A program made the translations under genes and the position numbers. A stretch of 64,000 nt of DNA from an uncultured candidatus Porisulfidus sp. (GTDB lineage Bacteria; Pseudomonadota; Gammaproteobacteria; Poriferisulfidales; Oxydemutatoraceae), in assembly GCA_963693105.1 (NCBI GenBank), contig OY843752.1, forward strand, positions 234,623 through 298,622. The letters run 5' to 3'. This document shows positions 1 through 64,000 of this stretch, in pieces. The notes under the pieces were generated by a model, which did not search any database, was not told the origin of the DNA, and worked only from the letters and a program-made list of their open reading frames with translations. Every line of letters starts with the position of its first letter. Positions within the stretch are counted from its first letter, which is position 1.

Positions 1-1337
1 CCGGCGACGAAGCCGGGCAGGCGGCGGACGCGCCGGTCGAGCCAGCGGCGGTACGGATGGCGGTTTTTCAGGTATTCGTCTATGGCCGCGGGCAGCAGCA
101 ATTCACCGGAGCGCGTGTCCACCGCGATCATCTCGCCCGGTTTCAGCCGGCCCTTGGCGACGACCTCGTCCGGCGCGTAATCATAGACGCCGATTTCCGA
201 AGCCAGCGTGATATGGCGGTCGCCGGTGATGACGTAGCGCGCAGGCCTCAGGCCGTTGCGGTCCATCGTGCAGGCGGCGTAACGGCCGTCGCTGAGGACG
301 ATGCCCGCCGGGCCGTCCCACGGCTCCATGTGGATCGTGCTGTATTCGTAAAACGCCTTCAGATCCGGGTCCATGTCGGTCACGTTCTGCCACGCAGGCG
401 GAATCAGCAGGCGCATCGCGCGGAAGATGTCCACGCCCCCCATCAGCAGCACTTCGAGCATGTTGTCGAGGCTGCATGAGTCGGAGCCTTCCGCCGACAC
501 CAGCGGATTCCACTGCGACAGGTCGGGCAGGTGCGGGCTGCGGAAGATATGCGCGCGCGCCTGCGCCCAGTGGCGGTTGCCGCAGATGGTGTTGATCTCG
601 CCGTTGTGGGCGAGAAAGCGGAAAGGCTGCGCCAGGCGCCATTGCGGCCAGGTATTGGTCGAGAAGCGCTGGTGGAAAACACAAATCGAGGTCTCGAGCG
701 ACTCGTCGTTGAGGTCGCCGTAGAACATGGACAGGTTGTCCGGCATCACCAGGCCCTTGTAGGACAGCGTGCGCGCCGACAGGCTGACGACATAGAACAC
801 CGGGTCGGACGGCGCCAGCGCGATTTCGGCGTGCCGCCTTGCAATGAACAGCCGGCGCTCGAAGTCGTCGCCGTCATCGCCGCCGGCGTTGACAAAGACC
901 TGCTCGATGCGCGGCAGCGACGCCAGCGCCTCCTCCCCGCACACCGACGGCTCCACCGGCACTTCGCGCCACCCCGCCGGCGTCAGCCCCTGGTCCAGCA
1001 GGGTCTGCTCCAGTTTTTTTCTGGCGCGTTGCGCCGCAGCCTCGTCGGGGTTCAGAAAAACCATGCCTGCGGCGAACACGGGCGACAGCGAAAACCCGGC
1101 CTGCGCCGCCTTGCCGCGCATGTACTCCTGCGGCATTTTCAGCAGCAGCCCGCAGCCGTCGCCGGTCTTGCCGTCCGCCGCGACCGCGCCGCGGTGGGTC
1201 AGGCGTCCAAGCGACTGGATGGCGGTCGCCACCAGCCAGTGACTGGCGCGCCCGTCCATCTGGGCAATCAGGCCGAAGCCGCAGTTGTCTTTCTCAAATT
1301 CAGGGCGATACAGGCCGCCGCGCGGTGTCTCTCGCAT
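1..1337 (-). CDS. gltB: Glutamate synthase large subunit, N-terminal glutamine amidotransferase region (partial, runs off the left edge)
   Basis: Own minus-strand translation from ATG at 1337 gives MRETPRGGLYRPEFEKDNCGFGLIAQMDGRASHWLVATAIQSLGRLTHRGAVAADGKTGDGCGLLL... Further motifs are FLAHNGEINTICGNRHWAQARA, SDSCSLDNMLEVLL, LIPPAWQ, HMEPWDGPAGIVLSDGRY and DRNGLRPARY. The frame stays open to position 1. It is absent from the ORF track because it has no stop inside the window. Confidence 0.9.
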   Translation of the reverse strand, partial: MRETPRGGLYRPEFEKDNCGFGLIAQMDGRASHWLVATAIQSLGRLTHRGAVAADGKTGDGCGLLLKMPQEYMRGKAAQAGFSLSPVFAAGMVFLNPDEAAAQRARKKLEQTLLDQGLTPAGWREVPVEPSVCGEEALASLPRIEQVFVNAGGDDGDDFERRLFIARRHAEIALAPSDPVFYVVSLSARTLSYKGLVMPDNLSMFYGDLNDESLETSICVFHQRFSTNTWPQWRLAQPFRFLAHNGEINTICGNRHWAQARAHIFRSPHLPDLSQWNPLVSAEGSDSCSLDNMLEVLLMGGVDIFRAMRLLIPPAWQNVTDMDPDLKAFYEYSTIHMEPWDGPAGIVLSDGRYAACTMDRNGLRPARYVITGDRHITLASEIGVYDYAPDEVVAKGRLKPGEMIAVDTRSGELLLPAAIDEYLKNRHPYRRWLDRRVRRLPGFVA

Positions 1338-1368
1338 TGTCTTGTCTCTTGGGTGCGCTAAGGGACGA

Positions 1369-1396
1369 ATTATAGCACCGCATAAGTCCTTGAAAG
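1369..1396 (-). promoter_or_regulatory. Putative sigma70 promoter of gltB
   Basis: A perfect TATAAT lies on the minus strand at 1374-1369, 32 nt upstream of the gltB ATG. The -35 is weak (CTTTCA at 1396-1391, 16-nt spacer). Confidence 0.3.
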
Positions 1397-1521
1397 TATG
1401 GGAAACCGGGGCGGGCGGCTCCTGTGAGCCTTATAGTGAGTCAGGCGGTCATGGCGCACCAGCGCAGTGACAATCCCGGCGCTGGCGGCCTTGCCAGCCA
1501 AGGCCTCCGCCGTTTGCCTGA

Positions 1522-1826
1522 ATGGCTCCGGCGGCGGGTCAGAGCGGACAGCAGCAGCAGGGCGATGAGGCCGGTCCAGCCGAAACTGCCGCCGCCGCGG
1601 ACACCGCCGGGGGCAAGCCTCGTCGTCGTCGGACTGAGCGGGTCGCGGATGACGCCGTTGACGACGACGCCGTCTTCATCGTTCGCGCCGCCGTCCTCGA
1701 TGACCGGGGCGGCAGCGTCCGCCGATGTCGTCCGGGCATACCCCGTCGAGCAGCCTCGCGAAACCGGGGCGGCTGCCGTCGCGCGTGTCGAACTCCCTGT
1801 CCTGTACGGGATTCTCCGGCGGCGGG
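1522..1826 (-). pseudogene. Out-of-frame relic of the C-terminal pre-anchor domain and GlyGly-CTERM-like tail, downstream of the 1,992-aa ORF stop
   Basis: The nucleotides are homologous to 7859-8170, the C-terminus of the 8,422-aa gene. One frame reads ENPVQDREFDTRDGSRPGFARLLDGVCPDDIGG. Another reads VIEDGGANDEDGVVVNGVIRDPLSPTTTRLAPGGVRGGGSFGWTGLIALLLLSALTRRRSH. Relative to the large gene there is a 29-nt deletion between ...CCCGGT and ATCGAGGAC. Neither frame matches the upstream ORF, which ends at TGA 1827-1829. Confidence 0.6.
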
Positions 1827-4800
1827 TCAGGGCGCGGAAGATGGAATAACAGCGCCTTCGAGAAACACCCGGATGCGTATCTGCAAGGCGGTCGGCTCGT
1901 CATCGTCCAGAAGCATCGCCGTCGCAGACGATGTCGTTCCCCGCGACACCTCGCCTGCAAACGCGCCTTTCATAAAGCCGGCCTCGTTCGTGGCGCCGAG
2001 CGTGACCGTCAGCGTCGCGGTGGACTCGTGCAAAATGTCCTCGACCGTCGGCACCGTAATCAGCGCGCCGATTGTGCCGGCGGCAAAGGTTACAGTGCCT
2101 GATGCAGGCCCGGCGTAATCTTTCGCATCGGCGGCGATTGTGTACGGAACCGTCACCGGGCCTTCCGAGCCGTTGGCGGCGCCGCTCAGGGTGACTCTGA
2201 AAATTGCGTTATCCCCTTCCTCCACCTGGCCGGGGCCTTCGATGGAATACGTTATCGGGTCGCTTTGCCCGACGACGAACCCGGCACTGTTGGTGCTGAT
2301 GACGGCGGACGGATTGCCGCCGCCGGCGGCGTCCCTCAGCAGCAGCATCACCGTCTCGGTGCTCTCGTTGCGGTTGTCCCGAAGGATGGAAACCAAAACA
2401 GACGTGCTTCCAAACCCGCCGCTGTCGAACGCCAGACGGCCGGCCGTCCGCGTGGCTCCAACGGTAAAGTCATCCTCTTCCGCCGGATTGGCGCCACCGT
2501 CAACGACAATCCAGTCCACTGTCACTGCTTCGGTCGGAGTGTCCACACCGCTCAACTCGACTATGAACTCCGCATCCCCGCCTTCCGATACCTCGACCGG
2601 ATTCGCTCGCACCGACAAAAGGCGCGTCCCCACCAGATTCGCCGGTATCGTCAGACTGGCGACACTCGTCGAAACGGAAATCTCACCCGCGCCCGTGCCC
2701 GCCGATATACCGGTGATTCGTACAACCACCCTCTCGTCGTCTTCCTCGAGGTTGTCCTGGGCAATGGTTACAAATAACTCCGCTGCGATGTCACCCGCCT
2801 CCAGCGGTTGGTCGCCGGCTACCACGGTGCCGGCAGGAATGGCAGTGCCGCCAACGTCGGGAAAGACAGGACCGAAATCAGAGTTTGCCCCGGTGTTCGG
2901 TGCGCGGTTGCCCGTGCCGGTGTTTGTCTGCGTGACAATCTCGACACTCCACGTCACCGTCACCACGGCCGCGCTTGGAGGATCCAACGTCAGTGTGAAC
3001 GCCGCCTCCTGGCCCTCCAACGCCTCTTCGTTCGACCTGCGCACAAAGCCGACTTCAGCCGCGTCGCTTTGCCGAATCGTGACTTCAGCCATCGTCGAGG
3101 CGCCGAGACTTGTCAAACCCGCAGACGTCGCCGCACGCTCCAATTCCAGCACCAACGTCTCGGTGGACTCGTTCAGATTGTCGGCATGAATCGGCAGCAT
3201 CCATTCGCCGCTGGTCGTGCCGGCGGCGATTGTCAGCGGACTGGCGGCGGCGGTGTAATCTGCGCTCCCGGCGCTGCCGCCCAGCGTGAACGACACGTCC
3301 ACATCCGCCGTCGGCGTGCCGCCATCGAGTGTCAGCGTGAAACTCGCCGTCGCCCCTTCGCTCACGACCGCGGTGTCGGCGGATACGGTTACGACCAGCT
3401 CGTCGTCGTCGGTTATCGAAACCTGCAACGGCTCGCCGACATCCGTGCCGCCGTCGGCCAGCGGATCTTCAATATCGGCTTGAATGCTGAAGGTTTCCGT
3501 CGTCTCGTTCAATGAATCGCCTGCAAGCCGGATTACGAAAGAGGCTGCGGCGGCGTTGGCGGCGAAACTCACCGTGCCGGCCGTGGCGCCGGAAAAGTCC
3601 GTGGCCGTCGTCGTGCCGTGGACAACCGCCCACGTCACGCTGGTCGCTGCGCTGAAGCCCATGCCCGACAAACCAATCGTGTATTCGACGCTCACTTCCG
3701 CATCGCCCTCGTCCGGCATCGAAGCGCCTGTCACCGTCAAAGCGCGCACCCCCGCCGTGTTCCGAACAATGGTGAAGCCGGCGCTGCGCTCCGATCCGCT
3801 CAGCGAAACCTCGCCGCCGTCCGCGCCCACTGTCATCGGTTCGCCCAGGACCACTGTCAGAATCTCGTTCCTCTCCCGTTGGTTGTCCTGCACAATGCCG
3901 ACGGTGATTGCGCCTGCGGTCGAACCGGCGGCTATCGTCAGCGAACTGGAAGTGATTGTGTAATCACGCGTTGTAATCCCGGCGGCGGGGGCGACCGAAT
4001 ACGGCACGCGAATGGACGCCGCCGAGCCGGAAGCCGCTCCGCTCAGGATGACATCCAGCACCACATCCATTCCTTCCGACGCCGTCGTCGCCAAAGAGAT
4101 TACCGAGACCGTCAGCGCATCGTCGTCCCGAATCATCGCCGGCGCAGACGACAGTGTTCCCCGCGACACCTCGCCTGCAAACGCGCCTTTCATAAAACCG
4201 GCCTCGTTCGTGGCGCCGACTGTGACCGTCAGCGTCGCGGTGGACTCGTTCAGAACGTCCTCGACCGTCGGCACCGCAATCACCGCGCTGATCGTGCCGG
4301 CGGCAAAGGTTACAGTGCCTGATGCAGGCCCGGCGTAATCCTTCGCATCGGCGGCGATTGTGTACGGAACCGTCACCTCGCCTTCCGAGCCGTTGCTCGC
4401 GCCGCTCAGGATGACTCTGAAAATTGCGTTATCCCCTTCCTCCACCTGGCCGGGGCTTTCGATGGAATAGGTCATCGGGTCGCTTTGCCCAACGACGACC
4501 ACGGCCCTGTTGGTGCTGATGACGGCGCGCGGATCGTTGTCGTCGAGGGTGTCATACATCCTCAGCGTCACCGTCTCGGTGCTCTCGTTCCGGTTGTCCT
4601 GAAGGAGGGGAAGCGAAACAGACGTGCTTCCAAACTGGCTGAACGTAACATTGCCGGACTGCGGCGTGATTCCAGCGACAAAGTCATCCACCTCCGTCCC
4701 ATGGACGCCGCCGCTGAAGAAGCCGCCGATAGTGACATACCAGAACACTGTCACGTCAGCGGTCGGCTCTTCCTCACCGCTCAACTCGATTGTGAACTCC

Positions 4801-7643
4801 GCATTCCCGCCTTCCGATGCCTCAACCGGATCCGCTCGCACCGACAAAAAGCGCGTTGACGCCCGATTGGCCGGTATCGTCAGACTGGCGAAACTCGTCG
4901 AAGCGGAGACCTCGCCCGCGCCCGCGCCCGCCGATACACCGGTGACTCGTACAACCACTCTCTCGTCATCTTCCCCGAGGGTATCCTGGGCAGCCAATAT
5001 AGATAGAGGCAATGCGGTGCTACCCGCCTCCATCAGGGTATTGCCGACGATCATCCCGGCGCCGATCAACTCCTGTGTGCCGTCGATAAAGACCTCAGCG
5101 ACATCAGGGTTTTCCACGGTGTTCGGTGCGCGGGTGCCCGTGCCGGTGTTTGTCTGCGTGACAATCTCGACACTCCACGTCACCGTCACCACATCCGCGC
5201 TTGGGGGATTCAACCTCAGGCTGAGCTCCGCCTCCTCGCCCTCCGACACCTCTTCGCCCGAGATGCGCTCAAAGACGACTTCGGCCGCGTCGCTTTGCCG
5301 AATGATGACTTCAGCCATCGTCGAGGCGCCGAGACTTGTCGAACCCGCCGGCGTCTCCGCACGCTCCAGCGCCAACACCAACGTCTCGGTGGACTCGTTC
5401 AGATTGTCGGCATGAATCAACAGCATCACTTTGCCGCTGGTCGTGCCCGGGGCTATCACCAGCGGACTTGCAGCAACGGCGTAGTCTCCGCCTGCGTCGG
5501 CGGCCCCGCCCACGGCGCTGCCGCCCAGCGTGAATAACACTTCCACATCCGCCGTCGGCGTGCCTTCACTCAGCGTTACCGTGAAACTCGCCGTCGCCCC
5601 TTCGCTCACGACCGCGGTGTCGGCGGACACGGTTACGACCAGCTCGTCGTCGTCGGTTATCGAAACCTGCAACGGCTCGCCGACATCCGTGCCGTCGTCG
5701 GCCAGCGGATCTTCAATACCGGCTTGAATGCCGAAGGTTTCCGTCGTCTCGTTCAATGAATCGCCTGCAAGCCGGATTGCGAAAGAGGCTGCGGCGGCGT
5801 TGGCGGCGAAACTCACCGTGCCGCTTATGGCGCCGGAGAAGTCCGTGGCCGTCGTCGTGCCGTGGACGACCGCCCACGTCACGCTGGTCGCTGCGCTGAA
5901 GTATGCGCCATCCAGACCCATCGTGTATTCGACGCTCACTTCCGCATCGCCCTCGTCCGGCATCGAAGCGCCTGTCACCGTCAAAACACGCGCCGCATCG
6001 TCGTCCAGAATCATCACCGTCGCAGACGACATCGTTCCCCGCGACACCTCGCCTGCAAACGCGCCTTTCATAAAACCGGCCTCGTTCGTGGCGCCGAGCG
6101 TGACCGTCAGCGTCGCGTGAGGCTCGCTCACAGTGTTCTCGACCGTCGGCACCGTAATCACCGCGCCGGTCGTGCCGACGGCAAAGGTTACATTGCCTGA
6201 TGCAGGCCCGGCGTAATCCTCCGCATCGGCGGCGATTGTGTACGGAACCGTCACCTCGCCTTCCGAGCCGTTGCTCGCTCCGTTCAATCTGACGGTGAAC
6301 ACCGCCATCGAGCCTTCCTCCACCTGGCCGGGGCTTTCGATGGAATAGGTCATCGGGTCGCTTTGCCCAACGACGACCACGGCACTGCCGGTGCTGATGA
6401 CGGCACGCGGATCGTTGTCGTCGAGGGTGTCATACATCCTCAGCGTCACCGTCTCGGTGCTCTCGTTCCGGTTGTCCTGAAGGAGGGGAAGCGAAACAGA
6501 CCTGCTTCCAAACTGGCTGAACGTAACATTGCCGGACCGCGGCGTGATTCCAGCGACAAAGTCATCCACCTCCACCCCATGGACGCCGCCGCTGAAGAAG
6601 CCGCCGATAGCGACATACCAGAACACTGTCACGTCAGCGGTCGGCTCTTCCTCACCGCTCAACTCAATCGTGAACTCCGCATTCCCGCCTTCCGATGTCT
6701 CAACCGGATCCGCTCGCACCGACAAAAAGCGCGTTGACGCCCGATTGGCCGGTATCGTCAGACTGGCGAAACTCGTCGAAGCGGAGACCTCGCCCGCGCC
6801 CGCGCCCGCCGATACACCGGTGATTCGTACAACCACTCTCTCGTCATCTTCCCCGAGGGTATCCTGGGCAGCCAATATAGATAGAGGCAATGCGGTGTTA
6901 CCCGCCTCCATCAGGGTATTGCCGACGACCATCCCGCCGGCGATCAAAGCCTGTTCGCCGTCGATAAAGACCTCAGCGACATCAGGGTTTTCCACGGTGT
7001 TCGGTGCGCGGGTGCCCGTGCCGGTGTTTGTCTGCGTGACAATCTCGACACTCCACGTCACCGTCACCACATCCGCGCTTGGGGGATTCAACCTCAGGCT
7101 GAGCTCCGCCTCCTCGCCCTCCGACACCTCTTCGTCCCCGATGAGCTCAAAGACGACTTCGGCCGCGTCGCTTTGCCGGATGATGACTTCAGCCATCGTC
7201 GAGGCGCCGAGACTTGTCGAACCCGCCGGCGTCTCCGCACGCTCCAGCGCCAACACCAACGTCTCGGTGGACTCGTTCAGATTGTCGGCATGAATCAACA
7301 GCATCAATTCGCCGGTGGTCGTGCCGGAGGGAATCCTCAACGGACTGGCGGCGGCGGTGTAATCTGCGCCCACGGCGCTGCCGCCCAGCGTGAACGACAC
7401 TTCCACATCCGCCGTCGGCGTGCCTTCACTCAGCGTTACCGTGAAACTCGCCGTCGCCCCTTCGCTCACGACCGCGGCGTCGGCGGACACGGTTACGACC
7501 AGCGCGTTATCCTGTGCCGACGCCGGTGCGGCCCACAACACACAAAGCAGCAACAGACAAAAAACGCGCGATGCCGCGAGCGCAACAGTGGGGAAAATTG
7601 TCGCTGAATGGCCCCGGCAACCGTTTGAGATGCAAAGTATCAT
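1827..7643 (-). CDS. Calx-beta repeat surface protein, truncated tandem paralog of the giant gene (about 1,938 aa from ATG 7643; the ORF-track start at 7805 gives 1,992 aa)
   Basis: Leader MILCISNGCRGHSATIFPTVALAASRVFCLLLLCVLWAAPASA|QD is nearly identical to the leader of the 8,422-aa protein. The body consists of repeated modules such as VTVSADTAVVSEGATASFTVTLSEGTPTADVEVSFTLGGSAVGADYTAAASPL..G.T.G....IHADNLNESTETLVLAL, which fit the Calx-beta pattern. ATG 7643 was chosen because it aligns with the start of the large paralog. The 7805 start would read through the homopolymer tract and overlap the upstream gene. Confidence 0.85.
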   Translation of the reverse strand: MILCISNGCRGHSATIFPTVALAASRVFCLLLLCVLWAAPASAQDNALVVTVSADAAVVSEGATASFTVTLSEGTPTADVEVSFTLGGSAVGADYTAAASPLRIPSGTTTGELMLLIHADNLNESTETLVLALERAETPAGSTSLGASTMAEVIIRQSDAAEVVFELIGDEEVSEGEEAELSLRLNPPSADVVTVTWSVEIVTQTNTGTGTRAPNTVENPDVAEVFIDGEQALIAGGMVVGNTLMEAGNTALPLSILAAQDTLGEDDERVVVRITGVSAGAGAGEVSASTSFASLTIPANRASTRFLSVRADPVETSEGGNAEFTIELSGEEEPTADVTVFWYVAIGGFFSGGVHGVEVDDFVAGITPRSGNVTFSQFGSRSVSLPLLQDNRNESTETVTLRMYDTLDDNDPRAVISTGSAVVVVGQSDPMTYSIESPGQVEEGSMAVFTVRLNGASNGSEGEVTVPYTIAADAEDYAGPASGNVTFAVGTTGAVITVPTVENTVSEPHATLTVTLGATNEAGFMKGAFAGEVSRGTMSSATVMILDDDAARVLTVTGASMPDEGDAEVSVEYTMGLDGAYFSAATSVTWAVVHGTTTATDFSGAISGTVSFAANAAAASFAIRLAGDSLNETTETFGIQAGIEDPLADDGTDVGEPLQVSITDDDELVVTVSADTAVVSEGATASFTVTLSEGTPTADVEVLFTLGGSAVGGAADAGGDYAVAASPLVIAPGTTSGKVMLLIHADNLNESTETLVLALERAETPAGSTSLGASTMAEVIIRQSDAAEVVFERISGEEVSEGEEAELSLRLNPPSADVVTVTWSVEIVTQTNTGTGTRAPNTVENPDVAEVFIDGTQELIGAGMIVGNTLMEAGSTALPLSILAAQDTLGEDDERVVVRVTGVSAGAGAGEVSASTSFASLTIPANRASTRFLSVRADPVEASEGGNAEFTIELSGEEEPTADVTVFWYVTIGGFFSGGVHGTEVDDFVAGITPQSGNVTFSQFGSTSVSLPLLQDNRNESTETVTLRMYDTLDDNDPRAVISTNRAVVVVGQSDPMTYSIESPGQVEEGDNAIFRVILSGASNGSEGEVTVPYTIAADAKDYAGPASGTVTFAAGTISAVIAVPTVEDVLNESTATLTVTVGATNEAGFMKGAFAGEVSRGTLSSAPAMIRDDDALTVSVISLATTASEGMDVVLDVILSGAASGSAASIRVPYSVAPAAGITTRDYTITSSSLTIAAGSTAGAITVGIVQDNQRERNEILTVVLGEPMTVGADGGEVSLSGSERSAGFTIVRNTAGVRALTVTGASMPDEGDAEVSVEYTIGLSGMGFSAATSVTWAVVHGTTTATDFSGATAGTVSFAANAAAASFVIRLAGDSLNETTETFSIQADIEDPLADGGTDVGEPLQVSITDDDELVVTVSADTAVVSEGATASFTLTLDGGTPTADVDVSFTLGGSAGSADYTAAASPLTIAAGTTSGEWMLPIHADNLNESTETLVLELERAATSAGLTSLGASTMAEVTIRQSDAAEVGFVRRSNEEALEGQEAAFTLTLDPPSAAVVTVTWSVEIVTQTNTGTGNRAPNTGANSDFGPVFPDVGGTAIPAGTVVAGDQPLEAGDIAAELFVTIAQDNLEEDDERVVVRITGISAGTGAGEISVSTSVASLTIPANLVGTRLLSVRANPVEVSEGGDAEFIVELSGVDTPTEAVTVDWIVVDGGANPAEEDDFTVGATRTAGRLAFDSGGFGSTSVLVSILRDNRNESTETVMLLLRDAAGGGNPSAVISTNSAGFVVGQSDPITYSIEGPGQVEEGDNAIFRVTLSGAANGSEGPVTVPYTIAADAKDYAGPASGTVTFAAGTIGALITVPTVEDILHESTATLTVTLGATNEAGFMKGAFAGEVSRGTTSSATAMLLDDDEPTALQIRIRVFLEGAVIPSSAP
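1880..7510 (-). repeat. Coding tandem array of the about 2.2-kb six-Calx-beta supermodule (units of 2,220 and 1,878 bp plus partial units)
   Basis: The anchor string TTCGATGGAATA(C/G)GT(T/C)ATCGGGTC (antisense of P[IM]TYSIE) occurs at 2238, 4458 and 6336. The spacings are 2,220 and 1,878 bp, both multiples of 3. The short unit lacks the DVVLDVILSGAASGSAAS domain. Confidence 0.8.
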
Positions 7644-7684
7644 GTGCCATAAATCGGTCCAGAGACAGCAGGATACCTCCTCGC

Positions 7685-7706
7685 GGGGGGGGGGGGGGGG
7701 GGGGGG
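7685..7706. repeat. 22-nt homopolymer (G on plus strand, C on the coding strand) between the two giant genes
   Basis: Counted directly: G at every position from 7685 to 7706. It starts 42 nt upstream of ATG 7643 and lies 90 nt downstream of the stop of the 8,422-aa ORF. The homologous upstream region of the large gene has no such tract. Confidence 0.95.
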
Positions 7707-7795
7707 TGCGCAACTTGTTGTACCACACGGTTTTTGCAGCATACCCGCTCCGGCAATCTGCTTGCGGAAAACCACACTGCCAACCCGAGGCATGC

Positions 7796-10700
7796 TCAGC
7801 GACATCCTGCACGGGATTCTCCGGCGCCGGCGGCATGTTCAAGACTCCGCATTACAACATGGCTCCGGCGGCGGGCCAGAGCGGACAGCAACAGCAGCAG
7901 GGCGATGAGGCCGGTCCAGCCGAAACTGCCGCCGCTGTGGGCACGGCCGGATGCAAGCCTTGTCGTCGTCGGACTGAGCGGGTCGCGGATGACGCCGTTG
8001 ACGACGCCGTCGTCGTCGTTCGGGCCGCCGTCCTCGATATAAACCACCATGCAATCGCCGCTGCCCGGACCGGGGCGGTAACGCTCGCCGATGTCGTCCG
8101 GGCATACCCCGTCGAGCAGCCTTGCGAAACCGTAGCGGCTGCCGTCTTGTGTGTCGAACTCCCTGACAGCGCGGGTCGCCGGATCATACTTGACCAGGCT
8201 CAAATCTTCGCCGCGAAGGCTGGCTGGCAGCGGAATGATGACGCCCACCGTGCCGCCGACAACGCCCGCCGTCGTCACCTCGGCGTAGTCCACGTCGTGA
8301 ATCGAGAAGTCATACACCACCGGCAGACTCGACGGCAGGTTCTCCCGTGAAGACGCCGCGTAGTCACGGTAACGAACCTCTCCGTCCGCCGCGCCGGCCG
8401 CCTGCGCCTGCATCAACGCCGTGTCGCCTACGCGCAGACCGTGCTGCCTCTGCACCGGGCGGATGTGGTGCCAGACTCTCACGCCGGCCGCCCCCAAAAC
8501 CTCCACCGGCAGATGCGCGACTTCGTCATAGTCGTCGAAAGCATCGGCTATGCCGTCCCGGTCGGTGTCAATCAACGCACGCGCCAGCGGCGTACCCGCA
8601 TCCACCAGCGGGTAATTGAATGTCGCCGACACCCCGCCGACGCCCGGAACCTCGACCCGGACCTCCGTCGTCGCGCCCTCCGCCGTCGCCGGTATCATGA
8701 TCTCACTCTCCACCGTCATCGTCTCGCCGCCCGACTTCGCCTCCACTCTCAACGTGTAGGTCGCGCCGCGCTCCAGCACATTCACCGCCTGGCCGCCGCT
8801 CGTCAACACGGGCAGACCCAGCACCGGCGGAATCTCGGCCGCTGCCGGAACCGACAAAACACTCGTCTGCGTCGAAAGACCCAGCGACAATTCATTCGCT
8901 GCCGGGAAAATCGTCGCCGAAGGCCGCCACAACCTGCCGGAAACACCAGGCAACTCTTCTATCGTCCAGACACCGGGAACACTCGTGCGCGTCGTGAAAG
9001 ACTCGCCGTCGTCGTCCGTCTGCGCCAACACCGTCACCGCTATGCCCGTCGTGAACAAACGCTCCGAGGCCATGTTCAACTCCGGTATGCGTTGAATCAC
9101 CTGCTCCGGCAAACGGCTGACCGTGCTCAAATTCACCGCCCACAATCCGTTCGCTGCCGTCGCCAGCCAGCCAACCCTGTGGTCGGTGCTCGCAGACACA
9201 TTGTTCCAGTCCACAATCTCGCAGCCTCCCGCGCGAACCGGCAGCGCATAGTCCGCCGGGAACCGGCCAAGGCAGCCGTAGCCCGCCACGCCCGCATCGT
9301 AGCCTCCGTCGTAACCGAAAGTCTCGCTCAGGTAATACGCCTGCACGCTCGACGCCGCCGTCTGCGTCGCGCCCGACACCGATGAAACGCCGAGATGCGC
9401 CCGCACTCCGTGCTCGCGGATTCCGGACCAGGCAATGCGAACCGGAGAAACGCGACGGTCGGGGCGAATGGCAAACGCCGGCAAACGGCCCGGCAAGACC
9501 GACGACAGCGGATTCTCGCCCGCCCTGATCTCGGCCACGTCCGCGAGGCCGTCTCCATCCGCGTCCCTCGTCACTATGCTGCGCATTGCCGTCTTGTTCG
9601 TTTGCGAGAGCATCTGATTGCGCCCGATGGACGCATCGGCCAGACCTTCCTCTATGGCGCGGTCGAAGATACCGTCGCCGGCGCCGGGATATTGATACGA
9701 CATATACACCGACGCGCCGTCGGCTTCGGTCAGATTGCGCTCCAGCTCCAGCACGATGAATCCCGGCTCGATATAGCGCGCGTTGCTCACCACGACCGTG
9801 CCTGAACCCGGCCCGGACCTGACTTCCACCGAAAAACCTTCCAGGCCCGAAACCGCCGTTCTCAACACGACATCGGCCGCTTCCGCCGTCGCCTGTGACG
9901 GAAGCAATATCGCCAGATCCTCGTCGGCTTCAAACCACACCTGGTTGCGGCCCGCGGCATACAAGCCGTTCTCCAGTTCCGGCGCCACCGTATCCGTGCG
10001 CAATATCATCGCGTTCACTTCCGGCGGCGTCCCGATGCCGGCGCCGCTGCCGCCGCCGCCGGTGGCTGCCGTCAGGGCGAAGGTGAAACTCTCTTCCCGG
10101 TCGTCATCGTCCCTTGCAATCTGGCGGGCGGCGACGCTGCATCTACGGCCGGGACACACGTTTTCTCCCGACACCGACTGCGTGCCGGTTATCGGGAAAC
10201 CGGCGTCCGGGTTCACGAAGTCCTGCGGCGACGCCGACGGAGAAACGCTGCCGGTGCTGATGCTCCAATCCAGCGACAGCGACTCCGTCAATTCGCCCCC
10301 TTCGAGAAGAACATCGAATGTCGGCTGTCTGCCTTCGGCAAAGCCGCTCGCAGGGCTTATCAACGTCACCGTCGTCGGGTCGTTGTCGGTAATCATGAAT
10401 GTTTGCGGTGAACCGGCTGCACGAACCACGCCGGCGCTGCGCGCGGCATCGTCGGAGACACCGACGTTGAAACTCTCGTCCGCCTCGTTCAGCGTATCCG
10501 CAACCGTGACGACGGTGATGGCGCCGGCGGTCTCGCCGACGGCTATCGTGATGCGGCCATTGCCGGCGTCCGCGTAGTCGGATGACGAAGCGGCGTCGGC
10601 GCCAGACGGCCCGATGACATAGTCCAGCGTCACTGGCTGCGTGTGTTCGCCGCCGCTCAACACCACCGCGACCGTCGCCGTGGCGCCCTCGGCGACAGCG

Positions 10701-13700
10701 CCCGCGCCGCTCAACGTGGCCGTCACCGGATCGTTGTCGGTTATCGTTACGGCGACCGCCTCAAAAGCGCTGCCGCCGTCGCTCATCAAATCCTGCAGCG
10801 AGAAGATGAAGGATTCCGTGGCTTCGTTCAACCCATCGTCCACGACCGTGATTTCGCTGACACTGCCGGTGCGGCTGCCGGCGGCGAAAGTGACGTTGCC
10901 GGTGTTCGACAAATCGGTGGTGGTGGCGCCGTCGCCGGAGCCGCTGATTCTCCATGCAATGACCGTCTCGCCTTCAAACAGCCGGTCGGCTGCGCCCATC
11001 GAAATCTCAAGCGTGTTATATGGACCGTCGCCCTCGGCGAAGTCCAGGCTGGCGGCGATGGTCAGGGTGCGCGCCGCCGTCGTGTTTTCCGGGATGGTTA
11101 TGCTGGTGCGGTCGGCTGCGCCCAGTGCAACCTCGCCGCCGACCGCGCCGGCTACCGGTTCGCCCAGAATCACTGTCAGGGTCTCGGCGTCCTCCGCCAT
11201 GCCGTCATACGCTATGCTGACGGTGATCGTGCCGGCCGTCGTGCCGGTGGTTATCGTCAGCGGGCTGGTCGGAGCGATGGCGTAATCATCGGTGGTGATA
11301 CCGGTGGCGTCGGCGACCTCATACGGCACGTTAATGGACGCCGCCGAGCCGGAAGCCGCTCCGCTCAGAATCACATCCAGCACCACATCCGTTCCTTCCG
11401 GCGCCGTCGGCGGCGGTGGGCTTACCGAGACGGTCAGCGCGTCGTTGTCCACTATCATTGCTGTCGCAGCCGACGGTGTTCCCCGCGACACCGCGCCTGC
11501 CGCCGCGTTTTTGGAAAAGCCGGCATCACTCGCGGCGCCGAGCGTCACCGTCAGCGTCTCGGCGGACTCGTTCAGCAGGTCGTCTGTCAGCGCGACGGTC
11601 AGCTGTACTGTGGTCGTATTCGTGGACACCGTAACCGTCGCCGGTAAAGCGGCATGATCGGCGCCTGAGGCGGTGCCGCCTGGCGGCATGACCGGAACCG
11701 TCACCGCGCCTTCCGAACCTCTGACAGCACCGCTCAATGCGACGGTGAACATCGCGTCCTCGCCTTCCCCGACCTGGTCGGGGCCTTCGATTGAATACGT
11801 TATCGGGTCGCTTTGCCTGACGACGACCTCGGCACTGCCGATGTTGATGGCGGCGGACGGATTGCCGCCGCCGCGGGCGTTCGTCAGCATCACCACCAGC
11901 GTCTCGGCGCTCTCGTTCAGGCCGTCATCGCGGATGGTTACCGACACGCTCCGGCTCCCGAACCCGCTGAAAGTCAAACTGCCGGTCGTCGCCGTATAGT
12001 CATCCGCTTCTGCCGGATTGGCGCCGCCGCCAGCGACAGACCAATCGACTGTCACGTCAGCGGTCGGAGCGTCCTCATCCTCACCGCTCAACTCGACCGT
12101 GAACTGCGCCACTTCGCCTTCCGATACCTCAGCCTGATCCGCACGCACCGACAAAAAGCGCGTCGCCGCCAGATTCGCCGGGATTGTCAGATTGGCGACA
12201 CTCGGCGAGGCGGAGACCTCGCCCGCGCCCATGCCCGCCGATACACCGATGATTCGTATTACCACGCTCTCGGCGTCTTCCTCGCGGCTATCCTGGGCTA
12301 TGCCTATCGAGAAAATGCTTGTGACGTTGCCCATCTCCACCACGGTCGTGCCGACTATCGCGCCGCTGGTTATTACGGCATCGCCGACGGCTCTGAAATC
12401 AGAGTCGGCGATGCTGTTCGGCGCGCGATCGCCCGTGCCGGTGTTCGTCTGCGTGATGACCGAGGCCATCCACGTCACTGTCACCACATCCGCGCTCGGT
12501 GTATCTAAACGCAGCACAAACTCCGCCGTGCCGCCTTCCGACGCCTCTTCGCCCGAACTGCGCGCAAGGACGACTTCCGCCGCGTCGCTTTGCCGAATGA
12601 TGACTTCAGCCATCGTCGAGGCGCCGAGACTTGTCAAACCTGCCGACGTCGCCGCACTGTCCAACGTCAACGCCAACGTCTCGGTGGACTCGTTCAAATT
12701 GTCGGCATGAATCGGCAACATCACTTCGCCGATGGTCGTGCCCGGGGCTATCACCAGCGGGCTTGCGACGATGGCGTAGTCTCCGCCTGCGTCGGCGGCC
12801 CCACCCACGGCGCTGCCTCTCAGCATGAACGACACTTCCACATCCGCCGTCGGCGTGCCTTCACTCAGCGTTACCGTGAAACTCGCCGTCGCCCCTTCGC
12901 TCACCTCACCGGTGTCGGCGGACACGGTTACGACCAGCTCGTCGTCGTCGGTTATCGATACCTCAAACGGATCGCCAGAATCCGTGCCGCCGTCGGACAC
13001 AGAATCTTCAACCGAGGCTTCAATGCTGAATCTCTCCGTCGCCTCGTTCAATGAATCTCCGGCAATCCCGACGGTGAATGACGCGGTGGCGGCGCTCGGA
13101 CCCAAACTCACCATGCCGCTCGTGGCGCCGAAAAAGTCGGTCGCCGTCGTCGTGCCGTGGACAATCTCCCACATCACGCTCCTCGCTTCTGCGAAGCCGG
13201 CTCCCATCAGACCCATCGTGTATTCGACGCTCACTTCCGCATCGCCCTCGGTCACAACCCCGGTGCCTGTTATCGTCAAGACACGCACCGATGTCGAGTT
13301 TTCCGGGATGGTTATGTCGGCGCGGACGGATGTGCCCAGTGCAACCTCGCCGCCGCCTGCACTGGCTATCGGGTTGCCCAGAACCACTGTCAGGGTCTCG
13401 GCGTCCTCCGCCATGCCGTCATACTCTATGCTGACGGTAATCATGCCGGTCGTCGCGCCGGCGGCTATCGTCAGCGGGCTGGTGGGAGTGGTGGCGTAAT
13501 CATCGGCGGTGATACCGGCGGCGGCGGGGACCGAATACGGCACTTCAATCGAAGCCGCCGAGCCGGAAGCCGCTCCGCTCAGGACGACATCCAGCACCAC
13601 ATTCGTTCCTTCCGGCGCCATCGTCGCCGATGGGCTTACCGAGACTGTCAGCGCGTCGTTGTCCTCGATCATCGCCGTCGCAGCCGACGGGGTTCCCCGC

Positions 13701-16700
13701 GACACCGCGCCTGCCGCCGCGTCTTTCATAAAGCCGGCATCACTCGCGGCGCCGAGCGTCACCACCAGCGTGCCGGTGGACTCGTTCAGAACGTCCTCGA
13801 CCGTCGCCGCCGTAATCACCATGCTGGTCGTGCCGGTGGCGATGGTTACAGCGCCTGACGGCGGCCCGGCGTAATCCCCCGCATCGGCGGCGATTGTGTA
13901 CGGAACCGTCACCGCGCCCTCCGAGCCGCTGACAGCACCGCTCAATGTGACGGTGAACATCGCGGCCTCGCCTTCCCCGACCTGGCCGGGGCCTTCGATT
14001 GAATACGTTATCGGGTCGCTTTGCCCGACGACGACCTCGGCACTGGCGGTGCTGATGACGGCGGACGGATTGCCACCGCCGGCGGCGTTCGTCAGCATCA
14101 CCACCAGCGTCTCGGCGCTCTCGTTCAGGCCGTCATCGCGGATGGATACCGACACGACCTGGCTCCCGAACACGCTGAAACTCAAACTGCCGGTCGTCGC
14201 CCTATAGTCATCCGCTTCTGCCGGATTGGCGCCGCCGCCAGCGACAGACCAATCGACTGTCACGTCAGCGGTCGGGTCGTCCACGCCGCTCAACACGACC
14301 GTGAACTGTGCATCCATACCTTCCTCTATCGTTTCCTGATTCGCATGCACCGACAAAAAGCGCGTCGCCGCCAGATTCGCCGGGATTGTCAGATTGGCAA
14401 CATCTGGCGAGGCGGAGATCTCGCCCGCGCCCATGCCCGCCGATACACCGATGATTCGTATCACCACGCTCTCGTCATCTTCCTCGCGGCGATCCTGGGC
14501 TATGCCTATCGAGAAAGCGCTTTCGTCGTCTCCGATCTCCACCACGGTCGTGCCGACTATCGCGCCGCTGGTTATCACGGCATTGACGCCGCCGCTGAAA
14601 TCAGAGTTGTCGGCTTCGTTCGGGCCGCGGTCGCCCGTGCCGGTGTTCGTCTGCGTGATGACCGAGGCCATCCACGTCACCGTCACCACATCCGCGCTCG
14701 GCGTATCTAAACGCAGCACAAACTCCGCCGTGCCGCCTTCCGACGCCTCTTCGCCCGAACTGCGCGCAAGGACGACTTCTGCCGCGTCGCTTTGTGCAAT
14801 CGAGACTTCAGCCATCGCCGCGGCGCCGAGACTTGTCAAACCTGCCGACGTCTCCGCACGGTCCAACGTCAACACCAACGTCTCGGTGGACTCGTTCAGA
14901 TTGTCGGCATGAATCGGCAACATCACTTTGCCGATGGTCGTGCCCGGGGCTATCACCAGCGGGCTTGCGACGATGGCGTAGTCTCCGCCTGCGTCGGCGG
15001 CCCCGCCCACGGCGCTGCCGTCCAGCATGAACGATACTTGCACATCCGCCGTCGGCGTGCCGCCATCGAGTGTCAGCGTGAAGCTCGCCGTCGCCCCTTC
15101 GCTTACGCCCGCGGTGTCGGCCAACACGCTGACTGTCAGCTCGTCGTTGTCGGTGACCGATACCTCAAACGGATCGCCAGAATCCGTGCCGCCATCGGAC
15201 ACAGAATCTTCAACCGAGGCTTCAATGCTGAAGGTCTCCGTCGCCTCGTTCAATGAATCTCCGGCTATCCCGACGGTGAATGACGCGGTGGCGGCGCTCG
15301 GACCCAAACTCACCATGCCGCTCGTCGCGCCGGTAAAGTCGGTCGCCGTCGTCGTGCCGTGGACAACCTCCCACATCACGTTCCTCGCTTCTGCGAAGCC
15401 GGTTCCCATCAGACCCATCGTGTATTCGACGCTCACTTCCGCATCGCCCTCGGACAGAACCCCGGTGCCTGTTATCGTCAATGCACGCACCGATGTCGTG
15501 TTTTCCGGGATGGTTATGTCGGCGCGGACGGATGTGCCCAGTGCAACCGCGCCTCCGCCTGCACTGGCTATCGGGTTGCCCAGAACCACTGTCAGGGTCT
15601 CGGCGTCCTCCTCCATGCCGTCATACTCTATGCTGACGGTGATCGTGCCGGTCGTCGCGCCGGCGTCTATCGTCAGCGGGCTGGTGGGAGTGGTGGTGTA
15701 ATCATCGGTGGTGATACCGGCGGCGGCGGGGACCTCATACGGCACTTCAATTGATGCCGCCGAGCCGGAAGCCGCTCCGCTCAGAATCACATCCAGCACC
15801 ACATCCGTTCCTTCCGGCGCCGTCGCCGCCGATGGGCTTACCGAGACTGTCAGCGCGTCGTTGTCCTCGATCATCGCCGTCGCGACGTGGCGGGCGGGGT
15901 CGAGGTCGCGCGTCACCGCGCCTGCCGCCGCGTCTTTGGAAAAGCCGGCTTCACTCGCGGCGCCGAGCGTTACTACCAGCATACCGGTGGACTCGTTCAC
16001 AGCGTCCTCGACCGTCATCGCCGTAATCATCGTGCTGGTCGTGCCGACGGCAAGGGTTACAGTGTTTGACGGCAGCCCGGCGTAATCCCCCGCATCGGCG
16101 GCGATTGTGTACGGAACCGTCACCGCGCCCTCCGAACCGCTGACAGCACCGCTCAATCTAACGGTGAACACCGCGTCCTCGCCTTCCCCGACCTGGCCGG
16201 GGCTTTCGATTGAATACGTTATCGGGTCGCTTTGCCCGACGACGACCGCGGCACTGTCGGTGCTGATGACGGCGGACGGATTGCCGCCGCCGGCGGCGTT
16301 CGTCAGCATCACCATCAGCGTCTCGGCGCTCTCGTTCAGGCCGTCATCGCGGATGGATACCGACACGACCTGGCTCTCGAACAAGCTGAAACTCAAACTG
16401 CCGGTCGTCGCCGTATAGTCATCCGCTTCTGCAGGATTGGCGCCGCCGCCAACGACAGACCAATCGACTGTCACGTCAGCGGTCGGAGCGTCCTCATCCT
16501 CACCGCTCAACTCGACCGTGAACTGCGCATCCATGCCTTCCGATACCTCAGCCTGATTCGCACGCACCGACAAAAAGCGCGTCGCCGCCAGATTCGCCGG
16601 GATTGTCAGATTGGCAACATCCGGCGAGGCGGAGATCTCGCCCGCGCCCGTGCCCGCCGATATGCCGATGATTCGTATCACCACGCTCTCGGCGTCTTCC

Positions 16701-19700
16701 TCGCGGCGATCCTGGGCTATGCCTATCGAGAAAGCGCTTTCGTCGTCTCCGATCTCCACCACGGTCGTGCCGACTATCGCGCCGCTGGTTATCACGGCAT
16801 TGACATCGCCGACGGCTCTGAAATCAGAGTTGTCGGCTTCGTTCGGGCCGCGGTCGCCCACGCCGGTGTTCGTCTGCGTGATGACCGAGGCCATCCACGT
16901 CACCGTCACCACATCCGCGCTCGGTGTATCTAACAAAGTCAGCACAAACTCCGCCGTGCCGCCTTCCGACGCCTCTTCGCCCGAAGTGCGCGCAAGGACG
17001 ACTTCCGCCGCGTCGCTTTGTGCAATCGAGACTTCAGCCATCGTCGTGCCGAGAACGATCGAACCCGCAGACGGCATATTCACCGCATCGGTCAACTCCA
17101 CCGTCAGCGTCTCGGTGGACTCGTTCAGATTGTCGGCATGAATCGGCAACATCAATTCGCCGCTGGTCGTGCCGGCGGCGATTGTCAGCGGACTGGCGGC
17201 GGCGGTGTAATCTGCGCTCACGGCGCTGCCGCCCAGCGTGAACGACACGTCCACATCCGCCGTCGGCGTGCCGCCGTCGAGTGTCAGCGTGAAACTCGCC
17301 GTCGCCCCTTCGCTTACGCCCGCGGTGTCGGCGGACACGCTGACTGTCAGCTCGTCGTCGTCGGTTATCGAAACCTGCAACGGCTCGCCGACATCCGTGC
17401 CGCCGTCGGCCAGCGGATTTTCAGTGCCGACTTCAACGCCGAAGGTCTCGGTCGCCTCGTTCAATGAATCGCCGGCAAGCAGGATTGCAAAAGAGGCTGT
17501 GGCGGCGTTGGTGGCGAAACTCACCGCGCCGCTTATGGCGCCGGAGAAGTCCGTGGCCGTCGTCGTGCCGTGGACAACCGCCCACGTCACGCTGGTCGCT
17601 GCGCTGAAGCCCGCGCCATCCAGAACCATCGTGTACTCGACGCTCATTCCCGCATCGCCCTCGGCCACAACCCCGGTGCCTGTTATCGTCAAGACACGCA
17701 CCGATGTCGTGTTCCGAACAATGGTGACGCCGGCGCTGCGATCAGCGAGGATTGAGCTCAGCGAAACCTCGCCGCCGTCCGCGCCGACTTCCGGTTCGCC
17801 CAGGACCACTGTCAGAATCTCGTCCTCCTCCTGTCGGTTGTCACGCTCTATGCCGACGGTGATCGTGCCTGTGGTCGAACCGGCGGCTATCGTCAGCGGG
17901 CCGGTGGGAGTGGTGGTGTAATCATCGGTGGTGATACCGGCGGCGGCGGCGACCTCATACGGCACTTCAATCGATGCCGCCGAACCGGAAGCCGCTCCGC
18001 TCAGAATCACATCCAGCACCACATCCATGCCTTCAGACGCCGTCGTCACCGACGACCTCACGGCAACCGTCAGCGCGTCGTTGTCCTCTATCATCGCCGT
18101 CGCGCCGTGGCGGGCGGGGTCGGTGTCGCGCGTCACCGCGCCTGCTGCCGCGTCTTTCATAAAGCCGGCTTCACTCGCGGCGCCGAGCGTTACTACCAGC
18201 ATACCGGTGGACTCGTTCACAGCGTCCTCGACCGTCATCGCCGTAATCATCGTGCTGGTCGTGCCGGCGGCAAGGGTTACAGTGTTTGACGGCAGCCCGG
18301 CGTAATCCCCCGCATCGGCGGCGATTGTGTACGGAACCGTCACCGCGCCCTCCGAACCGCTGACAGCACCGCTCAATATGACGGTGAACATCGCGTCCTC
18401 GCCTTCCCCGACCCGGCCGGGGCCTTCGATTGAATACGTTACCGGGTCGCTTTCGGCAATCATCACGCGCGCCCGGCCTGCGCCTCTCAGGGCCGGGGCC
18501 TCCTGAGCGCCGCCCGACGGAGACGACAGCTGAACCGTCAGCGTCTCGCTCGACTCGTTCAGGTTGTCAGAGAGCAACGGAATCACGACCCTTTGCGTGG
18601 TTTGCCAGTCCGACGGCGTGAAGGTCAGCGTGCCGGTCGTGCCGGCGGCGTAATCTTCACGCTCCACCGTTCCCGTAATCGAATACATCACCGTCGCCGT
18701 ATTCACTCCGCCGTCCACCTCATTCACCAGCGCGATATTGAATGTCGCCGTCGCGCCTTCGGCCACAACCGCGTCCACAGAGTCAATCTCGTAAAACAGC
18801 GTCGTCGCCGCATTCTCACGAATCGCCACCTCCGCCGTGGCAGCCGCGCCCAGGGTCACCCGTCCGGCGCCCGAACCCGGCTGCGGCGGTTGCAAAGACA
18901 CGACCAGTGTTTCCGTCGTCTCCGCCATGCCGTCCGGCAGCAACGTCAGGGCTATCGTCGCCCGGGTCGAACCCGGACTCAGGGTCACGGAGAGCATCGT
19001 GTCGGCCAGCGCGTAGTCTTGCGTTGTTACTCCGCCGATTGTGAACGGCACTTCCACAGCGCCTTGCGATTCAACATCCAGGTTGATATGGAACATCACC
19101 TCGTCGCCCTCGTTCACCGGCGAGGTGTCCGCGCCCGCGCGCTCGACCGATACCATGGCGTCGTCGTTGTCGGCGACCACCACCGTGGCCGAGCCGGACG
19201 ACGCGCTCAACTCCAGATAATCCAACGACGCTCCGTTCACGCGGACGTCGTTCAGCGTCAGCACAACCGTCTCGTCCGACTCGTTGACCTCGTCGTCGGT
19301 CAGCACAACCGTCACCGACGCCGTCGTGTTGAACGGAACCTGCGTGGCCCCGGTGGTCGCGCCCGTGTAATCCGCGCCGGCGGTGGCGGTGCCGCCCAGA
19401 GTCCACGAAACCATCGCCGATGTCGCGCCGCCTATCTCGCCCAGCGAAAGCGCCGCGCCCCCGGCGCTGACGAATTGCAAGTCAAAGACCGCCGACTGCC
19501 CTTCCGTGAGCGTCGTCGAGGCGGCGATCACCGCTATCCCGGCAACGTCGCTGCGCTCAACGTCAACGGCGGCGGCGGCCTGCGATACTTCAACCACGCC
19601 CGCGCTGCGCCCGCCCGTCAGCATGACCGTCAGCGTTTCGGTGGACTCCGGAACCGTGTCGTCGGCTATCGCGATCGCGATTTCCTCGCTCATCGAGCCG

Positions 19701-22700
19701 ACGCCAATGGTGATGGTGCCGGTCAGCGCGCCGTCAATGTCGGACGCCTCGATGCCGCCGCCCGGAACAATTTCGTAATCCACCTCCACATCCGCGGTCG
19801 GTGTGCTGCTGGAAAGAACAACGGTAAAGTCCGCATTGCCACCCTCTGCCGCGGCTGAATCCGGCCCCTGCAAAGACACCGTCAGCGCGTCGTCGTCCAC
19901 CAGCCTCAACACAACGCTGCCCGTCTCAATGCTCCAGTAACCTCCCTCGATTGCAACGTCGCTGATCGTCACGACGATGGTCTCGGTGCTTTCGTTGTCG
20001 CCGTCGTCAATCGGCGTAATACTCAACCCCGGAGAAAACGTATTCGGCCAGTCCGGCGGCAACGTCACCGTGCCGCTGCTGTTCGCATAACCCTGCGGCA
20101 CGCTGTAATCCACGCCCGCGACGGCCGTGCCGCCCAGGGTGTAGGTCACCGTCGCCGTCGCCTCAAACCTCGCCATACCCACCGCTTCCATACTCACGAC
20201 CGCGGCGGCGGCGCCTTCCGTCAACTGCGACGGAGATTGCAACGAAATCCCGAGACGCTGGCCGGGCCGGATGAGGACGGTGGCCGAAGACGGCGCGCCA
20301 ACAGCAACCGCACCCGGATTGTCTCCCAGCACGGGGTCGCTCAACGACAACACAATGCTCTCGGTCGATTCCGCATAGATGTCCGGGAGGATTCCCAGCT
20401 CAATCGTCCGCATCGTCTCGCCGACGCCGAAAACCACCGTGCCGGTGGTCGCGGAAACGTCATAATCCGCACCCGGCGTCGCCGTCCCCGACAGCGAATA
20501 CGACACGCTCAAGGTGCTGCGTTGAGCACCGCCGGTGGCCGCGACCCCGACGATGATGTTCACCGACGTTGTCGCCTCTTCAACGGCGGCCTGGTCGGCA
20601 TCCTCCAGCATCGCCGTGAATCGGAAAAGACTCTCGCTGCTCGCGGCAATGGTGGCGCTCGCCGAAACACCGCGCAGCGAAGTAACTCCGGCGGCGCCGG
20701 ACGGCTCGCCCAGAACCAGGACGAAGGTTTCCGTCGTCTCGCCCAGACCGTCTTCGACTATCCCGATTGCCGAGGTCGCCTTCTCGCTCTCGCCCATGAC
20801 GAACGACACCGAACCCGACGGAAACACGGCTCTGCCCAGGCCAAAGTCTGCCGGCGCGACATCGTCATCCGCGGCGGATGAACTGGTGGTGATGCGCCAC
20901 GGAATCGTCAATATCGTTCCAGCCGACAAACTCCCTCCGCCGATTGTGATTGTGAACGTCGCCGTCGCGCCCTCGAGCAACGCCGACGACGGTGCGTCCA
21001 GCGTTCCCGTAATCTCATCGTCGTCCTCGATGTGGATGGTCGCCTCCGCGCCGCCCAGCGACAACGTGATGCTCTCGGTGGACTCGTTGACGACATCGTT
21101 CACCAAAGCCAGCACCAGCCGCGTGCCGCTGCTGCCGCCGGAAATCAAAACAGAACCTGTCGAGGCGCCTGCATAGTCCGCGCCGGAAACCGCCGTGCCG
21201 GTCAGCATGTAACTCAAACTCACGTCCGCGCCGGACAGCAATGGCCCGGCGTCATCGCCCAGCGTAATCAAAAAGGTCGGACTCGTGACGCCTGCTTCAT
21301 CCACCGACTCCTGCAACGCCGTGAGCGTGACTTCCGCAGCCGCGTCGGCGGCGATTGACGACAAAACCGGAGAGCCCACGACACCGACTTCGCCATACGC
21401 ACCCGTCACCGTGGCCGAACCGACCGTGAACTCAAAGAACTGCTCATCCCTCTCCAGCGTGCGGTCGGAGCCAATCACGATGTTCACCACCGTCGGCGCG
21501 GTCGTGGCGCCTACCATAAGGGTCCCCGGCGACGGGGTCACACCAAGGCCGATGTTCACCAGCCCGGTGACGAAGGTCACCATGCCCGTGAACGGGATCG
21601 CGTCAAAGTCCGCGAAATCATCCGCCTCGGCCGACACGCCGGCGGCGGCGGCGGTGACGCGCCACGGCACACTCAACGTCCTCGTCGGCAAGCGGCCCAG
21701 CTGGATTGTGAACGACGCCATCGCGCCCTCGGCCACCGCCCCGGCGGGGCCGGACAGATTCACAACCATCGCATCGTTGTCGAGGATTGCGTAACGGGCC
21801 GAAGAAGCATCATCCACGGGACGCACACCGCCCGTCAGGACAATCGTCATCACCAGCGTCTCCGAAGACTCGTTCAGCATGTCGTCGGTCAGCGAAAATA
21901 CCACGTCCGCGCGCGTCGAACCGGCGGCGATGACGCTCTGGTATCTCATCGTGTCAGGCTGACCCGCGATAGCGTCTCCGGTGTAGTCCACGCCCCGCTG
22001 CGCGTCGCCGCCGAGTGTCCAGTGTACCGTCGTGGCCTGGCTCTGAACCCCGGACAGCGCAATCGTGAACACCGCGCTCGTGCCCTCGGCGGCGGACTCC
22101 GCCGACGCCGTAACACCGGCCTCGACTCCGGCGATGTTGACAATGCCGCCCAAAGACGTCTCCGGGCCAGCGGTATCGAGCGTCGTCGCAAAAAGCACGC
22201 CGGGGTCGCGGACAAAACCGGTCAGACTCACCTCGAAACGTTCATCCCCTTCTGCAAAACCGCCCGGCTCATCGTCATCGTTCCTGTAATAAAGAGTGAT
22301 GGCCGCCGCCGTCGCGCCGATGGCAATCGTGACACTGCCGGTCAATGGCAAACTGGCGAGCGGATTGCCCTGCGCATCAACAAAGTCCCCGGCGACGACG
22401 CTGTCCGCCCCGCCCGTCCCGGCTACCCGGTATTCAACCTCCACAGCCCGGCTGTGCGCCGGGTCCAGCTGCACAACCCAGGTCTGTGAACTGCCCTCGA
22501 CGCCGACAACACCCGGCCCCGACAAACTGACCTCCGGCAAGCGGACGCTGGGTTCAACGCTTCCCGACACCGTCAAGGTGGCGGCGCCGCCGTCGAATTC
22601 CGTCGTGCCGACGCCGCCCGTGCCGTCGCTCAGCATTGAGAAAATGATGTCGTAAGACTCGCGGTCCTCCATTTTGTTGTCGGCGCAGAAATAAAAGTTA

Positions 22701-25700
22701 ATCTCCTCTTCATTGTCGCCCGGAGCAAACACGACCCGGCCATTCGGCAGACTGTTAAACGAGTCGCCGCCCGCACTGCAAAAGTCCGCCGCCTCCACGC
22801 CGGCAGGCGCGCCGGCGCTGGCCCTCCACGACACCGTCACCGGCGCCGTGTGCGGCACTCCCCGGGCAAGCCTCAGGCGGACGACCGTGGGCGTGGTTCC
22901 TTCGCTGACGGCAGCCGGGGGCGCCGCGGACAGGATGCGCGGCGGCGGGCGCACACGGATGGCGACCGTAGCGGAATCGCTTAGCAGCGTGAGGTCGTCC
23001 GTCACCGTGAGCCGGAAGTACAGCATCGGCGTCGCCAGCCGCGCCGTGAACGTCGCGGTGGCGGCATCGGCGTTGCTCAAGCCGGCACCGGTAATCACTG
23101 CGGCGTCGGCGCTCATCGAGGCCACCTGCCGCCACCGGTACGTCAATGCGCCGGCGTTGCCCGCGTTGCGGCTGGCGATGCCGCTCAAGGTAACGGTGTC
23201 GCCCGAAGTCGGCTGCGAGGGGCTGAAGGCCGCCACGGCAACGGGCGCCGTGTTGTCGCGGTGAATGATGACGACCTCGCGCGGCGTACTGCGCTCGCCG
23301 CCGCTGTCCACCGCCACGATCTGATGCCGGTAGGTCGTGGCGCCGCCGGTCTCCCGGTGGGCGGGCACGGTGAATCGAGTGATGCGTCCGGGCACCACAT
23401 CCGGCTCCAGGGCATCGCTGAAGAAACTGTCGCTGGCGCCGCGCGTACTCCACTCGAAAAAGCGGTCGTCCAGCAGCGCTCCTTCATCAAAGTCGCTGGA
23501 GGCGGCGGTCAGGACAATCTCCTCGTCCTGCCGCACCGTCAGGGTATAAGCATCGTCGGCGCCGAGGACAATCACCGTCACATCGCCGGTAACAGCCACA
23601 TCGGGCGGAATCGGCACATCGGCGTCGCGAAACCTGATGCTGACAACAGCAGTCGCCGTAGCCGGCTTGTAACCGGCTTTGCTCACGACAACCGTCAGGC
23701 GGAAATGGTAATTGCCGGTGACATGGACCTCCGGCTGGATGGCGGCGGCGGCGATGCCGTCCGTGGAAACTGTGCCGGCGGCGCCGGTCAGCACACCGAG
23801 ATACGCGGTGTCGGTCACGGCCACGGCGAGGGCGCCGGCGGCGGTGGACACCACCTGCAGCCATTGATACGTCAAGGTACTGAGCGGCGCGACCTCGCCC
23901 GCCGCGCGGGTAACGGTGGCGGTTAACGTGTAGGCCACACCCTGATTGTTGTCTTCAAAGTTGTCGGCGGCCACAATCACCGGCGGCTGCAACAGCTGGT
24001 CGCTGGCGGCAATGGCGGCGGTGGCGCTCGTCGTGCCGAGGCCGATGCCGCCCACCGTTCGCGGCTCGCCAAGAGTAACCACCAATGTCTCCGTGGCCTC
24101 GGTGGCGGGGTCGTCGGCCACCCTCAGCCCAATCAGGCCGCTGGTCTCCTCGGCGGCGATAATCAATATGCCCGATGTCTGCCCGGCAAGACCGTCCGGC
24201 AACACGAGGTCGTAGTCGGCGGTGTCACCCAGCACCGCGAAGGGCACCGTCACCGGGGTCGTCGGCACGCCATTTTCAAGCGTCACCAGGAAAGTCGCCG
24301 TGGCGCCTTCGTTGACGGTGGCCGGGTCGGCGGCGATGTGGACGGTGATGGGGTCGTTCGCGGCGATGGTCACCGTCGCGGTGGCAGTGGTCACGCCGCT
24401 GTTCTGGCCGCCGCCGCCGCGGGCGTTGCTCAACGTCAGCGTCAGCGTTTCAGTGGTTTCGTTCAGATTCTCGTCGGCAATAGCGACGCGGATCACCTGG
24501 CTTCCGGTGGCGCTGAAAGAAAGCTCGCCGCTGGCCGCCGACGGCGAAGTGTAATCCCGGCTGTCCACATCGCCGCCTATCGTCCAGGTCACCTGCGCCG
24601 GTGATGTTCCCGGCTCCGGCGCCATGCCGTCCAGATTCACGGTGAACGCCGCCTGGCCGCCCTCGACGACGGCGGCGGCGGTGGTGGCGACGGAAAACTC
24701 GCGGTCGAACTCGCGGAAAATCACCGTAACCACGGCGTCGGCGTCGGCGGTTTCGATATTGCCGCCGGCGGCGCCGATGCCGACATTGGCGCCGTCAAAG
24801 GCCACCGTCAGGGTGCCGGTGCCGGTATCGATTCCGATGTCGTTGACGCTGGTCAGGGAGATCACCGCGCTGGTGACGCCCGCCGCAAAGACGAGGGGGC
24901 TGCCGGGGTTGTCGGTGAACGGCGGCGGGTTGTCGCCGCTCTGCGTCACGCTGTACGGCACCGTCAGCCGCGCCGCGCTCCGTTTGTTCAGGTTCACCGC
25001 CAACTCCACGCTGCGGCCCTCGTTAATGGACACCGAGGTGGTGGCGAAGGAGACGGTGATGTCGTCGTTGTCCAGTATCGTGAAAGTCTGCACCGGATTG
25101 ACGACGGTTTCTTCGCCGACGGCATTGAACCCGACCGTGGCCAGGAAAACTTCGCTCGCCTCGTTCAGGTCGTCGTCAACAACGGGAATCTGAATGCCGG
25201 CATTGGTGGAGCCGGCGGGCATCGTGACCTGGCCGCTGGCGGGGCCGGTGTAATCGTCGCCGGCGGCGGCGTTGATGGTGGCGTCGTCGCTGTCCTCGTC
25301 AGTGGCGTATGTTACCGGCGTCGGCCTGGAGAGTTCGCCGCCGCTCAAGGTGACGTTGATGGCGGCGTCGGCGTCCTCGTTGACATCGCCGCCGCCGGTC
25401 ACGGTGGCGGTGATCGGGTCGTCGTCGGGTATCGTCACCGCCAGCGAGCCGAAGCGCGGGCCGATGTGGTCGGGATTATCGGGATCGCCCAGCCCGCTGA
25501 CAAAGAGGCGCCGACTGTCAAAGAGGCGGGTGCCGCCGTCGGCGTCGGGATCGTCCACGCTGACGCGGACGGTGAACCGCTCCGGCGCCTCGTTCAGGTT
25601 GTCGCCGACGACAGTGGCGGTGAAACTTCTGGTCGTGCCGCTGGGGTCATCCGGGCCGAAAGACAACTGCCCGGTTGCCGCCACGAAGTCGCGGTCGTCC

Positions 25701-28700
25701 GCCCTGTCCACCTCGTCATTATTGGTCGTCAACTGCCAGGTCACGGTGGTCGGCACGGTGAACGGCGAGCCAATCAGCGTAACCAGGTAATCGCGGCTTT
25801 CGTCGGAGTCGGTCTCGTCAATGTGGTCCGGCCCGGTCACGGTCAACTGGCGCGCCTCGACATGAATCGCGACGCCGCAGCCCGAGTCATCCGCCAGATT
25901 GACTTCGCCAGCGCCCGGGCCGGGGACCAACGTTCCTGGTAGATTGCTGTTGTCCAGATAGAATCGGCCTACCTCTCCGGAAAATATTATATTTCCGTCA
26001 GTCCGGGAATATCTGCCGGTGACGTTATTGAATCTGGTAGCCTCGGGTATGCCGTCATCGCGGACATGAAAAGTGACAACCGCGTGCGTGCTGCCGGCGG
26101 GGATGGTCACCCGGCCGCTCAGCCTGTTAGAGGCCATATTATTGAGTTGGTCGTCGGCGGTGGTGGAAGCGAAGTCCGGGTTGTCGTCAGGATTGTCGCT
26201 GATTCTACTTACCAAATCACTGTACATCTCCAGGCGCCAGACCACAGTGATATCCGCTACGCTCGGATAATACTCAATGGGCCTGTTGACGCCGGGGGCG
26301 AGGCCACTGAAATCGCCCAGGACAACATGGAAAGTCGCCGTGGTGCCCTCGACCAGTTCATAGCCCGGATTGACTTCTTCAATAGTCAACTCACCAACAC
26401 TGCAAAACCCCGGCAACCCGGTAACCACCGGACGGTTGGCGGCGGCCAGCTGCCCGGTGAACCAACTGTCCTGACCGCCGATGATATGGACAGAGATGGC
26501 ATCGCTCTGGAGAATGACGACCTCGCCGACAAGCCCTCCACCCGCTTCGCCGAACGATACTCGCAGTGTCTCGGCGCCCTCGTTGATACCGTCTTCGGTC
26601 ACCTCCAGAATCATCTGCACGGACAACTGGCCCGCGGGTATCGTAACCGTGCCCGCCGTGGCATCCGCGCCCACGCCAACCGGCTGCGTGATGTCGAAAT
26701 CATCCGCATCCACTCCGGATCCGGCCACCGAGAAAGGCACCACCACAGCCCCCGGCTCCTGCCTGAGCAACGTCACGGTAAAGGTAACCGCCTCGCCCTC
26801 GCTGACAGAAGAAGAATCTACCGCGATACGGAAGTTGGCCCGGTCGTCGTCGTGTATCGTGCCGTCTCGTTGCGCCATGCCCAACTCGGCGAAAAAGTTG
26901 CTTTGCGGGTCGCTGAGGGTTGCGGTGTACGTCTCGGAGCCTTCGATGGCATTGTCGTTCACCGTCGGCACCTCAACGACGGTCGAGGTCATGCCGTCTG
27001 CAATGGACAGGGTGCCGGAGGGAAACACGGCGCCAACAAAATCTCGCGCCTCCGCCGGATTGCCGCCGGTGCTGGTCGCGGCGATGGCCCAGTCCGCCGT
27101 GACACTGCCGTCGGACGGCGGCCCGTCGGTGATGGCGACGGTGAAACGAATGACCCCGCCCTCGGTCACCGCGCGCGGCGCGGACACAATGTCGAGAGTC
27201 TGCCTCGGCAATACATTGATGGCGATGATGTCGGAATCGCTTCTCATGGTATTTTGATCCGTCACCGTCAGGCGGAAGTACAACATTGCCGTGGACGATG
27301 ACGCGGTGAAATTCACCGCCGAGGCGCCGGAGACTGTCAGCACCACCGCATCCGCGGTAACCACTTCGGCGGCGTCGCTGTCCATCGTCACCTGCTGCCA
27401 TTGGTAGGTCAATCCGCCGTTGCCGCCCGCGTTGCTGCTGCCGCTGCCGTCCAGCGTCACCGGGTTGCCAGTCCCGGCCTTGCGGTCATCGCCTGCTGCG
27501 GCGACCGGCGCGGCGCTGTCGCGGTGAATGATGTCCACCTGGCGCGCAGCACTGCGCTCGCCACCGCCGTCCACCGCCACGACCTGATGCCGGTAGGTCG
27601 TGGCGCCGCCTCTATCCGGGTGGACGGGCACGGTGAACGCGGTGACGCGCCCGGGCGTCACGGCCGGACTCAGGACGGTGTTGAAGAAGCCGGGAGTGCC
27701 GAGCGTGCTCCATTCATAACCTGCGTCTTCGTCCAGAACGACGGGGGTGTCCCCCGGGTCCAGGTCGGTGGCGGTGGCGGTGACGACCACGCTATCGCCC
27801 CCCCGAACCGTCAACGTCAAATTGCCGGCGCCGTCGGTGGCTGACATGGAGGCGCCGTCGGCGGTCATCACGGGTGTGCCGGGCACATCGGAGTCGCGGA
27901 ACCGGACGCTGAAGACATCGCTCACCGTGGTATCAGTGTGGTCCTCCCCGCTCGCGACGACGGTCAGGCGGAAGTGGTAGTTGCCGGTGACATACACCCG
28001 CGGTCTGATGGAGGCGCTGGCAGTGACGCTGCCGGACGATGAAAACGTGCCGCTGGCGCCCGTAATCATGCCGAGATCTGCGTCGTCGCCAGCGGCAACG
28101 GCGGCGGCGCCAACGGCGGTGGACACCACCTGCTGCCATTGCCAGCTCAGGGTGCTGTAGCGCAGGATGTCGGAGGCGGCGCGGGTAATCTCGGCGGTCC
28201 AGGAATAATCGCGGCCCGTCCCGTCGGGCGCCTTCTCAAAATTGTTGTTGTCGAGGTCATCGGCGGGGTACACAACTGTCGGCGCCGGTACCGGCCGGTC
28301 GCTCGCGGCGATTGTTACGGTCGCGCTGCTGCTCTCCCCGAGGCGGATGCTTCCCGCCGTTCGCGGCGTGCCAAGAACAACCCGCAGCGTCTCATCGCCC
28401 TCGGCGATGTCGTCGTCAACAGCACGCAGATCGAATCTACCGAATCTAACTGGGCCATCGTCAATTTCAACCGTGTTCGGCGGCGCGGCGGGGTTGAATA
28501 TAAAGATGTCGCGAATCTCGAAATCGGCGGCGTCACCGATCACCATAAAGGGCACTTCCACCGGCATGGTGCTAACAGACCCGGTGATGACCACCCTGAA
28601 CCGCACCGTGTGGCCTTCTCCCACACTCCCACTCTCAGGAGGGATGAGATTGACGATGATTTCGTCACTGTCGTTGATGTCAAACACGCCGCGGTCCATG

Positions 28701-31700
28701 CCGGGCAAAACCACGCCGCCGCCCGCGCCAACGGTTGCCTCGCCCACTTCGAGGACGATGGTTTCCGTCGTCTCGTTGAGGTTGTCAGCGGCAATCAACA
28801 CCATGACCTCAGCAGCCGTTCCACCTGCGGGTATCGTTGCCATCTGCGACACCGGCCCGGTGTAGTCCTCGCCGCGAACCGCGCTGCCTGCGAGCGTGAA
28901 CGGCACCGTTACATCCGCCGCCGAACCTTGCGGCGCGCCGGTCAGGAGGATAGTGAAAGCCGCGGCCACGTTGCCTGTTTCCGGTTCCTCGACCGCACCG
29001 CCGATGACGTCGTAGGTGATGGGGTCGCTCGGTTCGACGACGACCATCGCGGCGGCGACAGCGATGGCGGTGCCGCCGATGCCGCCGCCGCCGACGGCGT
29101 TGCTGAGCCTCAAACCCAGACTGCCGGCGCCTTCATTCAGGCCGTCGTCGTGGATGCCGATGTCTATCGTTTTCGGTGTTTGCCAGTCGGCCTGCGTGAA
29201 AGTCAGGGTGCCGGTCGTCCTGCCGCCTGCAACGCGGTAGTCCGCGGCCTCCAGATTGCCGGTGACATTCCAGTCAACTGTCGTGTTGGCCGTCGGCGCG
29301 GCGCCGACCAGACGGACCTCGAAAGTCGCCGTGCTGCCTTCGCTCACCGATGCGGCACGGGCGGCCACCCTGTAAGTGCGCGCCGCGCTGAACACATTGA
29401 CCGACACTGCGGCGAAGGCGCCGAGCGCGACCCTGCCGCCGCCCGCGCCGACGACCGGCTCGCCCAGGGTTACGGTCAGCGTCTCGTCCTCCTCCAGCGT
29501 GGCGGCGTCGCCTGCAAGACGAAGAACGATTGCGCCGGTGATCGCGCCGGGCGCAATCTCCAGACTGCCGGCAGTGATGTCGGTGTAATCCTCCGCTTCC
29601 ACGTCGCCGCCGATTGTGTACGGCACCGTAATCGTCGTTGCCGAACCACCCGGCGCGCCGTCCAGCGTGACGATGAAAGTCGCCGTGCTGCCCCTGGCCG
29701 AGGTGTCGGGCGGGGCGATGCCGACGGTGATGTCGTCGTCGTCCACCAGGGGAATGGTCAACTCGACGGCGCCCGTTGCCGGAATGCCGCCGAAATCGGC
29801 GGCGTCAACGCCGCCGACTCCGTCCATCGCAACGACAATGGTGCGGGTGGCCTCGTTCACGTCGTTGTCTGCTCCTGTCGTCAGGACGACCGTGCCCGTG
29901 CTGACGGTATGCCCCGGGCGCGGCGCGATGACAACGCTGCCAGACGTCCCCCCGGGTGAAACCGTGCAGACAGCGGCGCTGACGCAGCCGGTCACGTTGT
30001 AGTCCAGCGACATGGTATTCAGCGCCGCTGGCAATTCGGCGCCCTCGACGATAAAGTCCACTACCGCCGTGGCCGCGCCGCCGGTCGCGCCTTCGGTAAA
30101 GCCGTCGTCGTCGGTGCGCGCGATGCGGCGCGTAACGCGGTCGGTGTCGTTGATCTGCACTCTTACCGAAGTGTTTTCGGCATGTCTTGAAATCTCGCCG
30201 CCGCCGCTCAAAAGCGCGCCGCCCGAAAGCTCGCCGATGGCAAAGCGGAAGGCCTCGACACCTTCCAGAAAGGCATCGTCATTGGCGCTGAAAGTCACCG
30301 TGGCGCTGTAAGACGGCGCGCTCAGGGTGACGGTGTTGGTGGCCACACCAACGCCGCTGATGGCGTAATCGGCGGCGGTGGCATGGCCGCTGACGGTGGC
30401 GGTGGCGGTGGTGATGGTGTAACCCATGCGGATATCCGACACCGGCGGGCCGCCCGTGGCGCTGACAACAATGGCCAGCGAACCGCCCTCGTCCAGGACG
30501 GGCGCGGCGACGATGACGGCCTGCACAATCATCTGTTCCTGCACGGTGATCCGGACTACATCCGTGGCGGTCTGCCGGGTGACGCTGTCCGCCGCCGTCA
30601 GGCGGACGTAGTAATGCCCCGGCGCCGCGGGCGCAGTGAAAGTGGCGGTGGCGGCGGTGGCGGCGGTCACCGTGCCTATCGTGTTGTCGGCGGTGGCGGG
30701 AACGACGGCGGCGCCGGGTTCGTCCGACGCCACCTGCTGCCACAGATAACCGAGCCGGTCGGTAAATCTCGAGCCGCGGGCGTCGTGACTGCCGCTGGCG
30801 TCCAGCACCACGGTGGCGCGCCCCGTGCTGACGGCCTGGTCGGCGCCGGCGAAGGCGACAGGCGGGGTGCTGTCGTGTACGGTTACAGTGATGTAGTCCG
30901 TGTGCGTCAGGCTCGCGCGGCCGGGCTCACGATTGAAACCACCGACAGCAGCAATCGCGCTGTCGGCGACAGTCAGGGCCAGAGTGAAGCTTTGTGTTTC
31001 TCCCGCCGGAAGATCAGGCCAGACGACGCCTACGGTGCCCGTCGAGGGGTCGTGGGGGCCGAAAGTGACTGACGGATTGCCCGGCGTGGGGGCGGGGTCG
31101 GTTTGGCGCCATTGATACGTCAAGCCCGGGTCGTTGTCCGGGTCGCTGCCGCTGCCGTAGAGAATGGTCATGGTGCTCTCCTGAAACGGGCCGAAGTTCG
31201 AACCAGGGTTGGCCGTCGGCGCTTGCGTGTCGGTCACATAGATTATGAATTGGGGAACCTCTCTCCGGACATCGGTGTAGTGACGTCTCTGCGCCGTCAC
31301 AATGGGTCTGAAAGTCAGCTGTTCTTGAACCGCGACCATCGGCGCCGTAAAGACTGCCCTGGACTCGACCCGGTTTTTTCTGGTCGTAGTAGTGGAGATG
31401 TCGAGAGTAACCGGTGTATCGCCCGGGGAGAGAACCTGCTCCCAGGTGTAGGTCAGGGTGATCGGGGCCTCGCTTTCGGGGTAAGCGGCGGTGCTGATGA
31501 GTGTAACTGTAGCGTTCTCTTGCTCGGCCCTCGCCGGCTGCCGGGTGGTGACCGTCGGCTGACCGGGCAGCATCTGGTCGCTTGGGTTAATGGTGACGGT
31601 GTGAGTGTCCCTTGCGTAAGAGTGGCCCATGCTGACATAAGCCAGGCGAATGCCGAGTTCCTCCTCGGCGGTCTCTGTCGTGTCGTCGTCCCTGATGCGC

Positions 31701-33064
31701 AAATCGACTTCCGCAGCGGCCGTGCCTGCACTCAGCGTAAAGCCAAGGTTACAATTTGTCGTGCTGCCGCTGGGACAAACTGTTCTCAGATTCGTCCTGT
31801 CGGTGATGGCGGTGGGCCGGGCAATGATGGTTCCTGCACGGTTTATCAGCCTGACTGGACCGGCGACCTCCCACTCATTCCCATCCGTGGTATCGGCGGA
31901 GAATATCAGCCCCAGAGAGTCGTTTCCATTCTGGACATCGGCGGTCAGATTGATGCGGATGGTGAAAGTGTCGCCTTCATCCTGATTCCCGGTCGGCAGT
32001 CCCGCCGCGTCAATGGACGCTGTGTAGGCATCGTTGGCGGGGATGGTGATGGTAACCGGTCTAAGCTGAAATTCGCGTTCATTGTCATCGCCCGTGCCGA
32101 TTTCGTGCGAGATCAAACGCAACATAATGGTCTCGGCAGTCTCGGGTGCGATGTCATTCGTCACTCTGACCGGTATGTCGGCGGCGCCTATATTAGCGGG
32201 GATACTGATCGTGCCCATATTTGAGCCGCGGTTATAACTGACAACTGCCCCATTGGAATCTGTCCCGGGGGGAATCGTGAAATCATCAACTCCAGCGGTG
32301 GACCTGTCAAAGTCAACAGTGAACCCCACCATTGCCGTGTCAGTGCGTGGGGTAAGGTCGAGAGTCCTGATTGCAACCCCCCCCTCCACCCCCTCTGCAT
32401 AAGAGCCGCCCGAGACGGCGTTCGCTACCGAACCACGGTTACTGGCAATGACGGTAATGGTTGTAGGTTGGAAGTTGAGCACGCTCGCCATGATGGGCTG
32501 TGCCGCGGGTCTGGTGACGCCATCATTCGTCTCATAGTCATTTCCCAGGTTTTGCCGAAATTGAATGACAAATGTCTCGTTGCCTTCTGCACGAAAGTCG
32601 CTGCATATACGCATAGGTGTGCTTAGATAGACCACGCTTACACTAGGACCATAAGGAACCGCGTCTGGCGTATTCAAAACAAAGTTATCGGCATTCTCCA
32701 TCAGTGGCTGCGCGCAGACGCCGTCCGATCCGGCAAGATCCTCAAAACGGAGTTCATCCCTGTGAGCACTGTTATTCTGGAAGAGAGTCAACACAAAGGC
32801 ACCAGGAGTCTGATTCCGGACGGGAACGCTGTACACGATACGGAAATAAAGGACATCACCCTCTTGCACCAGATTGTGACCCCCTCTGAAGAGCTGCCGA
32901 TTCTCATCCACCAACTGGACAGTAGTCACCCGGTCCTGTGCCGACACCGGTGCGGCCCACAACACACAAAGCAACAACAGACAGAAAACGCGCGATGCCA
33001 CGAGCGCAACAGCGGGAAAAATGGCCACGCAATGGCTCCGGCAACAGTTTGGGCAGAAAATCAT
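7796..33064 (-). CDS. Giant (8,422 aa) Calx-beta / PKD-like repeat surface protein with Sec-type signal peptide and GlyGly-CTERM-like C-terminal sorting tail
   Basis: A single open frame of 25,269 nt. The N-terminus is MIFCPNCCRSHCVAIFPAVALVASRVFCLLLLCVLWAAPVSA|QD. By eye there are roughly 50 modules of about 115-125 aa fitting the Calx-beta pattern (..V.EG..A.F.V.L......V.V.Y...G.A....DY......L.F..G......V.I..D..NE..E.F.V.L). Three cassettes carry LTY.W.QV PKD-like motifs. The C-terminus reads ...YIEDGGPNDDDGVVNGVIRDPLSPTTTRLASGRAHSGGSFGWTGLIALLLLLSALARRRSH. Confidence 0.9.
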   Translation of the reverse strand: MIFCPNCCRSHCVAIFPAVALVASRVFCLLLLCVLWAAPVSAQDRVTTVQLVDENRQLFRGGHNLVQEGDVLYFRIVYSVPVRNQTPGAFVLTLFQNNSAHRDELRFEDLAGSDGVCAQPLMENADNFVLNTPDAVPYGPSVSVVYLSTPMRICSDFRAEGNETFVIQFRQNLGNDYETNDGVTRPAAQPIMASVLNFQPTTITVIASNRGSVANAVSGGSYAEGVEGGVAIRTLDLTPRTDTAMVGFTVDFDRSTAGVDDFTIPPGTDSNGAVVSYNRGSNMGTISIPANIGAADIPVRVTNDIAPETAETIMLRLISHEIGTGDDNEREFQLRPVTITIPANDAYTASIDAAGLPTGNQDEGDTFTIRINLTADVQNGNDSLGLIFSADTTDGNEWEVAGPVRLINRAGTIIARPTAITDRTNLRTVCPSGSTTNCNLGFTLSAGTAAAEVDLRIRDDDTTETAEEELGIRLAYVSMGHSYARDTHTVTINPSDQMLPGQPTVTTRQPARAEQENATVTLISTAAYPESEAPITLTYTWEQVLSPGDTPVTLDISTTTTRKNRVESRAVFTAPMVAVQEQLTFRPIVTAQRRHYTDVRREVPQFIIYVTDTQAPTANPGSNFGPFQESTMTILYGSGSDPDNDPGLTYQWRQTDPAPTPGNPSVTFGPHDPSTGTVGVVWPDLPAGETQSFTLALTVADSAIAAVGGFNREPGRASLTHTDYITVTVHDSTPPVAFAGADQAVSTGRATVVLDASGSHDARGSRFTDRLGYLWQQVASDEPGAAVVPATADNTIGTVTAATAATATFTAPAAPGHYYVRLTAADSVTRQTATDVVRITVQEQMIVQAVIVAAPVLDEGGSLAIVVSATGGPPVSDIRMGYTITTATATVSGHATAADYAISGVGVATNTVTLSAPSYSATVTFSANDDAFLEGVEAFRFAIGELSGGALLSGGGEISRHAENTSVRVQINDTDRVTRRIARTDDDGFTEGATGGAATAVVDFIVEGAELPAALNTMSLDYNVTGCVSAAVCTVSPGGTSGSVVIAPRPGHTVSTGTVVLTTGADNDVNEATRTIVVAMDGVGGVDAADFGGIPATGAVELTIPLVDDDDITVGIAPPDTSARGSTATFIVTLDGAPGGSATTITVPYTIGGDVEAEDYTDITAGSLEIAPGAITGAIVLRLAGDAATLEEDETLTVTLGEPVVGAGGGRVALGAFAAVSVNVFSAARTYRVAARAASVSEGSTATFEVRLVGAAPTANTTVDWNVTGNLEAADYRVAGGRTTGTLTFTQADWQTPKTIDIGIHDDGLNEGAGSLGLRLSNAVGGGGIGGTAIAVAAAMVVVEPSDPITYDVIGGAVEEPETGNVAAAFTILLTGAPQGSAADVTVPFTLAGSAVRGEDYTGPVSQMATIPAGGTAAEVMVLIAADNLNETTETIVLEVGEATVGAGGGVVLPGMDRGVFDINDSDEIIVNLIPPESGSVGEGHTVRFRVVITGSVSTMPVEVPFMVIGDAADFEIRDIFIFNPAAPPNTVEIDDGPVRFGRFDLRAVDDDIAEGDETLRVVLGTPRTAGSIRLGESSSATVTIAASDRPVPAPTVVYPADDLDNNNFEKAPDGTGRDYSWTAEITRAASDILRYSTLSWQWQQVVSTAVGAAAVAAGDDADLGMITGASGTFSSSGSVTASASIRPRVYVTGNYHFRLTVVASGEDHTDTTVSDVFSVRFRDSDVPGTPVMTADGASMSATDGAGNLTLTVRGGDSVVVTATATDLDPGDTPVVLDEDAGYEWSTLGTPGFFNTVLSPAVTPGRVTAFTVPVHPDRGGATTYRHQVVAVDGGGERSAARQVDIIHRDSAAPVAAAGDDRKAGTGNPVTLDGSGSSNAGGNGGLTYQWQQVTMDSDAAEVVTADAVVLTVSGASAVNFTASSSTAMLYFRLTVTDQNTMRSDSDIIAINVLPRQTLDIVSAPRAVTEGGVIRFTVAITDGPPSDGSVTADWAIAATSTGGNPAEARDFVGAVFPSGTLSIADGMTSTVVEVPTVNDNAIEGSETYTATLSDPQSNFFAELGMAQRDGTIHDDDRANFRIAVDSSSVSEGEAVTFTVTLLRQEPGAVVVPFSVAGSGVDADDFDITQPVGVGADATAGTVTIPAGQLSVQMILEVTEDGINEGAETLRVSFGEAGGGLVGEVVILQSDAISVHIIGGQDSWFTGQLAAANRPVVTGLPGFCSVGELTIEEVNPGYELVEGTTATFHVVLGDFSGLAPGVNRPIEYYPSVADITVVWRLEMYSDLVSRISDNPDDNPDFASTTADDQLNNMASNRLSGRVTIPAGSTHAVVTFHVRDDGIPEATRFNNVTGRYSRTDGNIIFSGEVGRFYLDNSNLPGTLVPGPGAGEVNLADDSGCGVAIHVEARQLTVTGPDHIDETDSDESRDYLVTLIGSPFTVPTTVTWQLTTNNDEVDRADDRDFVAATGQLSFGPDDPSGTTRSFTATVVGDNLNEAPERFTVRVSVDDPDADGGTRLFDSRRLFVSGLGDPDNPDHIGPRFGSLAVTIPDDDPITATVTGGGDVNEDADAAINVTLSGGELSRPTPVTYATDEDSDDATINAAAGDDYTGPASGQVTMPAGSTNAGIQIPVVDDDLNEASEVFLATVGFNAVGEETVVNPVQTFTILDNDDITVSFATTSVSINEGRSVELAVNLNKRSAARLTVPYSVTQSGDNPPPFTDNPGSPLVFAAGVTSAVISLTSVNDIGIDTGTGTLTVAFDGANVGIGAAGGNIETADADAVVTVIFREFDREFSVATTAAAVVEGGQAAFTVNLDGMAPEPGTSPAQVTWTIGGDVDSRDYTSPSAASGELSFSATGSQVIRVAIADENLNETTETLTLTLSNARGGGGQNSGVTTATATVTIAANDPITVHIAADPATVNEGATATFLVTLENGVPTTPVTVPFAVLGDTADYDLVLPDGLAGQTSGILIIAAEETSGLIGLRVADDPATEATETLVVTLGEPRTVGGIGLGTTSATAAIAASDQLLQPPVIVAADNFEDNNQGVAYTLTATVTRAAGEVAPLSTLTYQWLQVVSTAAGALAVAVTDTAYLGVLTGAAGTVSTDGIAAAAIQPEVHVTGNYHFRLTVVVSKAGYKPATATAVVSIRFRDADVPIPPDVAVTGDVTVIVLGADDAYTLTVRQDEEIVLTAASSDFDEGALLDDRFFEWSTRGASDSFFSDALEPDVVPGRITRFTVPAHRETGGATTYRHQIVAVDSGGERSTPREVVIIHRDNTAPVAVAAFSPSQPTSGDTVTLSGIASRNAGNAGALTYRWRQVASMSADAAVITGAGLSNADAATATFTARLATPMLYFRLTVTDDLTLLSDSATVAIRVRPPPRILSAAPPAAVSEGTTPTVVRLRLARGVPHTAPVTVSWRASAGAPAGVEAADFCSAGGDSFNSLPNGRVVFAPGDNEEEINFYFCADNKMEDRESYDIIFSMLSDGTGGVGTTEFDGGAATLTVSGSVEPSVRLPEVSLSGPGVVGVEGSSQTWVVQLDPAHSRAVEVEYRVAGTGGADSVVAGDFVDAQGNPLASLPLTGSVTIAIGATAAAITLYYRNDDDEPGGFAEGDERFEVSLTGFVRDPGVLFATTLDTAGPETSLGGIVNIAGVEAGVTASAESAAEGTSAVFTIALSGVQSQATTVHWTLGGDAQRGVDYTGDAIAGQPDTMRYQSVIAAGSTRADVVFSLTDDMLNESSETLVMTIVLTGGVRPVDDASSARYAILDNDAMVVNLSGPAGAVAEGAMASFTIQLGRLPTRTLSVPWRVTAAAAGVSAEADDFADFDAIPFTGMVTFVTGLVNIGLGVTPSPGTLMVGATTAPTVVNIVIGSDRTLERDEQFFEFTVGSATVTGAYGEVGVVGSPVLSSIAADAAAEVTLTALQESVDEAGVTSPTFLITLGDDAGPLLSGADVSLSYMLTGTAVSGADYAGASTGSVLISGGSSGTRLVLALVNDVVNESTESITLSLGGAEATIHIEDDDEITGTLDAPSSALLEGATATFTITIGGGSLSAGTILTIPWRITTSSSAADDDVAPADFGLGRAVFPSGSVSFVMGESEKATSAIGIVEDGLGETTETFVLVLGEPSGAAGVTSLRGVSASATIAASSESLFRFTAMLEDADQAAVEEATTSVNIIVGVAATGGAQRSTLSVSYSLSGTATPGADYDVSATTGTVVFGVGETMRTIELGILPDIYAESTESIVLSLSDPVLGDNPGAVAVGAPSSATVLIRPGQRLGISLQSPSQLTEGAAAAVVSMEAVGMARFEATATVTYTLGGTAVAGVDYSVPQGYANSSGTVTLPPDWPNTFSPGLSITPIDDGDNESTETIVVTISDVAIEGGYWSIETGSVVLRLVDDDALTVSLQGPDSAAAEGGNADFTVVLSSSTPTADVEVDYEIVPGGGIEASDIDGALTGTITIGVGSMSEEIAIAIADDTVPESTETLTVMLTGGRSAGVVEVSQAAAAVDVERSDVAGIAVIAASTTLTEGQSAVFDLQFVSAGGAALSLGEIGGATSAMVSWTLGGTATAGADYTGATTGATQVPFNTTASVTVVLTDDEVNESDETVVLTLNDVRVNGASLDYLELSASSGSATVVVADNDDAMVSVERAGADTSPVNEGDEVMFHINLDVESQGAVEVPFTIGGVTTQDYALADTMLSVTLSPGSTRATIALTLLPDGMAETTETLVVSLQPPQPGSGAGRVTLGAAATAEVAIRENAATTLFYEIDSVDAVVAEGATATFNIALVNEVDGGVNTATVMYSITGTVEREDYAAGTTGTLTFTPSDWQTTQRVVIPLLSDNLNESSETLTVQLSSPSGGAQEAPALRGAGRARVMIAESDPVTYSIEGPGRVGEGEDAMFTVILSGAVSGSEGAVTVPYTIAADAGDYAGLPSNTVTLAAGTTSTMITAMTVEDAVNESTGMLVVTLGAASEAGFMKDAAAGAVTRDTDPARHGATAMIEDNDALTVAVRSSVTTASEGMDVVLDVILSGAASGSAASIEVPYEVAAAAGITTDDYTTTPTGPLTIAAGSTTGTITVGIERDNRQEEDEILTVVLGEPEVGADGGEVSLSSILADRSAGVTIVRNTTSVRVLTITGTGVVAEGDAGMSVEYTMVLDGAGFSAATSVTWAVVHGTTTATDFSGAISGAVSFATNAATASFAILLAGDSLNEATETFGVEVGTENPLADGGTDVGEPLQVSITDDDELTVSVSADTAGVSEGATASFTLTLDGGTPTADVDVSFTLGGSAVSADYTAAASPLTIAAGTTSGELMLPIHADNLNESTETLTVELTDAVNMPSAGSIVLGTTMAEVSIAQSDAAEVVLARTSGEEASEGGTAEFVLTLLDTPSADVVTVTWMASVITQTNTGVGDRGPNEADNSDFRAVGDVNAVITSGAIVGTTVVEIGDDESAFSIGIAQDRREEDAESVVIRIIGISAGTGAGEISASPDVANLTIPANLAATRFLSVRANQAEVSEGMDAQFTVELSGEDEDAPTADVTVDWSVVGGGANPAEADDYTATTGSLSFSLFESQVVSVSIRDDGLNESAETLMVMLTNAAGGGNPSAVISTDSAAVVVGQSDPITYSIESPGQVGEGEDAVFTVRLSGAVSGSEGAVTVPYTIAADAGDYAGLPSNTVTLAVGTTSTMITAMTVEDAVNESTGMLVVTLGAASEAGFSKDAAAGAVTRDLDPARHVATAMIEDNDALTVSVSPSAATAPEGTDVVLDVILSGAASGSAASIEVPYEVPAAAGITTDDYTTTPTSPLTIDAGATTGTITVSIEYDGMEEDAETLTVVLGNPIASAGGGAVALGTSVRADITIPENTTSVRALTITGTGVLSEGDAEVSVEYTMGLMGTGFAEARNVMWEVVHGTTTATDFTGATSGMVSLGPSAATASFTVGIAGDSLNEATETFSIEASVEDSVSDGGTDSGDPFEVSVTDNDELTVSVLADTAGVSEGATASFTLTLDGGTPTADVQVSFMLDGSAVGGAADAGGDYAIVASPLVIAPGTTIGKVMLPIHADNLNESTETLVLTLDRAETSAGLTSLGAAAMAEVSIAQSDAAEVVLARSSGEEASEGGTAEFVLRLDTPSADVVTVTWMASVITQTNTGTGDRGPNEADNSDFSGGVNAVITSGAIVGTTVVEIGDDESAFSIGIAQDRREEDDESVVIRIIGVSAGMGAGEISASPDVANLTIPANLAATRFLSVHANQETIEEGMDAQFTVVLSGVDDPTADVTVDWSVAGGGANPAEADDYRATTGSLSFSVFGSQVVSVSIRDDGLNESAETLVVMLTNAAGGGNPSAVISTASAEVVVGQSDPITYSIEGPGQVGEGEAAMFTVTLSGAVSGSEGAVTVPYTIAADAGDYAGPPSGAVTIATGTTSMVITAATVEDVLNESTGTLVVTLGAASDAGFMKDAAAGAVSRGTPSAATAMIEDNDALTVSVSPSATMAPEGTNVVLDVVLSGAASGSAASIEVPYSVPAAAGITADDYATTPTSPLTIAAGATTGMITVSIEYDGMAEDAETLTVVLGNPIASAGGGEVALGTSVRADITIPENSTSVRVLTITGTGVVTEGDAEVSVEYTMGLMGAGFAEARSVMWEIVHGTTTATDFFGATSGMVSLGPSAATASFTVGIAGDSLNEATERFSIEASVEDSVSDGGTDSGDPFEVSITDDDELVVTVSADTGEVSEGATASFTVTLSEGTPTADVEVSFMLRGSAVGGAADAGGDYAIVASPLVIAPGTTIGEVMLPIHADNLNESTETLALTLDSAATSAGLTSLGASTMAEVIIRQSDAAEVVLARSSGEEASEGGTAEFVLRLDTPSADVVTVTWMASVITQTNTGTGDRAPNSIADSDFRAVGDAVITSGAIVGTTVVEMGNVTSIFSIGIAQDSREEDAESVVIRIIGVSAGMGAGEVSASPSVANLTIPANLAATRFLSVRADQAEVSEGEVAQFTVELSGEDEDAPTADVTVDWSVAGGGANPAEADDYTATTGSLTFSGFGSRSVSVTIRDDGLNESAETLVVMLTNARGGGNPSAAINIGSAEVVVRQSDPITYSIEGPDQVGEGEDAMFTVALSGAVRGSEGAVTVPVMPPGGTASGADHAALPATVTVSTNTTTVQLTVALTDDLLNESAETLTVTLGAASDAGFSKNAAAGAVSRGTPSAATAMIVDNDALTVSVSPPPPTAPEGTDVVLDVILSGAASGSAASINVPYEVADATGITTDDYAIAPTSPLTITTGTTAGTITVSIAYDGMAEDAETLTVILGEPVAGAVGGEVALGAADRTSITIPENTTAARTLTIAASLDFAEGDGPYNTLEISMGAADRLFEGETVIAWRISGSGDGATTTDLSNTGNVTFAAGSRTGSVSEITVVDDGLNEATESFIFSLQDLMSDGGSAFEAVAVTITDNDPVTATLSGAGAVAEGATATVAVVLSGGEHTQPVTLDYVIGPSGADAASSSDYADAGNGRITIAVGETAGAITVVTVADTLNEADESFNVGVSDDAARSAGVVRAAGSPQTFMITDNDPTTVTLISPASGFAEGRQPTFDVLLEGGELTESLSLDWSISTGSVSPSASPQDFVNPDAGFPITGTQSVSGENVCPGRRCSVAARQIARDDDDREESFTFALTAATGGGGSGAGIGTPPEVNAMILRTDTVAPELENGLYAAGRNQVWFEADEDLAILLPSQATAEAADVVLRTAVSGLEGFSVEVRSGPGSGTVVVSNARYIEPGFIVLELERNLTEADGASVYMSYQYPGAGDGIFDRAIEEGLADASIGRNQMLSQTNKTAMRSIVTRDADGDGLADVAEIRAGENPLSSVLPGRLPAFAIRPDRRVSPVRIAWSGIREHGVRAHLGVSSVSGATQTAASSVQAYYLSETFGYDGGYDAGVAGYGCLGRFPADYALPVRAGGCEIVDWNNVSASTDHRVGWLATAANGLWAVNLSTVSRLPEQVIQRIPELNMASERLFTTGIAVTVLAQTDDDGESFTTRTSVPGVWTIEELPGVSGRLWRPSATIFPAANELSLGLSTQTSVLSVPAAAEIPPVLGLPVLTSGGQAVNVLERGATYTLRVEAKSGGETMTVESEIMIPATAEGATTEVRVEVPGVGGVSATFNYPLVDAGTPLARALIDTDRDGIADAFDDYDEVAHLPVEVLGAAGVRVWHHIRPVQRQHGLRVGDTALMQAQAAGAADGEVRYRDYAASSRENLPSSLPVVYDFSIHDVDYAEVTTAGVVGGTVGVIIPLPASLRGEDLSLVKYDPATRAVREFDTQDGSRYGFARLLDGVCPDDIGERYRPGPGSGDCMVVYIEDGGPNDDDGVVNGVIRDPLSPTTTRLASGRAHSGGSFGWTGLIALLLLLSALARRRSHVVMRSLEHAAGAGESRAGCR
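7859..7936 (-). other. GlyGly-CTERM-like sorting signal (Gly-Gly-Ser, hydrophobic helix, Arg cluster)
   Basis: Encodes SGGSFGWTGLIALLLLLSALARRRSH. This matches the architecture described for rhombosortase-type GlyGly-CTERM tails (GG motif, TM helix, basic cluster). The ORF runs on for 21 more residues before its stop, probably fortuitously in high-GC DNA. Confidence 0.6.
10730..18448 (-). repeat. Coding tandem array of the about 2.2-kb six-Calx-beta supermodule inside the giant gene (3 full units plus a diverged partial unit)
   Basis: The anchor TTCGATTGAATACGTTA(T/C)CGGGTC (antisense of PITYSIE) occurs at 11786, 13994, 16205 and 18425. The spacings are 2,208, 2,211 and 2,220 bp, all multiples of 3. 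The antisense ORFs in the track recur with the same period (12825/15027/17238 and 12590/14792/17018). Confidence 0.85.
22938..24002 (-). repeat. PKD-like triple-domain cassette, copy 3
   Basis: Encodes DQLLQPPVIVAADNFEDNNQG...TLTYQWLQVVS...VTGNYHFRLTVVV...FFEWSTRG...TTYRHQIVAVDSGGERS...VIIHRDNTAPVA...LTYRWRQVAS...MLYFRLTVTDD...IRVRPPPR. It is colinear with copy 2 at 27200-28300. Confidence 0.6.
27200..28300 (-). repeat. PKD-like triple-domain cassette, copy 2
   Basis: Encodes DRPVPAPTVVYPADDLDNNNFEK...TLSWQWQQVVS...VTGNYHFRLTVVA...GYEWSTLG...TTYRHQVVAVDGGGERS...DIIHRDSAAPVA...LTYQWQQVTM...MLYFRLTVTDQ...INVLPRQ. Confidence 0.6.
30533..31575 (-). repeat. PKD-like triple-domain cassette, copy 1 (more diverged)
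   Basis: Encodes LPGQPTVTT...ITLTYTWEQVLSPGD..., ...GLTYQWRQTDPAP..., ...LGYLWQQVASDEPG...YYVRLTAADS...VVRITVQEQ. Confidence 0.5.
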
Positions 33065-33090
33065 GTGAAACAGGGCGGTCCGGAGACAGA

Positions 33091-33118
33091 ATTATAACCT
33101 CTATCCATTCGATTTCAC
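33091..33118 (-). promoter_or_regulatory. Putative sigma70 promoter of the giant gene
   Basis: Minus strand GTGAAA (33118-33113), 16 nt spacer, then a perfect TATAAT (33096-33091) 27 nt upstream of ATG 33064. No clear Shine-Dalgarno precedes the ATG, so the start and TSS remain uncertain. Confidence 0.3.
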
Positions 33119-33248
33119 CGCGCCAATCCGTTCAGAAACCTATTGCACGACAAGATTTTCGCCGCATTCCCGCCCCGGCAACCTGCTTGCGGCAAGCCGG
33201 ACCGCCAATCCGGGGCATGTGCCCGGCGACATAGCACGTACGGGGTTC

Positions 33249-33310
33249 TCCGGCGGCGGCGCAGGGCGGCAAGGGTCGGCAGGCCGAAACTGCCGCCGTG
33301 GCCACCGCCG
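33249..33310 (-). pseudogene. Degenerate mini copy of the GlyGly-CTERM-like tail directly after the aroB stop
   Basis: The minus strand reads GGHGGSFGLPTLAALRRRRR (part of the 72-aa track ORF 33115..33333). It is flanked by sequences homologous to those flanking the real tail at 7800-7860. The hydrophobic stretch is only 7 residues and no protein body lies upstream. Confidence 0.4.
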
Positions 33311-33332
33311 GCGGCGCGTTCAAGACGCCGCA

Positions 33333-34412
33333 CTACAGCACCGCTTCTATCTCGGCGGGGTCGGTGTGGTCGCTGACGAAGGCTTCGCCGGGGGCGCGCA
33401 TCAGAACAAGGCGGGTGCGGCCGCCGAGGTTTTTTTTGTCGAGCGACATGCGCCGGATCATTGCCTCGGCGCTCAGTTCCGCCGGCTTTTCAAGCGGCAG
33501 CCCGAGGCGCTCGACGACGGCGGCGACGCGCTGCGCTTCGGCGTCGCCAATCAGGCCGAGGCGCGCCGACAGCCGCGCCGCCAGCACCAGCCCGCAGGCG
33601 ACCGCCTCGCCATGCAGCCAGCGGCCGTGGCCGAGGCCGGTCTCAATCGCGTGGGCGAACGTGTGCCCCAGATTGAGCAGCGCGCGGCGGCCGCTGCGCT
33701 CCAGTTCATCCTCGGCCACGACCGCCGCCTTGATCCGGCAGGAACGCTCTATCGCAAACGTCAGCGCCTGCTCGTCGCGCGCCAGCAGCGCATCCAGATT
33801 GCGCTCGCACCAGTCGAAGAAAGAGACGTCCAGTATCAGGCCGTATTTGACGACCTCGGCGAGGCCCGCGGTGTAGTGGCGCGGCGGCAGCGTGTCGAGC
33901 GTGTCGAGGTCGGAAACGACGCAGCACGGCTGGTGAAAGGCGCCGATCATGTTCTTGCCGAGCGCGTGGTTGACCCCGGTCTTGCCGCCGACCGCCGAGT
34001 CCACCTGCGCCAGCAGCGTCGTCGGCAGTTGCGCGAAAGCGATGCCGCGCTGGTAGGCCGCCGCGGCAAAGCCGGCGATGTCGCCGACCACGCCGCCGCC
34101 AAGCGCCGCGACCGCGGCGTCGCGTCCGACGCCGCGTTCCAGCATGCGCGTGCAAATGCGCTCGAACGTCGCCAGGTTTTTGTGCTCCTCGCCGTGCGCA
34201 ATCTCGATGACGTCGGTCTCGAAGGCGGGCGGCGACGCCAGCGCGCGCAGCAGCGTGTCGAGATAAAGCGGCGCCACGACCTCGTCGGTGACGACGACCA
34301 CGCGGCGCCCCGGCAGACAGTCGCGAAGACAATCGCCGGCGGCGGCCAGCAGCCCGCGCCCGATGTGGACCGGGTAGCGCTTGTGCGCCAGTTCCACCGT
34401 CAGTGTTTTCAC
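33333..34412 (-). CDS. aroB: 3-dehydroquinate synthase
   Basis: 359 aa. Motifs: VVVVTDEVVAPLY, GGGVVGDIAGFAAAAYQRGIAFAQLPTTLLAQVDSAVGGKTGVNH and HGEAVACG. GTG start overlaps the aroK stop. Confidence 0.9.
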   Translation of the reverse strand: MKTLTVELAHKRYPVHIGRGLLAAAGDCLRDCLPGRRVVVVTDEVVAPLYLDTLLRALASPPAFETDVIEIAHGEEHKNLATFERICTRMLERGVGRDAAVAALGGGVVGDIAGFAAAAYQRGIAFAQLPTTLLAQVDSAVGGKTGVNHALGKNMIGAFHQPCCVVSDLDTLDTLPPRHYTAGLAEVVKYGLILDVSFFDWCERNLDALLARDEQALTFAIERSCRIKAAVVAEDELERSGRRALLNLGHTFAHAIETGLGHGRWLHGEAVACGLVLAARLSARLGLIGDAEAQRVAAVVERLGLPLEKPAELSAEAMIRRMSLDKKNLGGRTRLVLMRAPGEAFVSDHTDPAEIEAVL

Positions 34413-34924
34413 TGATTCATGCCGGCGAGGCGCACAATCCCGTCCACCGCCGCGTCCACCGTGGTGTCGTTGTCAACGATGCCGCCGGCCACTTCCAGAT
34501 ACAGCGGCCGGCGCTCGTCGTCGAGCAGCGCCAGCACCGCGCGCAAATTGCCGCCAGCCAACAGCGGACGGTTTTCGCCGCCGCCGATGCGGGCGGCGCG
34601 ATGCTCCAGACTGGCGCGCAGATAAACGACCAGGTTGCCGTCTTTGAGCAGCCGGCGGTTTTCGTCAAGCAGCACGCAGCCGCCGCCGGTGGCGACGACG
34701 AGGCCGCGCCGGGCCGCCAGCTCCCGGACCACGGCCGCCTCGCGCAAGCGGAAGCGCACTTCGCCCTCGGTCTTGAAAAGCGCCGGAATGTCGAGGCCGG
34801 CGGCGTCCACCACCAGCGCGTCGCTGTCACAGAAAGACCAGCCCAGCCGCTCCGCCAACGCGCCGGCGACGGCGGTCTTGCCCGAACCCATCGGCCCGAC
34901 CAGAAAAATATTGCGGTGTCTCAT
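34409..34924 (-). CDS. aroK: Shikimate kinase
   Basis: From ATG 34924: MRHRNIFLVGPMGSGKTAVAGALAERLGWSFCDSDALV...VVATGGGCVL. The 523-aa track ORF is this gene plus a spurious upstream extension antisense to mrcA. Confidence 0.9.
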   Translation of the reverse strand: MRHRNIFLVGPMGSGKTAVAGALAERLGWSFCDSDALVVDAAGLDIPALFKTEGEVRFRLREAAVVRELAARRGLVVATGGGCVLLDENRRLLKDGNLVVYLRASLEHRAARIGGGENRPLLAGGNLRAVLALLDDERRPLYLEVAGGIVDNDTTVDAAVDGIVRLAGMNQ

Positions 34925-34981
34925 TATGTTAAAATCGTTATCGGCTTGCGGCACCGCACCGTGCACGCAAGTCTGGCACGG

Positions 34982-37384
34982 TTGAAAGTGTATCGCAAAA
35001 TCCTCTTCCTGGCGGCAAGCCTGTTTTTCTCGGTCTTCGTGCTGCTCATCGTCGCGACGGCGGGCGCCTATATGATGGTCGCCTCCGACCTGCCGGCGGT
35101 GGAGACCATCCGCAACGTGCAGTTGCAAACGCCGCTCAGGGTCTATGCGCGCGACGGCGAACTGATGGCCGTGTTCGGCGACAAACGGCGCATACCGGTC
35201 ACCATCGAGCAGGTGCCGCAGCAGATGATAGACGCCTTCCTCGCCGCCGAGGACGACCGTTTCTTTGAACACCCCGGCGTGGACTACGAGGGCCTGATCC
35301 GGGCGACGCTGGAATTGATCCGCACCGGCAAAAAAACGCAGGGCGGCAGCACCATCACGATGCAGCTCGCGCGCAACTTCTTTCTCACCAACCAGCGCAC
35401 CTTTGAAAGAAAGATCAAGGAGATTTTTCTGGCGCTGAGTATCGAGCGGTTGTTCAACAAGGAGGAGATTCTGAGCCTCTACCTGAACAAGATCTTTCTC
35501 GGCAAGCGCGCTTACGGCGTCGCCGCGGCGGCGGAAGTGTATTACGGCAAAAATGTCTCCGCCCTGTCGCTGGCGCAGACTGCGATGCTGGCGGGACTGC
35601 CCAAGGCGCCCTCGGTGGGCAATCCGGTGGCCAATCCCGAACGCGCGCTGAGCCGGCGCAACTATGTGCTGAAACGGATGCGCGAACTCGGCATGATAGA
35701 CCGCGAGCAGTACATCGCGGCGGTCAACGAGAACATCACGGCCACTCCGCACAACCTGCAAATCGAACTCGACGCGCCCTACATCGCCGAGATGATACGC
35801 AGCGAAATGGTCGAGCGTTACGGCAAGCAGGCCTACACCGGCGGTTTCGAGGTACATTCGACGGTGGACGCGCGCATGCAGCGCAGCGCCCGCGCCAGTT
35901 TGCGCACCGGGCTGCTCGCCTACGGCCGGCGTCACGGCTGGGTCGGCGCCGAGGGCCGGGTGGACGCCGCCGCGCTGCAATCACCGGCGGCGCTTGAGCG
36001 CGAACTCGCGGCCCTGGAGACCGTCGGCGGGCTTGAACCCGGCATCGTCGTCGGCGCCGAGGGGCAGACGCTGCGGGTTGCGCTGAAGAACGGCGAAGTC
36101 GTGCCGCTGGACGAGGAGGCGTGGCGCTGGGCGCGGCCCCGGCTCAAGCAAAACCATGTCGGCGCGCGCCCCAAAACCGCGGCGGAGGCGGCCTCGATTG
36201 GCGACATCGTGCGCATCGAAGCCGGCGAAACCCCGCGCCTCGCGCACATCCCGCAGGTCAGCGGCGCGCTGGTCGCGCTTGAAGCGGGCAGCGGCGCGAT
36301 TCTGGCGTTGAGCGGCGGCTTCGATTTCTACCACAGCAAATTCAACCGCGCATTCCAGGCCAGGCGCCAGCCCGGCTCGAATTTCAAGCCCTTCATCTAC
36401 TCCGCCGCGCTGAACGAGGGCTACACGCCGGCGACCATCATCAAGGACACGCCGGTCGTCTTCACCGGCCCCAACAACCGCGACTGGCGCCCGCAAAACT
36501 ACAGCGGCAAATTCTACGGCCCGACGCGGTTGCGCGAAGCCCTCAAGTTCTCGCGCAATCTGGTGTCGGTCAAACTGGTGGACCGCATCGGCATCAACAA
36601 GACGCTCGCCTACGTCCGCCGCTTCGGTTTCGAGCGCGGCGACCAGCCGCACAACCTGACGCTGGCGCTCGGCTCCGGCGTCACCACGCCGCTGGAAATC
36701 GCGCGCGGCTATGCCGCTTTCGCCAATGGCGGGTTTTTGATAACACCCCACCTGGTGCGCAAAATCACCGTGCTCGACGAGGTGCTTGCCGAAGTGCAGC
36801 CGCTCAAACTCTGCACCGAGGATTGCGAACTTCACGAGAACCTCAGCCAGGGCAGCGACGCCGGGCTGGCCGTTCCGGTGGAGATGCCCAATACGCAATA
36901 CGCGCCGCAGGCCATCCCGCCGGACATCGCCTACCAGATGACGAGCATGATGCAAGACGTCATCCGTTTTGGCACCGGGCGCAAGGCGCGGGTGCTGAAT
37001 CGCGGCGACATCGCCGGCAAAACCGGCACCACCAACGAGCAGCGCGACGCCTGGTTTTCCGGCTTCAACCGCGACGTGGTGTGCACCGTGTGGGTCGGCT
37101 TTGACGATCACCGGCCGCTCGGCGAGCGCGAGACCGGCGCGGTCGCGGCGCTGCCGCTGTGGATTGATTTCATGCGCGCGGCGCTCGACGACAGGCTGGA
37201 ACGCGACTACTACAAACCGCCCAATATCGTCTCCGCGAGCATTGATCCCGCCAACGGCCTGCTGGCGCATCCGGGCGCCGAGAACGCCGTCAGCGAAACC
37301 TTCCGGCTGCGCCACCTGCCGAAGAAAATCACGACCTTGTCGCCGGACGGAACGGCGTCCGGCAAATTGAAGGGCCTGTTTTAA
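34982..37384 (+). CDS. mrcA: Penicillin-binding protein 1A (bifunctional transglycosylase/transpeptidase)
   Basis: Membrane anchor [25 protein letters not shown]. Glycosyltransferase motifs [24 protein letters not shown] and RKIKE. Transpeptidase motifs GSNFKP (SxxK), SRN and KTGTTN. The start is assigned to in-frame TTG 34982 (GTG 34988 is the alternative). The long track ORF from 34403 overlaps aroK. Confidence 0.85.
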
Positions 37385-38427
37385 GTCCGCGCGGCGTGGA
37401 CCTCGTCCACCAGCACCGCGACCTTGTCCGGGTCGGTTTGCTGCAAGACGCCGTGGCCGAGGTTGAAGATGTGGCCCGCGCCGGGGCCGAAATCGTCCAG
37501 GATTCTGCGCGCCTCCAGACGGATGGCCTCGTCGGACGCGAGCAGCGCCGCCGGGTCGAGGTTGCCCTGCAACGCGACCCGGCCGCCGACGCGGCGTTTC
37601 GCATCGCCGATGGCGGCGGTCCAGTCGAGGCCGAGCGCGTCGCAGCCCGATTCGGCCATGTCTTCGAGCCACGCACCGCCGCCTTTGGTGAACAGAATCA
37701 CCGGGCGGTCATGGTGTTGTCTGAGCGCGGCAATCACGCGCCGCACCGGCTCCAGCGAAAAGCGCCGGTAGCCTTCGCCCGATAACACGCCGCCCCAGGT
37801 GTCAAAGATCATCACGCAGTCGGCGCCGGCGGCCACCTGCGCGTTGAGATACGCGGCCACCGATTCGGTCAGCACTTCGAGCATTCTTTCGAGCCATTGC
37901 GGGCGGTCGAACATCAGCCGCTTGATGGTCGGGAAGTCGCGCGAACTGCGCCCCTCGACCATGTAGGCGGCCAGCGTCCACGGGCTGCCCGAGAAACCGA
38001 TGAGCGGCACGCGCCCGGCCAGTTCGCGGCGCACCAGGCGGATGGTCTCCATCACATACGCCAGGTCCTGGCCGGGGTCGGGCGCGCGCAACGCGGCGAT
38101 TTGCGCTTGTTCGCGCACCGGCCTGGCAAAACACGGGCCTTCGTTTTCACGAAAGGAGAGGCCGAGTCCCATGGCGTCGGGAATGGTCAGGATGTCCGAG
38201 AAGACAATCGCGGCGTCCAGCGGATAACGCTGAAGCGGTTGCAGGCTGACTTCGCACGCGAGTTCCGGCGTTTTGCACAACGTCAGAAAATCGCCCGCCT
38301 GTTCGCGCACGCGCCGGTACTCGGGCAGATAGCGCCCGGCCTGGCGCATCAGCCACACCGGCGTGGCGTCCACCGGGAGGCGGCACAACGCGCGAAGCAG
38401 GCGGTCGTTGGCGGGAGCGGCGGGCAT
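37381..38427 (-). CDS. hemE: Uroporphyrinogen decarboxylase
   Basis: From ATG 38427: [41 protein letters not shown]...[12 protein letters not shown]...[10 protein letters not shown]...IFNLGHG. 348 aa. The 3' end overlaps the mrcA stop by 4 nt (convergent). Confidence 0.9.
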
Positions 38428-38434
38428 CGGCCCG

Positions 38435-39865
<1,431 letters not shown>

Positions 39866-39932
39866 TCAGTAACCGTCCATCATACAGGAAGGAAGTTGCG
39901 CCAACGCAAAGGGCGGCGCGCGGCGGCGGAGT

Positions 39933-40376
39933 TCAGGACGCCGACAGACGTTGTTTGACCCGGCGGCTGACTTCGGCCATGTCGGCGCGGCCTTCGGCCA
40001 GGGTCTTGACGGCGTTCATCACCTTGCCCATCGCCCGGATGTCCGCGGCGCCGGTCTGCTCGACGGCGCGGTCAATCAGCCGCGCCAGTTCGTCGCCGGA
40101 CAGCGGTTCGGGCAGGTATTCGCGGATGACGCTGAGTTCAAACTGTTCGCGGTCGCGCAAGTCGTCGCGCCCGGCGGCGGCGAACTGCTCGATGGACTCG
40201 TTCCTCTGTTTCGCCATTTTGTTGAGCACGGCGAACACTCCAGGCTCGTCGAGTTCCCGGCGCGCGTCTATGCCGGCGCGCTGGATGTCCGACAGTATCA
40301 GGCGCAACACCGCAAGACGGCGCTTGTCGCCGGACTTCAACGCGGCTTTCATGTCATCCGCGATGCGTGACTTCAT
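39933..40376 (-). CDS. yqeY: GatB/YqeY domain protein
   Basis: 147 aa. MKSRIADDMKAALKSGDKRRLAVLRLILSDIQ...VIREYLPEPLSGDEL...MGKVMNAVK. Directly follows rpsU. Confidence 0.8.
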   Translation of the reverse strand: MKSRIADDMKAALKSGDKRRLAVLRLILSDIQRAGIDARRELDEPGVFAVLNKMAKQRNESIEQFAAAGRDDLRDREQFELSVIREYLPEPLSGDELARLIDRAVEQTGAADIRAMGKVMNAVKTLAEGRADMAEVSRRVKQRLSAS

Positions 40377-40589
40377 TCAGTAACGGCGGGCTCTGCGGGA
40401 GGTCATCGAACGGCGGCGCTGATGGCGTTTGACGGCCGCCACGGCTTTGCGTTTACGGGCCGCCGTCGGCTTTTCATAATACTCGCGCTTGCGCACCTCG
40501 GCCATGATTCCGGCCTTCTCGCAAACGCGCCGAAACCGCCTCAAGGCGATATCAAACGGCTCGTTTTCCCTGATTCGAATACTGGGCAT
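40377..40589 (-). CDS. rpsU: 30S ribosomal protein S21
   Basis: 70 aa. [48 protein letters not shown]. Confidence 0.9.
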
Positions 40590-40613
40590 AAAGATTCCTC
40601 AAAATGGCCGTCC

Positions 40614-40641
40614 ATTATACAAATCGCGCGCGGCTTTTCAA
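40614..40641 (-). promoter_or_regulatory. Sigma70 promoter of rpsU
   Basis: Minus strand TTGAAA (40641-40636), 16-nt spacer, TATAAT (40619-40614). A GAGGA Shine-Dalgarno then precedes ATG 40589. Confidence 0.55.
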
Positions 40642-40668
40642 CAGCCGCCGCATTCGAAGCCCGGCTTT

Positions 40669-41460
40669 TCAGCGGTTGCCGCGAAAACATCCGGCAATAC
40701 CCCGCAGCACCGCCCACAATCCGGTGGTTCGCATGAGATCTCTCAACAACGGAAACCAGGAGCGCCACAAACGCCTGTGCAGCGGCCCGGGAAGGCTGAC
40801 GCTTTCTCCGTGGATGCTGCTTGAAAAGAAGGATATGTGCGTCACCGCCGGAAAAACCCCGTAGTTCACAATGCCCGTCCGGGACTCTCCCGTTACCGGA
40901 TCAACGCCCAGGAACACATCGGCTGGCATGCGAATTGAATCGGCCTGCTCCAGCAGTTTTTTTGCGCCGGCGGCGGTCAGCAGATACGCGCTGGTAAAAT
41001 CCGCCGACACCTGGTATCTGGCCGCCCTGTATAAACCCGACACGAAACCTCCGAACGGTATTTGACGGCCGTGGGTATAAAAATTGACCCGTTCATAATC
41101 GCCGGGAAGTTTATGCCGGTTCTTCACAACGCCGAACAATGAGGCGCCGATTCCGGTGTCGTCTTCGAGTATCAGGGCTTCCCGGTGCTGCCCGGCGATG
41201 ATGCGCTTCCACGCCTTTATGTGGGATAAAAAGCATCCAATCTCCCCCGCACTGACCTCTCTTCCGGTGAGCCGGACGGCCTCTTCCGCGGAATAGAGCC
41301 GCCACTGCTCCGGCGTAAGGGCGTTCTTGTCAACCGCCTCGATGATCTCGTATTCAACGCCCAGCCGCGACAATTGCCGGTGCATAAACCGCCGCCTGTG
41401 GACATCCCGTTCCAGATTCAGCACCCACACGGGAAGGTCCGGTTTCCATGCTTTTCTCAC
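40669..41460 (-). CDS. Glycosyltransferase family 25-like protein (LPS/LOS-type)
   Basis: Motifs: VWVLNLERDVHRRRFMHRQLSRLGVEYEIIEAVD, GEIGCFLSHIKAWKRI and ALILEDD. The start is assigned to GTG 41460, 5 nt after the rhomboid stop. The 324-aa track ORF would overlap the rhomboid gene by about 180 nt. Confidence 0.7.
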   Translation of the reverse strand: MRKAWKPDLPVWVLNLERDVHRRRFMHRQLSRLGVEYEIIEAVDKNALTPEQWRLYSAEEAVRLTGREVSAGEIGCFLSHIKAWKRIIAGQHREALILEDDTGIGASLFGVVKNRHKLPGDYERVNFYTHGRQIPFGGFVSGLYRAARYQVSADFTSAYLLTAAGAKKLLEQADSIRMPADVFLGVDPVTGESRTGIVNYGVFPAVTHISFFSSSIHGESVSLPGPLHRRLWRSWFPLLRDLMRTTGLWAVLRGIAGCFRGNR

Positions 41461-41464
41461 TTGT

Positions 41465-42247
41465 TCACGGGCGGCGGTCGCGGTTCTTTGCCACCGCGTA
41501 GCGAATCTCGTCGCGGCGGACGCCGGCGTGGTGGCTCCAGCTGCGGCTGCGCGGCGCCGCGAACAGCGGGATGTCGCGGCGGCGGAAAAAAGGCACCAGC
41601 ACCATGCCGGCGACAAAGCCGCCGATGTGCGCGAAATAAGCAACGCCGCCTTCCGCCGCCAGCGCCGCCGGCGCGCTCAGAAATTGCAGCGCAATCCAGA
41701 CGCCGAGCACGATGAAGGCAGGCACGTTGATCATCTGGATGATGACGAAAAACCATGCGAACACGCGCACGTTGGCGCGCGGATGCAGCACCAGGTAAGC
41801 GCCGAGCACCCCGGCGATGCCGCCCGACGCCCCGATCAGCGGAACCTGCGAGCCGGGGTCCACCGCGACCTGGGTCATCGCCGCGGCCGTGCCGCAGGCG
41901 AGATAAAACAGCACAAAACGCAAACGCCCCATGCTGTCCTCGACGTTGTCGCCGAAAATCCACAGATACACCATGTTGCCGAGCAGGTGCATCCAGCCGC
42001 CGTGCAGAAACATGGACGACAGCGGCGTCATCCACGCCGGAATCGCCGCCGCCGGCAGCGGCGGCGACGCGACATCGCCGAACAGCGCCGCCGGAATCAC
42101 GCCGTACGCAAGAACCGCGGCGTACGCGGCGCCGGGCGGCAGCGCGACTTGCCACAAAAACACGGCGATGCAGGCCGCGATGACAAACCAGCACACCAGC
42201 GGCCGCCGGTCGGTCGGGTTGTCGTCGAACAGGGGAAAGAAAAACAC
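41465..42247 (-). CDS. Rhomboid family intramembrane serine protease
   Basis: 260 aa and multi-pass hydrophobic. Motifs: FLHGGWMHLLGNMVYLWIFGDNVE, catalytic-Ser motif GASGGIAGVLGAYL, and catalytic-His region AHIGGFVAGM. Confidence 0.85.
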   Translation of the reverse strand: MFFFPLFDDNPTDRRPLVCWFVIAACIAVFLWQVALPPGAAYAAVLAYGVIPAALFGDVASPPLPAAAIPAWMTPLSSMFLHGGWMHLLGNMVYLWIFGDNVEDSMGRLRFVLFYLACGTAAAMTQVAVDPGSQVPLIGASGGIAGVLGAYLVLHPRANVRVFAWFFVIIQMINVPAFIVLGVWIALQFLSAPAALAAEGGVAYFAHIGGFVAGMVLVPFFRRRDIPLFAAPRSRSWSHHAGVRRDEIRYAVAKNRDRRP

Positions 42248-42273
42248 CGGGCTATTGTAATCCTACGCCGACA

Positions 42274-44469
<2,196 letters not shown>

Positions 44470-44543
44470 TTTGCATTGATGGGGCGGGGTTCCCGACGAA
44501 GCGGTGCAAACAGGCGACAAGCGGCGGCAATTACCCACATTTT

Positions 44544-44565
44544 CTGTGGAAAAGATTGTGGACAG
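44544..44565. promoter_or_regulatory. Pair of DnaA-box-like 9-mers upstream of priA
   Basis: CTGTGGAAAAGATTGTGGACAG lies 75 nt upstream of the priA ATG. It matches the motif at 51804-51825 at 18 of 22 positions. The boxes are TTTTCCACA and CTGTCCACA on the gene strand (consensus TTATCCACA). Confidence 0.3.
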
Positions 44566-44803
44566 TCTGTCACTAATGGCGTTGAAAGCCTACGCTCCCG
44601 CTCCACTTCAGGATTGAACACATTTTAACCAGACATACATGAAGTTTCGCTGTATCAATGATTTACAGAAATCCTCCCGGAGGCCGGGCGCCTCGCCCCG
44701 GACGTATGGCGGCGCACTCACGCCGCCCCTGTGGAATCACTGCTTTGACAGTACCGGCAAAGTCTGGATACTACGCTTTCCCTGAATGTAAATCCACAGG
44801 ACA

Positions 44804-45394
44804 ATGGACAGACTCAACCAGCAGATACTGAGAGTGGATGTCTCCGGCATGCCGCTCGACTGGATAACCTATCGCGACGCCGTAAGATTTTACTATCTCG
44901 GCGAGGTCGCTTACAGCGCCGGCAAGCCTTTGTTCACGATTCGCGGCGGCGTCAACGCCGTGTCCGGGCGGCGCAGCGTCATCGAACTGGAGTCCATCAT
45001 CGCCACCTACGGCAAAAACCCGAGGCTGGGGCTGGAGTATGTGCCGCCGCTGAACAACCTGACGTTGTTCAGGCGCGATGCTTTTCTGTGCATGTACTGC
45101 GGCGAGCACTTTCAACGCCGCGAACTGTCCCGCGACCACGTGATGCCATTCAACCAGGGCGGCAGGGACAAGTGGAGCAACGTCGTCACCGCGTGCAAGC
45201 GCTGCAACAATCACAAAGCCGGGCGCACACCCGAGGAGGCGGACATGAAACTGCTCGCCGTGCCTTTCGTGCCGACCCACGCCGAATACGTTTATCTGCA
45301 AGCGCGCACCGTGCTGACCGACCAGATGGAATTTCTGAAAGCGCATTTTCCGAGGCGCAGCCGGCTGCGCACGGTAGATGAACGCTCTCAATGA
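44804..45394 (+). CDS. HNH endonuclease family protein (McrA-like)
   Basis: 196 aa. C-terminal HNH region CMYCGEHFQRRELSRDHVMPFNQGGRDKWSNVVTACKRCNNHK. The 3' end overlaps the hemH start by 17 nt. Confidence 0.75.
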   Translation: MDRLNQQILRVDVSGMPLDWITYRDAVRFYYLGEVAYSAGKPLFTIRGGVNAVSGRRSVIELESIIATYGKNPRLGLEYVPPLNNLTLFRRDAFLCMYCGEHFQRRELSRDHVMPFNQGGRDKWSNVVTACKRCNNHKAGRTPEEADMKLLAVPFVPTHAEYVYLQARTVLTDQMEFLKAHFPRRSRLRTVDERSQ

Positions 45395-46472
45395 CGCGCA
45401 ATACCGCCACGGCAGTCCGGCGCGCATCGGCGTGGTGCTGGTCAATCTCGGCACGCCGGACGCGCCGACGCCCGCCGCCGTTCGGCGCTATCTGAAAGAA
45501 TTTCTGTCCGACCCCCGGGTCGTCGAAATTCCCCGCCCGCTGTGGCGGATGATCCTGCATTTTCTGGTGCTGCCGCTGAGGCCACGGCGCTCGGCCGCCC
45601 ATTACGCCGCCATCTGGTCGCCGCAAGGCTCGCCGCTGCTGGTGCACACGACCGCGCTCGCGCGCGCGGTGGACCAGCGGGTGCGCGAGGCGGGGTGGCC
45701 GCAGGCCGGGGTCGTCGCCGCGATGCGTTACGGCCGTCCCGGCCTTGCCGCCGAACTGGACCGGCTTTGCGCGATGAACACGCGCCGCCTGCTGGTGGTG
45801 CCGCTGTTTCCGCAATACTCGGCGACGACGACGGCGGCGGTGTTTGACGAGGTCGGACGCTGCCTGCGCCGCCGCCGCCATCTGCCCGAGATGCGCTTCG
45901 TCAACGGCTACTGCGACGAGCCCGGCTACATTGACGCATGCGCGCAGCGGATACGGGCTTTCCGCGACGAACACGGCGCCGGCGAAAAACTGCTTTTTTC
46001 TTTTCACGGGCTGCCGCAACGCAACCTGCAAAACGGCGACCCCTACCACTGCCAGTGCCACAAGACCGCGCGCCTTACGGCCGAGGCGCTGGCCCTGCCG
46101 CAAGAGGACTGGCTGATCTGCTTTCAATCGCGCTTCGGGCGCGCCGAATGGCTCAAGCCCTACACCGACGAAACGCTGCGCGAGCTGGCGCGGCAGAAAA
46201 CCGGCGCGGTGGACGTGTTCTGTCCCGGTTTCGCCGTGGACTGTCTGGAGACGCTCGAAGAAATTGCGATACAAAACCGGAAACTGTTTGAACAAGCCGG
46301 CGGCGGACAACTGCGCTACATTCCGGCGCTGAACGAGACGCCCGAACACGCCGACTTTCTGGCGCATCTGATTGTGCGCCACCTGCAGGGCTGGGAAACG
46401 TCCGCGGCGGACGACCCCGGCGAACGCGAACGCTCGCGCCAACGCGCGCTGAAACTCGGGGCGAAGCAGTAA
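45378..46472 (+). CDS. hemH: Ferrochelatase
   Basis: 364 aa. IGVVLVNLGTPDAPTPAAVRRYLKEFLSDPRVVEIPRPLW..., LVVPLFPQYSATTT, FSFHGLP and CPGFAVDCLETLEEI. Confidence 0.9.
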   Translation: MNALNDAQYRHGSPARIGVVLVNLGTPDAPTPAAVRRYLKEFLSDPRVVEIPRPLWRMILHFLVLPLRPRRSAAHYAAIWSPQGSPLLVHTTALARAVDQRVREAGWPQAGVVAAMRYGRPGLAAELDRLCAMNTRRLLVVPLFPQYSATTTAAVFDEVGRCLRRRRHLPEMRFVNGYCDEPGYIDACAQRIRAFRDEHGAGEKLLFSFHGLPQRNLQNGDPYHCQCHKTARLTAEALALPQEDWLICFQSRFGRAEWLKPYTDETLRELARQKTGAVDVFCPGFAVDCLETLEEIAIQNRKLFEQAGGGQLRYIPALNETPEHADFLAHLIVRHLQGWETSAADDPGERERSRQRALKLGAKQ

Positions 46473-46663
46473 GTGAACCGGGCATGGAAAAGACAGCGCT
46501 TTATTATGCAATGCAATCCAATGCGGATGGCAGGCTCGCAGGAGGTGAAGCCTGGCGGCATGTGCTGGAGGAACTCCATGTCGGTACTGTTGAAATGAAC
46601 ACGGGCGAATTCATGCGGTGACATGCTCCGATCCCTGCGCAGGCGGTGGGCCGCCCTGAAAAG

Positions 46664-47521
46664 TTAATTTCCCGCTTCCCCGACATCTTTGTGCGTGACA
46701 ATTTTTTTGCAAGACAGCGCCAATGCGCTCGGCAAGGCGATGGCGACGCTCAAATCGAGTTCGGCAAAGGCTTCGCAATAGCGGCAAAATTCGCGCACGC
46801 CGCTTGCCGGAACGACGACCAGGCCGGTATCGCCGCCGACCAGCGGATAGGCGAGTTTTCTTTCGCCGGCGGGCCAGGTCAGCACGTGCCTCAACCGCCG
46901 CAACACCATTTTCAACCAGCGCAGCGCAGACGTGATTTTTTGCGGCATGGAATCCGCGCGCGGCGCAGCGTAACCGCGCCGCAGCAGCAGAGGCGTCAGC
47001 CCCACGGGCGCGGTGGCCAACCCGTGCGCGGCGAATTTTTGCAGCGCCTCTTCGTACGCGGGAAACGGACTGCCGGGCGCCCTGAAAGCGAATGCTTGCG
47101 CCGTGTGGACCCAGTCCGGCCGCTGGTGCAGGCGGTAGAGGTCCGACAAAAAGGCGGCGCCTTCTTCATCCAGATTCAGGCTGTCGAGAAAGTTGTCTTG
47201 ATTGATGCCGGCGCACAAAACAAAATCGCAGTGGATGAAGAAATAGTGCGTGTATTCGGCGCGGAAATAATGCCGCGAACCTTGCGCGATGAACTCGCCA
47301 TAACGGCGCGGGTCGCCGTGCAGCGGAATGACATTGCCTGCGATCTCGCCCGCCACCGGCGCAAAGCCGCGTACCACCGGAACCAGATGATAGATATGCG
47401 AAAAGCGCGCGCCGTATAACTTCTCGAGCGCGGGGATGTTGTCGCTGTGGTGCTGGCGGAAATCGTGGCGGATGACCAGCGCCACTTTCGCGGCGGACGC
47501 CGCCGGTGTGTTCGCTTCCAC
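46664..47521 (-). CDS. Uncharacterised protein, tandem paralog A
   Basis: 285 aa. Colinear similarity to the upstream 339-aa ORF (KVALVI..., NIP.LEKLYG.RFSHI.HLVPV..GFAPVA.EI..NVI, HYFFIH.D.VL, LHQRP.W, LAYPLVGG, VVPA..REFCRYCE.FA). Function not recognised. Confidence 0.6.
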   Translation of the reverse strand: MEANTPAASAAKVALVIRHDFRQHHSDNIPALEKLYGARFSHIYHLVPVVRGFAPVAGEIAGNVIPLHGDPRRYGEFIAQGSRHYFRAEYTHYFFIHCDFVLCAGINQDNFLDSLNLDEEGAAFLSDLYRLHQRPDWVHTAQAFAFRAPGSPFPAYEEALQKFAAHGLATAPVGLTPLLLRRGYAAPRADSMPQKITSALRWLKMVLRRLRHVLTWPAGERKLAYPLVGGDTGLVVVPASGVREFCRYCEAFAELDLSVAIALPSALALSCKKIVTHKDVGEAGN

Positions 47522-47529
47522 TGCCGTCT

Positions 47530-48549
47530 CTAGTTCGATTGCGACAGTTTGACCGGGTGGATAAACAGGCAGTCGTCCGGAAAATTATCCAGCAAACTGT
47601 CCAGCCCTTCATCATCCACCCGGGCGCGCACCGCCTCCCAGGCCCGGCCCGGCCAGCGGTATCTGCCGCGCCGCGCAATGTGGTCGTGCGTGTTGATTTT
47701 TTTGCATGACAGCGCCAGCGCGCTCGGCAAGGCGATGGCGACGAACAAACGGCGCGCGGCAAACACTTCGCAATAGCGGCAAAATTCGCGTATGCAGCCG
47801 GCCGGCACGACCGCGATGTCTGCATACCCGCCGACCAGCGGGTAAGGCAGTTTTCTCTTGCCGGCGGGCCAGGCCAGCACCCGCCGCAACCGCCACAGCA
47901 CGAGTTTCAACCACTCATGCAGCAGCACCCGTTTTTCCGCGAAAGAAGCCGCGGGGTGAACATAATAGCCATGCGACAGCAACAACCGGTTGAAGGATAC
48001 GGGCCGGATGTCCAACCCGTGCGCGCCGAGTCTCTTCAAGGATTCCGCGTACTCCGGCAGCGCATCGACACTGGCCGGGAAGGCATACGCTTCGGGACCG
48101 TAGATCCACTCCGGGCGCTGGTGCAGCGTGTAAAAGTCCGACAAAAAAGCGGTGTCCGCCTCGTGCAATTCGAAGTAGTCGCGGAAATTGTTTTCATCTA
48201 TCGCGGGGTTCAGGACCAAGTCGTCGTGGATGAAGAAGTAGTGCGTGTGTTCCTCGCGGAAATAATGCCGCAAGCCCTGCGCGATCCATCCTTCAAAGTC
48301 AAAAGAGCGGCCCTGAACGGCGATTACATTGGCGCCGATTTCATCCGCCACCGGCGCAAAACCGGGCATCACCGGCACCAGATGCCAGATATGGGAAAAC
48401 CGCTTGCCATAGAGTTTCTCCAGCAGCGGAATGTTGTCGGCGTGTTGGTGGTGGTTGTAGATGATAACCAGCGCGACCTTTGCGCTCACGATGCCCGCCT
48501 CCTCGGTTTGATTGTGCTCATGGTTGGTTGGCTCCCCGGCCTGCGCCAT
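47530..48549 (-). CDS. Uncharacterised protein, tandem paralog B
   Basis: 339 aa. Lies 8 nt upstream of paralog A on the same strand. C-terminal extension ...LDNFPDDCLFIHPVKLSQSN. Function not recognised; any glycosyltransferase-like resemblance is speculative. Confidence 0.6.
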   Translation of the reverse strand: MAQAGEPTNHEHNQTEEAGIVSAKVALVIIYNHHQHADNIPLLEKLYGKRFSHIWHLVPVMPGFAPVADEIGANVIAVQGRSFDFEGWIAQGLRHYFREEHTHYFFIHDDLVLNPAIDENNFRDYFELHEADTAFLSDFYTLHQRPEWIYGPEAYAFPASVDALPEYAESLKRLGAHGLDIRPVSFNRLLLSHGYYVHPAASFAEKRVLLHEWLKLVLWRLRRVLAWPAGKRKLPYPLVGGYADIAVVPAGCIREFCRYCEVFAARRLFVAIALPSALALSCKKINTHDHIARRGRYRWPGRAWEAVRARVDDEGLDSLLDNFPDDCLFIHPVKLSQSN

Positions 48550-48822
48550 CAGAACATCGGCGGCTGTCGCGCCGCAGACCTCCTGAGTCCCGGGAGTTTA
48601 TCATCAACGGGCGGGTTTCAATGTGCGTTCGTCGGAAGCAATGTACCGGCGCTTCGCAATCTGGACGGTTGAACGCCACGGCGTACCCCGCAGGGCGAGT
48701 TCAGGCAAGCCATGCTCAAACTGAACGCCGGGACGGACGCCCGGGTTGCCAGAGTGTACGGTGAAATGAACACCGGGTTCGCCATGGTCTGAATATCCGG
48801 CCGGGCTGCCGGGGCGCGGTTC

Positions 48823-49010
48823 AGGGCGGCGCCGGCAGGGCGTCGAGGCAGTCGCGCCATTGGCGGCGGCGCAATCGCGGGCGACAGGGCGGGCGGGATG
48901 GGCGCGTTGCAATCAATCGTCGTCAGGCGGTGGGCGAGGCGGATGGTCTCGCTGTATTCGCGCACCAGCCCCTCGATGCGTTGCGCTCCGCGCATGTCCA
49001 GGTCGGCGAT
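48823..49010 (-). pseudogene. Duplicated 3'-terminal fragment of the 5'-3' exonuclease gene (with 59-bp internal deletion)
   Basis: 188 bp, near-identical to 49012-49258 except that GTAGCGGCTGAAACCCAGTTCGTCCGACAGACTTTCGAGGCGCTCCAGGTCCGCCGCC is missing. Reads ...IADLDMRGAQRIEGLVREYSETIRLAHRLTTIDCNAPIPPALSPAIA. Confidence 0.6.
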
Positions 49011-49957
49011 TAAGGCGGCGCCGGCAAGGCGTCGAGGCAGTCGCGCCATTGGCGGCGGCGGTAGCGGCTGAAACCCAGTTCGTCCGACAGACTTTCGAGG
49101 CGCTCCAGGTCCGCCGCCGCAATCGCGGGCGACAGGCCGGGCGGGATGGGCGCGTTGCAATCAATCGTCGTCAGGCGGTGGGCGAGGCGGATGGTCTCGC
49201 TGTATTCGCGCACCAGCCCCTCGATGCGTTGCGCTCCGCGCATGTCCAGGTCGGCGATTTCGGCGACCCGGTCGAGCAGGTCGCCGACCGAGCCGAAGTG
49301 CTTCAACAGCCGCGCCGCCGTCACCGGGCCGACGCCGGGCACGCCGGGGATGTTGTCCACGCGGTCGCCGGTGATGGCGAGCAGGTCGGACATCTGCTCC
49401 GGGCGCACGCCGAAGCGCTCCGTCGCGGCGGCGTAATCGAATTCATCGCGCTTCGGATAATCCCACCAGGCGTCGTCTTCGCGTATCAGTTGCACGAGGT
49501 CCTTGTCGCCGCTGACGATGACGACGGAATCGCCGCGCGCCCTGGCGCGGCTCGCCAGCGCGCCAATCAGGTCGTCCGCCTCGTAGTGGCTGCTGGCCAG
49601 CTCGCTGATGCCGAGCGCGCCGACCAGCGCGCGGCAATGGCGGAATTGCGCCTTCAATTCCTCCGGCGCCGGCTCCCGGTTGGCCTTGTAGGGCGGATAA
49701 ATCTCGTTGCGGTGGGAGGTCTCAAGACTCTCGTCAAAAGCGAACACGATATGGCGCGGCGTTGTCCGCCGCAGAAAACGCATGACGAAATCAAAAAACC
49801 CGTAGATTGCGTTGGCGCTGCGTCCGCGGCTGTCGGTCAGCGTGTCCGGCAGCGAGAACCAGGCGCGAAAAACGTAGATGCTGGCGTCTATCAGATAAAC
49901 CCGCGCGCGCCCGGATCGATGGCCGGATGCGCCGCCGTGCCGGTCGCGCCGCGTCAC
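49010..49957 (-). CDS. 5'-3' exonuclease / flap endonuclease (PIN plus H3TH, Xni/ExoIX-like)
   Basis: 315 aa. Motifs: VYLIDASIYVFRAWFSLP, VVIVSGDKDLVQL and ITGDRVDNIPGVPGVGPVTAARLLKHFGSV. Start overlaps the stop of the upstream M48 gene by 4 nt. Confidence 0.85.
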   Translation of the reverse strand: MTRRDRHGGASGHRSGRARVYLIDASIYVFRAWFSLPDTLTDSRGRSANAIYGFFDFVMRFLRRTTPRHIVFAFDESLETSHRNEIYPPYKANREPAPEELKAQFRHCRALVGALGISELASSHYEADDLIGALASRARARGDSVVIVSGDKDLVQLIREDDAWWDYPKRDEFDYAAATERFGVRPEQMSDLLAITGDRVDNIPGVPGVGPVTAARLLKHFGSVGDLLDRVAEIADLDMRGAQRIEGLVREYSETIRLAHRLTTIDCNAPIPPGLSPAIAAADLERLESLSDELGFSRYRRRQWRDCLDALPAPP

Positions 49958-51459
49958 TTCAGGACTTTAAGCAGACGCCCGGCCTGCGGCTCGCCATCGG
50001 GATAGAGGTTGTTCAGCAGGCGGATTTTCTCGGCGGCGTGTTCGTTCAACGGCGAGGCGGCGGCAAAGCCCGCGATGGTGTCGCCCTCTTTCACGCGCAC
50101 CAGTTCAATGACGCGCGGCTCGGCCAGTTTTTCCTCTTCGGGTTTCAGGGCGCGCAGGCTTTTCATCGCGGCCAGAAAATCCGCGTCGCGGCTTTCAAAC
50201 GCATCCGCGTCTTTGCAGGCGCCGACAAACTGATACACCCGCTTGTCCTTGAACACGGCGGCGATGCGTGTCAGTCTCTTGCCATAGGGCGTTTGCGTCT
50301 CGGCGCGCGCGGTGTATCCCTCCAGCGCGCCGTCCAGCGGCGCCGTCTGCTCCAGGCCGCGCGGGAAATGCCTGCGCAGATGTTTCTCCGCGCTCTCTTT
50401 GCGGTTGCGGTCGCGCAACGTCATCACAATCACCGCATCGTTTTCGCGGGTGCGCGCCTGGAGGCGGTCGGGAAGGTTCTCGATAATCCAGCCGCGCGGA
50501 AAAGACAACGCGATGTCGAGCGGCCCGTGGTAGAAATGCGAGCCGCGTACCGTCCCCTGCTTCGCGGAAGCGTCGTACACCAGGCCCTTCAGTCTCTGCA
50601 GGAAAGCCTCGGGGGACTCTTCAATCAAACCGGCGCTTGTCAGCGACTCGCTCTCGCGGACGGCTTCCTGCAGGCGCTTGTCGTTCTTCGGGTGGGTTGC
50701 GAAAAGACCGTGATAAACCGATGGCGGACGGTTTTCCTCGCTGGCGCGCTGCTTCTCGTATTCTTCCTGCGCTTTCAGCACACTCAGCACTTCGATCATT
50801 TTCTGCGGCTGGTAGCCGGCGTTGGCGATATAGCGGGCGCCGAGGCGATCCGCCTCCAGTTCGGCTGCGCGCCCGTAGCCCCTGACAATCGCGGTGTTGA
50901 TAAAGCCGGTCAGGTTGCGCCAGTCGGAGCCGGCGCCGGTGGCCAGAATCGCGGCTTCCGCAAACAGCGACAGCAGCGTTGATTTGGCGTGCTGGCGAAC
51001 GCCGTGGCGCGCCGTGACGTGGCCAATCTCGTGCGCCAGCACCGCTGCCAGCTCGCTTTCCGCATTCAGGTGGACGAGCAATCCGCGCGTGATGTAGATG
51101 TAGCCGCCGGGCAGCGCAAACGCATTGATTACCGGCGAATCCAGCACCATGAAGTGATAGATCAGTTCGGGGCGGTGGCTTTTGGCGGCGAGGCCCTCGC
51201 CGAGTTGCGTGACATAAGCCGCGAGTTCCGCGTCTTCGTAGGGGCCGCCGTACTGGTTCGGCAGCACTTTGCTCAGGCGCCGCCCAATCTCCAGTTCCTC
51301 GTCTTCGCTCATCAGCACCAGTTCGGACTGGCCGCTGACCGGATTGGTCGCGCAACCGGGCACAAAAAACACCGCGGGCAGCGCGGCGGCAAACGCAAAC
51401 AAAAACCGCGCGCACAGCGTTCGGATTGACAGGTGGTTTGCGGGCGCAGAGGAATTCAT
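49954..51459 (-). CDS. M48 family zinc metalloprotease, lipoprotein
   Basis: 501 aa. Lipobox FFVPGC, zinc motif LAHEIGHVTARH, and a possible LysM-like C-terminus (VRVKEGDTIAGFAA...LLNNLYPDGEPQAGRLLKV). Confidence 0.85.
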   Translation of the reverse strand: MNSSAPANHLSIRTLCARFLFAFAAALPAVFFVPGCATNPVSGQSELVLMSEDEELEIGRRLSKVLPNQYGGPYEDAELAAYVTQLGEGLAAKSHRPELIYHFMVLDSPVINAFALPGGYIYITRGLLVHLNAESELAAVLAHEIGHVTARHGVRQHAKSTLLSLFAEAAILATGAGSDWRNLTGFINTAIVRGYGRAAELEADRLGARYIANAGYQPQKMIEVLSVLKAQEEYEKQRASEENRPPSVYHGLFATHPKNDKRLQEAVRESESLTSAGLIEESPEAFLQRLKGLVYDASAKQGTVRGSHFYHGPLDIALSFPRGWIIENLPDRLQARTRENDAVIVMTLRDRNRKESAEKHLRRHFPRGLEQTAPLDGALEGYTARAETQTPYGKRLTRIAAVFKDKRVYQFVGACKDADAFESRDADFLAAMKSLRALKPEEEKLAEPRVIELVRVKEGDTIAGFAAASPLNEHAAEKIRLLNNLYPDGEPQAGRLLKVLK

Positions 51460-51502
51460 CAGGACAACGAGGGCGCGGCCTGCGTCACGCCCGCAGCGGC
51501 GC

Positions 51503-51733
51503 TCAGGTCTGCGCCGGGTCCGGGCTTTTCTTTTTGCCGTAGCGGCGGCGGAATTTGTCCACCTGGCCTGCGCTTTCGAGGATTTTCTGCTTGCCGGTAT
51601 AGAACGGGTGGCAACGGGCGCAGACTTCCAGCGACAATTGCTCGCCGGAATACGTCGAATAGACCGTAAAACGGTGGCCGCAACTGCAAACCGCGTTGAC
51701 TTCGTGGTAATCGGGGTGGATATCTGCTTTCAT
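51503..51733 (-). CDS. rpmE: 50S ribosomal protein L31
   Basis: From ATG 51733, preceded by GGAGAAAT: MKADIHPDYHEVNAVCSCGHRFTVYSTYSGEQLSLEVCARCHPFYTGKQK. The 113-aa track ORF carries a spurious N-terminal extension. Confidence 0.9.
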   Translation of the reverse strand: MKADIHPDYHEVNAVCSCGHRFTVYSTYSGEQLSLEVCARCHPFYTGKQKILESAGQVDKFRRRYGKKKSPDPAQT

Positions 51734-51803
51734 TGGTTTTATTTCTCCGCGAGGGTGGCCATCATACCCAAAACACGACGGCACGACAATAACAGGATTG
51801 CGG

Positions 51804-51825
51804 CTGTGGATAACTTTGTGGACAA
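51804..51825. promoter_or_regulatory. Pair of DnaA-box-like 9-mers upstream of rpmE (one perfect TTATCCACA)
   Basis: CTGTGGATAACTTTGTGGACAA lies 71 nt upstream of the rpmE ATG. On the gene strand it reads TTGTCCACA-AAG-TTATCCACA. A candidate core promoter, TTGTCG-17 nt-TATGAT, lies just downstream on the gene strand. Confidence 0.4.
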
Positions 51826-51922
51826 CATCGTTTCTCAGGCACAAAATGTTTGGCTTTCAAATAGATAGTCAAAACGATGCGTTGTTTTGCCCCCTCTCGC
51901 AGACTATTGATTTAGCGGCCAT

Positions 51923-53221
51923 TTATGGAGGGGTCGGATTGGCGGGAAGTTTCACCGGCGCGTTTGCGCCGGATGGCGGCGTGATTTTCGCGCTTTGTGC
52001 ATAACTACTCGTTGTCGCTGAATCAATGGGTTGCGTATCCGGCACAAACTCCTGAAGTATCTCGTCCAGAAAGCGGGCGCCAAGCGATGTGGCCGCATAA
52101 CGTGGATTCCCGGGAGCGCCGCGATGCTCGATCAGACCGCGCCGAATCAGCGGCGCAAGGCGCCGGCTCAGCAGGCCGGCGTCGAGGCCGGTGCGCCGGT
52201 GAAACAATGAGGTCTCGAAGCCGTCCGTCAGGCGAAGCCCGTTCAGCAGAAACTCGAAAAGCAGGTCGGCGCCCGCGACCGGGCGCCTCTCGACGCAGCA
52301 GCGCCCGGTGCGCGCCCGCTCCATGTAGCGCGAGGGCCGGCGGTGCTTGCGGGTGCGCACGACCTCGCCTGAATCCGCGTGCGTCCATTTTCCGTGGGCG
52401 CCGGCGCCGATGCCGAGGTAATCACCAAAGCGCCAGTAATTCAGATTGTGCCGGCATTTCTTTTTCAGCGCATACGCGGAAACTTCGTACTGGCGATAAC
52501 CACGCTCGCGCAGCAACGCCATCGCCGCCTGCTGCAAATGCCATACGGTTTCATCGTCCGGCAGCGCGGGCGGGCGGGCGTAAAACAACGTGTTCGGTTC
52601 TATCGTCAGTTGGTACCAGGAAATGTGCTCCGGCGCCAGCGCCAGCGCCCGGCGGACATCGGCCAGGCCCTGCGCGGGCGTCTGCCCCGGCAGACCGAAC
52701 ATCAAGTCCAGGTTGATGTTGTCGAAGCCAGCGCGGCGGACGGCGGCGACCGTTTGCAGAATATCGGCGCTGCTGTGCGCGCGCCCGAGGCGGGCCAGCA
52801 TCGTGTCGTCGAAGCTCTGGGCGCCGAGCGACAGGCGATTGACGCCGGCTTCGCGAAAGCCCCGGAAGTCGGCCTGTCCGACTCCGGGATTGGCTTCGAG
52901 CGTGATTTCACAAGACGGCGCAAACGGGACGAGGGCGCGAACCTCGCGCAGCAGTCTTGCAATCGAGGCCGCGCTGAACAGGCTGGGCGTGCCGCCGCCG
53001 ATGAAGACGCTGCAAAAGCGCCGCCCCCGGACGCAGTCCGGGTCGGCGGCAAGGTCGGAGGCGAGGTCGGCGATGAGCGCCCCGGTATAAGCGTGCTCAT
53101 CGAGCGGCGCCGTCAGCGCGTGTGAATTGAAGTCGCAATACGGGCACTTCGACAAACACCACGGCAGATGCACATAAAGCGCAAGCGGCGGCGCCACCGG
53201 CGTTTCAGCAGACCGCGGCAC
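51923..53221 (-). CDS. hemW: Radical SAM heme chaperone HemW (coproporphyrinogen III oxidase-like)
   Basis: 432 aa. Motifs: LYVHLPWCLSKCPYCDFNS, VFIGGGTPS, NRLSLGAQSF and NLDLMFGLPGQT. Confidence 0.85.
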   Translation of the reverse strand: MPRSAETPVAPPLALYVHLPWCLSKCPYCDFNSHALTAPLDEHAYTGALIADLASDLAADPDCVRGRRFCSVFIGGGTPSLFSAASIARLLREVRALVPFAPSCEITLEANPGVGQADFRGFREAGVNRLSLGAQSFDDTMLARLGRAHSSADILQTVAAVRRAGFDNINLDLMFGLPGQTPAQGLADVRRALALAPEHISWYQLTIEPNTLFYARPPALPDDETVWHLQQAAMALLRERGYRQYEVSAYALKKKCRHNLNYWRFGDYLGIGAGAHGKWTHADSGEVVRTRKHRRPSRYMERARTGRCCVERRPVAGADLLFEFLLNGLRLTDGFETSLFHRRTGLDAGLLSRRLAPLIRRGLIEHRGAPGNPRYAATSLGARFLDEILQEFVPDTQPIDSATTSSYAQSAKITPPSGANAPVKLPANPTPP

Positions 53222-53818
53222 CGGACAACGCCTGCATCTGTGCGCGCAGTTCGCCGAAGGCGCGCGCGCGGTGGCTGATCTCGTTCTTTACCGCGGGCGG
53301 CAGTTGCGCCGCGGTGCAGCGGTGTTGCGGCAGATAAAAAACCGGGTCGTAGCCGAAGCCTTTGTCGCCGCGCGGCTGGCGCGTGATGCGCCCGTGCCAG
53401 CGGGCTTCGGCGACGACCGGCCGCGGGTCGTCGGCGGCGCGCAGCCAGACCGCGGCGCAATGAAAGCGCGCGCTCAGGGCGGCGTCGGGAAAGGCGCGCA
53501 GTTCGGCCAGGAGTTTCGCCAGATTGCGCGCATCGTCGGCATCGGCGCCTGCGTAACGCGCCGAGCGGATGCCCGGCGCCCCGTCCAGCGCATCCACCTC
53601 AAGACCCGAATCGTCGGCAATCGCCGCAAAGCCGGTCTGCCGGCAAACATGGCGCGCCTTGAGCAATGCGTTTTCGACAAAACTCGAGCCGGTTTCCTCG
53701 GGGCTTTCGAGGCCGAAATCAGACTGTGGGCGCAGGCCAAACGGCAGGCCGCGCAGAATCGCCTGCAACTCCCGGAGTTTGCCCCGGTTGCCGCTGGCGA
53801 CGACGACAAAGCACGCGC

Positions 53819-53822
<4 letters not shown>
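53205..53822 (-). CDS. rdgB: dITP/XTP pyrophosphatase (RdgB/HAM1 family)
   Basis: 205 aa. Motifs: [44 protein letters not shown] and NEISHRARA. Confidence 0.9.
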
Positions 53823-54544
<722 letters not shown>

Positions 54545-54578
54545 TCTGAAGTTCCAGGCGAAAGGTATTATAAGGCCG

Positions 54579-55529
54579 ATGGACGAAACAGTTTTTATGA
54601 AGCGCAAACACGGGATTTCTTTCATGACATTCGGCGGCGGCGGCGCAAAGTATCGCTGCGCGGCCCGGCGTATCTGCCGTGAAGCGGAGCGATTCGGTCT
54701 GTTCGACCGGATAACCGGGCACACCGACAAAGACCTCGAGCGCGATTTTCGCGGCTTCTGGAAGGAGCACGGCGCCTTCATCAAAGCCAACCGGCGGCGC
54801 GGCTACGGCTGCTGGCTGTGGAAGCCGTTCCTGATACTGCATCATCTGAAAGAAATGCACAACGATGACATCCTGCTCTATGCGGACGCCGGATGCGAGC
54901 TCAATCCTTACGGCAGACAACGGCTGATTGAATACCTTGAGATGGCCGCGGAACATTCCATTGTTACCTCCAAAACGCATTGCCCGCTGACGGTTTTGAC
55001 CAAGATGGACACCATCGTGCGGCTGGATCCCGAATTGCGGCACATCGCCCGGTTCCAGCATCAGGCGAACTTCATCCTGATCAAAAAAACCGGGGATACG
55101 GTCGGTCTGGCGGAAGAATGGTTTGCCATAAGCACGGAGAACAACTACCGCTATCTGGATGACTCGGAATCGGTTGCGCCCAACGACAGGCGTTATGCCG
55201 AACATGCCCACGACCAGGCCATTCTGACCTTGCTGCTGATAGAACACGGACTGGATTTTTCCGTCCGTTTTGAGGAAATGCTGGACATTTATCAATCCGC
55301 TTTGCCGTCACATCGCCGGCATATTGCAGGCACTCAATATCCCATCTGGGCTTCCCGGCATAGAACCGGCGTTGTTTCGCCCCAAATGCAGCGGTTGAGA
55401 ATTGCCAAAGCCGAAGGCCTGCTGAAGAAAGCCCTGCTGTGCCCTGAATATGCAGTGGCGCATTTCAGCATACAGAACCTCAGGTCAGTGGCCGGCCGCA
55501 CCCTGCGCCGGCTGGGTCTTCGTCAATAG
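54579..55529 (+). CDS. Uncharacterised protein (start uncertain; MKRKHG at 54597 is possible)
   Basis: 316-aa ORF that looks lower in GC than its neighbours. Motifs such as [22 protein letters not shown] and [12 protein letters not shown]...[10 protein letters not shown] faintly recall nucleotide-sugar transferase-like families. Not recognised with confidence. Confidence 0.55.
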
Positions 55530-55665
55530 CCGCCGCGCCGCCGCCCGGCCAGGCCGCCAGGCCCTGCCCAACGGGGACGCACCATCGGCATCCGGCGGGG
55601 CATGCGGGCAGCCGCGATGCGCCGGGATACCCCTGAAAACCGCGCCGGGTCGCCCATTCGCGGGT

Positions 55666-55680
55666 TGGCACGATTCTTGT
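55666..55680 (+). promoter_or_regulatory. Sigma54 (-24/-12) promoter of glnK-amtB
   Basis: TGGCAC-GATTC-TTGT at 55666-55680, about 50 nt upstream of the glnK ATG (consensus TGGCAC-N5-TTGC). This is the context expected for NtrC-controlled glnK-amtB. Confidence 0.55.
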
Positions 55681-55725
55681 TTATTACATGGTGGGGAGGC
55701 GATTCGATGCCGCCCGAAGGAGTAA

Positions 55726-56067
<342 letters not shown>

Positions 56068-56085
56068 CACAGGAGAAAAAGAGAA

Positions 56086-57366
56086 ATGAAAAAATTACTG
56101 GTTATTTTGTGGGGCACGATTCTGCCGGTCGCGGCGGCGGCCCAGGAAATCGACACGGGCGACACCGCCTGGATACTGACCTCGACCGCGCTGGTGCTGT
56201 TCATGACCATCCCCGGCTTGTCGCTGTTCTATGCCGGCCTGGTGCGCGCCAAAAACGTGCTGTCGGTGCTGATGCAGTGCTTTACCATCACCTGTCTGGC
56301 CTCGATTGTCTGGCTGATTTACGGTTACAGCCTGTCGTTCACGGACGGCGGCAGCGTCAACGCCTGGATCGGGGGGCTGGACAAGGCCTGGCTTGCCGGC
56401 ATCGGGCGTGACACGCTTTCCGGCACGCTGCCGGAGACGGTTTTCGTGATGTTTCAGTTGACGTTCGCGATCATCACGCCGGCATTGATTGTCGGCGGCT
56501 TCGCCGAACGCATCAAGTATTCCTCGATGCTGCTGTTCAGCCTGTTGTGGCTGACCGTGGTTTATTTTCCGGTATGCCACTGGGTGTGGGGCGGCGGCTG
56601 GCTTGGCGAAGCGGGCCTGCTCGACTTTGCCGGCGGCACCGTGGTTCACATCACCGCCGGGGTCGGCGCGCTGGTCGCCGCGCTGGTTCTGAAAGAGAGA
56701 AAAGGATTTCCCGCCACGCCGATGCCTCCGCACAACCTGACGCTGACGGTGACGGGCGCCGGTATGCTGTGGGTCGGCTGGTTCGGATTCAACGCCGGCA
56801 GCGCGGTCGCTTCCAACGGCGACGCCGGCATGGCGATGCTGGTCACGCACATCAGCGCCGCGGCGGCGTCACTGACGTGGGCCGCGCTGGAATGGGTGCG
56901 CCACGGCAAGCCGAGTGTTCTCGGCATCGTCACCGGCATGGTGGCGGGCCTCGGCACGATCACTCCGGCGTCGGGCTTCGTCGGCCCGCTGGGCGCGTTG
57001 ATTATCGGCGTCAGCGCCGGCACCTTGTGCTTCATCGCGACCAACATGATCAAGCGCACCTTCAAGATTGACGACTCGCTGGACGTGTTCCCGGTACACG
57101 GCGTCGGCGGCGCGCTCGGCACCATTTTGTGCGGCGTGTTCGTCGCCGAGAGCTGGGGCGGCGCCGGTTACGCCGAAGGCATGACCATGGGCGGCCAGCT
57201 CGGCGTGCAGGTCATGGGCGTGGTCGCGGTCCTCGGATGGACGGCGGTCGCCACTTATATCGTGCTCAAGGTCGTGCAGATGTTGATCGGCCTGCGCGTG
57301 GACGAAGAGGAAGAAGCCGAAGGTCTCGACATCAATCAATACGACGAGAACGGTTACAACCTCTGA
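56086..57366 (+). CDS. amtB: Ammonium transporter
   Basis: 426 aa and multi-pass. Motifs: DTAWILTSTALVLFMTIPGLSLFYAGL, DFAGGTVVHITAGVGALVAAL, WFGFNAGS and DDSLDVFPVHGVGGALG. Confidence 0.9.
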   Translation: MKKLLVILWGTILPVAAAAQEIDTGDTAWILTSTALVLFMTIPGLSLFYAGLVRAKNVLSVLMQCFTITCLASIVWLIYGYSLSFTDGGSVNAWIGGLDKAWLAGIGRDTLSGTLPETVFVMFQLTFAIITPALIVGGFAERIKYSSMLLFSLLWLTVVYFPVCHWVWGGGWLGEAGLLDFAGGTVVHITAGVGALVAALVLKERKGFPATPMPPHNLTLTVTGAGMLWVGWFGFNAGSAVASNGDAGMAMLVTHISAAAASLTWAALEWVRHGKPSVLGIVTGMVAGLGTITPASGFVGPLGALIIGVSAGTLCFIATNMIKRTFKIDDSLDVFPVHGVGGALGTILCGVFVAESWGGAGYAEGMTMGGQLGVQVMGVVAVLGWTAVATYIVLKVVQMLIGLRVDEEEEAEGLDINQYDENGYNL

Positions 57367-57384
57367 CGACAACACCAGTCCGCG

Positions 57385-57408
57385 CCGCGCCCCGGCAGCG
57401 GGGCGCGG
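57385..57408. terminator. GC-rich hairpin between convergent amtB and the methyltransferase gene
   Basis: CCGCGCCCC (57385-57393), 6-nt loop, GGGGCGCGG (57400-57408). Only a weak T run (GGGTTTCG) follows. Confidence 0.35.
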
Positions 57409-57435
57409 CGGCGGGTTTCGATTGATTGCGGGTTG

Positions 57436-58545
57436 TCAGGGCTTCACCGCGCCGCGCTTTTTTATCAGGAAAAGGAATTCCCGGTTGGGGGCGGCGGCAT
57501 CGCGCGCCCAATCGTTCGTCCATTTCATTTGCGCCATCACGTTGCGCCGGGAATCGACCGCGATGCGGTCGGCAAGAACGCCGTTTTCGCCGACAACCCG
57601 CTCCAGTTCATCCGCCGTGGCGCGGCCGCCGGAGCCGTAGGAAAGAAGAATCCACCGCGCCCGCGTGCGCCGGAGCAATTCGCCGACGGCCTCGAGCGCG
57701 ACAAAACGGCCGCTGGATTCGTCCCTGCGAAACTCCTCGAAAACGGACGGCGCGACCGTGTCCGAAGTGTCTTTGCGGCGCATCGCCTTGCCGAACAATT
57801 CGGGGCGGTCGTTGAGGCACACCGTCGTCCACGGGTGGTAGTAGGCGGCGTAGCGAACCCGCGACGGCGGCATCTTTTCATTGTTGGAGCCGTACGGCGG
57901 GTCGTAATAGGCCAGGTCGGCGTCGGCGCCGGCGACATCGAAAACATCGCCGCAAAACACTTCGTGCGCGGCGTGGTTCGCGGAAACAAGCGGCGCCTCG
58001 AGGTGCAGCGGCTTGAACGAGCGCGGCGACCAGTCTTTCAGATACGAGACAAAGTGCCCCAGCGTGTTGTCCACGCGGTCCAGCGCCAGAATCAGGCTGG
58101 TGACGGCCACCGCCTCCTCGACCGGCGACAGGCAAAGGTCGTCTATCCGCTCGCGGATCGCGTCGAGTTTTCGCGTATTGTGAAGCTGCCAGGGTTTCTT
58201 CGCACCGCCGCCGCTCGCAGGGCCGCCATAGTGTTCCGTGAACCAGCCGTCTTTGGGCTGGAGCGCGTTGAGGTGCGCAATCAGTCCGGCGTAGGTCTCG
58301 CGGCGCTTGCGGTTCAACAGGTAGCAACTCGCAAAAGTTTTTGACCAGACTGCGATGTCGTTGGAAATCACGCGGCAACCGATGCCGGCGAGGGCCTGCG
58401 AAACCCGGGTGGTGCCGGAAAAACCGTCGAGCACGGTTTTTGCGCCGGTCTTGCGTACCAGCGCCAGAATATGCGGCAACAGCCTCAGCTTGGAGCCGGC
58501 GTACTTGACGCCTTGTGTGGGCGGAGCATCGGAGATAGCGGTCAC
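57436..58545 (-). CDS. Dam-family (D12 class) N6-adenine DNA methyltransferase, no adjacent cognate nuclease
   Basis: 369 aa. N-terminal KYAGSKLRLLPHI, AdoMet motif VLDGFSGTTRVS, and catalytic LAYYDPPYGSN. Confidence 0.8.
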   Translation of the reverse strand: MTAISDAPPTQGVKYAGSKLRLLPHILALVRKTGAKTVLDGFSGTTRVSQALAGIGCRVISNDIAVWSKTFASCYLLNRKRRETYAGLIAHLNALQPKDGWFTEHYGGPASGGGAKKPWQLHNTRKLDAIRERIDDLCLSPVEEAVAVTSLILALDRVDNTLGHFVSYLKDWSPRSFKPLHLEAPLVSANHAAHEVFCGDVFDVAGADADLAYYDPPYGSNNEKMPPSRVRYAAYYHPWTTVCLNDRPELFGKAMRRKDTSDTVAPSVFEEFRRDESSGRFVALEAVGELLRRTRARWILLSYGSGGRATADELERVVGENGVLADRIAVDSRRNVMAQMKWTNDWARDAAAPNREFLFLIKKRGAVKP

Positions 58546-58598
58546 GTCGGCAAATTCGGCAGCCGGAAAGTTCCGGGCGCGGTATTATAATCAATACC

Positions 58599-60647
58599 AT
58601 GGAAAGATTTTGCACGAGATACGCGATGCCGCTGCTGGCGGCGGTGGCTTTGTCCGCGACCGGCGCACAGGCGGGGCTGGTTGAATACGACTTCGACATT
58701 GACACCGTCACCGTTCATCTCACCGGCAAACCGGCGCAGGCGCTCGCCATCGGCGGCCGGATTCCCGCGCCGACCATCGAGGCGACCGTCGGCGACACGT
58801 TGCGCGTCACATTCCGCAACCGGCTGGCCGAGGAAAGTTCGGTTCACTGGCACGGCATCCTGCTGCCCAACGACCAGGACGGCGTGCCCTGGCTGACGAC
58901 GCAGCCGATCGGCGCCGGCGCCTCGTTCACTTACGAATACAAAGTGTCCCACGCCGGCACGTACTGGTACCACTCGCACAGCGGTTTGCAGGAACAACGC
59001 GGCGTTTACGGCGCCCTGGTTTTTCATCCCGAAAAAGAAACCATCGCCGCCGAGCGCGATTACGTCGTGGTGCTGTCCGACTGGACCGACGAGGCGCCGG
59101 AGCGGGTTCTTCGCAACCTCAAAAAAGACGGCGACTATTACGCGCGCAAGAAAAACAGCGTGCAGTCGTGGAACCGGGTGCTGGCGCACGGCTGGGGCGC
59201 GGTCAAAAACCGCCTGCACGGGGCGTGGATACGCATGGGGCCGATGGACCCGTCCGATGTCGGCTACGACCTGTTTCTCGCCAACGGCAAGCGCGAGCAG
59301 ACACTGGAGGCGAACGCCGGGGAGCGCGTCCGGCTGCGGCTGATCAACGCCGCCGCGTCGAGTTATTTCAACGTCGAGTTCGCCGGCGGCGCCATGACCA
59401 TCGTCGCCGCCGACGGCATCGAAGTCGAGCCGCAGAAAGCCAAGCGTTTGCGCATTGCGATTGCGGAGACCTACGATGTGCTCGTCGAGATACCGCAGCG
59501 CCGGGCTTACGCGCTGCGGGCGACTTCACAAGACGGCGCCGGCTACAGCAACACTTTTATCGGCGCGGGCGAACGGGTGCAGGCGCCGGACGTGCCGGCG
59601 CCCGATTGGTACCGGATGAGCCACGCGCGCCACGACATGAACGCGCACCACGACATGCACGCGCACCACCGGCAGCCGGCCCGAAACGCCGGCGGAGTCG
59701 TCGAACACATCACCGACTACTCGATGCTGCGCGCGAAAAACAACACGGCGCTGCCCGGCGGCGCGCCCGAAAGGGAGGTGCGCCTGAAACTGACCGGCAG
59801 CATGGAGCGTTACGTATGGGCGTTCGACGACAAAACGCTTTCCGAGTCCGACAGCATACGCATCCGCAAGGGCGAGAACACCCGCTTCGTTCTCGAAAAC
59901 GAGACGATGATGAACCATCCGCTGCACCTGCACGGGCACTTTTTCCGGGTCTTGAACGGACAGGGCGAATACAGCCCGCTGAAACACACCGTCAACGTGC
60001 CGCCGATGGGCAGAACCGTCATTGAATTCAACGCCACAGAAGACAAGGACTGGTTCTTCCACTGCCACAACCTCTACCACATGCAAACGGGGATGGCGCG
60101 CGTCATCAGTTACGAGGACTCCTCCACGTTCAACGAGGACACCAGGGAAAAAATATCGCACGACAACGCCTGGAATTTTGCCGGCGAGGCCGCTGCGCTC
60201 GGCCAGATGACGGCCGGACACCTGCGCGCCTTCAACCTGCGCAACGCCCTGGTCATCCACTACGACTATGACTATGACAAAGGCTACGATACGGACCTTC
60301 TCTACAAGCGAAACTTCAGCCGCTTTCTGGACGGCTACATCGGCGCGAACCTGGAGCGCGAAGACCAGCACGAGCGCCGCGAAAGCAACGGCGTAATCGG
60401 ACTGCACTACATGCTGCCGCTGCTGATTGAAGCCGACCTGCGGCTCGACTCCGACGACGAAATCAGCCTTGAACTGAAATCCGGCCTGCAACTGGCGCCG
60501 CGGCTGATGCTGGAATGGCAGTACAAGTTTCAGGACGACGACGAATACCGCGCCGGCCTTTCCTGGGAAGTCAGCAAAACCCTCTCGGTCACCACGCTAT
60601 ACGACTCCGACTTCAAGGGCGGCGCGGGGCTGAAGTTCATGTTCTGA
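58599..60647 (+). CDS. CopA-like three-domain multicopper oxidase with C-terminal CopB-like (beta-barrel-like) extension
   Basis: 682 aa. Signal peptide MPLLAAVALSATGAQA. Copper ligand motifs VHWHG, WYHSH, HPLHLHGH and HCHNLYHMQTGM. After about residue 505 comes a roughly 175-aa tail, ...YDYDYDKGYDTDLLYKRNFSRFLDGYIGANLE...LEWQYKF...YRAGLSWEVSK...YDSDFKGGAGLKFMF, ending in an aromatic residue like outer-membrane barrels and CopB. Confidence 0.8.
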   Translation: MERFCTRYAMPLLAAVALSATGAQAGLVEYDFDIDTVTVHLTGKPAQALAIGGRIPAPTIEATVGDTLRVTFRNRLAEESSVHWHGILLPNDQDGVPWLTTQPIGAGASFTYEYKVSHAGTYWYHSHSGLQEQRGVYGALVFHPEKETIAAERDYVVVLSDWTDEAPERVLRNLKKDGDYYARKKNSVQSWNRVLAHGWGAVKNRLHGAWIRMGPMDPSDVGYDLFLANGKREQTLEANAGERVRLRLINAAASSYFNVEFAGGAMTIVAADGIEVEPQKAKRLRIAIAETYDVLVEIPQRRAYALRATSQDGAGYSNTFIGAGERVQAPDVPAPDWYRMSHARHDMNAHHDMHAHHRQPARNAGGVVEHITDYSMLRAKNNTALPGGAPEREVRLKLTGSMERYVWAFDDKTLSESDSIRIRKGENTRFVLENETMMNHPLHLHGHFFRVLNGQGEYSPLKHTVNVPPMGRTVIEFNATEDKDWFFHCHNLYHMQTGMARVISYEDSSTFNEDTREKISHDNAWNFAGEAAALGQMTAGHLRAFNLRNALVIHYDYDYDKGYDTDLLYKRNFSRFLDGYIGANLEREDQHERRESNGVIGLHYMLPLLIEADLRLDSDDEISLELKSGLQLAPRLMLEWQYKFQDDDEYRAGLSWEVSKTLSVTTLYDSDFKGGAGLKFMF

Positions 60648-60650
60648 GAG

Positions 60651-61559
60651 ATGGGAGAAGACCATGATTTTCGGGTGCGCCGGGAGGCATTCCGCCTGCT
60701 GGAGGAATTGCGCGCGAGATACGACGATGAGGTCCTCCCCCGCAAGGCGCTTCAGGAAGGTTTTCTGATGGACGGCATCCGGGTTCCGCTGGTCGGCCCG
60801 CAGGGCATATTCAAACCGCGCATTCTTGACCTTCCTCTTTCCATTACAACCGCGCCAAACGGGCCGTACGGCGACCGGTTCTCGGAAGACGGGCGCGCCA
60901 TTCATTACCGGTACAGAGGCGCCGATCCTCAACACCGCGACAATGTCGGGCTTCGAGAACTGATGAAATCAGGAAGACCGCTTATCTATCTGCATGGAAT
61001 CGTGCCGGGCCGGTACTTGCCGGAATGGCCCGCGTATGTGATTGGAGACCAGCCTGCCAACCTGACTTTTGTCGTCGCGGTGGATTACCGGCAGGAGGCA
61101 TTGGCCGTGCAGCCGGATTTGCAGGATCTGGGCGCCACTGAACAGCGACGCCGTTACAAAACCGCCGCCGTGCGCGTCCGATTACACCAGCGCGCCTTCC
61201 GGGAGCGGGTGCTGGCGGCGTACCGGGGACAGTGCGCGCTCTGCCGTTTGCGCCACCTCGAACTGCTGGAAGCGGCGCACATCACGCCCGATTCCAGTCC
61301 GCGGGGGGAGCCTCTCATCCGCAACGGTCTTGCTCTTTGCAAACTGCATCACGCCGCATTCGACCGCAACATCCTCGGCATTACGCCGGACTGCATCGTG
61401 AAAATACGGACGGATATTCTGGATGAAATTGACGGCCCCATGCTCCAGCACGGGCTTCAGGAAATGCACGACTCCAAACTGTATCTGCCCAGGCGTTTTG
61501 AGGATCGTCCCGACCCCGAAGCCCTGGCGCACCGCTACGAGAGTTTTCTCTCCGGTTAA
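60651..61559 (+). CDS. SRA-like domain / HNH (HNH_2-type) endonuclease, candidate modification-dependent (type IV) restriction enzyme
   Basis: 302 aa. The C-terminus CALCRLRHLELLEAAHITPDSSPRGEPLIRNGLALCKLHHAAFDRNILGI fits the HNH_2 pattern. The N-terminus GIFKP..L.LPLSITTAPNGPYGDRFSEDGRAIHYRYRGADPQHRDNVGLRELMKSGRPLIYLHG resembles the SRA/YDG layout (..SIV.SGGY.DD.D.G....YTG.GG....Q...N.AL....PVRV). The start is 4 nt after the oxidase stop. Confidence 0.65.
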   Translation: MGEDHDFRVRREAFRLLEELRARYDDEVLPRKALQEGFLMDGIRVPLVGPQGIFKPRILDLPLSITTAPNGPYGDRFSEDGRAIHYRYRGADPQHRDNVGLRELMKSGRPLIYLHGIVPGRYLPEWPAYVIGDQPANLTFVVAVDYRQEALAVQPDLQDLGATEQRRRYKTAAVRVRLHQRAFRERVLAAYRGQCALCRLRHLELLEAAHITPDSSPRGEPLIRNGLALCKLHHAAFDRNILGITPDCIVKIRTDILDEIDGPMLQHGLQEMHDSKLYLPRRFEDRPDPEALAHRYESFLSG

Positions 61560-61566
61560 TCTGAAT

Positions 61567-61908
61567 CTACGGAACCAGCGCCCAGTCCGTATCCGCCGTT
61601 TCCCTGTTGAAAGTGAAAGTCAGCGCCGGCGCCTCGCCTTTGGCGATCATGCACTTGAGCCGCAACGGGTAACTCACCCCGTCTTTTTCCGAGAAGTCCA
61701 TTTCCTCGCTCGAAAACTCCAGCGACTGGTCTTCGCCGCCTTCGATTCCGGGCAGGTCGCCGTTTTTACTCATGTTCATGCAGGTCTCCACCATGCTTCT
61801 CATTTCCATGCCGTAGCCGCTTTCGGCGAATTCCTTTTCCATCCGGTCGCACCCCGCCGCCATCAGAACGGCCAGCATCGCGACCAGACTCTTCATTGTG
61901 TTTCTCAT
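61567..61908 (-). CDS. Small hypothetical lipoprotein
   Basis: 113 aa with lipobox LMAAGC after a hydrophobic leader (MKSLVAMLAVLMAAGC). No recognised family. Confidence 0.5.
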   Translation of the reverse strand: MRNTMKSLVAMLAVLMAAGCDRMEKEFAESGYGMEMRSMVETCMNMSKNGDLPGIEGGEDQSLEFSSEEMDFSEKDGVSYPLRLKCMIAKGEAPALTFTFNRETADTDWALVP

Positions 61909-61936
61909 ATTGACTCCATAACGTAACGTGAAAACA

Positions 61937-62028
61937 TGGCGGAGAGGGTGGGATTCGAACCCACGTGCCGGTAAAACCGACCATCTGATTTCGAGTCAGC
62001 GCCGTTATGACCACTTCGGTACCTCTCC
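61937..62028 (-). tRNA. tRNA-Ser (anticodon CGA)
   Basis: Minus strand: GGAGAGGTACCGAAGTGGTCATAACGGCGCTGACTCGAAATCAGATGGTCGGTTTTACCGGCACGTGGGTTCGAATCCCACCCTCTCCGCCA. Acceptor stem GGAGAGG/CCTCTCC, anticodon loop CTCGAAA, long variable arm, T-arm GTGGG-TTCGAAT-CCCAC, and an encoded CCA. Confidence 0.9.
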
Positions 62029-62164
62029 ACCGGGGACAGTATAGAGGAATCCGCGCCTGGCACAGGCCGGAAACCTGTCGCGCCCGGGCCGTTCAACAAA
62101 CCCTTGCCCATCGGCGCCCGGTCGGCTATCATGACCGGCCCCGCGATGGACGGGGAATATCCGG

Positions 62165-62599
62165 ATGAAGACTTACAGCGCCAAACCCGGCGAGGTCGAG
62201 CACGAGTGGTATCTGATAGACGCCACCGACAAACCGCTCGGCCGGCTCGCCAGCGAGATTGCGTCGCGGCTGCGCGGCAAACACAAGCCGCAGTTCACGC
62301 CGCACGTGGACACCGGCGACCACATCGTCGTCATCAACGCCGGGCAGGTTGCCGTGACCGGCAACAAGAAAAATTCCAAATTCTATTACCGCCACAGCGG
62401 CCACATCGGCAACATGAAAAAAACTTCCCTGAAAGAAATGCTGGAGCAGCATCCCGAACGCGCCATTGAGTATGCCGTCAAGGGCATGCTGCCGAGAAAC
62501 CCGCTGGGGCGCGCGATGCTTCGCAAACTGCGTGTTTATGCGGGCGCGCAACACGACCACGAGGCGCAGCAGCCGGTCCAACTGGAGATATTGAACTGA
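62165..62599 (+). CDS. rplM: 50S ribosomal protein L13
   Basis: 144 aa. [59 protein letters not shown]. Confidence 0.95.
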
Positions 62600-62997
62600 T
62601 GGCCGAAAACACTCAGCAATTTTACGGAACCGGGCGGCGCAAATGCTCGGTGGCGCGCGTCTTCATGCGCGCCGGCTCCGGCAAAATCCGCGTCAATCGG
62701 CGCGAATTCAGCAACTACTTCCCGCGCGAAACCCTGTGTATGCTCGTCGAACAACCGCTCACGGCGGTGTCGGCGTCAAAGAAATTCGACTTTGAAATCA
62801 GCGTCAAGGGCGGCGGGCCGAGCGGCCAGGCCGGCGCCATCCGGCTCGGCATCGCCAGGGCGCTGTTGCAGTACGACGAAAACATGCGCGACCCCCTGCG
62901 CAAGGGCGGTTTTCTGACGCGCGACGCGAGAATTGTCGAGCGCAAAAAAGTCGGTCTGCGCAAGGCGCGCAAAGACGTTCAATACTCGAAGCGCTGA
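62599..62997 (+). CDS. rpsI: 30S ribosomal protein S9
   Basis: 132 aa. ...[25 protein letters not shown]...[19 protein letters not shown]...[27 protein letters not shown]. Confidence 0.95.
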
Positions 62998-63007
62998 GCG
63001 CTTCTTT
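62988..63007. terminator. Hairpin terminator overlapping the rpsI stop
   Basis: GAAGCGC-TGA-GCGCTTC (62988-63004) followed by TTT. Lies between convergent rpsI and the 63007 gene. Confidence 0.4.
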
Positions 63008-64000
63008 CAGCGGGATACGGCCTGCTCGTCCGGATGGACATCCGGATGCAAATCACTCAACGCCATGGAAAGTCCGTTCTGCTGAACGACGCGGGCGTGG
63101 AAGCGCCTGAGTTCCTGCGGATGGTGAACACCGCAGGCGTGCGCGAGGACACCGACCTCTTCCCTGATTCTCAGAACGTAATTGCGAACGTGCTCCGCCT
63201 TGCTCTCGACCACCAGCCCTTTCTGAAGCCTCTTGTCGTGGGTCGTGATGCCGGTCGGGCACGTGTTCTTGTTGCAGCGCAGGGCCTGTATGCAGCCGAG
63301 CGCGAACATGAAACCACGCGCTGAAACGACAAAGTTCGCGCCCATGCACAACGCCCACACGACATCGGCGGGCGTAATCAGCTTGCCGGAGGCGATGACG
63401 CGAACGCGCCCGGCCAGACGATGGCGGCACAGCGAGTCCACCACCAGCGGCAGGCTTTCGCGCAGCGGCATGCCCATGTCGTCAATCAACGGCATCGGCG
63501 CCGCGCCGGTGCCGCCTTCGGCGCCGTCCACGGTAATAAAATCAGGCGCGGACTCCTCGCCGCGCTTGATGATTTCGGCGCACAAATTGTCAAGCCAGCC
63601 GTAAGCGCCGATGGCGGCCTTGAAGCCGACCGGCTTGCCGGTCACCTCGCGGATGTGAGCGATCATGTCGAGCAGGTCGGCATTCGTGTTGATTTCGGGG
63701 TGGCGGTTGGGGCCGATGGCGTCTTCCCCTATCCGGATGTTGCGGATGTCCGCGATTTCCCCGGTCACCTTGCCTCCCGGCAGGATGCTGCCCTTGCCGG
63801 GCTTTGCGCCCTGGCTCATTTTCAACTCGAACATCCTGACCTGCGGCAGCGCCGCCGCCTCGGCCAGCCGGGTGTCGTCGAGTTCGCCGTCCAGCGTCCT
63901 GACGCCGTTCTTGGCGGTGCCGATTTGGTACACAATGTCGGCGCCCCCTTCGAGATGGTGCGGACTCAAGCCGCCCTCGCCGGTATTGAGCCAGCAGCCG
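63007..64000 (-). CDS. FMN-binding glutamate synthase family protein (GltB central-domain homolog), partial, continues past the right edge
   Basis: ...NTGEGGLSPHHLEGGADIVYQIGTAKNGVR...MFELKMSQGAKPGKGSILPG...ITVDGAEGGTGAAP...VIASGKL. The frame stays open upstream of the track's internal TTG start at 63969, up to position 64000. Confidence 0.8.
   Translation of the reverse strand, partial: GCWLNTGEGGLSPHHLEGGADIVYQIGTAKNGVRTLDGELDDTRLAEAAALPQVRMFELKMSQGAKPGKGSILPGGKVTGEIADIRNIRIGEDAIGPNRHPEINTNADLLDMIAHIREVTGKPVGFKAAIGAYGWLDNLCAEIIKRGEESAPDFITVDGAEGGTGAAPMPLIDDMGMPLRESLPLVVDSLCRHRLAGRVRVIASGKLITPADVVWALCMGANFVVSARGFMFALGCIQALRCNKNTCPTGITTHDKRLQKGLVVESKAEHVRNYVLRIREEVGVLAHACGVHHPQELRRFHARVVQQNGLSMALSDLHPDVHPDEQAVSR

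What the first reader, a model, noticed from the sequence alone, without database searches (positions are those of the whole stretch)
7685..7706. 22-nt poly-G/C tract in the junction between the two giant genes: candidate phase-variation switch for the downstream paralog
Seen in the sequence:
- An uninterrupted run of 22 G (C on the coding strand) begins 42 nt upstream of ATG 7643.
- The upstream regions of the two giant genes align well on both sides (...GCAAGCAG(G/A)TTGCCGG... and ...CTGTCTC(C/T)GGACCG...ATG).
- The tract exists only in front of the small gene. It replaces the segment that holds GTGAAA-16 nt-TATAAT in front of the large gene.
- The -10 equivalent there is TATCCT, 9 nt from the tract.
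- If translation began at 7805 instead, the tract would encode Pro7 and every length change not divisible by 3 would shift the frame.

Established knowledge: homopolymer tracts in promoters or 5' coding regions of surface-protein genes drive slipped-strand phase variation in Neisseria, Haemophilus, Bordetella and others.

Inference: expression of the 1,938-aa paralog may be switchable or graded.
Basis: partly seen in the sequence, partly recalled or inferred. Interest (0 to 1): 0.7.

Follow-up and report, generated by a model that had tools for sequence, protein, structure and literature searches.

The report
Poly-C tract replacing an adhesin promoter
A real and statistically extreme run of 22 G (22 C on the gene strand) replaces the -35 part of the promoter of the smaller of two giant secreted repeat-protein genes, so it looks like a slippage-prone on/off or dimmer switch of the kind known from Bordetella fimbrial genes, but no reads or related strains were available to show that its length varies.

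Summary
G22 lies at 7685-7706 and is the only homopolymer longer than 8 in the 64 kb; about 1e-6 or fewer such runs are expected by chance. It sits in the 152-nt gap between the stop of the 8,422-aa gene (7796) and the ATG of the 1,938-aa gene (7643), both on the minus strand. The two 5' regions are paralogous copies. The spacing from the -10 hexamer to the ATG is 26 nt in both. The tract replaces, almost in register (36 vs 40 nt), the segment that holds the large gene's GTGAAA-16-TATAAT promoter. The small gene keeps only TATCCT, 9 nt below the tract.

The best reading (about 0.4) is a hypermutable poly-C covering the -35 position, as in Bordetella fim promoters, where B. bronchiseptica fim3 also carries 22. 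The reading in which the tract encodes Pro7 is unlikely.

New context weakens a simple "switchable adhesin" picture. The small gene has lost its C-terminal anchor domain, which survives as an out-of-frame remnant, and the whole locus is a rearranged tandem array. Even so, the 5.8-kb ORF has stayed open.

Rivals are a promoter-killing scar, a Rho-loading site, an artefact or wrong length, and a G4 recombination site. No conspecific sequence exists in any collection searched, so length variation is untested. This is a new member of a known kind, of moderate interest.

The parts
7685..7706 (-). Poly(C)22 on the coding strand (G22 on +). It spans about -43 to -22 relative to the inferred transcription start, covering the -35 position and the upstream part of the spacer.
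   Evidence: The position relative to the promoter is inferred from the paralog alignment.
7676..7684 (-). The 9 nt GCGAGGAGG between the tract and the -10-like hexamer. It is weakly homologous to GATAGAGGT of the large gene.
7670..7675 (-). -10-like hexamer TATCCT (matches T1, A2, T3 and T6 of TATAAT). It is the positional equivalent of TATAAT at 33096-33091 and lies 26 nt before the ATG, as in the large gene.
7744..7767 (-). Conserved upstream block CCGCAAGCAGATTGCCGGAGCGGG, containing GCAA-N5-TTGC. It is a candidate activator site. It ends 68 nt from the -10 here and 72 nt in the large gene.
   Evidence: The function is inferred only.
1827..7643 (-). Small giant gene, 1,938 aa. It has a signal peptide (...VLWAAPASA/QD) followed by about 2.6 repeat units of 2.2 kb rich in Calx-beta domains. 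It has no C-terminal anchor.
   Evidence: The open frame has been maintained.
1520..1826 (-). Out-of-frame remnant of the C-terminal anchor domain (REFDT...IEDGGANDEDG...GGSFGWTGLIALLLLSALTRRR) with a 29-bp deletion. The junction motif CGCCGGAGAATCCCGTACAGGA lies at 1800-1821.
7796..33064 (-). Large giant gene, 8,422 aa, with Calx-beta and PKD domains. Its C-terminal domain, transmembrane segment and basic tail are intact.
33091..33118 (-). Sigma-70-like promoter of the large gene, GTGAAA-16-TATAAT. This is the segment whose -35 half is replaced by the tract in the small gene's copy.
33225..33332 (-). Relic of a C-terminal tail plus the CCGGAGAAYCCCGT junction motif between the aroB stop and the large gene's promoter. 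Homology with the small gene's upstream module starts at the aroB stop.

Best explanation
The tract is a genuine, slippage-prone poly(C).poly(G) run in the core promoter of the small paralog.

The small gene's 5' region is a diverged copy of the large gene's promoter-plus-signal-peptide module. The -35 hexamer and the upstream part of the spacer have been replaced by C22, leaving a weak -10 (TATCCT) at the conserved distance from the ATG.

Replication slippage should change the number of C's at high frequency. Each change shifts the distance and helical phase between the conserved upstream block, which may be an activator site, and the -10. Transcription of the small gene from its own promoter would therefore be switched or graded stochastically in the population. 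This is how BvgA-dependent Bordetella fim2/fim3/fimX promoters work, where the -35 is itself part of the C-stretch.

At 22 C there is no recognisable -35, and the spacing is 4 bp shorter than in the large gene. The sequenced state is therefore probably OFF or low unless an activator compensates.

Shown: the existence, position and in-register replacement of the tract, the loss of the -35, and the retention of a -10-like hexamer. Established knowledge: a homopolymer this long is hypermutable. Inferred: that length changes alter expression, and that this is adaptive.
For: - The run is 22/22 pure and about 1e-6 or fewer are expected by chance.
- It lies inside a collinear paralogous alignment. 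Anchor-to-(-10) distance is 36 vs 40 nt, upstream block to -10 is 68 vs 72 nt, and -10 to ATG is 26 nt in both. It was therefore created in place and is not a join of unrelated sequences.
- The large gene has a 10/12 promoter exactly there, and the small gene has none.
- The small ORF is stop-free over 1,938 codons although its repeat units differ by dS 0.06-0.35 from each other and from those of the large gene. At 7% neutral divergence 9 stop codons would be expected (P = 1e-4). The gene is or recently was under selection to stay open, so it needs a way to be expressed.
- The product is secreted and repeat-rich with Calx-beta domains, the class of gene usually linked to contingency loci.
- Precedent: promoter C/G tracts of 22 (fim3) and 20 (fim2) in B. 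bronchiseptica (PMC1891110). In fim promoters CCCCCC is the -35, co-centric with the proximal activator site (PMC7250471). A single C gain or loss switches fim3, and one culture holds a mix of lengths (PMC10172299).
Against: - No reads, strains or related contigs cover the tract, so variation is unobserved.
- No activator or binding site has been identified. The conserved upstream block may be conserved only because the duplication is young.
- The small gene has lost its anchor domain, and dN/dS among its units is 0.8-1.2. Both are compatible with decay.
- No terminator-like site separates the two genes, so the small gene may be transcribed by read-through whatever the tract length.
- The large copy has no short C-run at this place from which the tract could have grown.
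Confidence: 0.4

Rival explanations
1. Non-adaptive scar. The small paralog is a remodelled, partly decayed copy. Its own promoter was destroyed when the -35 segment was replaced by a run that then expanded by slippage. The tract varies in length, but this has no regulatory consequence. The gene is silent or is expressed only by read-through from the large gene.
For: - The C-terminal anchor domain is out of frame, has a 29-bp deletion and lies behind a stop codon. A related metagenome contig keeps an intact domain next to gltB.
- Repeated CCGCCGGAG-type junction motifs and a tail relic upstream of the large gene show repeated illegitimate recombination.
- No -35 is present.
- dN/dS within the small gene reaches 1.2.
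- No terminator-like site lies between the genes.
Against: - The 5.8-kb ORF is intact despite substantial divergence.
- The tract is perfectly pure. By established knowledge, an old neutral homopolymer would be expected to be interrupted or shortened.
- The -10-like hexamer and the exact 26-nt distance to the ATG are retained.
- dN/dS of 0.66-0.86 is also seen among repeat units inside the large gene, so a high ratio is a property of the family and not a sign of decay.
Confidence: 0.25
2. Rho-loading (rut-like) site. In RNA read through from the 25-kb large gene, the tract is C22. Poly(C) is the strongest known ligand and ATPase activator of Rho (established knowledge). The tract would terminate or attenuate read-through and insulate the small gene.
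For: - C is on the transcribed (sense) strand.
- The tract lies 90 nt after the large gene's stop, where ribosomes have left the RNA.
- 78-nt windows containing it reach 45% C and 19-23% G, a C/G ratio of about 2, against 0.6-0.9 just upstream.
- No intrinsic terminator-like site was found between the genes.
- No stable RNA structure is predicted (z = +0.5).
Against: - The C-richness comes only from the 22 nt, and the flanks are G-rich. Natural rut sites are usually spread over 60-80 nt.
- No intrinsic terminators were found elsewhere in the locus either, so their absence here says little.
- This does not explain why the tract sits exactly in register with the paralog's -35 and spacer.
Confidence: 0.12
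3. Sequencing or assembly artefact, or a real tract whose length is wrong. Examples are poly-G calls from two-colour Illumina chemistry, collapse of a longer homopolymer, or a long-read consensus error.
For: - The source is evidently an uncultured organism: the closest relatives are MAGs and nothing identical is in any collection.
- Homopolymers of this length are miscalled by every platform (established knowledge).
- 22 equals k+1 for the common minimum k of 21, which is probably coincidence.
- A poly-C13 at a contig end in L141 shows that such artefacts exist in MAGs.
Against: - The tract is internal to a contig of at least 64 kb and is flanked on both sides by sequence collinear with the paralog at nearly conserved spacing.
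- Poly-G read tails can only end a read, so they give G-tails on one strand and C-heads on the other. They cannot produce X-G22-Y (reasoning).
- The neighbouring 8,422-codon and 1,938-codon ORFs, and all housekeeping genes checked, are free of frameshifts, so consensus quality is high.
Confidence: 0.12
4. Structure-forming recombination element. G22 on the + strand can fold into a G-quadruplex (C22 into an i-motif) and stimulate gene conversion between the mosaic giant paralogs, as the pilE-linked G4 does in Neisseria gonorrhoeae (established knowledge, recalled from memory).
For: - The tract sits at the junction of two paralogs that share 2.2-kb units with patchy 60-98% identity.
- The locus shows several rearrangement junctions.
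- Four G3 blocks with 1-nt loops fit within 22 G.
Against: - The G-rich strand is the template strand for both genes. That is the wrong strand for transcription-driven G4 formation unless an antisense transcript exists, and none is predicted near it.
- The rearrangement junctions seen use CCGCCGGAG microhomology, not the tract.
Confidence: 0.06
5. Translational switch. Translation starts at ATG 7805 or ATG 7742, the tract encodes Pro7, and length changes not divisible by 3 shift the frame.
For: - The frame is open from 7805 through the tract into the main ORF.
- ATG 7742 has GGAG 5 nt upstream.
Against: - The extension would put 54 aa (from 7805) or 33 aa (from 7742) in front of a signal peptide that is conserved from ATG 7643 / 33064 onward.
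- In the large paralog the ATG equivalent to 7742 opens an 11-codon ORF that stops.
- 54 open codons at 64% GC is not unusual.
- A frameshift would still leave ATG 7643 usable.
Confidence: 0.05

Closest known systems
Bordetella fim2/fim3/fimX promoter 'C-stretch' (BvgA-activated, phase-variable fimbrial subunit promoters)
   Same: - Poly-C lies on the coding strand, immediately upstream of a -10 element.
- The -35 position lies inside the C-run (CCCCCC; PMC7250471).
- Tract lengths are 20-22 in B. bronchiseptica and 10-18 in B. pertussis (PMC1891110).
- Single-C changes switch expression, and cultures hold mixed lengths (PMC10172299).
- The downstream gene encodes a surface adhesion protein.
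   Different: - Here the gene is a 1,938-aa Calx-beta repeat protein, not a fimbrial subunit.
- The organism is an uncultured gammaproteobacterium near Ca. Oxydemutator, not a betaproteobacterial pathogen.
- No BvgA-type activator, fim box or binding heptads were identified.
- No length variation has been observed.
Promoter-spacer homopolymer tracts of Neisseria and Haemophilus (for example poly-C of opc, poly-G of porA; established knowledge, recalled from memory)
   Same: A G/C homopolymer in the core promoter of a surface-protein gene. Slipped-strand mispairing changes promoter geometry and gives graded or on/off expression.
   Different: Those tracts lie between recognisable -35 and -10 hexamers and are about 8-17 nt long. 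Here no -35 remains, and a 22-nt run would put any upstream hexamer about 32 nt from the -10.
Rho utilisation (rut) sites
   Same: C-rich, G-poor, unstructured RNA downstream of a stop codon in a co-directional gene pair.
   Different: The C-richness is confined to 22 nt and no termination has been shown.
pilE-associated G-quadruplex of Neisseria gonorrhoeae
   Same: A G-rich, structure-prone element next to a variable surface-protein gene that has paralogous donor sequence nearby.
   Different: This is a pure homopolymer and not a G3-loop motif, it lies on the template strand, and there is no evidence of an sRNA promoter or of conversion tracts starting there.

Membership tests
Simple-sequence-repeat contingency locus (slipped-strand phase variation) | A repeat tract much longer than chance allows | tested here: met
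   G22, with about 1e-6 or fewer expected. It is the only run longer than 8 in 64 kb.
Simple-sequence-repeat contingency locus (slipped-strand phase variation) | The tract lies in a promoter or 5' coding region, so that length changes alter expression | tested here: inconclusive
   The promoter position is inferred from the paralog alignment and consensus scan. No TSS or expression data exist.
Simple-sequence-repeat contingency locus (slipped-strand phase variation) | Tract length is polymorphic within populations or between strains | not testable with these tools
   No reads are available. Pattern scans of genome and metagenome collections found nothing. Exact-protein look-ups failed. The nearest relatives are at most 89% identical in DNA, on contigs of 3.4 kb or less that lack the junction.
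Simple-sequence-repeat contingency locus (slipped-strand phase variation) | The controlled gene encodes a surface or secreted protein | tested here: met
   Signal-peptide-like N-terminus and 8 Calx-beta stretches.
Bordetella fim-type C-stretch promoter | C-run on the coding strand covering the -35 position, with the -10 a few nt downstream | tested here: met
   C22, then 9 nt, then TATCCT. With a 16-17 nt spacer the -35 falls on CCCCCC. Compare PMC7250471.
Bordetella fim-type C-stretch promoter | Response-regulator (BvgA) binding sites or 'fim box' upstream of and overlapping the tract | tested here: inconclusive
   There is a conserved 24-nt block with GCAA-N5-TTGC 68 nt upstream of the -10. 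No regulator is known, and no BvgA-type heptad repeats were recognised by eye in the upstream block (no formal motif scan was run).
Bordetella fim-type C-stretch promoter | The downstream gene is a fimbrial major subunit | tested here: not met
   Pfam finds Calx-beta only.
Rho-dependent terminator | About 70-80 nt of C-rich, G-poor, unstructured RNA, followed by termination | tested here: inconclusive
   C/G reaches about 2 only in windows that include the tract. No structure is predicted. Termination is not testable.
GlyGly-CTERM / choice-of-anchor sorted proteins (context of the two genes) | Match to the curated C-terminal sorting-domain models | tested here: not met
   NCBIfam gives only choice_anch_U at 29 bits against a cutoff of 32, and no GlyGly-CTERM model at E <= 0.01. 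The resemblance (GGSFGW + hydrophobic stretch + RRR) is by eye.

The most novel reading that the evidence does not exclude
The G22/C22 tract is not only a promoter switch but also a structure-forming hotspot (G-quadruplex or i-motif) at the joint of a tandem array of mosaic giant adhesin genes. It would drive gene conversion and unequal exchange between the expressed large gene and a promoter-less, anchor-less donor copy. That would be an antigenic-variation-like system in an uncultured bacterium whose nearest named relatives are sponge symbionts.
Probability: 0.05. Interest if true: 0.75.

Novelty: new member of a known kind. Interest (0 to 1): 0.4.

Why it matters
Phase variation through homopolymer tracts is documented almost only in cultured pathogens and commensals. 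A clear candidate in an uncultured gammaproteobacterium near Ca. Oxydemutator would suggest that such bacteria also hedge their bets on surface or secreted adhesion proteins. That lineage includes a species described from the sponge Stylissa (PMC11685487). The tract controls a copy of a giant Calx-beta protein that has lost its anchor.

The locus also gives a testable example of how a duplicated promoter can turn into a C-stretch promoter of the Bordetella fim type.

On the practical side, the tract length in any assembly of this organism should be treated as uncertain, and it could serve as a strain or population marker.

Tried and rejected
Searches for the same or a closely related locus, to compare tract length:
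- Exact-product look-ups for both possible small-gene products and for a multicopper oxidase found nothing on record.
- Flank pattern GGATACCTCCTCGC-N(1-31)-TGCGCAACTTGTTG gave 0 hits in genome contigs and 0 in metagenome contigs.
- The signal-peptide-coding 21- and 24-mers that are identical in both paralogs gave 0 hits.
- The N-terminal 400 aa had no relative in genome contigs. The N-terminal 500 aa gave one 29%-identity hit among 5.8 billion proteins.
- The gltB N-terminus gave a best hit of 72%.
- AroB loci were at most 60% identical and were useful only as a homopolymer background.
- The C-terminal domain found five JGI fragments. Their contigs are 1.9-3.3 kb and end inside the giant gene. 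One, L162, is syntenic with gltB, but none covers a gene-gene junction.

Features looked for and not found:
- A known RNA family: only isrK at 17.6 bits, E = 0.27, at 7559-7633 and not overlapping the tract; discounted.
- Inverted repeats for an invertible promoter: only weak matches at chance level.
- Stable RNA structure around the tract or its paralogous site: z = +0.5 and -0.4.
- Real genes on the + strand across the tract: no Pfam hits.
- Other candidate SSR loci in the window.
- A sigma-54 promoter. TGGCAC...TTGCA at 7648-7630 has the wrong spacing and overlaps the ATG (by eye).

Not held in the library: the papers with the detailed Pfim3 sequence. The recalled 8-nt gap between the C-stretch and the -10 in Pfim3 is therefore not used as evidence.

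Full report
**1. The observation**

The + strand carries exactly 22 uninterrupted G at 7685-7706. Nothing else in the 64-kb window (63.9% G+C) exceeds 8, and apart from the tract the longest G run is 6. From base composition, about 1e-6 runs of this length are expected, and about 1e-8 under a first-order model. That run lay 11 nt from a contig end, the usual place for poly-G artefacts.

- The distance to ATG 7643 is as stated.
- The conserved blocks lie on both sides of the tract.
- GTGAAA-16-TATAAT stands in front of the large gene (33118-33091, 10/12 matches, 0.1 expected per kb).
- TATCCT lies 9 nt below the tract.
- The frame from ATG 7805 encodes Pro7.

**2. Anatomy of the locus**

Both genes are on the minus strand.

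The large gene (33064 to 7796, 8,422 aa) carries Calx-beta and PKD domains. It ends in a domain weakly resembling choice-of-anchor U, followed by GGSFGW, a hydrophobic stretch and RRR.

The small gene (7643 to 1827, 1,938 aa) has 8 Calx-beta stretches. It consists of a signal peptide followed directly by about 2.6 repeat units of 2.2 kb, and four such units also occur in the large gene. It aligns with residues 5351-7242 of the large protein at 51% identity.

The 5' modules of the two genes are paralogous, from the point corresponding to the aroB stop codon (33333) down to the signal-peptide cleavage site. Identity is 87% over the signal-peptide coding part.

Within this collinear alignment only the tract region fails to align:
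- Between the anchors AGTT and the -10 hexamer there are 36 nt in the small copy and 40 in the large copy.
- From the conserved block TTGCCGGRGCGGG to the -10 there are 68 vs 72 nt.
- From the -10 to the ATG there are 26 nt in both.

The tract therefore replaces about 23-26 nt, including the -35 hexamer, almost base for base. With the transcription start placed about 7 nt after the -10 hexamer, the tract occupies about -43 to -22. No sigma-70-like site is detected in front of the small gene.

**3.

The small gene is a truncated derivative. Its stop codon at 1827 is followed by a remnant of the large gene's C-terminal domain. About 90% of the remnant is alignable, but it lies in another frame and a 29-bp deletion breaks it again.

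A 22-nt motif, CGCCGGAGAATCCCGTRCAGGA, marks both this junction (1800-1821) and the 3' end of the large gene (7805-7826). A degenerate relic of the C-terminal tail also lies between aroB and the large gene's promoter. The locus is thus a tandem array reshaped by several exchanges at CCGCCGGAG-type microhomologies.

In a related metagenome contig (L162; gltB 89% identical in DNA), the giant gene next to gltB has an intact C-terminal domain. The loss in the window is therefore derived.

The small ORF is nevertheless not decayed. It has no stop in 1,938 codons, while the other five frames have 13-108. Given synonymous divergence of 0.06-0.35 between repeat units, about 9 nonsense mutations would be expected at only 7% neutral change (P about 1e-4). 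dN/dS is high everywhere in this family: 0.66-0.86 among units of the large gene, 0.72-0.85 between the genes for the closely related units, and 0.78-1.24 within the small gene. The ratio therefore does not separate function from decay.

**4. Organism and comparative data**

Neighbouring genes are those of a gammaproteobacterium: gltB, aroB, a class A PBP, hemE and priA.

HemE is 81-83% identical to MAGs of Ca. Oxydemutator and to a MAG named PNGst_S_binSS2. Oxydemutator thiolithooxidans is described as a symbiont of the sponge Stylissa (PMC11685487).

No sequence of the same species was found anywhere. Exact-protein look-ups, flank-pattern scans and homology searches all failed or returned distant relatives. 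The few related contigs are 1.9-3.3 kb and stop inside the repeats. The key prediction, tract-length polymorphism, could therefore not be tested.

**5. Mechanism**

A pure 22-nt homopolymer is expected to be highly unstable during replication. That is established knowledge on slipped-strand mispairing, and cultures of B. pertussis hold 11-16 C at fim3 simultaneously (PMC10172299). Hypermutability is thus close to certain if the tract is real.

The best-supported functional reading is a promoter of the Bordetella fim type. In Pfim2, Pfim3 and PfimX the -35 is CCCCCC inside the C-stretch and is co-centric with the promoter-proximal BvgA site. Replacing it with TTGACA makes the promoter weaker and constitutive (PMC7250471). 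One C more or less switches fim3 (PMC10172299). B. bronchiseptica carries 22 C/G at fim3 and 20 at fim2 (PMC1891110).

The window shows the same layout: C-run, 9 nt, then a -10 retaining T1, A2, T3 and T6. It also has a conserved block upstream that could hold an activator, at a distance 4 bp shorter than in the large gene.

I place this reading at about 0.4. The steps from "tract in promoter position" to "length controls expression" and then to "adaptive switch" are inferred.

**6. Rivals**

- (a) A non-adaptive scar in a remodelled copy that is transcribed, if at all, by read-through (0.25). The lost anchor and the absence of any -35 or terminator favour it. The maintained ORF, the purity of the tract and the preserved -10 geometry count against it.
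- (b) A Rho-loading site (0.12). The RNA carries C22 90 nt after the large gene's stop, and 78-nt windows reach C/G of about 2. The C-richness is only 22 nt wide.
- (c) An artefact or a wrong length (0.12). In-register placement between collinear flanks and frameshift-free giant ORFs argue that the tract is real, and poly-G read tails cannot create an internal X-G22-Y. The exact number 22 should still not be trusted.
- (d) A G4 or i-motif recombination hotspot (0.06).
- (e) A translational switch from ATG 7805 or 7742 (0.05). This is unlikely because it would bury the conserved signal peptide, and because the ATG equivalent to 7742 in the large paralog opens only an 11-codon ORF.

**7. Other checks with negative results**

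- No credible Rfam match: one sub-threshold isrK hit (17.6 bits, E = 0.27) downstream of the tract, discounted.
- No convincing inverted repeats for an invertase switch.
- No unusual RNA structure.
- No plausible + strand gene.
- No other long simple repeats in the window.

**8. Verdict**

The target gene is an anchor-less derivative in a rearranged array, which keeps a non-functional reading alive. If true, this is a new member of a known kind in an unusual host lineage. Interest is moderate (0.4).

Noticed in passing
window 1520-1829 (minus strand): The small giant gene ends at a stop that sits on a recombination junction. Behind it lies an out-of-frame remnant of the C-terminal anchor domain with a 29-bp deletion; the domain is intact in the large gene. 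The predicted product would therefore be secreted without its C-terminal anchor.
   Followed up: yes
window 33225-33335 (minus strand): Between the aroB stop and the large gene's promoter lies a degenerate relic of the same C-terminal tail plus the CCGGAGAAYCCCGT motif. Homology with the small gene's upstream module begins at the aroB stop codon, which indicates a former longer tandem array.
   Followed up: partly
window 1800-1821 and 7805-7826: The exact 22-nt motif CGCCGGAGAATCCCGTRCAGGA occurs twice (0 expected), each time at a 3'-end junction of a giant gene. It is probably the microhomology used in the rearrangements.
   Followed up: partly
window 2145-7531 and 11109-20540: Repeat units of 2.2 kb (about 735 aa) are shared by both giant genes, three in the small and four in the large. 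Identity is patchy at 60-98%, and dN/dS is 0.66-1.24. This suggests ongoing conversion and fast or diversifying evolution.
   Followed up: partly
window 7740-7742 and 33165-33167 (minus strand): A conserved ATG preceded by GGRGCGGG occurs in both upstream regions. In the large gene it opens an 11-codon uORF (MRRKSCRAIGF*). In the small gene the same ATG reads through the C22 (Pro7) into the main ORF.
   Followed up: partly
window 7611-7621, 33035-33045, 33172-33182 (a fourth copy at 7744-7754 has A for the first G): The motif GTTGCCGGRGC recurs upstream of the promoter and again about 25 nt inside each coding region (3 exact matches, 0.2 expected). It could be a regulator site or simply part of the duplicated module.
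   Followed up: no
L162 1-1989 (JGI sample 3300007147): A related organism (gltB 89% identical in DNA) has a giant gene with an intact C-terminal domain directly upstream of gltB. This is the same synteny as in the window, but the contig ends inside the repeats.
   Followed up: yes
L141 11-23: A C13 run lies 11 nt from a contig end in an unrelated MAG. It is a typical contig-end poly-G artefact and a useful contrast to the internal tract studied here.
   Followed up: no
window 46691-48454 and 48850-49276: Two adjacent minus-strand ORFs without Pfam matches share 74-81% identical segments about 1 kb apart. A 179-nt segment is also tandemly duplicated at 91% identity, in or next to a 5'-3' exonuclease gene.
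   Followed up: no

Follow-up and report, generated by a model that had tools for sequence, protein, structure and literature searches.

A giant Calx-beta repeat protein with a predicted Sec leader and a GlyGly-CTERM-like tail in an uncultured gammaproteobacterium

The giant gene and its tandem paralogue

The 64-kb stretch of DNA analysed here (the window) carries a 25.3-kb frame that encodes a giant, repeat-rich protein (Table 1). The frame is intact from start to end, with no internal stops and a single terminal stop, as had been described previously, and its GC content by codon position (0.62/0.53/0.77) resembles that of the adjoining real genes. The many plus-strand ORFs that fall within it have antisense-type composition. 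The giant gene is a real ORF. Its mature product has a computed mass of ~847 kDa and a computed pI of ~4.05, and a hydropathy scan finds only two hydrophobic segments, the leader and a C-terminal helix. The protein begins with MIFCPNCCRSHCVAIFPAVALVASRVFCLLLLCVLWAAPVSA, followed by QD, so that the classical leader with an AXA site (WAAPVSA before QD) reported in the preliminary description is upheld by both sequence and hydropathy, the cleavage itself being predicted. If translation began instead at the GTG of codon 13, the leader would be 30 aa long and the cleavage site unchanged. The downstream paralogue shares the ATG and the leader, and AxA-type leaders occur in family members. A sigma-70-like promoter match ends 27 nt upstream of the ATG. 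Pfam and PDB sequence searches with the N-terminal non-repeat region gave no match.

Table 1. Features of the giant gene and its surroundings (window coordinates; aa, residues of the giant protein).
Feature	Position	Strand	Remarks
Giant gene	7796..33064	-	8,422 codons including leader; from ORF and composition
Sigma-70-like promoter match	33091..33118	-	GTGAAA, 16 nt, TATAAT; 10/12; consensus match only
Sec-type signal peptide, aa 1-42	32939..33064	-	predicted cleavage between VSA and QD, AxA-type site
N-terminal non-repeat region, aa 43-219	32408..32938	-	predicted distal tip of fibre
Calx-beta array, aa 220-7679	10028..32407	-	51 modules, broken by three PKD/REJ cassettes
PKD/REJ-like cassette 1, aa 491-850	30515..31594	-	LTYxWxQ motifs
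PKD-like cassette 2, aa 1585-1956	27197..28312	-	K319L-like PKD
PKD-like cassette 3, aa 3018-3380	22925..24013	-	PKD-like
Super-repeat zone	11093..18085	-	~2.2-kb unit, 6 Calx-beta modules, ~737 aa
Non-repetitive, family-specific C-terminal region, aa 7680-8163	8576..10027	-	33-47% identity in related proteins
Anchor-proximal module, choice-of-anchor U-like, aa 8164-8375	7940..8575	-	two invariant Cys, DGGxNDxDGxxNG motif
Tripartite tail HSGGSFGWTGLIALLLLLSALARRRSH, aa 8376-8402	7859..7939	-	Gly-rich motif, helix, Arg cluster
20-codon extension and stop	7796..7858	-	downstream of Arg cluster
Tandem paralogue	1827..7643/7805	-	leader MILCISNG...WAAPASA before QD, 15 Calx-beta modules; ORF stops short of tail
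C22 homopolymer tract	7685..7706	-	42-63 nt upstream of paralogue ATG
Relic of the paralogue's anchor-proximal module and tail (GGGSFGWTGLIALLLLSALTRRRSH)	1522..1800	-	out of frame
Generic rhomboid-family intramembrane protease gene	41465..42247	-	only rhomboid in window

Most of the protein consists of Calx-beta modules. A profile seeded on a Pfam-verified module from the giant protein itself counts 51 of them, each at E <= 5.5e-14, in good agreement with an earlier estimate of about 50; the generic Pfam Calx-beta model recovers 18 by itself, and PF03160 scores 242 and 359 bits on the two halves of the protein, with a gathering threshold of 27. The three cassettes previously recognised by their LTY.W.QV motifs are likewise confirmed, since a motif scan places five occurrences of LTYxWxQ across them, and they match the Pfam families K319L-like PKD (three stretches) and REJ. 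Part of the array is organised as a super-repeat, present in ~3.5 copies with pairwise identity mostly 80-94%, which Tandem Repeats Finder overlooked because its longest period was 500 and which another repeat search detected. With its 51 or more beta-sandwich modules, the fibre would be an estimated >200 nm long.

Immediately downstream lies a tandem paralogue, which the first description overlooked, with the same leader as the giant gene. Between its ORF and the relic tail there is a deletion of 29 bp, and the junction is out of frame. Upstream of its ATG, the C22 tract stands where the giant gene has the promoter-like segment.

The C-terminal tail and its fit to known sorting signals

The array gives way to a non-repetitive C-terminal region of ~740 aa (7680-8422), somewhat shorter than the ~900 aa first proposed. 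A PDB sequence search with this region returned no match, a search of the C-terminal 742 aa against genome contigs found no relative, and an AlphaFold model covering the C-terminal 259 aa has a mean pLDDT of 56.5, too low for a fold search. The choice-of-anchor-U-like module directly precedes the tail, a position that fits the NF041766 class; NF041766 scores 28.4 bits on the giant protein (cut-off 32), covering just profile positions 63-90 of 92, and exceeds the cut-off on the distant homologues P0002 and P0003, with 34.0 and 39.2 bits. In the tail, SGGSFGWTGLIALLLLLSALARRRSH, all three parts of a sorting signal are present, and translation bears out the Gly-Gly-Ser motif, TM helix and Arg cluster of the preliminary description. 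The tail is not the extreme C-terminus that it was taken to be, as 20 residues (VVMRSLEHAAGAGESRAGCR) come after RRRSH. The final 12 codons of this extension have their homologue in the non-coding DNA that precedes the giant gene, which makes the extension a by-product of the tandem-duplication junction.

Against TIGR03501, the GlyGly-CTERM model (cut-off 15.5), the 50-aa tail scores 10.5 bits, or 10.7 without the extension, and the 4,122-aa C-terminal half of the protein scores 7.2. The paralogue's untranslated relic tail, which differs from that of the giant protein by five residue positions and one Leu, scores 17.2 and so lies above the cut-off. The tail of P0002, which has the anchor-proximal module, reaches 15.7, and that of P0109 (3,821 aa, from another family) passes with 17.4. 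Most family tails have no TIGR03501 match and show weak, sub-threshold matches to several other sorting models. In the curation practised by Haft, low-scoring tails are promoted if homology aligns them to trusted tails (PMC3237569). The helix, FGWTGLIALLLLLSALA, is 41% Leu, 12% Gly, 18% Ala and 6% Ile, with no Val, and runs into RRR; it is thus Leu-rich, Val/Ile-poor and followed by a basic cluster, as are the GlyGly-CTERM helices for which Haft and Varghese report 34% Leu, 13% Gly and a skew away from Val and Ile (PMC3237569). The signature motif ...AHSGGSFGW... is free of Cys, a residue that never occurs in GlyGly-type signature motifs (PMC3237569), and by hydropathy the protein has, besides a leader with an AxA-type site, no further TM segment outside the tail. 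In position, the tail departs from the class, since GlyGly-CTERM tails have 0-5 residues beyond the signal (PMC3237569) and the giant protein has 20.

TIGR03382 (Gly-Cys type, cut-off 15.85) gives 14.9 bits on the 50-aa tail, 14.0 on 100 aa and 15.9 on a trimmed 45-aa fragment, and TIGR03901 gives 7.7-10.4 (cut-off 20); with the invariant Cys absent, the tail does not belong to MYXO-CTERM under either model. The preliminary description would have counted its GlyGly-CTERM reading as refuted by a tail that scored below threshold there and better for another class; formally TIGR03382 brings this about, although the defining Cys of its class is missing from the tail. No PEP-CTERM, T9SS C-terminal domain or autotransporter/TPS model in NCBIfam or Pfam matches the whole protein or the tail at E up to 10, and with the full-length protein all curated sorting models stay below their cut-offs.

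The window contains one rhomboid gene, 8.4 kb from the start of the giant gene. Its product is catalytically intact by the motifs GASGG and AHIGG; it scores 32.9 bits on the rhombosortase model TIGR03902, against a cut-off of 84, and carries Ala four residues after the catalytic Ser, where rhombosortases have His and the usual residue is Tyr or Phe. On this score and the missing signature His it was rejected as a rhombosortase, and no rhombosortase was found within the 64-kb window. Since the gene adjoins priA both here and in the nearest relative, and does not lie beside family members elsewhere, its nearness to the giant gene may be coincidence. Among the family members examined, neither a rhomboid nor a recognisable T2SS gene adjoins any of them. 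Components of T1SS, T2SS, TPS and autotransporter systems are likewise missing among the window genes, and a motif scan finds zero occurrences of GGxGxD in the giant protein, so that what was first said about GGxGxD runs and T1SS genes in the window stands. Routes through T1SS, TPS/autotransporter, T9SS or PEP-CTERM were rejected because their signatures are lacking. The proposal that the tail is a GlyGly-CTERM signal handled by rhombosortase is not established, given the TIGR03501 scores, the 20-residue extension and a window rhomboid that fails its model. We regard it as a GlyGly-CTERM variant peculiar to this lineage rather than a proven member.

Relatives in other genomes and comparison with known systems

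A word-indexed protein search returned one good homologue, and the family emerged from an exhaustive search of representatives. The profile in that search grew to 632 positions and drew in unrelated TSP3-repeat proteins, so its total of 11,470 matches is no measure of family size. Proteins of 2,500-9,502 aa with this leader-plus-tail architecture are found in related Gammaproteobacteria, likewise uncultured, and in the family as a whole the giant protein is the second largest seen; examples are MDD9869561.1, a 9,502-aa gene on ENA ERZ22155170 ctg25956l, and P0029 (5,901 aa). Members share with the giant protein the leader type (AxA-type in all five complete members examined), Calx-beta (and PKD) arrays, the ~740-aa C-terminal region at 33-47% identity, the occurrence of tandem paralogue pairs and the kind of tail, in which a Gly-rich stretch is followed by a Leu-rich helix and RRR. 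They stop 0-13 residues past the Arg cluster, whereas the giant protein continues for 20. The paralogue P0029 and P0020 are both recorded on a contig of 1,833,960 bp, as are the window genes; they appear to share this 1.83-Mb contig, and several such tailed proteins appear to occur in one genome. A C-terminal tag shared by several proteins is the hallmark of a dedicated sorting system. The family is already in public data without a name ('hypothetical protein'), and its architecture is uncharacterised yet not unique. Describing this export and anchoring solution as unusual for a giant adhesin was an overstatement, as the layout recurs across the size range above, the P0109 tail passes TIGR03501, and the 2011 curated GlyGly-CTERM list already included 'outer membrane adhesin like' proteins.

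Like the GlyGly-CTERM/rhombosortase substrates (VesB, VesA, VesC and Xds of Vibrio cholerae, and ExeM of Shewanella), the giant protein has a Sec leader, no other membrane segment, a Cys-free Gly-Gly-Ser motif, a Leu-rich and Val-poor helix and an Arg cluster, and, as with those substrates, several tagged proteins appear to share one genome. It differs from them in being ~20 times larger, in carrying adhesin-type repeats in place of an enzyme domain, in a tail that is sub-threshold on TIGR03501 and extends 20 residues beyond the basic cluster, and in having no rhombosortase in the window. With the RTX giant adhesins (LapA, SiiE and Marinomonas MpIBP) it shares giant size, a very acidic composition, a presumed surface-fibre form and long calcium-binding beta-sandwich arrays, which in LapA include Calx-beta-like modules. 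It does not belong to that T1SS class, however, as its leader is of Sec type and predicted to be cleaved, GGxGxD repeats and a T1SS signal region at the C-terminus are both absent, no ABC/MFP/TolC genes lie nearby, and its predicted polarity is the opposite, with the C-terminus anchored and the N-terminus distal.

MYXO-CTERM/myxosortase proteins of Myxococcota, such as MtsC and TraA, also have a tripartite tail, and TIGR03382 is borderline on that of the giant protein, but the latter lacks the invariant Cys and comes from a gammaproteobacterium. MYXO-CTERM proteins are described as undergoing intramembrane cleavage by myxosortase and sorting to the cell surface, and their display depends on T2SS. 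LPXTG-anchored giant adhesins of Gram-positive bacteria are very large repeat proteins with a Sec leader and a C-terminal motif, helix and basic cluster. They follow the same design logic as the giant protein, although the motif and enzyme are different, the anchor is the cell wall and there is no outer membrane to cross. BapP of Pseudoalteromonas tunicata, a calcium-dependent adhesin that also contains Calx-beta modules, has a predicted Sec signal peptide and an unresolved export route (PMC12153261). It is far smaller, with 12 beta-sandwich repeats, and adjoins T1SS-like genes; a C-terminal helix and Arg tail are not reported for it (PMC12153261).

Export, anchoring and significance

The reading that we favour, with a probability of roughly 0.55, is that the product of the gene is a very acidic giant fibre that binds calcium, is exported by Sec and is held C-terminally at the envelope via a GlyGly-CTERM-like variant signal. 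The leader would be cut between VSA and QD, and the C-terminal helix would stop transfer in the inner membrane, leaving the Arg cluster and the 20-residue extension in the cytoplasm. VesB is cut after the second Gly, has glycerophosphoethanolamine attached and depends on T2SS (PMC6219818, PMC13393428). By analogy, a rhomboid/rhombosortase-type intramembrane protease may cut past the Gly-Gly, between AHSGG and SFGW, and a glycerophosphoethanolamine lipid would be attached to the new C-terminus. Anchored by this lipid, the fibre would then cross the outer membrane, probably via a type 2 secretion system; we know of no mechanism by which a folded fibre of 847 kDa passes through a type 2 secretin. 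Once at the surface, the N-terminal region and PKD cassettes would form the distal, ligand-facing end, the reverse of RTX adhesin topology, and bound calcium would lend stiffness to the Calx-beta array.

The same surface display could be achieved by different machinery if the tail were a new, lineage-specific class of sorting signal (a Gly run, [R/S]-H-[S/H]-G-[G/A]-x-F, a Leu-rich helix and RRR) read by an enzyme other than a canonical rhombosortase, either the generic rhomboid next to priA or some unrelated protein resembling a sortase. We consider this unlikely but credible. TIGR03501 misses most family tails entirely, and the family members repeat an RRHHSG[GA]F-type signature that, to our knowledge, is not part of canonical GlyGly-CTERM tails; nevertheless, three tails tied to the family by homology pass the model, and the helix composition and missing Cys fit GlyGly-CTERM. 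As to the enzyme, the window rhomboid has its catalytic motifs and carries Ala past the catalytic Ser in place of the usual Tyr or Phe, and a study in Vibrio cholerae reports that a second rhomboid besides rhombosortase also cleaves VesB (PMC11389362), but the window rhomboid adjoins priA in the nearest relative too and lies next to no family member elsewhere.

It is improbable that the helix instead stays in the inner membrane as a permanent anchor and undergoes no sorting cleavage, the fibre being either tethered or freed by unrelated proteolysis. A cytoplasmic extension of 20 residues is atypical of cleaved sorting signals, and the full-length protein falls short of every curated sorting model, but the extension is a duplication by-product absent from other family members, the conserved Gly-rich motif before the helix and the choice-of-anchor-type module indicate a recognised signal, and a fibre of the estimated length would not fit a periplasm. 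It is very improbable that the super-repeats led to misassembly of the 25-kb frame or to a wrong exact length for it, or that the protein is a T1SS substrate whose N-terminus was misread. Between the two tandem genes, super-repeat copies reach 98% identity, and in-register mis-joins would leave the frame open, so that the copy number needs reads to verify, but the longest exact repeat within bases 1-34000 is only 178 bp, the length of the contig suggests, without proof, a long-read or well-resolved assembly, members of 4,270, 5,901 and 9,502 aa occur in independent assemblies, and the leader is kept across the family while GGxGxD and nearby ABC/MFP/TolC genes are absent.

A bolder reading, which we regard as doubtful, would make the tail an undescribed subclass of C-terminal sorting signal with the consensus given above for a new class. 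Such a signal would tag paralogous giant Calx-beta fibres of 2,000 to 9,500 residues that occupy ~3% of a genome of at least ~1.8 Mb in a possibly sponge-associated gammaproteobacterial lineage, with processing by a non-canonical intramembrane protease and an outer-membrane route new for proteins of such size. Botte et al. 2019 gave no confirmation that the nearest MAG (isolate name PNGst_S_binSS2) comes from a sponge. Should the host be a sponge, its Calx-beta-based aggregation factor would be a possible partner for the arrays. The organisms are uncultured and nothing is experimentally tractable yet, so the immediate value of these observations is limited. The family nevertheless provides a defined sequence set for finding the sorting enzyme through phylogenetic profiling, and if the tag is processed as in VesB, a lipid-anchored fibre of 850 kDa has to cross the outer membrane. 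Work on giant bacterial adhesins has been dominated by type 1-secreted RTX proteins; with their predicted Sec leader and C-terminal tail, the giant gene and its relatives would represent a second design for giant surface proteins, beside type 1 secretion.

Architecture of the giant protein

The giant gene is an unbroken frame of 8,422 codons with one terminal stop. Its GC content by codon position (0.62/0.53/0.77) is like that of neighbouring housekeeping genes, and the many plus-strand ORFs within it have antisense-frame composition. The protein begins MIFCPNCCRSHCVAIFPAVALVASRVFCLLLLCVLWAAPVSA|QD, and a hydropathy scan finds just two hydrophobic segments, the leader and another near the C-terminus. 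Pfam recognises Calx-beta in both halves (242 and 359 bits), along with REJ and three stretches of K319L-like PKD. A profile started from a single Pfam-verified Calx-beta module, then refined by iteration over the protein itself, detects 51 modules, each with E <= 5.5e-14, a copy number that is as assembled. LTYxWxQ occurs five times, always inside one of three cassettes (aa 491-850, 1585-1956, and 3018-3380), and a motif search across the protein returns no GGxGxD. The preliminary description, which reported an uninterrupted 25-kb frame, a Sec-type leader, about 50 Calx-beta modules, three LTYxWxQ cassettes and no GGxGxD, is borne out on each of these points. The non-repetitive C-terminal stretch, put there at roughly 900 aa, is in fact ~740 residues long, and a tandem paralogue was overlooked. 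This C-terminal region has no match in Pfam or PDB sequences, and the segment immediately before the tail scores 28.4 bits against the choice-of-anchor U model (cut-off 32). The mature product is computed at ~847 kDa, with a pI of ~4.05.

Coordinates of the features discussed, in the window and in loci of relatives
Feature	Locus	Position	Strand	Remarks
gltB	window	start ~1337		runs off window
Relic of the paralogue's anchor-proximal module and tail	window	1522-1800		broken by 29-bp deletion
Paralogue ORF	window	1827-7805, probable start 7643	-	directly downstream of giant gene
C22 tract	window	7685-7706		read on gene strand
Giant gene	window	33064-7796	-
aroB (-) and mrcA (+)	window	33333-37384		aroB abuts and overlaps start of mrcA
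gltD	window	38435-39847
Rhomboid-family gene	window	41465-42247		sole one in window; Pfam Rhomboid 119 bits
Small HNH endonuclease ORF	window	44804-45394		between priA and hemH; weak IscB/Cas9d-like HNH similarity
Two adjacent ORFs (285, 339 aa)	window	46664-48549	-	coding-type composition; no Pfam/NCBIfam match
D12 adenine methyltransferase; HNH_2/phosphorothioate-restriction-like ORF	window	57436-58545; 60651-61559		flank multicopper oxidase gene
tRNA-Ser(CGA)	window	61937-62028	-	sole RNA family match in window
320-aa ORF	window	63007-63969		like internal glutamate synthase large subunit (113 bits, positions 928-1165); apart from gltB and gltD
Rhomboid gene beside priA	L002	9349-10128		nearest relative
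2,932-aa family member	L010	10001-18799		directly upstream of copper oxidase gene
9,502-aa member, then tandem 3,121-aa paralogue and 2,330-aa toxin-like gene	L011	1-9529 and 20126-27118		9,502-aa member runs off locus

Class of the tail and the proposed route

A GlyGly-CTERM-like tail had been proposed for the very end of the protein. The tail is present, although 20 residues follow it, as opposed to the 0-5 found beyond canonical tails (Haft and Varghese, PMC3237569). Against NCBIfam models it reaches 10.5-10.7 bits on GlyGly-CTERM TIGR03501 (cut-off 15.5), 7.7-10.4 bits on MYXO-CTERM TIGR03901 (cut-off 20) and, higher than either, 14.9-15.9 bits on the Gly-Cys type TIGR03382 (cut-off 15.85); by TIGR03501 alone it falls outside GlyGly-CTERM. 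Taken formally, these scores refute the proposed class by the test set in the preliminary description (below threshold for GlyGly-CTERM, better for another sorting class), but two features favour it. The tail has no Cys, a residue always present in MYXO-type motifs and never in GlyGly-type ones (PMC3237569), and its helix (Leu 41%, Gly 12%, Ala 18%, no Val) matches in composition the unusual make-up reported by Haft and Varghese (PMC3237569). The relic tail of the paralogue, differing at five residue positions and by one Leu, scores 17.2 bits on TIGR03501; distant homologues pass the choice-of-anchor U model (34.0 and 39.2 bits), and the tail of one scores 15.7 on TIGR03501. Under the curation rule that lets a low-scoring tail be promoted when homology aligns it with trusted ones (Haft, PMC3237569), the giant protein's tail is a probable GlyGly-CTERM. 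Most family tails have no match to TIGR03501, which would be compatible with a lineage-specific variant of this signal.

Alternatively, the tail may belong to a new sorting class handled by a different enzyme, or the helix could be a plain membrane anchor.

The rhomboid encoded in the window scores 32.9 bits on the rhombosortase model (cut-off 84), and its active site reads GASGGIAG, with Ala at the position of the rhombosortase signature His, so that by the tests run it is no rhombosortase. The gene, of generic type and catalytically intact by sequence, adjoins priA, a layout repeated in the nearest relative found (rhomboid 88% and PriA 82% identity). In the more distant loci, those of Coxiellaceae and Steroidobacteraceae, priA has no rhomboid gene within 10 kb. 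Among the family members examined, none has a rhomboid or a recognisable T1SS or T2SS gene beside it.

Sec export with a C-terminal sorting-type tail, not T1SS, is well founded for the giant protein. The 'GlyGly-CTERM/rhombosortase' reading, which falls short on two membership tests, with rhombosortase sought within the window, is plausible, and the first interpretation as a whole is partly supported. Architecture and its conservation make up the demonstrated part; the steps of the route follow by analogy with VesB of Vibrio cholerae (PMC6219818, PMC13393428). On that model the giant protein would be exported through Sec until its C-terminal helix halted transfer, with the Arg cluster cytoplasmic. 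An intramembrane protease would cleave after Gly-Gly, and a glycerophosphoethanolamine lipid would be joined to the new C-terminus. The ~847-kDa protein would then cross the outer membrane via a type 2 system, to be displayed at the surface with its N-terminus distal.

The tandem paralogue and the duplication junction

The paralogue has the same leader as the giant protein (MILCISNG...WAAPASA|QD) and 15 Calx-beta modules made of the giant gene's 2.2-kb super-repeat. DNA upstream of the two genes is homologous; the C22 tract, lying 42-63 nt before the probable start codon of the paralogue, stands in place of a segment with promoter-like -35/-10 (TATAAT) elements before the giant gene, and could either serve phase variation by strand slippage or be an artefact of sequencing. 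Since the ORF stops short of the tail, and the deletion-bearing relic of the anchor-proximal module and tail (GGGSFGWTGLIALLLLSALTRRRSH) lies ~27 nt beyond in other frames, the paralogue looks like a copy that is in decay or has no tail. Homology between the 3' ends of the two genes ceases exactly after the RRRSH codons, and the 12 codons with which the giant ORF closes share homology with non-coding sequence lying upstream of this same gene. Judged from these alignments, the 20-residue extension arose as a by-product at the duplication junction and is no part of the ancestral signal. Super-repeat copy number is given as assembled, and the giant frame might be an assembly artefact; however, exact repeats in bases 1-34000 reach at most 178 bp and comparably large members occur in independent assemblies, so that the frame is credible.

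The giant genes are located between aroB and gltB. Going by Pseudomonas gene order, one would look for pilMNOPQ-aroK between mrcA and aroB; in the window these genes are absent there.

The family in other genomes

Exhaustive profile searching with sequence retrieval places the giant protein in a family that has the ~740-aa C-terminal region in common, at 33-47% identity. Complete members with AxA-type leaders measure 5,901, 4,270, 3,329, 2,932, and 2,506 aa. Every member closes with a Gly run, then a Leu-rich helix and RRR, and 0-13 residues beyond; the 9,502-aa member ends ...GGGGGRRHHSGAFSPVGLAALLLLALYSRRRRAA. Just downstream of the 3,121-aa paralogue in L011 is a 2,330-aa SpvB/RHS/TcdB-type toxin-like gene. 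The anchor-proximal module also occurs in large proteins outside the family, whose GlyGly tails are clearer (for instance, 17.4 bits on TIGR03501 for one of 3,821 aa), and a curated list of 2011 already included GlyGly-CTERM proteins of Shewanella named 'outer membrane adhesin like'. The literature searched yielded no characterisation of this leader and tail architecture; in sequence databases it is not unique.

The L010 relative, whose ribosomal proteins L13 and S9 and copper oxidase are ~80% identical to those of the window, carries its family member beside the copper oxidase gene. The corresponding site in the window lacks a member and is occupied by a D12 methyltransferase gene, with no detectable homology to L010's own; the family's positions therefore vary between related genomes. 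We infer that two members, of 5,901 and 1,936 aa, belong to the same genome as the window genes; if they do, the genes with this tail would number at least four in that genome.
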